Assembly (NCBI GenBank): GCA_963556075.3
Contig: CAUVYB020000002.1
Coordinates: 1,185,892 to 1,209,891 of the forward strand
Source: Oceanispirochaeta sp.
GTDB lineage: Bacteria; Spirochaetota; Spirochaetia; DSM-2461
Direction: 5' to 3'
Length of the DNA: 24,000 bases
Both the position numbers and the translations under genes were made by a program. Under the pieces are notes generated by a model. It had not been told where the DNA came from and searched no databases. It was given only the letters and a program-made list of their open reading frames with translations. Below are positions 1 through 24,000 of the stretch, one piece after another. The first letter of the stretch is position 1. Each line of letters opens with the position of its first letter.

Positions 1-382
1 ACTGCCAGATGTATCCGAGGATAAGTCCCCCGATCAGGTTGGGGACGAAGAACCCCACCCTGTATATATTTCTGAATTTCAGCCTGCTGGTGACGAATAC
101 AGCCAGCAGGAAAGCCATGATATTGATGGCCAGGACATTGAACACCGTGTAGACCACGGTCAGAATAAAGGAGTAGTTGAAGGAGGGGTCCTTAAGGCTT
201 TTGATAAAGTTGTCCAGCCCCACATATTCCAGAACCTCTCCGGCCCGGGCCGCTGCGCTCCAGTTTGTAAAGGAGTAGAAGGCCCCGATCATAAAGGGGA
301 TAACGATGACCATGAGAAAGGCAAAAAGTATGGGTGAAAGGAACAGCCAGAAAACGATTCTGTTCTCTTGTTTGTCTGTCAT
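1..382 (-). CDS. Carbohydrate ABC transporter permease (MalF/UgpA type), N-terminal part only; the gene runs off the left edge
   Basis: It is absent from the ORF track because it is truncated. My translation of the reverse strand from ATG 382-380 gives MTDKQENRIVFWLFLSPILFAFLMVIVIPFMIGAFYSFTNWS...RVGFFVPNLIGGLILGYIWQ. That is a hydrophobic TM1 followed by a loop, typical of the N-terminus of a binding-protein-dependent sugar permease. It lies directly downstream of the SBP gene on the same strand. Confidence 0.8.
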   Translation of the reverse strand, partial: MTDKQENRIVFWLFLSPILFAFLMVIVIPFMIGAFYSFTNWSAAARAGEVLEYVGLDNFIKSLKDPSFNYSFILTVVYTVFNVLAINIMAFLLAVFVTSRLKFRNIYRVGFFVPNLIGGLILGYIWQ

Positions 383-421
383 TTTGTCTTACCTTGTTAT
401 ATTCTAAAGGATCATAGGGTC

Positions 422-467
422 AAAAAAACGGGGGCGCATTCCCTGCCGCGCAGAAAACCCGTCCCCG
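422..467 (-). terminator. Intercistronic hairpin plus T7 run between the SBP and permease genes (attenuator or partial terminator)
   Basis: The minus strand reads CGGGGACGGG..(inner GCGC..GCGC)..GCGCCCCCG followed by TTTTTTT (plus-strand A-run 422-428). The outer stem 429-436/460-467 has one mismatch. The arm 459-466 (CCGTCCCC) is a near-copy of the over-represented motif. Confidence 0.5.
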
Positions 468-483
468 AATCAATCTTCAGTGA

Positions 484-1746
484 TTATCTGTTTTCAAAGG
501 CGTCGGTCATCAAATGAATGAACCGGGCCTTGTCGATGGCACCGTTGGCGAACTGGTTGTAGATGGGAGCCAGGGTCTGATCCCGGAAGTCTCCAGAGAA
601 GTAGTACTGACTCCAGGCGTAGACCTTGCCGGCGGCGGCCCAGCTCTGTACGGACCGGGAAAGCTGACCGGCGGGATTCAGGCTGACATTGGCATAGGCG
701 GGGATCATCCCGGCCTCTTTGACCATGAAATTCTGTCCCTCGGGAGTGAAAACCATATCGTTCAGAAACTGCTTGGCCAGCTCGACATTCCCTGATTCCT
801 TATTGATGACATAAAAGGAAGGAGCGGCGACGAAGATTCCGTCGGTATCGGCAGCCATGGAACCGTGGGGAGCAAATCCCATTTCAAAGCTTGCGTTGGC
901 CTGAGCCATATTGGGATCTGTCCAGTTTCCCTGGTGAAGAAAGACGGCCTTGCCCGTAGCGAAAGCGCCTACCTGGTCATCGTAGTTACCGGTCCGCAGT
1001 ACGGAGGGTTCGGCGTAGCGGAACAAGAGCTCCACCCAGTCGGCGTACTCGCTCAGTCTTTTCGCATCGACCTTTCCCGCCAGCAGATCATCGACAACGG
1101 CAAGGTCGCCATAGGCAAGACCGTTTGACAGCAGGGAGTTGAAGTTGTGGTGAGCGGTGACCCACCCCATCTCCGGACCGGCGGCCATGGAGATAACCGA
1201 ATCGATCCCCAGTTCATCTTTCATAGCCTCCAGCTTTTCACAGGCGGACTTGTAGGCGCCGTAGTTGGTCAGAGAGGCGGGGTCGATGCCGGCTTTGTCC
1301 AGCATATCCTTGTTATAGGCCATTCCCCATCCTTCTACGGCGACAGGGAACCCGTAGGTCTTTCCGTCGACCTTGAAGGCCACGGAGGTCTCTTTGGTCC
1401 AGGGCTCTCCGGAAAGGTCAAGGATCAGACTTTCCCACTCTTTATAATCTTCCAGACCGGCTATAATAAAAATATCGGGCATCTCTCCGGCGGCATAGTC
1501 GGATCTCAGCTGCTGCCCCAGGGTGATAGAGCTTGAACCGCCGATGGATTTCATAACGGCATTGTTCCCGGTCTTCTCGGACCAGAGCTTTCCGTAAGCC
1601 TGCAGCTGGGGATCTATCTCGGGTTTATTCTGATACAGGGTGATGGTTCCGCCCTTTCCGTCGTCTGCAGAATCGGTTTTCTTTGAACATCCAGTAAGAG
1701 CCGTCAGAATGGACAGAGCCAGAAGAACTGCGAGTACTTTTTTCAT
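484..1746 (-). CDS. Extracellular solute-binding lipoprotein, sugar ABC transporter (family 1 SBP)
   Basis: The ORF track gives 484..1758, but its first codon is TTG lying inside the SD sequence. ATG at 1746 is preceded by GGAGGA and gives MKKVLAVLLALSILTALTGC, a signal peptide with lipobox LTGC. The length and sequence are typical of sugar SBPs, and the gene is adjacent to the permease and LacI genes. Confidence 0.88.
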   Translation of the reverse strand: MKKVLAVLLALSILTALTGCSKKTDSADDGKGGTITLYQNKPEIDPQLQAYGKLWSEKTGNNAVMKSIGGSSSITLGQQLRSDYAAGEMPDIFIIAGLEDYKEWESLILDLSGEPWTKETSVAFKVDGKTYGFPVAVEGWGMAYNKDMLDKAGIDPASLTNYGAYKSACEKLEAMKDELGIDSVISMAAGPEMGWVTAHHNFNSLLSNGLAYGDLAVVDDLLAGKVDAKRLSEYADWVELLFRYAEPSVLRTGNYDDQVGAFATGKAVFLHQGNWTDPNMAQANASFEMGFAPHGSMAADTDGIFVAAPSFYVINKESGNVELAKQFLNDMVFTPEGQNFMVKEAGMIPAYANVSLNPAGQLSRSVQSWAAAGKVYAWSQYYFSGDFRDQTLAPIYNQFANGAIDKARFIHLMTDAFENR

Positions 1747-1776
1747 TTCATCCTCCAATTTTCAATGGGAACACTA

Positions 1777-1790
1777 TGGTAACGTTTCCA
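1777..1790. promoter_or_regulatory. LacI-family operator O1 (TGGTAACGTTTCCA)
   Basis: This 14-bp sequence is palindromic at 12 of 14 positions around a central CG and has the TGnAAnCGnTTnCA shape used by LacI/CcpA-family repressors. It sits between the predicted -10 and the SBP start codon. Confidence 0.55.
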
Positions 1791-1802
1791 TTTTCATATA
1801 TC

Positions 1803-1830
1803 ACTATACCCTGAGATCCCCGTATGTCAA
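1803..1830 (-). promoter_or_regulatory. Sigma70-type promoter of the SBP/permease operon
   Basis: The minus strand reads TTGACA (1830-1825), a 16-nt spacer, then TATAGT (1808-1803). O1 lies just downstream and O2 upstream. Confidence 0.5.
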
Positions 1831-1847
1831 GATATATTTCCATAAAA

Positions 1848-1861
1848 CGGAATCGTTTCCA
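1848..1861. promoter_or_regulatory. LacI-family operator O2 (CGGAATCGTTTCCA)
   Basis: This is a second copy of the same palindrome type with two deviations from O1/O3. Its centre is 71 bp from the centre of O1, about seven helical turns, which is compatible with looping. Confidence 0.4.
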
Positions 1862-1902
1862 ATATTTTACAGTAAAGTCTTCCAGGAGGGAGAGAGAATG
1901 AT

Positions 1903-2874
1903 TCAGCTGTCCCGGTCAATCAATTCAGGAGTCAGAACCAACTGTTCATATGACGACTCCTCCCCCTCCTCTCTCTGACGAACCAGTTCGATAATCATCC
2001 GGGCCGCTTCATTCCCCAGAGTTTCGGCGGACTGCCGAATGGTGGAGAGCTTCATAAACTTGGAAGGAAAGATATCATCATAACCGATGATGGATATTTC
2101 AGAACCCGATTCGTTGCGGGCCTGAAGGCCACCGTAGGCCATGGTATCGGAGAAGTAGAAGATCCCGTCCAGAGTTCTGTCGTTCATAAGAGAGAGGCTT
2201 ATCTCATAGCACTCCTCCTCCGAATTGACGCAGAGTTCAGAAACCTGTATTCCCCCGGCCTCATCGGCTCTTTTCCGGAAGCCTTCAAAACGGTCGACCT
2301 GCTGCTGGGAACGATCGGTCAGCCCCATCATCAGAATCTTTCTACACTGCCTGGAGATCAGATAATCCGCAGCCAGACGGCTCCCTTCAAAACTGTCATA
2401 GGTAATATAGTTGGATTCGGGCTCATGATAATCCACATAGAGGAAGGGGATTTTATGGATGTCCAGCACCTCCCGTTCCGAAGGAGTCAAAGGAGGATCC
2501 CCCAGAGTCAGAACCGCCGTCAGCCTGTGCTCCACAATATGGTGGATCACACTGTCCTGACCGTGGTCTGTATTAAAAATCATTATATTGTAGCGGTCAG
2601 CCTTGAGACGGGTGTATATATGCTTAATCAGCTCAAAGAAGAACTGATTCTCCACGACTGGCAGCAGAAGGCCGACGGTCGCGCTGTAGTGGGACTGCCG
2701 GACGAGCATCCTGGCGGCTCCGTTGGGAACATAATTGAGTTCTTTAGCGATGCGCATCACCTCGGCCCTGGTACTTTCCCGGACATTGGGACTGTTATTG
2801 AGAACCCGGGACACCGTCCCTATCCCCACTCCGGCACGGGCCGCTATATCTTTTATCGTGACCTTTCCACTCAT
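1903..2874 (-). CDS. LacI family transcriptional regulator
   Basis: The N-terminal HTH is VTIKDIAARAGVGIGTVSRVLNNSPNVRESTRAEVMRIAKELNYVPNGAARML, followed by a periplasmic-binding-protein-like sugar-binding core. The track start 2895 (ATG) has no SD. ATG 2874 follows AGGAAGGGA and gives the canonical MSGKVTIKDIA N-terminus. Confidence 0.9.
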   Translation of the reverse strand: MSGKVTIKDIAARAGVGIGTVSRVLNNSPNVRESTRAEVMRIAKELNYVPNGAARMLVRQSHYSATVGLLLPVVENQFFFELIKHIYTRLKADRYNIMIFNTDHGQDSVIHHIVEHRLTAVLTLGDPPLTPSEREVLDIHKIPFLYVDYHEPESNYITYDSFEGSRLAADYLISRQCRKILMMGLTDRSQQQVDRFEGFRKRADEAGGIQVSELCVNSEEECYEISLSLMNDRTLDGIFYFSDTMAYGGLQARNESGSEISIIGYDDIFPSKFMKLSTIRQSAETLGNEAARMIIELVRQREEGEESSYEQLVLTPELIDRDS

Positions 2875-2909
2875 TACAGATCCCTTCCTGACCATACTGA
2901 CAGAAAATA

Positions 2910-2938
2910 ACTATAGCACGCTTTTGTAAACGTTTCCA
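2910..2938 (-). promoter_or_regulatory. lacI-family gene promoter overlapped by operator O3 (TGTAAACGTTTCCA, 2925-2938)
   Basis: The minus strand reads TGGAAA (2938-2933), a 17-nt spacer, then TATAGT (2915-2910). The 14-bp palindrome 2925-2938 covers the -35 element, which suggests autoregulation. Confidence 0.45.
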
Positions 2939-3062
2939 TTCATTTCTTCCTGTAAAAGAGAAATCCGGGATTACAGAAAACAACCGCATAAAAAAGGAGG
3001 CAAGTATTGTGTAAACACTCCCCTCCCTATAAATGACTTAAACAAGTCTTATTCAATTTGAA

Positions 3063-5198
3063 TCAGAGCGTTTCCCTACTCCGTTTCTGTTTCTCAAGAT
3101 CATGATCCCGTCTCCCCAGGACCCTCAAGATCATATACATCAGGGCCAGGATAAAAACGGCCAGAGCGATGAAAGCGGGATGATGCCCCTCTGCGATCTG
3201 ATAGAAGAGAGTCGAAACCGACCAGGCCAGCAGAGTTGTATAGCTGACGAGAATCAGCGTATAAAAGCCCCCCATCTCCTGCCGGGAAGCTCCCACTACC
3301 GCAAGACAGGGAAAATACATCAGAACAAAAAGAAGATAGGCAAAGGCGGACAGGGGAGTGAAATTCCTGGAAATATGCCTGAACACGGCTGTATCCGTTT
3401 CGATCTCTTCCGCTATGGTCTGACTGTCTTCGACAACAAGACCGACACCGACCAGATCAAGAGAAGAAAAGAGATCAATAAATCCCTCACCAATGGAACC
3501 GAAAGCATCGACCACCGCTCCTCCGACATCGATTGCCCCCTCGTCTTCGTCATGCTCATCCCGGACACCGCTTTCCGCCATATCCAGAGAGGAGTAAAGA
3601 GCATTGACCGTACCGACTATGGCTTCCTTGGCAAAAAGACCGGTAAAAAGAGCCACCGAAGCCGGCCAGTTCTCCTCGGAAACACCGATGGAAGAGAAAA
3701 GAGGAGAGATCCCCTTGCCCACATGAGCCAGAAGGGAATCCTGACTGTCCTCATTACCGAAACTGAGCCCTTTTTCGGAGAAACCCATGGAACTCAAGAC
3801 TCCCAGAATGGCTACGGCAACAATCACAACGGCCCCGGCTTTGCGGATAAAAAGCTTCAGCCGTATCCATGATGATTTGAAGATATTGGACAATTTGGGC
3901 ATGTGATAGAGAGGAAGATCCATAACAAAATGGGAAGGAGCTCCCTTGAACAGAGAATTTTTCAGAAGGTATCCCGTAAAGATAGCCATGACAAGACCGG
4001 ATAAGTAGATAAGAAAGACCACAAGCCCCGAAGATCTGCCGAACATGGCCGCACTGAACAGAGCATACACGGGGAGCCGGGCACCGCAGGACATAAAAGG
4101 CGCCATAAAGATCGTCATATAACGGTCCCTTCTGGAGTTCAGAGTCCGGGCGGCCATCACGGCGGGAACGGTGCATCCGAAGCCCACAACCATGGGAATA
4201 AAAGCGGAACCGGGAAGACCGATTTTCCGCATCATCCTGTCTGCGATCACCCCGATTCTGGCCATATAGCCGAAATCTTCAAGTATGGCGATGGCCAGAA
4301 ACATAAAAAAGACTACAGGTATAAAGGTCGCCACCGTCTGTATACCGGAGCCGATCCCTCCCGAGAGAAATACGATCAGCCATTCCGGAGTCTGCAGAGC
4401 CGTCAGGACGGCGGCGGGAATCTCTACAAAGAGCATCCCTGCAAGAATATCGAAGAAATCGATAAAGACGGATCCGACGCTGATGGCAAACCAGAATGTG
4501 ATAAACAGGGAAACGAGAAAGATGGGAATGGATGCGTATTTATGCATAACCACACGATCGATCCGCTCGGTCAGGCTCTTCTTTTCCTTTCGGGCGTAGG
4601 TGATGACGCTTTCACATATTTCATCGATTTTTTTATAGGCCTGTTCTGCTGAGAGGTCGAGAAACTCGGCCGATTTTTCTTTGTTATGAACGAGGTCGGG
4701 ATTGGTTTCCAGAGCTTTCTCCAGCTCTCTCAACGCATTTTTTACGGACTGTTTGTCAACAGAAACCACCGAAATGACAGGGACGCCCAGCTCAGAGGCA
4801 AGGGCCTTTTGATCGACGCGCATCCCCTCCTGCTCGGCCATATCCACCATATTCAGAAAGACAGCGACATGGGGCGTTCTGGCCAGTAGATCCAGAGTCA
4901 GATAGAGGTTGCGGGAGAGATTGGAAGCATCCACCACATTGATAATCATGTCGTGTTCCTGCTTCCGGATAACCTCCTCGGCAACCTTCTGATCCTCAGT
5001 ATCGGGGGTCAGGTTATTGGTACCGGGCAGATCAACAACGGTAATCTCACGGCCCATGAAATTCATGCTCCCTTCGATTCTTTCAACAGTGACACCCGGC
5101 CAGTTCCCCACCTTCTGTTTTGAACCGGTCATCTCATTGAAAAGGGTGGTTTTACCGCAGTTGGGTATGCCTGCGATGGCGATCTGTTTCATGTCCAT
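3063..5198 (-). CDS. feoB: Ferrous iron transporter FeoB
   Basis: The 711-aa protein has an N-terminal G-domain (AGIPNCGKTTLFN, VVDLPG, NMVD) followed by a polytopic membrane domain. GGGAGG lies 6 nt upstream of the start. It immediately follows feoA. Confidence 0.95.
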   Translation of the reverse strand: MDMKQIAIAGIPNCGKTTLFNEMTGSKQKVGNWPGVTVERIEGSMNFMGREITVVDLPGTNNLTPDTEDQKVAEEVIRKQEHDMIINVVDASNLSRNLYLTLDLLARTPHVAVFLNMVDMAEQEGMRVDQKALASELGVPVISVVSVDKQSVKNALRELEKALETNPDLVHNKEKSAEFLDLSAEQAYKKIDEICESVITYARKEKKSLTERIDRVVMHKYASIPIFLVSLFITFWFAISVGSVFIDFFDILAGMLFVEIPAAVLTALQTPEWLIVFLSGGIGSGIQTVATFIPVVFFMFLAIAILEDFGYMARIGVIADRMMRKIGLPGSAFIPMVVGFGCTVPAVMAARTLNSRRDRYMTIFMAPFMSCGARLPVYALFSAAMFGRSSGLVVFLIYLSGLVMAIFTGYLLKNSLFKGAPSHFVMDLPLYHMPKLSNIFKSSWIRLKLFIRKAGAVVIVAVAILGVLSSMGFSEKGLSFGNEDSQDSLLAHVGKGISPLFSSIGVSEENWPASVALFTGLFAKEAIVGTVNALYSSLDMAESGVRDEHDEDEGAIDVGGAVVDAFGSIGEGFIDLFSSLDLVGVGLVVEDSQTIAEEIETDTAVFRHISRNFTPLSAFAYLLFVLMYFPCLAVVGASRQEMGGFYTLILVSYTTLLAWSVSTLFYQIAEGHHPAFIALAVFILALMYMILRVLGRRDHDLEKQKRSRETL

Positions 5199-5199
5199 A

Positions 5200-5436
5200 C
5201 TACGCCTCCCCTACAAGGATTTCCTGCGCTTCTTTTCTGCGCAAAGCCACACGGGCATGACGCAGAACAAAGATCATGGGATCGTTGATATCTACTTCAG
5301 AACGGGAGACGATCGTACCTTCCACAAATCCCATTTTCAGCAGTTTCTCCGCATACTCTGAAGAAGGGTCGGTAAATCCTTTGATAATATAAGGCTGTCC
5401 TTTCAAGGCCTCGGACAACGTGCTTACCGTTGACAA
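5200..5436 (-). CDS. feoA: FeoA family iron transport protein
   Basis: The 78-aa SH3-like FeoA protein includes GQPYIIKGF...LLKMGFVEGTIV. It starts at TTG, preceded by AGGGGGAG. Its stop codon lies 1 nt before the feoB ATG. Confidence 0.85.
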   Translation of the reverse strand: MSTVSTLSEALKGQPYIIKGFTDPSSEYAEKLLKMGFVEGTIVSRSEVDINDPMIFVLRHARVALRRKEAQEILVGEA

Positions 5437-5465
5437 GTGACTCCCCCTGTTTACTATCGGCTTTT

Positions 5466-5483
5466 TTAATTATATGAACCTAA
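5466..5483. promoter_or_regulatory. Weak candidate DtxR/IdeR-type box (TTAATTATATGAACCTAA)
   Basis: It has the TTA...AACCTAA ends of the TTAGGTTAGGCTAACCTAA-type iron box but only about 12 of 19 matches and poor dyad symmetry. It lies in the predicted feoA 5' leader. Confidence 0.2.
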
Positions 5484-5499
5484 CTCAGACTCATTCCGC

Positions 5500-5528
5500 A
5501 GTGTATAAACACCGCCATACTCTGTCAA
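5500..5528 (-). promoter_or_regulatory. Sigma70-type promoter for feoAB
   Basis: The minus strand reads TTGACA (5528-5523), a 17-nt spacer, then TACACT (5505-5500). Confidence 0.4.
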
Positions 5529-5577
5529 GAGTTAATCTATACTAACCAGCTTATATTTCAATGAGACCTGCCTCCTT

Positions 5578-5587
5578 CCTCCGTCCC
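5578..5587 (+). repeat. Motif copy A: CCTCCGTCCC (extended CCTTCCTCCGTCCCT, 5574-5588)
   Basis: Exact 10-mer. The 15-mer is identical to copy C. It is intergenic, between feoA and dtxR. Confidence 0.9.
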
Positions 5588-5629
5588 TCTTTTACCCTTT
5601 ATCCCGGCCAACCGGCTTTACAGTCACGA

Positions 5630-5639
5630 CCTCCGTCCC
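5630..5639 (+). repeat. Motif copy B: CCTCCGTCCC (GACCTCCGTCCCTCT)
   Basis: Exact 10-mer, a direct repeat of copy A 52 bp downstream. Both are followed by TCT and both have GACCT upstream (directly abutting in B, 11 nt away in A). Confidence 0.9.
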
Positions 5640-5680
5640 TCTCTGGTCTTCCTCTCCACTTTGAGCTACAATAGATCAGT

Positions 5681-6385
5681 ATGTTCAAGGTGACTGATCA
5701 GGAGCTGCAGGAGCTTCAGAAAAAATTCCCCTCTGCACTGGGATATCTCTCCACTATACTTCTGATAGAAAGAGAGATCGGGACCGCGGGCAATGCCCGA
5801 CTGGCAGCAAGACTGGGCGTGTCCAAACCGGCTGCGAACCAGGCCATCGGCCGGTTGAAAAAGCTGGGTCTCACGGAGCAGGACCGTTACGGCGCCATTA
5901 TCCTTACCGCAGAAGGCAAACGCTACGCCTCTGCCGTGCTCCGCCGCCATTATCTGATCGAGCATCTGCTGATTACCAAGCTGGGTTATCCCTGGGAGAA
6001 GTCTGACGAAGAAGCCCAGAGACTTCAGGTTAACCTCTCCGAAGAGTTTACAGACTATCTCTGCGAATATTTCGGTCGTCCCGGAACCTGCCCCCACGGA
6101 AATCCGCTCCCCGGATCTGAAGATGAAGAAGCTTTACTCAGGGCCCCCCGCCTGCCCGAAGCCCCCACCGGGGCCAGAATAAAACTTTTAAGGATAACGG
6201 AAGAAGGGGAGAGTGCAGATGGCCTTCTCCGCTTCTGCCGCAGCCATGATCTTATGCCCGGACGATGGATGAGCGTTAAAAACAACTCAGCCGAAGGGGT
6301 AACTGTGGAAGTTCACAATGCAACGGTGCTTATTCCCCTGCAGTACGCCTCCTATATATGCTTTCAGCTCCTGGATGAAAACTGA
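5681..6385 (+). CDS. DtxR/MntR/IdeR-family metal-dependent transcriptional regulator with C-terminal FeoA/SH3-like domain
   Basis: The HTH is LAARLGVSKPAANQAIGRLKKLGL and the dimerisation/metal-site region is RRHYLIEHLL...CPHGNPLP. The C-terminal SH3-like domain includes ARIKLLRI...GRWMSVKN...VTVEV. It is divergent from feoAB. No obvious SD precedes ATG 5681, so the start is uncertain. Confidence 0.85.
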   Translation: MFKVTDQELQELQKKFPSALGYLSTILLIEREIGTAGNARLAARLGVSKPAANQAIGRLKKLGLTEQDRYGAIILTAEGKRYASAVLRRHYLIEHLLITKLGYPWEKSDEEAQRLQVNLSEEFTDYLCEYFGRPGTCPHGNPLPGSEDEEALLRAPRLPEAPTGARIKLLRITEEGESADGLLRFCRSHDLMPGRWMSVKNNSAEGVTVEVHNATVLIPLQYASYICFQLLDEN

Positions 6386-6416
6386 TGATTCGATTCACTT
6401 TTTCAGGGATGGAAAT

Positions 6417-7031
6417 ATGGGTAGAATAAACTGGAAACCGGGCAATATGATCTATCCCATTCCTGCCGCTCTGGTGAGCTGCGGGACAGCCGAATCAGGA
6501 TATAATCTGATCACTGTTTCCTGGACAGGAACCGTCTGCACCAATCCCCCTGTATGTTATATATCCCTCAGACCCGAAAGACTTTCCCATGAGATTATCA
6601 GCAGAGAGCGGGAGTTCGTTATCAATCTGAGTACGGAATCCATGGCTAAAGCAACCGATTGGTGCGGGGTTAAATCAGGCCGGGATTTCGACAAATTTTC
6701 CGAATGCGGCTTAACGCCGCTTCCCGCAAAAGAGATCAAGGCCCCTCTTGTTGCGGAATCACCGGTAGCTGTGGAATGCCGGGTACGTGAGATAAAAGAG
6801 CTGGGAAGTCATGACATGTTTCTGGCAGACGTGGTCAACGTTAGTGTAGATGAACGCTATATGGATCCTGAAACGGGAGCCTTTGACATGCACAGAGCCC
6901 GGCTGATCGCCAGTGCTCATGGAAAATACTGCGGGCTGAAATATCCCATGGGCCATTTCGGATACTCCATCAGAAAGAAGAAGCAGAAAAAGAAGAGACG
7001 GCGTCACTCAACGGCGGATCCATCCTCCTGA
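6417..7031 (+). CDS. Flavin reductase-like (FMN-binding split-barrel) protein
   Basis: MGRINWKPGNMIYPIPAALVSCG...NLITVSWTG...FVINL...SGRDFDKF matches the flavoredoxin/flavin reductase family pattern. The track start 6318 would overlap the regulator gene. ATG 6417 follows its stop codon and an AGGGATGG purine run. Confidence 0.8.
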   Translation: MGRINWKPGNMIYPIPAALVSCGTAESGYNLITVSWTGTVCTNPPVCYISLRPERLSHEIISREREFVINLSTESMAKATDWCGVKSGRDFDKFSECGLTPLPAKEIKAPLVAESPVAVECRVREIKELGSHDMFLADVVNVSVDERYMDPETGAFDMHRARLIASAHGKYCGLKYPMGHFGYSIRKKKQKKKRRRHSTADPSS

Positions 7032-8203
7032 TCCTCAAGAGCATTCTCATAAAAATCTTCGACCGCCCACATCATTCTGTAGTCGGGCCAGCCGAACATA
7101 AGAGTCTCACAAAGATCAATCTTTCTCTCCCGGTCACCCATCATGTGCCATGCCAATAGCTCCTGATAGATAATCTCAGGCAGAAAAGGATCCTCAGCCA
7201 ACTCGCTCCGGGCCCGGACGGATATAGAGATCATTCCCTCATACATTCGCAGGACCTCTTTGCGATCTTCGAAGTACTCATCCGCTTTCGAAGCGATCTC
7301 CCACATAACCGTCTGGGCATGCCAGAGGGCCTGAGCACGACTGCTGCTCCACCCCAGTTCCGGCTCCTTCTCCAGAAGGGCTGTCAGGTCACTGTAATCC
7401 CTGCCCTCCCGAGCCCTCTCCGAGACAAGATCTCCCCAGCTTTTAAAAGGAACCGTATCCGCCTGCCTGAGAAGGTTGGCCAGACGGCTGTAGAGCTGAT
7501 TCAGCTCACGCTGATACCGTGCTTTTCTAAACTCCTTCAGGAAGCGGTAGCTCTCTTCAAGACTTTCACGGGGACGGAGGAAGGCGGGATCCTGACGAAG
7601 AGCCTCTCGAAAGTCAGCGGCAGCCTGTTCATACTCTGCCAAATCCAGGGACAGCAAGCCCTCGTAGTAGAGTCGAAGAGCCTCACGGGAGGAAGAGATC
7701 CCGTCACTTATATCCGGAATCCCATAATACTCCCCGAGACCGGCGGCCAGAGCAGCCTCCAGGTCTTGATAAGCCTCACTTACCGCCTTTTTTTTCATCG
7801 AAAAGAGGATCTCTCCGCTTTCGGTATCCGTAATACGACAGTTGACTTCCAGAGTTCCGTTTCTAACCGTATAGCTGCCCCTTACAAGCTGGCGAACGTT
7901 CAGAATTCGCCCCAGTTCCAGAGCATCCTGATCATCGGTCAGACCGCTAAGCCCCAGTTTCTGCTCTCTGAGTACAGCTTCAAGATCTTCTCTCTCCACG
8001 ATAGTTAATAAAGGAGAATTCAATCGTGATGTCAGACCGTCAGCAAAGGCCCGTGCCATCCACTGATGCTCATCATCCTGAACAGTATTGATAAAATGAA
8101 GGATAGAGACGACCGGTTTTTCATCTGATTCCTGAGAAAAGACAGCGAAAGCAGAGCTCAATAAAAGAAAGAGGACTCCGATCTGACGCATTTGGGGATT
8201 CAT
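7004..8203 (-). CDS. Secreted protein: N-terminal FlgO/TolB-N/CsgG-like domain plus C-terminal TPR/helical domain
   Basis: The signal peptide is MNPQMRQIGVLFLLLSSAFAVFSQ. The N-terminal pattern is VVSILHFINTV...FADGLTSRL...IVEREDLEAVLREQKLGLSGL...LGRILNVRQLVRGSY...LEVNCRITDTESGEILFS. A TPR-like segment follows (ALRLYYEGLLSLDLAEYEQAAADFREALRQDPAF). Its start overlaps the upstream gene's stop (ATGA). Confidence 0.6.
   Translation of the reverse strand: MNPQMRQIGVLFLLLSSAFAVFSQESDEKPVVSILHFINTVQDDEHQWMARAFADGLTSRLNSPLLTIVEREDLEAVLREQKLGLSGLTDDQDALELGRILNVRQLVRGSYTVRNGTLEVNCRITDTESGEILFSMKKKAVSEAYQDLEAALAAGLGEYYGIPDISDGISSSREALRLYYEGLLSLDLAEYEQAAADFREALRQDPAFLRPRESLEESYRFLKEFRKARYQRELNQLYSRLANLLRQADTVPFKSWGDLVSERAREGRDYSDLTALLEKEPELGWSSSRAQALWHAQTVMWEIASKADEYFEDRKEVLRMYEGMISISVRARSELAEDPFLPEIIYQELLAWHMMGDRERKIDLCETLMFGWPDYRMMWAVEDFYENALEDQEDGSAVE
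7571..7580 (-). repeat. Motif copy G: GGGACGGAGG on the plus strand (GGGACGGAGGAAGG, 7571-7584)
   Basis: Exact 10-mer. The 14-mer is identical (reverse complement) to copies A and C. It lies inside CDS 7004..8203, where the sense strand reads ttc ctc cgt ccc (F-L-R-P). Confidence 0.9.
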
Positions 8204-9048
8204 GGGTGGTTCAGATAGTCCCTGATTTCTGAAGCAAAGGCTTCGTCTTCACGCAGCTGCTCAAAAATCTTGAAAGCAGCCCGTTCCCGGGCCTGCTCGT
8301 AATTCAGTCCCCCTCCCTTGACAGGGCCGTATTCAGTACTGATGATCAGAAGACCGTAATGATAAAAGCTTACAATGCCTCTGAGGCTTGAAAAATAGAT
8401 CCCTCCGGTTTCATCAAGAGTCGGATAATCCGAAACGATCCAGTCCAAGGTGATCTCAAAGGGAGTATTTCTGGCACCGGGAAGGAGCTGCAGGGAAAGA
8501 TCTTTACGTCCCAGCTCTGTCAGAAAGGACATATTGAAACCACCCTGATCCTCAAGGCCTCTGGGTGAAGGAACGGCAGCGCGCCTGTCATTTTTCTTCT
8601 GAGAACTCCAGTCCTCCCGGCTCATGCGGATAAGCACCCAGTATCCCTTTTCAGTCCCATACCAGCCCTCCACGGTTTGAACATTCACGAGACTCTGTTC
8701 AACCGACTGCTTAACACGCTGATCCAGTGATTCGGAGATACTACCGTCGGCGGATGTTTTTATCTGACTCTCCAGAGTCGATACAATTTCTACAGAGATG
8801 GATGAGGCAAGGTCGGCGCGGGCCCGGGTTAGAGCGGTCTCCCTGTCTGCCGCCTCGTTATTGGTATGCGCTCCTCCTATACCATAATACCATTGATCGT
8901 CGGCGGGGGGAGTCGTGAGCCATTTAGGTTCAGGATCTTCAACCGGCAGAACAGGGACAACAGATGTTGTCGATGTACAGCTGCCCAGCATAAGAATCGA
9001 TATCATGAAAAAAGTATTCATATATTTAACGATGGAACGCTTCATCAT
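8200..9048 (-). CDS. LPP20/FlgP-like lipoprotein
   Basis: The signal peptide carries lipobox LMLGSC. It is followed by KWLTTPP...WYYGIGGAHTNNEAADRETALTRARADLASSISVEIVS, the pattern of the LPP20 lipoprotein family. A 4-bp ATGA overlap joins it to the downstream gene. Confidence 0.65.
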   Translation of the reverse strand: MMKRSIVKYMNTFFMISILMLGSCTSTTSVVPVLPVEDPEPKWLTTPPADDQWYYGIGGAHTNNEAADRETALTRARADLASSISVEIVSTLESQIKTSADGSISESLDQRVKQSVEQSLVNVQTVEGWYGTEKGYWVLIRMSREDWSSQKKNDRRAAVPSPRGLEDQGGFNMSFLTELGRKDLSLQLLPGARNTPFEITLDWIVSDYPTLDETGGIYFSSLRGIVSFYHYGLLIISTEYGPVKGGGLNYEQARERAAFKIFEQLREDEAFASEIRDYLNHP

Positions 9049-9138
9049 CTTCCTCTTCGTACCTGGTGATTATTCTGATTATAGACCGGAGCCGGATAAT
9101 CTTCCAGCCAAGGGTTGCAAATCTCATTTAGATGAAAG

Positions 9139-9166
9139 TTGAAATAAATTCTTTACCACCCAGCCT
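9139..9166 (+). promoter_or_regulatory. Possible heat-shock (sigma32-like) promoter upstream of lon
   Basis: TTGAAA (9139-9144), a 14-nt spacer, then CCCAGCCT (9159-9166) resembles the proteobacterial CTTGAAA-N13-15-CCCCATnT consensus. Whether this organism has such a sigma factor is unknown. Confidence 0.25.
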
Positions 9167-9204
9167 GTGATTAGTATTTTTCATCCTGAAATGAGGTAAA
9201 AAGT

Positions 9205-11631
9205 ATGAACGAACTGAAAACACTTCCCGAAGAACTTCCCCTTGTCCCCATGAAAGGATCTATTCTTTTTCCAGAGGGAATGAGCAGCGTCAGAATCAGT
9301 GGCTTGAGAGAAGATGAGGCGGCCTTCAGTGAGGCCAACCCATCCGGCTTGGCCGCCGCTGTTTCACTGAAAAAGAACTTCAACCTGAATGAACTTGAAT
9401 CGGAAGATTTTTTCACAATAGGAACTCTGGTATTTATCGAAAATGCAGAGCATAAAAACAACGAGCTCCATCTGAAACTCAGTGGAGTTCAGCGGATAAA
9501 GATCAACCATATAGAAAGGCGGGGAAAGATATACTACACCCGTGTTGAATCCCTGCCCGATCAGGATGACATGGACATGACATCCCGTAATGCCATGGCG
9601 GAGAATATGAAAATCCTGGCCGCTGAAATTGCCTCCTACTTTGAGGGGACAGAACAGGCCATGAAGCAGCTGAAGCTGCTGCACCATCCAGCCTCCCTGA
9701 TGAACAATATTGTTCCCTATCTGAATATTTCACGATCGGAGAAGCAGGAACTTCTGGAAATATCCTCCATCAGAGAGAGAGGCCTGAAAACTCTTGACCA
9801 TATGGTTAAACAAAGAGAATCTTTTAAACTTCAGGCAGAAATAGCCGGAAGGATGACCGAAACAGCCAGTCGCAACTACCGGGAGAATGTACTGAGAGAG
9901 CAGCTTAAGGTCATTCAGAAAGAATTGAATGAAGGCAAAGCGGGGACGGAGGAAGAGGACGGGCAGGATCTCCGCTCCAGAATTGAAGCCTCCGATATGC
10001 CTGAAGATGTAAGAAAGACAGCTTTTAAAGAGCTGAATAACCTTGAAGAACAGCCTCCCAACAGCCCTGAAACCAGGATTATCCGTAATTATCTTGATCT
10101 GCTCCTGGATCTGCCATGGAAAAGTGAAGACTGCGGAATCATCGATTTAAATAAAGCCCGCCGTATACTGGACAGTCAGCACTACGGACTGGAAAAGGTC
10201 AAGAAAAGAATAATTCAGCATCTGGCTGTTATGAAGCTCAAAAACGACAAGAAAGGCTCTATCCTATTGCTGGTCGGTCCTCCGGGAACCGGAAAAACAA
10301 GTCTTGGTAAAAGCATTGCAGAAGCCCTGAACAGGAAATACGTTCGCATAAGCCTGGGAGGTGTTCGTGATGAGGCTGAAATCCGTGGTCACAGACGGAC
10401 CTATATAGGAGCCCTGCCGGGACGAATCCTCAAAGGCATGAAGAAGGCGGGAACACGAAACCCCGTATTCGTTCTGGATGAGGTAGACAAATTGATGCAG
10501 TCTTTCAGCGGTGATCCCGCCGGGGCCCTTCTGGAAGTACTGGATCCCGAGCAGAACGACAGCTTTTCAGATCACTACCTTGAACTGTCCTACGACCTCT
10601 CGGATGTTTTTTTTGTGGCCACGGCCAACAGCCTGGAAAGCATTCCCGGCCCCCTGCTGGATCGCATGGAAGTGATACCCCTTTCGGGATACACCAATCC
10701 TGAAAAGTTCCGTATAGGAAAAGACCATCTGATCCCGGCGGTTCTTGAGGATCACGGCCTGTCGGAAACACAGATGGTGATTGAAGATGAAGCTCTGAAC
10801 GAGGTAATTGAAAACTACACAAGAGAGGCTGGAGTCAGGAACCTGAAACGTAAAATTGCAGAGCTGGCCCGGGCAGTTACGGAGGAGGTGGTTTCTGACG
10901 ATGTGGAGCTTCCTGTACGGATCAAGGCGGAAGATGTGGAAGACTATCTCGAAAATCAGAAAATTCACAGAGAGCAGATCGGAAAAATGAATCCTCCCGG
11001 CGTAGTGACAGGCATGGCCTGGACCCCGGTGGGAGGGGAGATCCTTTTTGTAGAATCAACCGCCATGCCCGGAAGCGGAGGGTTGACCATCACGGGCCAG
11101 CTAGGCGATGTGATGAAGGAGTCAGCAAGGATATCTCTGAGCCTGATCCGCTCACGGCTCACACCTTTTACAGCTAGCTTCTCGTTCAAAGAACAGGATA
11201 TCCACATCCATGTCCCCTCTGGAGCTGTTCCCAAAGACGGCCCCTCGGCAGGAGTTGCCATGATGACTTCACTGGCCTCTCTGATCACAGGCATCCCCGT
11301 CGATTCCAGACTGGCCATGACCGGCGAAGTCACCCTCCGAGGCGCTGTTACCCCCGTCGGAGGTGTTAAAGAAAAAGTTCTGGCGGCCCACCGCGCGGGA
11401 ATCCGAAAAATAATTCTCCCCACTGAAAACGTAAAAGACCTGAAAGAGCTGCCTGAGGAGATCCGCAGCGACCTGGAAGTCATCTCTGTTGATCACATCA
11501 GTACAGTACTGAATACCACGCTGGGCCTTGAAGTGTACGAAATAAATAAAAATACAGGGACGGAGGAACTAAACAAGAGAGACCGCCCTGATTCTTCAGG
11601 TCTAGAGACAGGAATGACTTCAAATTATTAA
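9205..11631 (+). CDS. lon: ATP-dependent Lon protease (LonA)
   Basis: The 808-aa protein has an N-terminal LON substrate-binding domain, Walker A GPPGTGKTS and Walker B VFVLDEVDK. The catalytic Ser lies in PKDGPSAGVAM and the catalytic Lys in GGVKEKVLAAHRAG. Confidence 0.97.
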   Translation: MNELKTLPEELPLVPMKGSILFPEGMSSVRISGLREDEAAFSEANPSGLAAAVSLKKNFNLNELESEDFFTIGTLVFIENAEHKNNELHLKLSGVQRIKINHIERRGKIYYTRVESLPDQDDMDMTSRNAMAENMKILAAEIASYFEGTEQAMKQLKLLHHPASLMNNIVPYLNISRSEKQELLEISSIRERGLKTLDHMVKQRESFKLQAEIAGRMTETASRNYRENVLREQLKVIQKELNEGKAGTEEEDGQDLRSRIEASDMPEDVRKTAFKELNNLEEQPPNSPETRIIRNYLDLLLDLPWKSEDCGIIDLNKARRILDSQHYGLEKVKKRIIQHLAVMKLKNDKKGSILLLVGPPGTGKTSLGKSIAEALNRKYVRISLGGVRDEAEIRGHRRTYIGALPGRILKGMKKAGTRNPVFVLDEVDKLMQSFSGDPAGALLEVLDPEQNDSFSDHYLELSYDLSDVFFVATANSLESIPGPLLDRMEVIPLSGYTNPEKFRIGKDHLIPAVLEDHGLSETQMVIEDEALNEVIENYTREAGVRNLKRKIAELARAVTEEVVSDDVELPVRIKAEDVEDYLENQKIHREQIGKMNPPGVVTGMAWTPVGGEILFVESTAMPGSGGLTITGQLGDVMKESARISLSLIRSRLTPFTASFSFKEQDIHIHVPSGAVPKDGPSAGVAMMTSLASLITGIPVDSRLAMTGEVTLRGAVTPVGGVKEKVLAAHRAGIRKIILPTENVKDLKELPEEIRSDLEVISVDHISTVLNTTLGLEVYEINKNTGTEELNKRDRPDSSGLETGMTSNY
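9943..9952 (-). repeat. Motif copy H: GGGACGGAGG on the plus strand (GGGACGGAGGAAG)
   Basis: Exact 10-mer inside lon, read in frame as ggg acg gag gaa (G-T-E-E). Confidence 0.9.
11557..11566 (-). repeat. Motif copy I: GGGACGGAGG on the plus strand (AGGGACGGAGGAA)
   Basis: Exact 10-mer in the 3' end of lon, again in frame as ggg acg gag gaa (G-T-E-E). It lies 275 bp from the RAYT-like gene's stop and is inverted relative to copy C. Confidence 0.9.
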
Positions 11632-11690
11632 AAAAATCAAATCAAGAGAACTGATTTATATGCTTTTATTCTGATTTCAAATTGATTCCA

Positions 11691-11732
11691 GGGCATGACT
11701 TCTTTATTAAAGAAGTCATGCCCTTTTTCTTT
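11691..11732 (+). terminator. Rho-independent terminator of lon
   Basis: GGGCATGACTTCTTTA-T-TAAAGAAGTCATGCCC forms a perfect 16-bp inverted repeat (11691-11723), followed by TTTTTCTTT. Confidence 0.85.
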
Positions 11733-11841
11733 ACACTTTTTATTACACCTTCTTCTACAAAAAGAAAAGAACCGGTTACAGAGAGGAAAAAAACTCTCTT
11801 CGTGAGTATGAATAAAAAAAAGAAGAGAATGATCACAGAAC

Positions 11842-12336
11842 TCAAACCGAGATCAGATATAACCATGCATTTAAAGGGTCCAGTAGCCTGAGCCGCTTCT
11901 TATGCAGTTCATAAAGGCCTCCGTAGGCATAATTCCAGGCATCTGTACAGATCCCAGCCTTAACAGGGTTATTGGAGATGTACTGAAAAGCATGAATTAA
12001 GTGCCTAAAACTACCGATGATCTTACTCTTGAAACGATCATACCAGACATGACCTTTCTGTCCATGCATTTTATTAAACCGGATAGCAAAAACGGCCAGA
12101 ATCCACTGCATTAATTTGGAGAGACTGGTCCCCTGCCCCGGCTCAATTACAAGATGAACATGATTACTCATTATGCAAAAGTGTTTAAGTTTGAAATCAT
12201 ACTTCCATTTTGCCTTCTCCAGAATGCGAAGGAACATCTCTTTCATCTCATCTGACTTCAGGATGAACTCTCCTCTATTTGTTTTTGCCACTACATGATA
12301 AGTGGCCCCCTCCTGGATAACTCTTGCGCTTCTCAT
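11842..12336 (-). CDS. IS200-like HUH-Y1 transposase family protein, RAYT-like (solitary, no tnpB)
   Basis: The 164-aa protein has GATYHVVAKTNRGEFIL, the HUH motif in SNHVHLVIEP, GHVWYDRFKSKII, and the catalytic Tyr region FQYISNNPVKAG. It is a single gene in an AT-rich spacer with no accessory ORF. Confidence 0.8.
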   Translation of the reverse strand: MRSARVIQEGATYHVVAKTNRGEFILKSDEMKEMFLRILEKAKWKYDFKLKHFCIMSNHVHLVIEPGQGTSLSKLMQWILAVFAIRFNKMHGQKGHVWYDRFKSKIIGSFRHLIHAFQYISNNPVKAGICTDAWNYAYGGLYELHKKRLRLLDPLNAWLYLISV

Positions 12337-12407
12337 GTCTCTTATACTTCAAAAAAGAAGATGCTGCTTCAATTTTTATTGAAAAAATATAAAAAGAGGC
12401 TTTCCTT

Positions 12408-12417
12408 CCTCCGTCCC
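12408..12417 (+). repeat. Motif copy C: CCTCCGTCCC (CCTTCCTCCGTCCCT, 12404-12418)
   Basis: Exact 10-mer. The 15-mer is identical to copy A. It is intergenic, 71 bp upstream of the RAYT-like start codon. Confidence 0.9.
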
Positions 12418-12476
12418 TGTGCACCCGCCTGTTACGAACAGAAATGAGGATTTTTATTAAGTGAGACTGTAATAGG

Positions 12477-12506
12477 TTGACAAATAGTTAAACAAGGAAC
12501 AATATT
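12477..12506 (+). promoter_or_regulatory. Sigma70-type promoter of the XRE-cupin gene
   Basis: TTGACA (12477-12482), an 18-nt spacer, then AATATT (12501-12506). AGGAG lies 5 nt before ATG 12549. Confidence 0.35.
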
Positions 12507-12548
12507 ACTCAACTGTTAAATTATACTTAAAGAGTTTCAGGAGCAATA

Positions 12549-13121
12549 ATGGAACGACCCGAATACAGATTCGGTGAGAAGATCAGGGAGATAAGGGAAA
12601 GTCAGTCTGTTACCTTAAAACAGTTAGCAGAGAAGATGGATGTCAGCGTCAGCCTTCTGTCACAGATAGAAAACAATAAAGTCTCTCCCTCCATCGATAC
12701 CCTATTGAACCTGGCCGACCTTCTGGATATTGATCCAGAGTATCTGTTCAGGGATTTCCGGAAGAAACGAAAAGTACGGATTGTTCGTGCAGAAGAGCGG
12801 AACCGATTAAGCATGGGAACCGTCCAATATGAGCTGCTTACCCCTCCGGTTGCTCCGGATGAGGAGTTTGCTCTTGAGACGATGGAGCTGATAATTGCCC
12901 CGGGAGGGGAGAAAGGGAGCCAGGACTATGGACACCCCGGTCGGGAGATGGGAATTATCCTTTCTGGAAAGGGAGAGCTTCAGTACGGAACCGAAACATA
13001 CGATCTGAATGCAGGAGACAGCCTGACCTTTTCTTCCTCCGTCCCCCATACACTGGTGAATAAGGGACGGGAAGAGTTGAAGGCGGTCTGGATCATCACC
13101 CCGCCGCGCCTGTTCAGCTGA
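12549..13121 (+). CDS. XRE-family HTH transcriptional regulator with C-terminal cupin sensor domain
   Basis: The HTH is LKQLAEKMDVSVSLLSQIENNKVSPSIDTLLNLADLL. The cupin region is GHPGREMGIILSGKGELQYG...YDLNAGDSLTFSSSVPHTLVN. Confidence 0.9.
   Translation: MERPEYRFGEKIREIRESQSVTLKQLAEKMDVSVSLLSQIENNKVSPSIDTLLNLADLLDIDPEYLFRDFRKKRKVRIVRAEERNRLSMGTVQYELLTPPVAPDEEFALETMELIIAPGGEKGSQDYGHPGREMGIILSGKGELQYGTETYDLNAGDSLTFSSSVPHTLVNKGREELKAVWIITPPRLFS
13036..13045 (+). repeat. Motif copy D: CCTCCGTCCC (CTTCCTCCGTCCCC)
   Basis: Exact 10-mer inside the cupin CDS, read as tcc tcc gtc ccc (S-S-V-P). An inverted partial partner GGGACGG lies at 13064-13070. Confidence 0.9.
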
Positions 13122-13247
13122 AAAACAGAGCTGATAAAAAATGGAAAAGCCCCGTCATGCACGGGATAAAACCCTTAGGCCGTTCTGCCCTAAGAGGATA
13201 AACTGACAAGGCTCCTGTGGAGCCTCAGTAGTGGAGAGGAGTTATTT

Positions 13248-14534
13248 ATGGGAAAGACCATTGCAGAAAAAATTTTTGATGCCCACCGGGTAGACAGTCC
13301 GGAAGAGGGTATCTCCGTATTGAGTCTGGACAGAGTCTTCTGTCATGAGATCACGACCCCCATCGCAATCAATGATCTTGTCAGCAGGGGAAAGGACAGG
13401 GTATTTGACCCCGAAAAGATCAAGGCCGTTATAGACCACGTTACCCCTGCCAAAGATTCAAAGACGGCGGAACAGGGCAAAATCATGCGTGACTGGGCGA
13501 AGCGTCATGACATCAAAGACTTCTTCGATATTGGCCGCAATGGCGTCTGTCATGCGATCTTTCCGGAAAAGGGATTTGTTCATCCCGGCTTCACCGTCAT
13601 CATGGGCGACTCTCATACCTGTACCCATGGTGCCTTCGGAGCTTTCGCAGCCGGCGTAGGAACCACCGACCTTGAAGTAGGAATCCTCAAAGGTGTCTGC
13701 AGCTTTAAAGCTCCCGAGTCCATTAAACTCAATGTCACCGGATCTCTTAAAGAGGGCGTTTATGCCAAGGATGTCATTCTCTCCATCATCGGCAAGCTTG
13801 GTGTAAACGGCGCAACCAATAAGGTTATAGAGTTCACCGGTCCGGTGATCGACTCCTTCTCCATGGAAGAACGTATGACCGTCTGCAACATGGCTATCGA
13901 AGCCGGAGGAACCTGCGGCATCTGCTATCCCGACGCCACGACCGTCGATTACCTCTGGGATTTTATCAAAGACGACTATGACAGCAAAGAAGCGGCACTG
14001 AAAGACTTCTCCAAGTGGGTCTCTGACAGTGATGCATCCTATGCCTCTGTTGTAGATATCAATGCCGGTGAGCTGGAACCAGTAGCGACCGTAGACTACA
14101 AACCAGACCAGATAAAAACCATTGCCGATCTCGAGGGCACCAAAGTCGATCAGGTCTATATTGGAAGTTGTACCAACGGCCGTATTGAAGACCTGAGAGA
14201 GGCTGCCAAGGTCCTTAAGGGTCAGAAAGTGTCTGATTCCGTCAGAGTCGTCCTGTCTCCCGCCACACCCGACATCTACAAAGCGGCCCTTAAAGAGGGA
14301 CTTATCGATATCTTTATGGAAGCAGGAGTCTGCCTGACCAATCCGACCTGCGGAGCCTGTCTGGGCATGAGCAACGGTGTCCTTGCCAATGGAGAGGTCT
14401 GTGCCTCCACCACCAACCGGAACTTCAACGGCCGGATGGGTAAAGGGGGTATGGTTCACCTTATGAGCCCCGCCTCCGCAGCGGCCGCGGCAATCAAGGG
14501 CTACATCACCAACTCACCATTGTACAAGGGGTAA
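13248..14534 (+). CDS. leuC: Aconitase-family dehydratase large subunit (3-isopropylmalate dehydratase LeuC type)
   Basis: The 428-aa protein has the Fe-S ligand motifs GDSHTCTHGA, IGSCTNGR and NPTCGACLG. GGAGAGGAG precedes the ATG. The substrate (isopropylmalate, citramalate or homocitrate) cannot be fixed from the sequence. Confidence 0.8.
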   Translation: MGKTIAEKIFDAHRVDSPEEGISVLSLDRVFCHEITTPIAINDLVSRGKDRVFDPEKIKAVIDHVTPAKDSKTAEQGKIMRDWAKRHDIKDFFDIGRNGVCHAIFPEKGFVHPGFTVIMGDSHTCTHGAFGAFAAGVGTTDLEVGILKGVCSFKAPESIKLNVTGSLKEGVYAKDVILSIIGKLGVNGATNKVIEFTGPVIDSFSMEERMTVCNMAIEAGGTCGICYPDATTVDYLWDFIKDDYDSKEAALKDFSKWVSDSDASYASVVDINAGELEPVATVDYKPDQIKTIADLEGTKVDQVYIGSCTNGRIEDLREAAKVLKGQKVSDSVRVVLSPATPDIYKAALKEGLIDIFMEAGVCLTNPTCGACLGMSNGVLANGEVCASTTNRNFNGRMGKGGMVHLMSPASAAAAAIKGYITNSPLYKG

Positions 14535-14539
14535 TACAC

Positions 14540-15076
14540 ATGAGCGATAAGAAAACTTTCAAAGGCAAGGTCCTTTTTCTGGACCGCAGCGATATCAATA
14601 CGGATGAAATCATCCCTGCAAAATATCTGACAGAGATCACCAAAGAGGCCCTGAAACCCAACCTCCTTGAAGATCTGAAGATGGACGGCTTTGATCCGGC
14701 AAATGATCTGGAGGGAATCAGCGTTATCATCACCCGGAGCAACTTCGGCTGCGGTTCTTCCCGCGAGCATGCTCCCTGGGCTCTTGAGGTGAATGGCATC
14801 AATCTTGTGATAGCTGAGAATTTCGCCAGGATCTTCCGTCAGAATATGTATAACTGCGGAATGATGGCCGTGGAACTTTCAGCCGGTGAGATCGACTCCC
14901 TGTTCAAAGACTTTGCAGGGGCCTCCGATACGGAGCTGAGTACGAACCTTGAAGAAGGAGAGTTCACCATTTCCGGCAGCGGAAAAAGCCGAACACTCCC
15001 CTTCAGCATTTCCGGTTTTGACCGGACGCTGGTTGAGGCAGGCGGATGGGTCGGTTACGCTGATAGTAAGTATTAA
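14540..15076 (+). CDS. leuD: Aconitase-family dehydratase small subunit (LeuD type)
   Basis: The 178-aa swivel-domain protein contains SNFGCGSSREHAPWAL. It starts 5 nt after the large-subunit stop. Confidence 0.8.
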   Translation: MSDKKTFKGKVLFLDRSDINTDEIIPAKYLTEITKEALKPNLLEDLKMDGFDPANDLEGISVIITRSNFGCGSSREHAPWALEVNGINLVIAENFARIFRQNMYNCGMMAVELSAGEIDSLFKDFAGASDTELSTNLEEGEFTISGSGKSRTLPFSISGFDRTLVEAGGWVGYADSKY

Positions 15077-15078
15077 AT

Positions 15079-15088
15079 CCTCCGTCCC
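15079..15088 (+). repeat. Motif copy E: CCTCCGTCCC (ATCCTCCGTCCCTT)
   Basis: Exact 10-mer, starting 3 nt after the leuD stop codon (TAA 15074-15076). Confidence 0.9.
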
Positions 15089-15129
15089 TTAAGGAAGAAC
15101 ACAACATAATAATCAGTTCGGATAAATCG

Positions 15130-15162
15130 AAACCCGGGTGCGTGCCCGGGTTTCCTCTTTTC
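15130..15162 (+). terminator. Rho-independent terminator after leuD
   Basis: AAACCCGGG-TGCGTG-CCCGGGTTT forms a hairpin at 15130-15153, followed by CCTCTTTTC. Confidence 0.6.
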
Positions 15163-15308
15163 AGTCATATTATTCATTTTAGTCCTAATAAAGGGCTATC
15201 CATCGATCTCTGACTGGTCAAACAGTCAATTTTCTAAAAAAATCCTTTTTCTCTGATGAATTCCCCGTTAAACTGAAATATTAAAAGCACTACAAAGGAG
15301 TCATTTTT

Positions 15309-16697
15309 ATGAGTCAAATCAAGGTCGACATCATCTATGGCCTGGAGGACCGTCCATCTGCACCTCAGGCATTCTTTGCTGCTCTCCAGCATATGATGGC
15401 TATTTTCATCGGAATCGTCACACCGGCGATTGTCATCAGCGGAGCCCTGGGGCTGAGCACAGAACTCTCCGCCTACCTGGTCAGCATGTCACTCTTCGTT
15501 TCAGGCCTGGCCACTTTTATCCAGTGCCGCAAGTTCGGCCCCGTCGGCTCGGGACTCCTGAGTATTCAGGGAACCAGCTTTACCTTTCTCTCTCTCTGTA
15601 TCGGAATCGGTTTCGCCGTCAAGAACAGCGGAGGGACGGAGGCACAGATGGTAGCCGCCATTTTCGGGACCTGTCTGATCGCCTCTCCCGTGGAGATGAT
15701 CTTCAGCCGCTTCATCCCCCTTCTGAAAAGGATTATCACTCCCCTGGTCAGCGGTATCGTTGTCACCCTGATAGGTATGTCCCTGATAAAGGTGGGAATT
15801 ACCGATATCGGCGGCGGAGCCTGGCTGCTGAGCAACAAACCTGAAATTTTTGCCAATCCCCGGAACCTGATGCTCGCCGGAATTGTTCTGGTAGTGATCA
15901 TAATCTTTAACAGAAGCGCCAACAAATGGCTGAGGATGGGCGCCATCGTTTTCGGTCTGATAGCCGGCTATGTAGTCGCCTCTATACTGGGTCTTGTACA
16001 GTTCGGAAAGATATCCACCCTGAAGGCTATCGCTCCCCCCATCCCCTTCCGCTACGGATTCAATATCAGCTGGCCCCACCTTATCCCCATGTGCCTGCTC
16101 TACCTGATCACAACTGTAGAATCTATCGGAGACCTGACGGCCACTTCCATGGTATCCGGACAGCCTGTTGAGGGTGATGTCTATATGAAGAGAATCTCCG
16201 GCGGTGTTCTGGGAGACGGTATCAACTCCGCACTGGCCGCAGTCTTCAACTCTTTCCCCAACACGACCTTCAGCCAGAACAACGGAGTCATACAGATGAC
16301 CGGTGTAGCCAGTCGCTATGTGGGATTCTGGATCTCAGGACTTCTTGTCCTCTTCGGCCTGTTCCCCATCGTCGGCGGTCTGTTCTCCATCATTCCCAAC
16401 GCTGTACTGGGCGGAGCCACCATCATCATGTTCGGAACTGTTGCGGCTTCGGGTATCAGGATAATCTCCTCCAGTATCATCGACAGAAGAGGAGTCATCA
16501 TCATGGCCCTCTCCTTCGGACTGGGACTGGGTGTCGTGTTCGTTCCCCAGATTCTGAACCACTTCCCCCCCTTCCTGAAATCCGTGTTCGGTTCTGCCAT
16601 CACCACCGGCGGTCTGACAGCGATTTTCCTCAACATCGTTCTTCCCAGAAGCTTTAAGAAGCAGCCCATGGATGAGCCCATGAAGGATATGGTCTGA
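15309..16697 (+). CDS. NCS2-family nucleobase:cation symporter (xanthine/uracil-type permease)
   Basis: The 462-aa polytopic protein has the N-terminus YGLEDRPSAPQAFFAALQHMMAIF and a later segment TTFSQNNGVIQMTGVASRYV, both typical of NCS2 purine/uracil permeases. AAGGAG lies 9 nt upstream of the start. Confidence 0.88.
   Translation: MSQIKVDIIYGLEDRPSAPQAFFAALQHMMAIFIGIVTPAIVISGALGLSTELSAYLVSMSLFVSGLATFIQCRKFGPVGSGLLSIQGTSFTFLSLCIGIGFAVKNSGGTEAQMVAAIFGTCLIASPVEMIFSRFIPLLKRIITPLVSGIVVTLIGMSLIKVGITDIGGGAWLLSNKPEIFANPRNLMLAGIVLVVIIIFNRSANKWLRMGAIVFGLIAGYVVASILGLVQFGKISTLKAIAPPIPFRYGFNISWPHLIPMCLLYLITTVESIGDLTATSMVSGQPVEGDVYMKRISGGVLGDGINSALAAVFNSFPNTTFSQNNGVIQMTGVASRYVGFWISGLLVLFGLFPIVGGLFSIIPNAVLGGATIIMFGTVAASGIRIISSSIIDRRGVIIMALSFGLGLGVVFVPQILNHFPPFLKSVFGSAITTGGLTAIFLNIVLPRSFKKQPMDEPMKDMV
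15633..15642 (-). repeat. Motif copy J: GGGACGGAGG on the plus strand
   Basis: Exact 10-mer inside the permease CDS, read in frame as ggg acg gag gca (G-T-E-A). Confidence 0.9.
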
Positions 16698-16768
16698 GAA
16701 CTCCCTGTCCTCTGTCCGATTTGAATATCTTGTAAAAGATAAGGTCTTTAAAAGAGACAAAGCTTACA

Positions 16769-16795
16769 CTCCCCGCAGAGCTGCGGGGAGTTTTT
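16769..16795 (+). terminator. Rho-independent terminator after the permease gene
   Basis: CTCCCCGCAG-AG-CTGCGGGGAG is a perfect 10-bp inverted repeat followed by TTTTT. It lies between convergent genes. Confidence 0.8.
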
Positions 16796-16819
16796 CAGGC
16801 ATACAGCTTTCAAACAGAC

Positions 16820-17377
16820 TCAACGGGAACTCATAAGAAACTCGTTGGAAACATCCACAAGCGCCCTGTCTGACAGAAAATCCCTGCCCAGAATAAGAGG
16901 AAAGGTCATATGCCGTCTGTTGGTCAGATTAAAGGAGAGTCTCAGTGAATATCGTCCAAGACGGATATCCAGATTCACAACGGGTCTTTCACTGATATTT
17001 ACCGAACCGGCCTGATGGATATGTACAAACCTCTCCACCCGCCGCTCCATAATCCTGTCCGTACCGTCAAAGTCGAGATTAAAACGGACCCAAACCTCTC
17101 CATCCCGTTCAAATCTCTGAATCTGTGAAGCATGAAGAGAGGAGAAGGCGGCGCCGCTGTCAACTCTGGCGACAAGAAAGGTCCCCTCAGCCGGAAAATA
17201 GACCATCTCCCTGGCGCCGACGACAATCTTCTCCTCTCCCTTGGAATTCACAAACGGATCGGGAGAGGGAAAAACGCTGCTTCCCGAAACGGCATCCTGT
17301 GCTCCCGCCGTGGAAAGCAGAACCAAACTGAGAAGCATTAAGAAAGCAATCCTGACAATCATTATCCTGAGGCTCAT
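16820..17377 (-). CDS. Secreted retropepsin-like aspartic peptidase (Zn_protease/DUF785, RimB-like family)
   Basis: VARVDSGAAFSSLHA (D-S-G), GEVWVRFNL and FPLILGRDFL match the family pattern. The predicted signal peptide is MSLRIMIVRIAFLMLLSLVLLSTAGAQD. The track start 17401 is TTG; I prefer ATG 17377, but the start is uncertain. Confidence 0.6.
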   Translation of the reverse strand: MSLRIMIVRIAFLMLLSLVLLSTAGAQDAVSGSSVFPSPDPFVNSKGEEKIVVGAREMVYFPAEGTFLVARVDSGAAFSSLHASQIQRFERDGEVWVRFNLDFDGTDRIMERRVERFVHIHQAGSVNISERPVVNLDIRLGRYSLRLSFNLTNRRHMTFPLILGRDFLSDRALVDVSNEFLMSSR

Positions 17378-17412
17378 GGGCTCATTGTGCCATATGATCA
17401 AGGATTCATCAC

Positions 17413-19137
17413 CTAGAACTCTGTAAAATCCTCATCGTCCTCAGCTCCCTCCGAGGGCCCCTGCAGGACTCTCTCCGGAGCAGGGACGCCCCTTGGGTCG
17501 TCTCCTCCACTCGCCGGCGCAGCCGCGATCTGCGTCTGTGTTTTTGCAACCGGTCCATCGGCAACCGGCACAGAAATATCTATGCCGGACTCCCCTGTAT
17601 GGAAGTAACCCACCATACGGGTCAGCTCTGCTGACTGGCTTTTCAGCTGATCGGCCATGGAGGCGATCTCCTCACTGGAAGCGGCATTGGCCTGAATAAC
17701 CTCATCCATCTGAATCAGAGCCGTATTGATCTGTTCAGCCCCTCTGGCCTGCTCGTTGCTTCCGGCAAAGATTTCCTCTGCGATATCGGCGGATTTCTTG
17801 ACCAGAGGCAGGATCTCCCGCATCTGATCCAGAGTATCATCGGCTTTTTTCACCGACTGAGAGGAGACCTGTGTGATATCATTGGCGGCAGCCTGGCTGT
17901 TTTCCGCCAGCTTCCTGACCTCCGAGGCCACCACGGCAAAGCCCTTGCCCGCCTCTCCGGCCCGGGCGGCCTCAATGGCGGCATTCAGAGCCAGAAGATT
18001 GGTATTCCGGGCGATATCCTCAATAATGCTTATCTTCTCGGAGATGAACTTCATGGAGCCGACCACCTCTTCTACGGAACTGCCGCTGCTCTCCGTACCG
18101 TCGGCGGCCCTGGAAACGATGGAGTTGGATTCCCGGGCATTATCCGTATTCTGCTGAATATTGGACGAAAGCTCCTCCATGGAAGCGGAAATTTCTTCGG
18201 CGCTGGCAGCCTGTTCATTGGCACCCGAAGCCACCTGCTGGGAAACATCCGCCACCTCCTGGGCATGCCTGTTGATAAGCAGAGCCGTTCCGGAAATACC
18301 CGAGACGATCCCCCGCAGCTGCTTCACCATATTGGCAATCGCATCGGAAAGGAGCCCCGTCTCATCATTGCTTTCTATACTGATATCAACAGTCAGATCG
18401 CCTCCCGCTATGGATGCCACATCTCTTGCCAGAAGCTCAACGGGCCGGGCAAGGCGGCTTCCCATCAGCCAGGCCAGAGCGAAGGCCGCAAGAACAACCA
18501 CAAGGTCCACCAGAAGCACAAGAAAAAGAGTTCTCCTGACGATGGCGTCGATTCCCTTCTGCTGTTCAGCCACCAGCTTATCAATATCGTCAATGTAGTT
18601 GCCCGTTCCCAGGAACCAGTCCCAGGGTTCGAAAAATGCAGTATAGGCCCGTTTGGGAGAAACCTCTGTCTCCCCGACCTTGTTGTAGTAGTAAGTCGTA
18701 TAGTGGGACCCCTCTTTGGCTGCCTTAATAAGATCACGGATAAGGTAGTTCCCCTGTTTATCCTGCAGATCCCAGCGGTTGGTTCCTTCGATGCTGTTAT
18801 CGGGCATTGAAATGGTCAGGCCTGTGGAGTCGTAGATAAAGATATACCCATCCTCCCCATAGCGCATTTCATCGATGATATCCCTGGCCATTTTCCGGGC
18901 CTGTTCCTCTCCCAGTTCTCCCCGTCTGTCATAGTAGGACTGAGCCACGGAAACGGCCATCTCCACTTCATAGCGGGACAGCACATCAAAGTCTTCTCTC
19001 AACGTCCGATCCAGAGTCGCCAGGTTTTCCGATCCCAGCCTCCGCAGCTCAATGGCCGAAAGAACACCCATAACCGCGCCCAGAAGGAGAAGAGAGCCAA
19101 GAACTAGAAAACTGATTTTAAATTTCATTTTAACCAT
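17413..19137 (-). CDS. Methyl-accepting chemotaxis protein with periplasmic single-Cache-like sensor
   Basis: The order is TM1, a Cache-like region ([11 protein letters not shown]...[15 protein letters not shown]), TM2, HAMP, then the signalling hairpin [37 protein letters not shown]. The track start 19146 is a GTG inside the SD GAGGTG; ATG 19137 lies 7 nt downstream of that SD. Confidence 0.93.
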
Positions 19138-19309
19138 AAAAAACACCTCGATTTTATTGTTCCCGACAAAAAACGCTACGTCTTCCTTTGTATTTTAATG
19201 TATTGAAAATGGTTTCTCAAATTTCCTCCCATAAAGCACCTCCCCTAATCCCTATCACACAAGAATTTAGAAGGATATAGCCCCTGAGTGATCAGTCAGC
19301 GGCAAATCA

Positions 19310-19338
19310 TAGACAGCCTTTCCCGGGGATTCTATAAT
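19310..19338 (+). promoter_or_regulatory. Sigma70-type promoter of hpt
   Basis: TAGACA (19310-19315), a 17-nt spacer, then a perfect TATAAT (19333-19338). Confidence 0.5.
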
Positions 19339-19423
19339 AGGGATGCCCTAAAGAGAGAGGATGGAGCCGAATGATTCGGCACTGTTGGAATTATGAAATC
19401 AATTTCCGTTTCCGGGAGGGGAG

Positions 19424-19957
19424 ATGACCAATTACCGAATTGACGTATTGATCGATGAGAAGAGCCTGGCAGCCAAGGTAGAGGCCCTGGGAAAAAAGAT
19501 TGAACAGGAGTACAGAAACGCCGAGGAGATTATCCTGGTAGGCCTTCTCAGGGGCTCCACCGTATTTCTCGCCGACCTGGCCCGCCATATAAATCTGGAT
19601 GCCCGTATAGACTTTATGGTGGTTTCAAGCTACGGCAACGCCATGGACTCCTCCCGGGATGTTCAAATAAAGAAGGACCTGGAAGAGGAAATCCGGGGCC
19701 GGCATGTGATTATTGTGGAAGACATCATTGACACAGGATATACCCTTGAGCGGGTCAAGGAGTTTCTGGAGCTCAGAGATCCCGCCTCCCTGAAAATCTG
19801 CACTCTTCTGGACAAACCCGACCGCCGGGAGGTGGATGTTCCCGTGGATTATGTCGGATTCACCATTCCCGACGTGTTCGTCATCGGCTACGGAATCGAC
19901 TATGCTCAGAAACACCGCAACCTTCCCTACGTTGGCAAAGTAGTTCCTCTGGACTGA
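19424..19957 (+). CDS. hpt: Hypoxanthine(-guanine) phosphoribosyltransferase
   Basis: The 177-aa protein has the PRPP-binding motif VIIVEDIIDTGYTL, plus LLRGSTVFLADL and FVIGYGIDY. GGGAGGGGAG precedes the ATG. Confidence 0.93.
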   Translation: MTNYRIDVLIDEKSLAAKVEALGKKIEQEYRNAEEIILVGLLRGSTVFLADLARHINLDARIDFMVVSSYGNAMDSSRDVQIKKDLEEEIRGRHVIIVEDIIDTGYTLERVKEFLELRDPASLKICTLLDKPDRREVDVPVDYVGFTIPDVFVIGYGIDYAQKHRNLPYVGKVVPLD

Positions 19958-20198
19958 GAATCAAGCGGCATCGTCCTGGGATGCCCGGGGCGTTCCCCCT
20001 GCCAAGTCAGGGGTCCTGCCTTGCGGGGGTTCCGTCTGAACGGCTGAATGCCCGTTCAGACCGCTTCGCGCCCCTCCAGTCAGTAACGCGAGAAACCGTA
20101 ATCCCAAGCCATCCTCCTTGCCTTGGGATCAGCTGACAAGCTCCGGGGAAGGAGTTATACTGAATCCTAATCCGCCATTCGGGAGTTTTATAATCAAA

Positions 20199-20888
20199 GT
20201 GAGAAGAGCTCTTTTTTTGATCATAGCGATCTCTCTCCTCAGCGCCCTGCCGCCGGCTCTGCCTGCTCTGGAATTCCAGAACGGTTACCGGCTGATACTG
20301 GGAGGCGGATTTCCTTCGGGAAAGGGGCTCTGGGACTGGACGGATACCAGCGAGAAGGGGACCCTTCACTGGGGACCGGCGGTTGGCGGAGGAGTCGTCT
20401 GCCTCTTCAATCTCAGAGAAGAAGCCTGCCATATAGAAACAGGTATAAACATAGTTCATCTGCGGGGAAAACAGAAGCTGGGGGACAGCCGCTACGAGTA
20501 TATGCAGAACACCATAGAGATTCCCGTACTGTACAAGACAAGACTACCCTTTCCCGACACCCATTTGTTTCTCGGAGGTGGTGCCGTGATGATGATCAAT
20601 CCCATAGAGGCGCGAAGAACGGAAACAACGGACGGAGAGGAAACAGAAATCTACTGTGAGCCGGATAACAAAGTCATGCTGGGTCTGCAGCTGGGACTGG
20701 ACTGGAAATTTATCAATAAGGAAGCCCATGACTGGATGCTTTCGCTCCACTACACCCATCCTTTGACCTCACCGGGATTCTCTTTCGAGGAAATGGGAAG
20801 CGGTAATATCCGGCTGAACAGGGCGGACCTGAGCTTTACCTATCTGTACACACCGGCGGCTGGCTTTCCCCGACGGAGTGTCCGATGA
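20199..20888 (+). CDS. Outer-membrane beta-barrel protein (paralog 1)
   Basis: The track start 20118 (TTG) lies inside a strong hairpin. GTG 20199, with GGGAG 13 nt upstream, gives VRRALFLIIAISLLSALPPALPALEF as a signal peptide. The body shows an alternating beta-strand pattern and ends in an aromatic-rich C-terminal strand (LSFTYLYTP). It is a paralog of the next gene. Confidence 0.55.
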   Translation: MRRALFLIIAISLLSALPPALPALEFQNGYRLILGGGFPSGKGLWDWTDTSEKGTLHWGPAVGGGVVCLFNLREEACHIETGINIVHLRGKQKLGDSRYEYMQNTIEIPVLYKTRLPFPDTHLFLGGGAVMMINPIEARRTETTDGEETEIYCEPDNKVMLGLQLGLDWKFINKEAHDWMLSLHYTHPLTSPGFSFEEMGSGNIRLNRADLSFTYLYTPAAGFPRRSVR

Positions 20889-21523
20889 AACGAAAAGCCC
20901 TGCTTCTGATGCTGCTGACCCTGACCGCCGCCCTGCAGGCCAGAACCTTCCGCTTCGGAGGAGAACTGGCCCTGGGAACAGCCATCGGAACAGGCAAGGG
21001 CTATTGGGACTGGACGGATAAATCCGAAGAGACGCTCCGAAATCCTTTTGTTTTCAACGGAGGAGGATCAATCCTCATACTGGCAGACCTCTCTCCCCTG
21101 TTCCAGCTGGAGACGGGAGTCGGCTACTTCGTAAACCGCTGCAAAATTGAAAATGACGGAGTCACCCTGATTTACAGACAGGACAGTCTGGATATCCCTC
21201 TGGGATTGAAGATGTTTTTCAGCAGAGATAAAAAAGGCCTGTATGTGAAGGGAGCGGCAGCCCTGATGATCCTCACAGACAGCGCCTCCTTCGCCGACGA
21301 GGACGGGGACGACGATCTATTTGCCTCCTCCGTCCCCGGACAGCGTTATCACGCCGGACTTATAACGGGAATGGGCTATCAGAAAGAGACGGCATACGGA
21401 CTCTGGCAGCTGGAAGCCCGCTATGCGAATTTCTATACTTCTCCCGACTATAAAAGGGAAGAAGGCACCCTGGGAGACGTGCGTTACCACAGGATACAGA
21501 TGGCCGTCGGCTGGTTTTACTGA
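20885..21523 (+). CDS. Outer-membrane beta-barrel protein (paralog 2)
   Basis: The signal peptide is MKRKALLLMLLTLTAALQA. It shares the motif GKGYWDWTDKSE with paralog 1 and ends in MAVGWFY, an OMP-type C-terminal aromatic residue. ATGA overlaps the stop of paralog 1. Confidence 0.65.
   Translation: MKRKALLLMLLTLTAALQARTFRFGGELALGTAIGTGKGYWDWTDKSEETLRNPFVFNGGGSILILADLSPLFQLETGVGYFVNRCKIENDGVTLIYRQDSLDIPLGLKMFFSRDKKGLYVKGAAALMILTDSASFADEDGDDDLFASSVPGQRYHAGLITGMGYQKETAYGLWQLEARYANFYTSPDYKREEGTLGDVRYHRIQMAVGWFY
21327..21336 (+). repeat. Motif copy F: CCTCCGTCCC (CCTCCTCCGTCCCC)
   Basis: Exact 10-mer inside OMP paralog 2, read as tcc tcc gtc ccc (S-S-V-P, the same frame as copy D). An inverted partial partner GGGGACG lies at 21305-21311. 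Confidence 0.9.
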
Positions 21524-21542
21524 GAGGATGCCGGAAAACGGC

Positions 21543-22292
21543 TCACCCCTCCTTCTTTCTCCAGCATGTGAATATGCGGCAAACCTCTTTCCCGTCCCCC
21601 TCTCTCTGAAAACTGTAGATTCTATCCCCCTCTCCCGTCTGACTCCCGCGCAGCAGAAGCCTGTCTCCGGAAACGGTCTCTCCCAGAAAGGCGATATTCA
21701 GTTCGGCCAGTTCCCTCTCGGCCAGAAAGTTCTCATCCTGATGCATCATCAGCCAGACCAGATAGCGGATATTGTTCACATGATGGTTATAATCAAGATC
21801 GGCGGGAGAAACCACGATCAGTTCCTCCTTCCCGTCGAAAGTGCCGGGAAGGACGACCTTACCGGGTTTTGATTCGGGAAGGGCCTCAAAATCGGGATTG
21901 ACGGGGAATTTTTCCGCAAAGGAATCCAGGCGTACGGGACGGCGGCTTTTCACATCAATCAGAGCCCAGGTGCTGCTGGCGCGGGTACAGAGATGTCCGG
22001 TAGAGTCCTTGGCCTGAAAATCGCGAAGAGCCTTGAAGCCCCTGAGATTCCGGGCCCAGGTTTCCACGGTCAGTTCCTCGGGCCAGCGGGGATAGGCTTC
22101 GAATCGGGCAGACAGCCCCGAAAGAACCCAGGAAAGGCCGTGAACGTCGATAATTTCGGGAACGGCCATTCCATGGGGAATGCAGTGACGGCCGCCCACC
22201 TCCTGAAAATAGTCGAGCATGGCCGGCGGGGTGACCCTTAAATCGGGATCGCACTCACTGTGCCTGCTTTTGAAATTCTGCGAAAATATCAT
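21543..22292 (-). CDS. Acyl-ACP thioesterase (double hotdog fold)
   Basis: The 249-aa protein has LDYFQEVGGRH...GLSWVL...VETW in the N-terminal hotdog and DLDYNHHVNNIRYLVW in the second hotdog. GAGGAG lies 9 nt upstream of the start. Confidence 0.82.
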   Translation of the reverse strand: MIFSQNFKSRHSECDPDLRVTPPAMLDYFQEVGGRHCIPHGMAVPEIIDVHGLSWVLSGLSARFEAYPRWPEELTVETWARNLRGFKALRDFQAKDSTGHLCTRASSTWALIDVKSRRPVRLDSFAEKFPVNPDFEALPESKPGKVVLPGTFDGKEELIVVSPADLDYNHHVNNIRYLVWLMMHQDENFLAERELAELNIAFLGETVSGDRLLLRGSQTGEGDRIYSFQREGDGKEVCRIFTCWRKKEG

Positions 22293-22454
22293 AATACTCG
22301 GCTCCTCATAAGGATGGATGCAATATTTGAAAGGCTTCCGGCAGGGAGCATATAGATGCCGGATAAAGACCTGTTCAGTTATTGTATCCCCCTCTTCCCG
22401 CGCTTACAAGAGAGGGGCAATTGATATAGAATAGCAGGGCAGGAGACAAGGGAA

Positions 22455-23660
22455 TTGAAAAAAACACTTGATGACGCCTTCCAGGATTTCCCCATACTGG
22501 AAGACGGTTATGCCTATCTGGACAACGCGGCCACCACACAGAAACCCCGAGCCGTCCTCGATGCGGTGCAGGACTACTATAAGACATGCAACGCCAACGC
22601 CTACAGAGCCATCCACCGCTGGGGCGAAGAGGCCACCAGACGTTATGAAGAGGCAAGGACGAAGGTCGCCGCCTTTATCAATGCCCCTTCGCCACAGCAG
22701 ATCATCTTCACATCGGGCGCCACAGACGGTATCAATCTCGTAGCCGATTCCTTCACCCGTCGCTATATAGCTCCCGGCGATGAAATTCTGATCACAGCCA
22801 TGGAACATCACAGCAACATCGTCCCCTGGCAGATCAGGGGCGAGCAGGCGGGAGCCGTTCTGAAGTACATCCCGGTTCTGGAAAACGGCGATCTGGACCT
22901 TGAATCCCTGAACAGATTCCTGACCCCCCGGACCCGGCTTCTGGCTCTGACCCATGTTTCCAATGTGCTGGGGACCGTAAATCCGGTCAAAAAAATCATA
23001 GAAGAGGCTCATAAACGGCAGATCCCCGTCCTGGTGGATGCGGCCCAGAGCGTTCCCCATATGCCGGTGGATGTGCAGGATATGGGCTGCGACTTCCTTG
23101 TTTTTTCAGGGCACAAGAGCTGCGCCCCTATGGGCACGGGAGTGCTGTACGCCAAGAGGGAGCTTCTGGAGGAACTGCCGCCCTTCCGCGGAGGCGGGCA
23201 GATGATCAGGTCCGTTTCACGGGACTATAGCGAATGGAACACCATCCCCCATAAGTTTGAGGCGGGGACGCCCAATATAGCCGGAGCTGTCGGACTGGCG
23301 GCGGCGATCGACTATCTTGAAAGCTGGGGAATGGATACGATTGACAAAAAGGAGAAAGAACTGACAAAACTCCTCCTGAAGGGCCTGGAGGATCTGAAGG
23401 ATTATACCGTCCACGGCCGTCCCTCTCAAAGATCGGGAATCATCTCCTTCTCCCACAAAGAGTACCACGCTCATGATCTTGCCCAGTATCTCGATGAAAA
23501 AGGCTTTGCCCTCAGGGCGGGGCAGCACTGCGCCCATCTCCTGGCCGGAGAGCTGAAAATCGGAGCCTCCCTGAGAGCCAGTGTCTATCTCTACAACAGC
23601 AGAGAGCAGATTATCGATTTCCTTGAAAAACTGGACCGGGCCTCGGGCAATTTATTTTGA
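22455..23660 (+). CDS. sufS: Cysteine desulfurase, SufS/CsdA-type class V aminotransferase
   Basis: The 401-aa protein has YLDNAATTQKP and HHSNIVPWQ, the PLP-binding Lys in FSGHKSCAPMGTGVLYAK, and the active-site Cys in RAGQHCA. It starts at TTG, 9 nt after AGGAG. Confidence 0.88.
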   Translation: MKKTLDDAFQDFPILEDGYAYLDNAATTQKPRAVLDAVQDYYKTCNANAYRAIHRWGEEATRRYEEARTKVAAFINAPSPQQIIFTSGATDGINLVADSFTRRYIAPGDEILITAMEHHSNIVPWQIRGEQAGAVLKYIPVLENGDLDLESLNRFLTPRTRLLALTHVSNVLGTVNPVKKIIEEAHKRQIPVLVDAAQSVPHMPVDVQDMGCDFLVFSGHKSCAPMGTGVLYAKRELLEELPPFRGGGQMIRSVSRDYSEWNTIPHKFEAGTPNIAGAVGLAAAIDYLESWGMDTIDKKEKELTKLLLKGLEDLKDYTVHGRPSQRSGIISFSHKEYHAHDLAQYLDEKGFALRAGQHCAHLLAGELKIGASLRASVYLYNSREQIIDFLEKLDRASGNLF

Positions 23661-23676
23661 ATTTTAAGGCTCCCCC

Positions 23677-23705
23677 CTGTCAAACTGCATTTTTGGAAGT
23701 ATAAT
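23677..23705 (+). promoter_or_regulatory. Possible sigma70 promoter of the response-regulator gene
   Basis: CTGTCA (23677-23682), a 17-nt spacer, then a perfect TATAAT (23700-23705). If real, it overlaps ATG 23704 and favours the downstream GTG 23803 start. Confidence 0.3.
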
Positions 23706-24000
23706 GTCTAGAACTTTCGTTATTTCCCCTCCAGACAGTAACAAAGTCTTAGAAAGATTTAAAAAAAAAGAACATAATGAATATATACGGAGAAAACAGT
23801 TAGTGCCATCAAAGACCATTTTAATCATTGAGGATGAGCCTATTATAGGCATGGAACTTCAGGAATCTCTCAGTCTGAAGGGGTATAAGGTGCCCGAGGT
23901 GGTGCAGAACGCCGACAGCGTTATGCCTTCGGTGATAAAGCATAAACCGGATCTTGTCATCATGGATATCTACCTAAAAAGTTTCATAGACGGCATCGAT
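23704..24000 (+). CDS. Response regulator receiver domain protein, 5' part; runs off the right edge
   Basis: It is absent from the ORF track because it is truncated. My translation gives ...KTILIIEDEPIIGMELQESLSLKGYKVPEVVQNADSVMPSVIKHKPDLVIMDIYLKSFIDGID, with the acidic pair DE and the phospho-acceptor D in VIMDI. The frame is open from ATG 23704. GTG 23803, with GGAG 10 nt upstream, would give the canonical short N-terminus. Confidence 0.8.
   Translation, partial: MSRTFVISPPDSNKVLERFKKKEHNEYIRRKQLVPSKTILIIEDEPIIGMELQESLSLKGYKVPEVVQNADSVMPSVIKHKPDLVIMDIYLKSFIDGID

Follow-up and report, generated by a model that had tools for sequence, protein, structure and literature searches.

The RAYT gene and its cassette

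The window, a stretch of 24,000 nucleotides from a contig of 5.0 Mb, carries between lon and the gene of an HTH-cupin regulator a RAYT gene of the HUH/Y1 type (11842-12336, minus strand). Its predicted product of 164 amino acids has the HUH motif NHVH and the tyrosine motif YISNNP, matches the Pfam model Y1_Tnp (E = 7e-18), exceeds the cut-off of the NCBIfam model REP_Tyr_transpos (NF047646; 82.2 bits, cut-off 80), scores under the cut-off of the IS200 model (32.9 bits, cut-off 55), and aligns with TnpAREP of E. coli (PDB 4er8), both motifs included. A paralogue encoded on the same contig is 68% identical. By the curated equivalog cut-off, the predicted protein is a RAYT and not an IS200 transposase.

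The RAYT gene is bracketed by inverted copies of a 10-mer, CCTCCGTCCC, and together they make up an inserted cassette of ~0.86 kb (11557-12417, minus strand) that resembles a REPtron or TIRtron. The copy on the 3′ side of RAYT (11557-11566, minus strand) is one of the two terminal inverted copies of the cassette and lies in a lineage-specific C-terminal tail of lon (peptide G-T-E-E); the copy on the 5′ side (12408-12417, plus strand) lies 72 nt ahead of the RAYT ATG and, on the coding strand of RAYT, reads GGGACGGAGG. In the relatives L124 and L126 the cupin gene directly follows lon, with no RAYT between them. Homology to the RAYT-less relatives ends within ~3 nt of the motif at the 3′ end of lon (L123) and returns 17-40 nt past the motif copy at the other end of the cassette, and the last codons of lon and the lon terminator come from the cassette. 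These comparisons show that the cassette, consisting of the gene and two inverted sites, entered the junction of lon and the cupin regulator gene in an ancestor that this organism shares with the relative closest to it. The arrangement of REPtrons and TIRtrons, with inverted copies on both sides of RAYT, was found in the window, L123 and L002, and the RAYT gene of L001 is flanked by degenerate inverted copies.

A 10-mer in genes and spacers

The window contains ten exact copies of CCTCCGTCCC on its two strands, six on the plus strand and four on the minus strand, where 0.06 are expected by chance and at most one was seen in any of 100 dinucleotide-preserving shuffles of the window; the enrichment is ~170-fold. 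Copies with one mismatch number only two in the window against 2.7 expected, so the 10-mer is very sharply defined. Its general form is SCTCYGTCCC (reverse complement GGGACRGAGS), and its longer forms TTCCTCCGTCCC and CTTCCTCCGTCCC occur six and five times, respectively, in the window. The base after the 10-mer is a pyrimidine in every window copy, and no conserved sequence outside TT-core-Y was found when the flanks of 28 copies were aligned. Six of the ten window copies are within five CDSs and four are intergenic.

Much of this had been reported in the initial annotation. Every coordinate and strand of its ten copies matched on recount, its claim of over-representation was borne out by shuffling (10 observed, 0.06 expected), and the two longer identities were reproduced at the same counts. 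Its division of the copies between genes and spacers was upheld, and its reading frames were correct (G-T-E three times, S-S-V-P twice), the sixth coding copy being F-L-R-P. The near-copies of 7-8 nt that it listed at 459, 2814, 21593 and 23428 were set aside, none being a one-mismatch match to the 10-mer, and no longer element encloses the copies beyond TT-core-Y.

Apart from the two copies at the ends of the cassette, the eight further window copies are solo sites spread over ~16 kb, in spacers and in genes, and are absent from the cassette-less relatives. A direct pair with members 52 nt apart occupies the intergenic region from feoA/feoB to a DtxR-like gene (5578-5587 and 5630-5639, both on the plus strand), and the site orthologous to the second member is kept in L123 (6306). 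The copy at 7571-7580 (minus strand) is inside a CsgG-like gene (7004-8203) and encodes F-L-R-P where relatives read F-Q-x-P, a change that alters ~6 nt and leaves the length the same; its orthologous copy in L123 is at 8352. Within lon, the copy at 9943-9952 (minus strand, G-T-E-E) sits in a 9-nt insertion, GGGACGGAG, which is common to the window and L123 only. The copy inside the gene of the HTH-cupin regulator (13036-13045, plus strand, S-S-V-P) arose by 2-3 substitutions in a conserved motif. That inside the xanthine/uracil permease gene (15633-15642, minus strand, G-T-E-A) is set apart from orthologues lacking the motif by three changes, all synonymous and at third codon positions. Another intergenic copy (15079-15088, plus strand) follows the gene of the aconitase small subunit, 2 nt past its stop codon, and the copy farthest from RAYT (21327-21336, plus strand, S-S-V-P; 9 kb) is inside an outer-membrane beta-barrel gene (20885-21523).

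Linkage of the motif to RAYT genes

The RAYT loci analysed number 84, of which 80 are from metagenomes and the others are the window, L123, L001 and L002. The 80 metagenome RAYT homologues are 41-70% identical and belong to hosts of 25-59% GC; in the 590 kb around them the exact word occurs 301 times, compared with about one occurrence by chance. Among the 68 copies within 600 nt on the 5′ side of RAYT at the 84 loci, 63 have one orientation and five the other, and the upstream copies stand 40-370 nt (mostly 50-230 nt) ahead of the RAYT ATG. A related genome has seven copies at its RAYT locus, and at three loci (L172, L186, L199) the RAYT-flanking copies are the only ones. Unrelated genomes that were matched by a 14-mer have single chance copies. 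The flanks of the motif are lineage-specific "dialects", TT- in the window and AA- in L002.

At each of four loci the copies are nearer to RAYT than a uniform distribution predicts (p = 0.007-0.023). For 35 flanks, each at least 9 kb long and used as a fixed set, motif density is 2.2 per kb at 0-0.5 kb from RAYT, ~0.70 per kb at 1-5 kb and ~0.39 per kb at 5-9 kb, with 98 copies at 1-5 kb versus 54 at 5-9 kb (Wilcoxon p = 0.0006). Density is still high at up to 10 kb in some metagenome loci (L136, L175). The count for the source organism covers the 24-kb window of the 5.0-Mb contig, and the motif may be common far from RAYT in that genome too.

Two loci of 22 kb served as far-locus controls: in the related genome with seven copies at the RAYT locus, L127, which shares a contig with L002 at a distance of 283 kb, is free of copies over its 22 kb, and L128, far from RAYT in a RAYT-bearing genome, likewise has none in 22 kb. 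The syntenic RAYT-less loci L124/L125 and L126 have no copies in 22 kb each. Since sites are missing from the orthologous regions of cassette-less relatives, sites and cassette appeared in one and the same lineage.

Form, origin and upkeep of the sites

When ten copies were folded, nine had no hairpin at or next to the motif and only L001:2873 had a clear one; weak pairing with a near-repeat downstream was seen for the window copy at 13036. No conserved complementary flank was found in 28 copies or in 67 upstream copies, and no GTAG or GTGG foot was found at motif copies; CGTC is present inside the motif, without a following stem. Long ORFs hold 145 of the 226 copies counted at 36 loci, in all phases. 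Neighbouring copies no more than 200 nt apart form 62 direct and 22 inverted pairs. The motif is unusual for a RAYT repeat because it is short, has no hairpin and is mostly within genes near the transposase.

The copies inside genes arose either through a 9-nt insertion (lon) or through length-preserving substitutions (permease, cupin regulator, FeoB and CsgG-like genes). Orthologous copies of the window and L123 are intact, in coding flanks that are ~80-85% identical by eye. A comparison of L175 with L187 gives a difference of 2.4% at the eight fixed motif positions and of 10.5% in the flanks. Judging from such alignments, the copies evolve ~4 times slower than their flanks. As a separate observation, cut-and-paste of an element gives no direct account of the length-preserving origins within genes; directional selection or some other drive could.

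The 10-mer as a probable cognate site of RAYT

Probably (with a probability of roughly 0.75), a RAYT/TIRYT-type HUH transposase has the 10-mer as its cognate site, in an atypical REPtron/TIRtron from which sites have spread locally. We infer that the sites would be spread by RAYT, through activities that would include binding, cleavage and mobilisation. HUH enzymes read sites of ~10 nt, and RAYT would read the 10-mer as single-stranded DNA, working preferentially close to its own gene. New sites would be seeded by short insertions, such as the 9 nt in lon, or converted by replacement of near-matches; inside genes, the survivors would be the in-frame, tolerated outcomes only, and sites once there would be retained, evolving several-fold slower than their flanks. 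The initial annotation had offered as its last option that a REP/MITE-like element, linked to the RAYT-like gene, has the word as its conserved seed, which was essentially right about the link to RAYT and wrong about a longer REP or MITE around the seed. It had also considered that all copies might be fragments of one degraded element confined to this region; the concentration in the region is real and centres on RAYT, but the copies are not fragments.

The relationship might run the other way, from motif to RAYT, if the motif served a host function such as binding of a chromosomal protein and the RAYT cassette merely inserted at such sites. Such an origin appears rather unlikely. The purifying constraint on the sites speaks for it, as does the birth of many copies by substitution in conserved genes, and members of IS200/IS605 insert beside a specific short sequence; however, the cassette-less relatives are devoid of sites in the orthologous regions, the motif constitutes both inverted ends of the cassette and so is more than one flanking target, several genomes (those of L172, L186 and L199) have RAYT-flanking copies only, and the decay with distance centres on the RAYT gene.

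A cloud of sites would also result if RAYT had been imported together with several kb from a donor that is motif-rich throughout. This is improbable given that the synteny of the flanking genes is conserved, that lon identity is graded as in vertical descent (86% to L123, then 75-77%), that, where a copy sits in a housekeeping gene, the motif alone deviates from the orthologues without it, with adjacent codons conserved, and that flank preferences are lineage-specific. The patchiness of RAYT relative to the lon phylogeny is nevertheless consistent with horizontal transfer, and imported tracts of variable length could produce the distance decay.

A DNA-uptake signal like the DUS of Neisseria or the USS of Pasteurellaceae, built up genome-wide by preferential uptake, resembles the 10-mer in several respects: the word is short, non-palindromic and sharp with no halo of mismatched copies, it is found on both strands, its copies in genes, which often derive from point substitutions at near-matching sites, are tolerated in a small number of peptide contexts, and its flanking dialects vary by species. 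Yet the word is tied to a transposase gene, its copies concentrate there, it stands at a fixed position and orientation on the 5′ side of that gene (63 versus 5), and it tracks RAYT over hosts of 25-59% GC instead of a taxon. Copies are lacking in the orthologous loci of close relatives and at the far loci of two RAYT-bearing genomes, and density declines with distance from RAYT; the even distribution of an uptake signal, independent of any mobile-element gene, was thus not found in the far loci, the RAYT flanks or the upstream orientations. An uptake signal is accordingly very improbable, and the genome-wide uptake-like or architecture motif put forward in the initial annotation is not supported, in view of the same linkage, the orientation of 63 of 68 upstream copies, the empty RAYT-less and far loci and the decay with distance. 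A polar motif of chromosome architecture or recombination, of the Chi or KOPS type, would likewise be an over-represented G-rich/C-rich oligomer, but can be dismissed, for the copies lack the strong strand bias co-oriented with replication (6 versus 4 in the window, which has a negative GC skew over 17 of its 24 kb and a cumulative skew that declines with hardly a break; 4 versus 4 in L123), the ~170-fold enrichment is far above that of Chi or KOPS, and the motif is linked to RAYT.

If the 10-mer is the cognate site of RAYT, a tentative and rather doubtful extension is that RAYT "writes" its own site of 9-10 nt into the DNA around its gene, inserting the 9-mer or overwriting near-matches on single-stranded DNA. 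Were this true, it would account for a cloud of exact sites thinning over ~5-10 kb, including in-frame edits of housekeeping genes; it would represent a natural activity of short-patch sequence conversion, which to our knowledge is known for no transposase; and RAYTs would gain a defined minimal substrate with no need of a hairpin.

Relationship to known repeat systems

In kind, the system is most plausibly a REPtron or TIRtron whose repeat is a short non-palindromic word and not an extragenic hairpin. REPtrons, such as those of E. coli TnpAREP and the Pseudomonas REPINs, have an enzyme of the same family, as indicated by the NCBIfam REP_Tyr_transpos score, and likewise combine a low-copy gene between its own inverted repeats with many solo copies that are evolutionarily conserved. 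The substrates classically known for RAYTs fold into hairpins that have GT[AG]G at the foot. The repeat is not a REP (repetitive extragenic palindrome), being neither a hairpin nor furnished with a GT[AG]G foot nor extragenic, and it is not a REPIN, an inverted doublet with a short spacer, as close pairs are 62 direct versus 22 inverted. REPIN-associated RAYT groups have been defined by a 16-mer criterion (PMC5581495), for which a conserved unit of 10 nt is too short to be detected.

TIRtrons consist of RAYT-like genes with flanking inverted repeats that share GGGGWSAS, accompanied by moderately abundant families of solo repeats (Di Nocera et al. 2013, PMC3733652), and TIRtrons and TIRYTs have also been discussed by Quentin et al. 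(2018, PMC6006769). As in TIRtrons, the RAYT-like gene here is between inverted repeats other than REP hairpins, GGGGAC forms the start of the repeat, and the solo copies form a repeat family and are often paired or clustered. At the level of consensus sequences, the variant GGGGACAG, found in L001 and frequent in L175, L187, L189, L190 and L196, fits GGGGWSAS; GGGGACGG, the main form, has a single mismatch to it, at position 7. In contrast to TIRtrons, which have a "long TIR", only 10-11 nt are conserved here, ~60% of copies are within ORFs, the same word is kept across RAYTs of 41-70% identity, and density declines with distance from the gene. Most of the TIRYTs described to date fall into subclass 2.1, whose members have a C-terminal HTH domain and a median length of 238 amino acids (PMC3733652; PMC6006769), whereas the protein here has 164 amino acids and a tyrosine motif, YISNNP, nearer to that of subclass 2.4.

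The transposase of IS200/IS605 elements is a related HUH/Y1 enzyme with single-stranded DNA as its substrate and short specific recognition sequences, but membership in that family was rejected: the score is 32.9 against a cut-off of 55, there are no subterminal hairpins, and the gene does not occur in multiple identical copies, its paralogue being only 68% identical. In-frame repeats within functional protein-coding genes, in tolerant regions, are also found among the Rickettsia palindromic elements (RPEs) and further intragenic REPs (PMC3733652). RPEs, however, are palindromic insertions of 100-150 bp, whereas the unit here is 9-10 nt and many of its copies came about with no change in length.

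The word and its distribution in the window

The top-ranking 10-mer of the window is CCTCCGTCCC, which occurs in ten exact copies within 24 kb, six on the + strand (5578, 5630, 12408, 13036, 15079 and 21327) and four on the - strand (7571, 9943, 11557 and 15633); in dinucleotide-preserving shuffles of the window, it is found 0.06 times on average and never more than once. The initial annotation had listed ten copies at these positions and strands and had assigned six to five coding sequences and four to intergenic spacers, and both the search and the gene map agree with it. The five genes are unrelated and encode a CsgG-like lipoprotein, the protease Lon (two copies), an HTH-cupin regulator, a xanthine/uracil permease and an outer-membrane beta-barrel protein. 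The word is unusually sharp, because allowing one mismatch adds just two sites to the window, compared to an expectation of 2.7.

The initial annotation had also raised the possibilities that the copies belong to a longer element and that they are associated with terminators. Alignment of 50 nt on each side of the copies brought out no longer shared element, only a preference for TT on the 5′ side and a pyrimidine on the 3′ side. No copy lies at a convincing terminator (a weak one at 12412-12395 is the spacer beside the copy at 12408), and a terminator or promoter role of the copies was rejected. When the copies were folded, no consistent adjoining hairpins were found. The genic copy within the cupin regulator has an imperfect inverted near-copy, GGGACGGGAAGAG, 22 nt beyond it; the two form a weak hairpin inside the coding sequence (13036-13080; z = -2.4) that is kept only in part in the closest relative. 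A known RNA family was rejected as well, as no Rfam family was found in the window. A search of the literature for the exact word brought up only eukaryotic coincidences, such as the terminal inverted repeats of plant Stowaway/mariner elements and microRNAs.

A RAYT gene bounded by inverted copies

REP-associated tyrosine transposases (RAYTs) are widespread domesticated transposases, the function and mode of action of which are under debate. The orf at 11842-12336 (-) encodes a Y1 transposase (Pfam) of 164 aa that passes the NCBI curated model for REP-associated tyrosine transposases (82.2 bits; cut-off 80), fails the IS200 model (32.9 bits; cut-off 55), and can be aligned with E. coli TnpAREP, HUH and tyrosine motifs included; its key motifs are NHVH and YISNNP. 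These sequence features identify it as a RAYT. A second RAYT paralogue (P0025), 182 aa in length and 68% identical to that of the window, is encoded on the same 5.0-Mb contig. Viral contigs were searched for relatives of the RAYT, and none were found.

The RAYT gene lies between two copies of the word that are inverted relative to each other. The upstream copy (12408) reads GGGACGGAGG on the RAYT strand and is located 72 nt 5′ of the start codon, and the downstream copy (11557) reads CCTCCGTCCC. Alignment with loci that lack the RAYT places the loss of homology at the lon 3′ end about 3 nt or less from the motif in L123 (the RAYT-bearing syntenic locus of the closest relative) and 21 nt further from the motif in the window, while on the cupin side homology returns 17-40 nt past the motif. 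By these boundaries, the window holds an inserted unit of about 0.86 kb (11557-12417), with the word as its terminal inverted repeats. The cassette also encodes the last ~25 codons of lon (the C-terminal tail) and the lon terminator hairpin at 11690-11724, the two together spanning 11540-11724. In relatives that lack the cassette, the lon tail is different and shorter, with a terminator of their own; thus, the mobile unit has given an essential protease gene a new 3′ end.

Comparison with related loci

Judged by RAYT and lon homologues, the organism falls among marine Spirochaetales near Oceanispirochaeta. In L123 (lon 86% identical), the RAYT gene occupies the same position and there are eight copies of the word in 15.6 kb, of which four are orthologous to sites of the window; at these four, the 10-mer is intact, identity in coding flanks is put by eye at about 80-85%, and spacer flanks can barely be aligned. 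In the syntenic loci L124/L125 and L126 of more distant relatives (lon 77% and 75% identical, respectively), the RAYT is absent and the cupin gene directly follows lon; no exact copy and zero to two one-mismatch copies were found in 22 kb of each. RAYTs 74-75% identical to that of the window are found in different genomic contexts at L002, which has seven copies of the word (the top 10-mer there too), and at L001, which has three exact copies and additional degenerate ones on either side of the RAYT gene. At the lon locus L127, which shares a 1.86-Mb contig with L002 and lies 283 kb from the RAYT there, 22 kb are free of the word, so the word is not evenly spread in this genome. L128, a lon locus from a further genome that bears a RAYT, is likewise empty over 22 kb.

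Since the word is present at RAYT loci and absent from loci that lack the RAYT or are far from it, it tracks the RAYT and not phylogeny. The suggestion of the initial annotation that the word is the seed of a REP/MITE-like element linked to the RAYT gene is upheld with respect to the linkage and not with respect to the element, as nothing longer than the word is shared. The locus comparison shows that the solo copies, i.e. the eight outside the cassette, arose in a lineage-specific manner.

A scan of unrelated genomes for the 14-mer CCTTCCTCCGTCCC, used as a negative control only, revealed single chance copies in unrelated phyla among the matches listed. An apparent hotspot at L053:2360-2720 was rejected as an unrelated low-complexity sequence, a TCCGTCCC/TCCC microsatellite with many embedded occurrences of the 10-mer; the contig L053, of 49% GC, comes from a MAG labelled Metamycoplasmataceae, and contamination of the bin is possible.

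Metagenome loci and distance from the RAYT gene

Thirty-one RAYT homologues were aligned and the alignment was used to scan metagenome contigs, yielding 80 loci that range from 25% to 59% GC and encode RAYTs 41-70% identical to that of the window. The exact word is present 301 times in the 590 kb of these loci, with about one copy expected. In the non-redundant 557 kb (273 exact copies), the one-mismatch variants consist of 61 with C changed to G at position 1, 24 with C changed to T at position 5, and 47 distributed among the other 28 single variants, which is near chance; the general form is SCTCYGTCCC. When the 80 metagenome loci were pooled with the window, L123, L001 and L002 (84 in all), 63 of the copies up to 600 nt upstream of the start codon were oriented one way and five the other, at distances of 40-370 nt (mostly 50-230 nt) 5′ of the ATG. 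These counts show that the word and the RAYT are associated specifically and in a defined orientation at many independent loci. Certain genomes (L172, L186 and L199) possess the RAYT-flanking copies and no others, and others (L136 and L175) possess 25-31 copies in 20 kb. At L144 (25% GC), the nearest named relatives of a neighbouring gene are Spirochaetota.

The sole other conserved sequence upstream of the RAYT gene at the 84 loci is a TTGAAGCA box on the RAYT-proximal side of the upstream copy. In many loci, a TTGAAGCA(GC) box is located between the upstream copy and the start codon, about 30-60 nt past the copy (12355-12365 on the - strand of the window; L002:9965-9975). A role as the -35 region of the RAYT promoter, or as an element of the 5′-UTR, is possible.

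In four of four loci, the copies are nearer to the RAYT gene than a uniform distribution would place them (p = 0.007-0.023). In 35 flanks of 9 kb or more, kept constant so that the same mix of loci contributes to every distance bin, there are 2.2 copies per kb at 0-0.5 kb, ~0.70 at 1-5 kb and ~0.39 at 5-9 kb (98 copies at 1-5 kb versus 54 at 5-9 kb; paired Wilcoxon p = 0.0006). This proximity effect, taken together with the empty loci L127 and L128, indicates that a cloud of copies is centred on the RAYT gene, reaching beyond 10 kb in some genomes.

The initial annotation had likened the word to a DNA-uptake signal, an interpretation that present evidence contradicts: the word is linked to the RAYT, is missing in relatives and at distant loci, and becomes less frequent with distance from the gene. 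REPINs were rejected on the basis that close pairs of copies are direct in 62 cases versus inverted in 22, and REPs on the basis that the word has no hairpin and no GT[AG]G foot and is not extragenic. Chi and KOPS were rejected for absence of strand polarity.

Origin and maintenance of solo copies

The origin of genic copies was read from codon alignments with motif-less orthologues. At codon ~247 of lon, the copy arose by a clean 9-nt insertion (GGGACGGAG) beside a pre-existing GAAGAG. Length is kept in the CsgG-like gene, where about six of nine nucleotides are altered and F-Q-x-P has become F-L-R-P, in the permease gene (three synonymous third-position changes), in the cupin gene (2-3 changes) and in feoB of L123 (two changes). 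Comparison of L175 with L192 adds more length-preserving cases, though at 65% identity these loci are too divergent for clean calls of fresh insertion. Long orfs contain 145 of the 226 copies at 36 loci, with three phases and both orientations represented, and the density of copies in spacers is about three times that in orfs.

Between L175 and L187 (88% identical overall), the eight fixed positions of the word differ by 2.4% and the flanks by 10.5%; sites, once formed, are conserved. The RAYT would bind or cleave the word as single-stranded DNA and would produce the solo copies, preferentially in cis. The alignment of L175 with L187 also contains a deletion (columns 14999-15032) exactly between direct copies 33 nt apart, such that one hybrid copy remains, and the alignment of L167 with L165 (99.3% identical), compared in search of fresh insertions, revealed only a motif-bearing unit of 28 nt on the upstream side of the RAYT (column 9750), with two copies in one locus and one in the other. 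Both changes could be due to slippage or to site-specific excision between copies.

Relation to known RAYT systems

RAYT-like genes whose flanking terminal inverted repeats are not REPs and have the sequence GGGGWSAS in common were described by Di Nocera et al. (PMC3733652); these "TIRtrons" encode "TIRYTs", and their solo repeat families are moderately abundant. The present word resembles the ends of TIRtrons in that it starts with GGGGAC and its Y-variant matches GGGGWSAS, but its main form is one base off, and the RAYT of the window is shorter than a typical TIRYT. Most TIRYTs belong to subclass 2.1 of TnpAY1 (Quentin et al., PMC6006769); by its key motifs NHVH and YISNNP, the RAYT of the window is nearest to subclass 2.4. 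Subclasses 2.1 and 2.3 were reported without repeats (PMC6006769), and several RAYT subclasses without any associated repeat (PMC6006769, PMC5581495). These surveys looked for hairpins or for abundant 16-mers (extragenic ones in PMC5581495), and either approach would miss the present word because it is 10 nt long, non-palindromic and intragenic.

The system is probably a RAYT/TIRYT system with an atypical cognate repeat, a 10-nt non-palindromic word conserved across a wide span of hosts. As the putative cognate repeat of the present RAYT, the word is mostly genic, under constraint, and concentrated near the transposase gene. The clade offers a simple and sharply defined candidate substrate, conserved in Spirochaetota-like hosts that differ greatly in base composition, and gives evidence that sites are maintained by selection or by some homogenising process. 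Its sites enter essential genes and persist there, and their distance-dependent distribution around the RAYT gene points to action in cis. For annotation, the implication is that a striking word resembling an uptake signal can be the footprint of one small transposase gene.

Different words accompany two distant RAYTs. At L207:4800-13600, in a host of 25% GC, the RAYT is 45% identical to that of the window and there is no SCTCYGTCCC; nine copies of AACACAGAT are present within about 5 kb, and this may be the different cognate word of a different RAYT lineage. At L208:1-3291, where the RAYT is likewise 45% identical, 15 copies of CCGTCCCC are found around it inside longer repeats of ~25 nt, which suggests that CGTCCCC (GGGGACG) is the most deeply conserved part of the motif.
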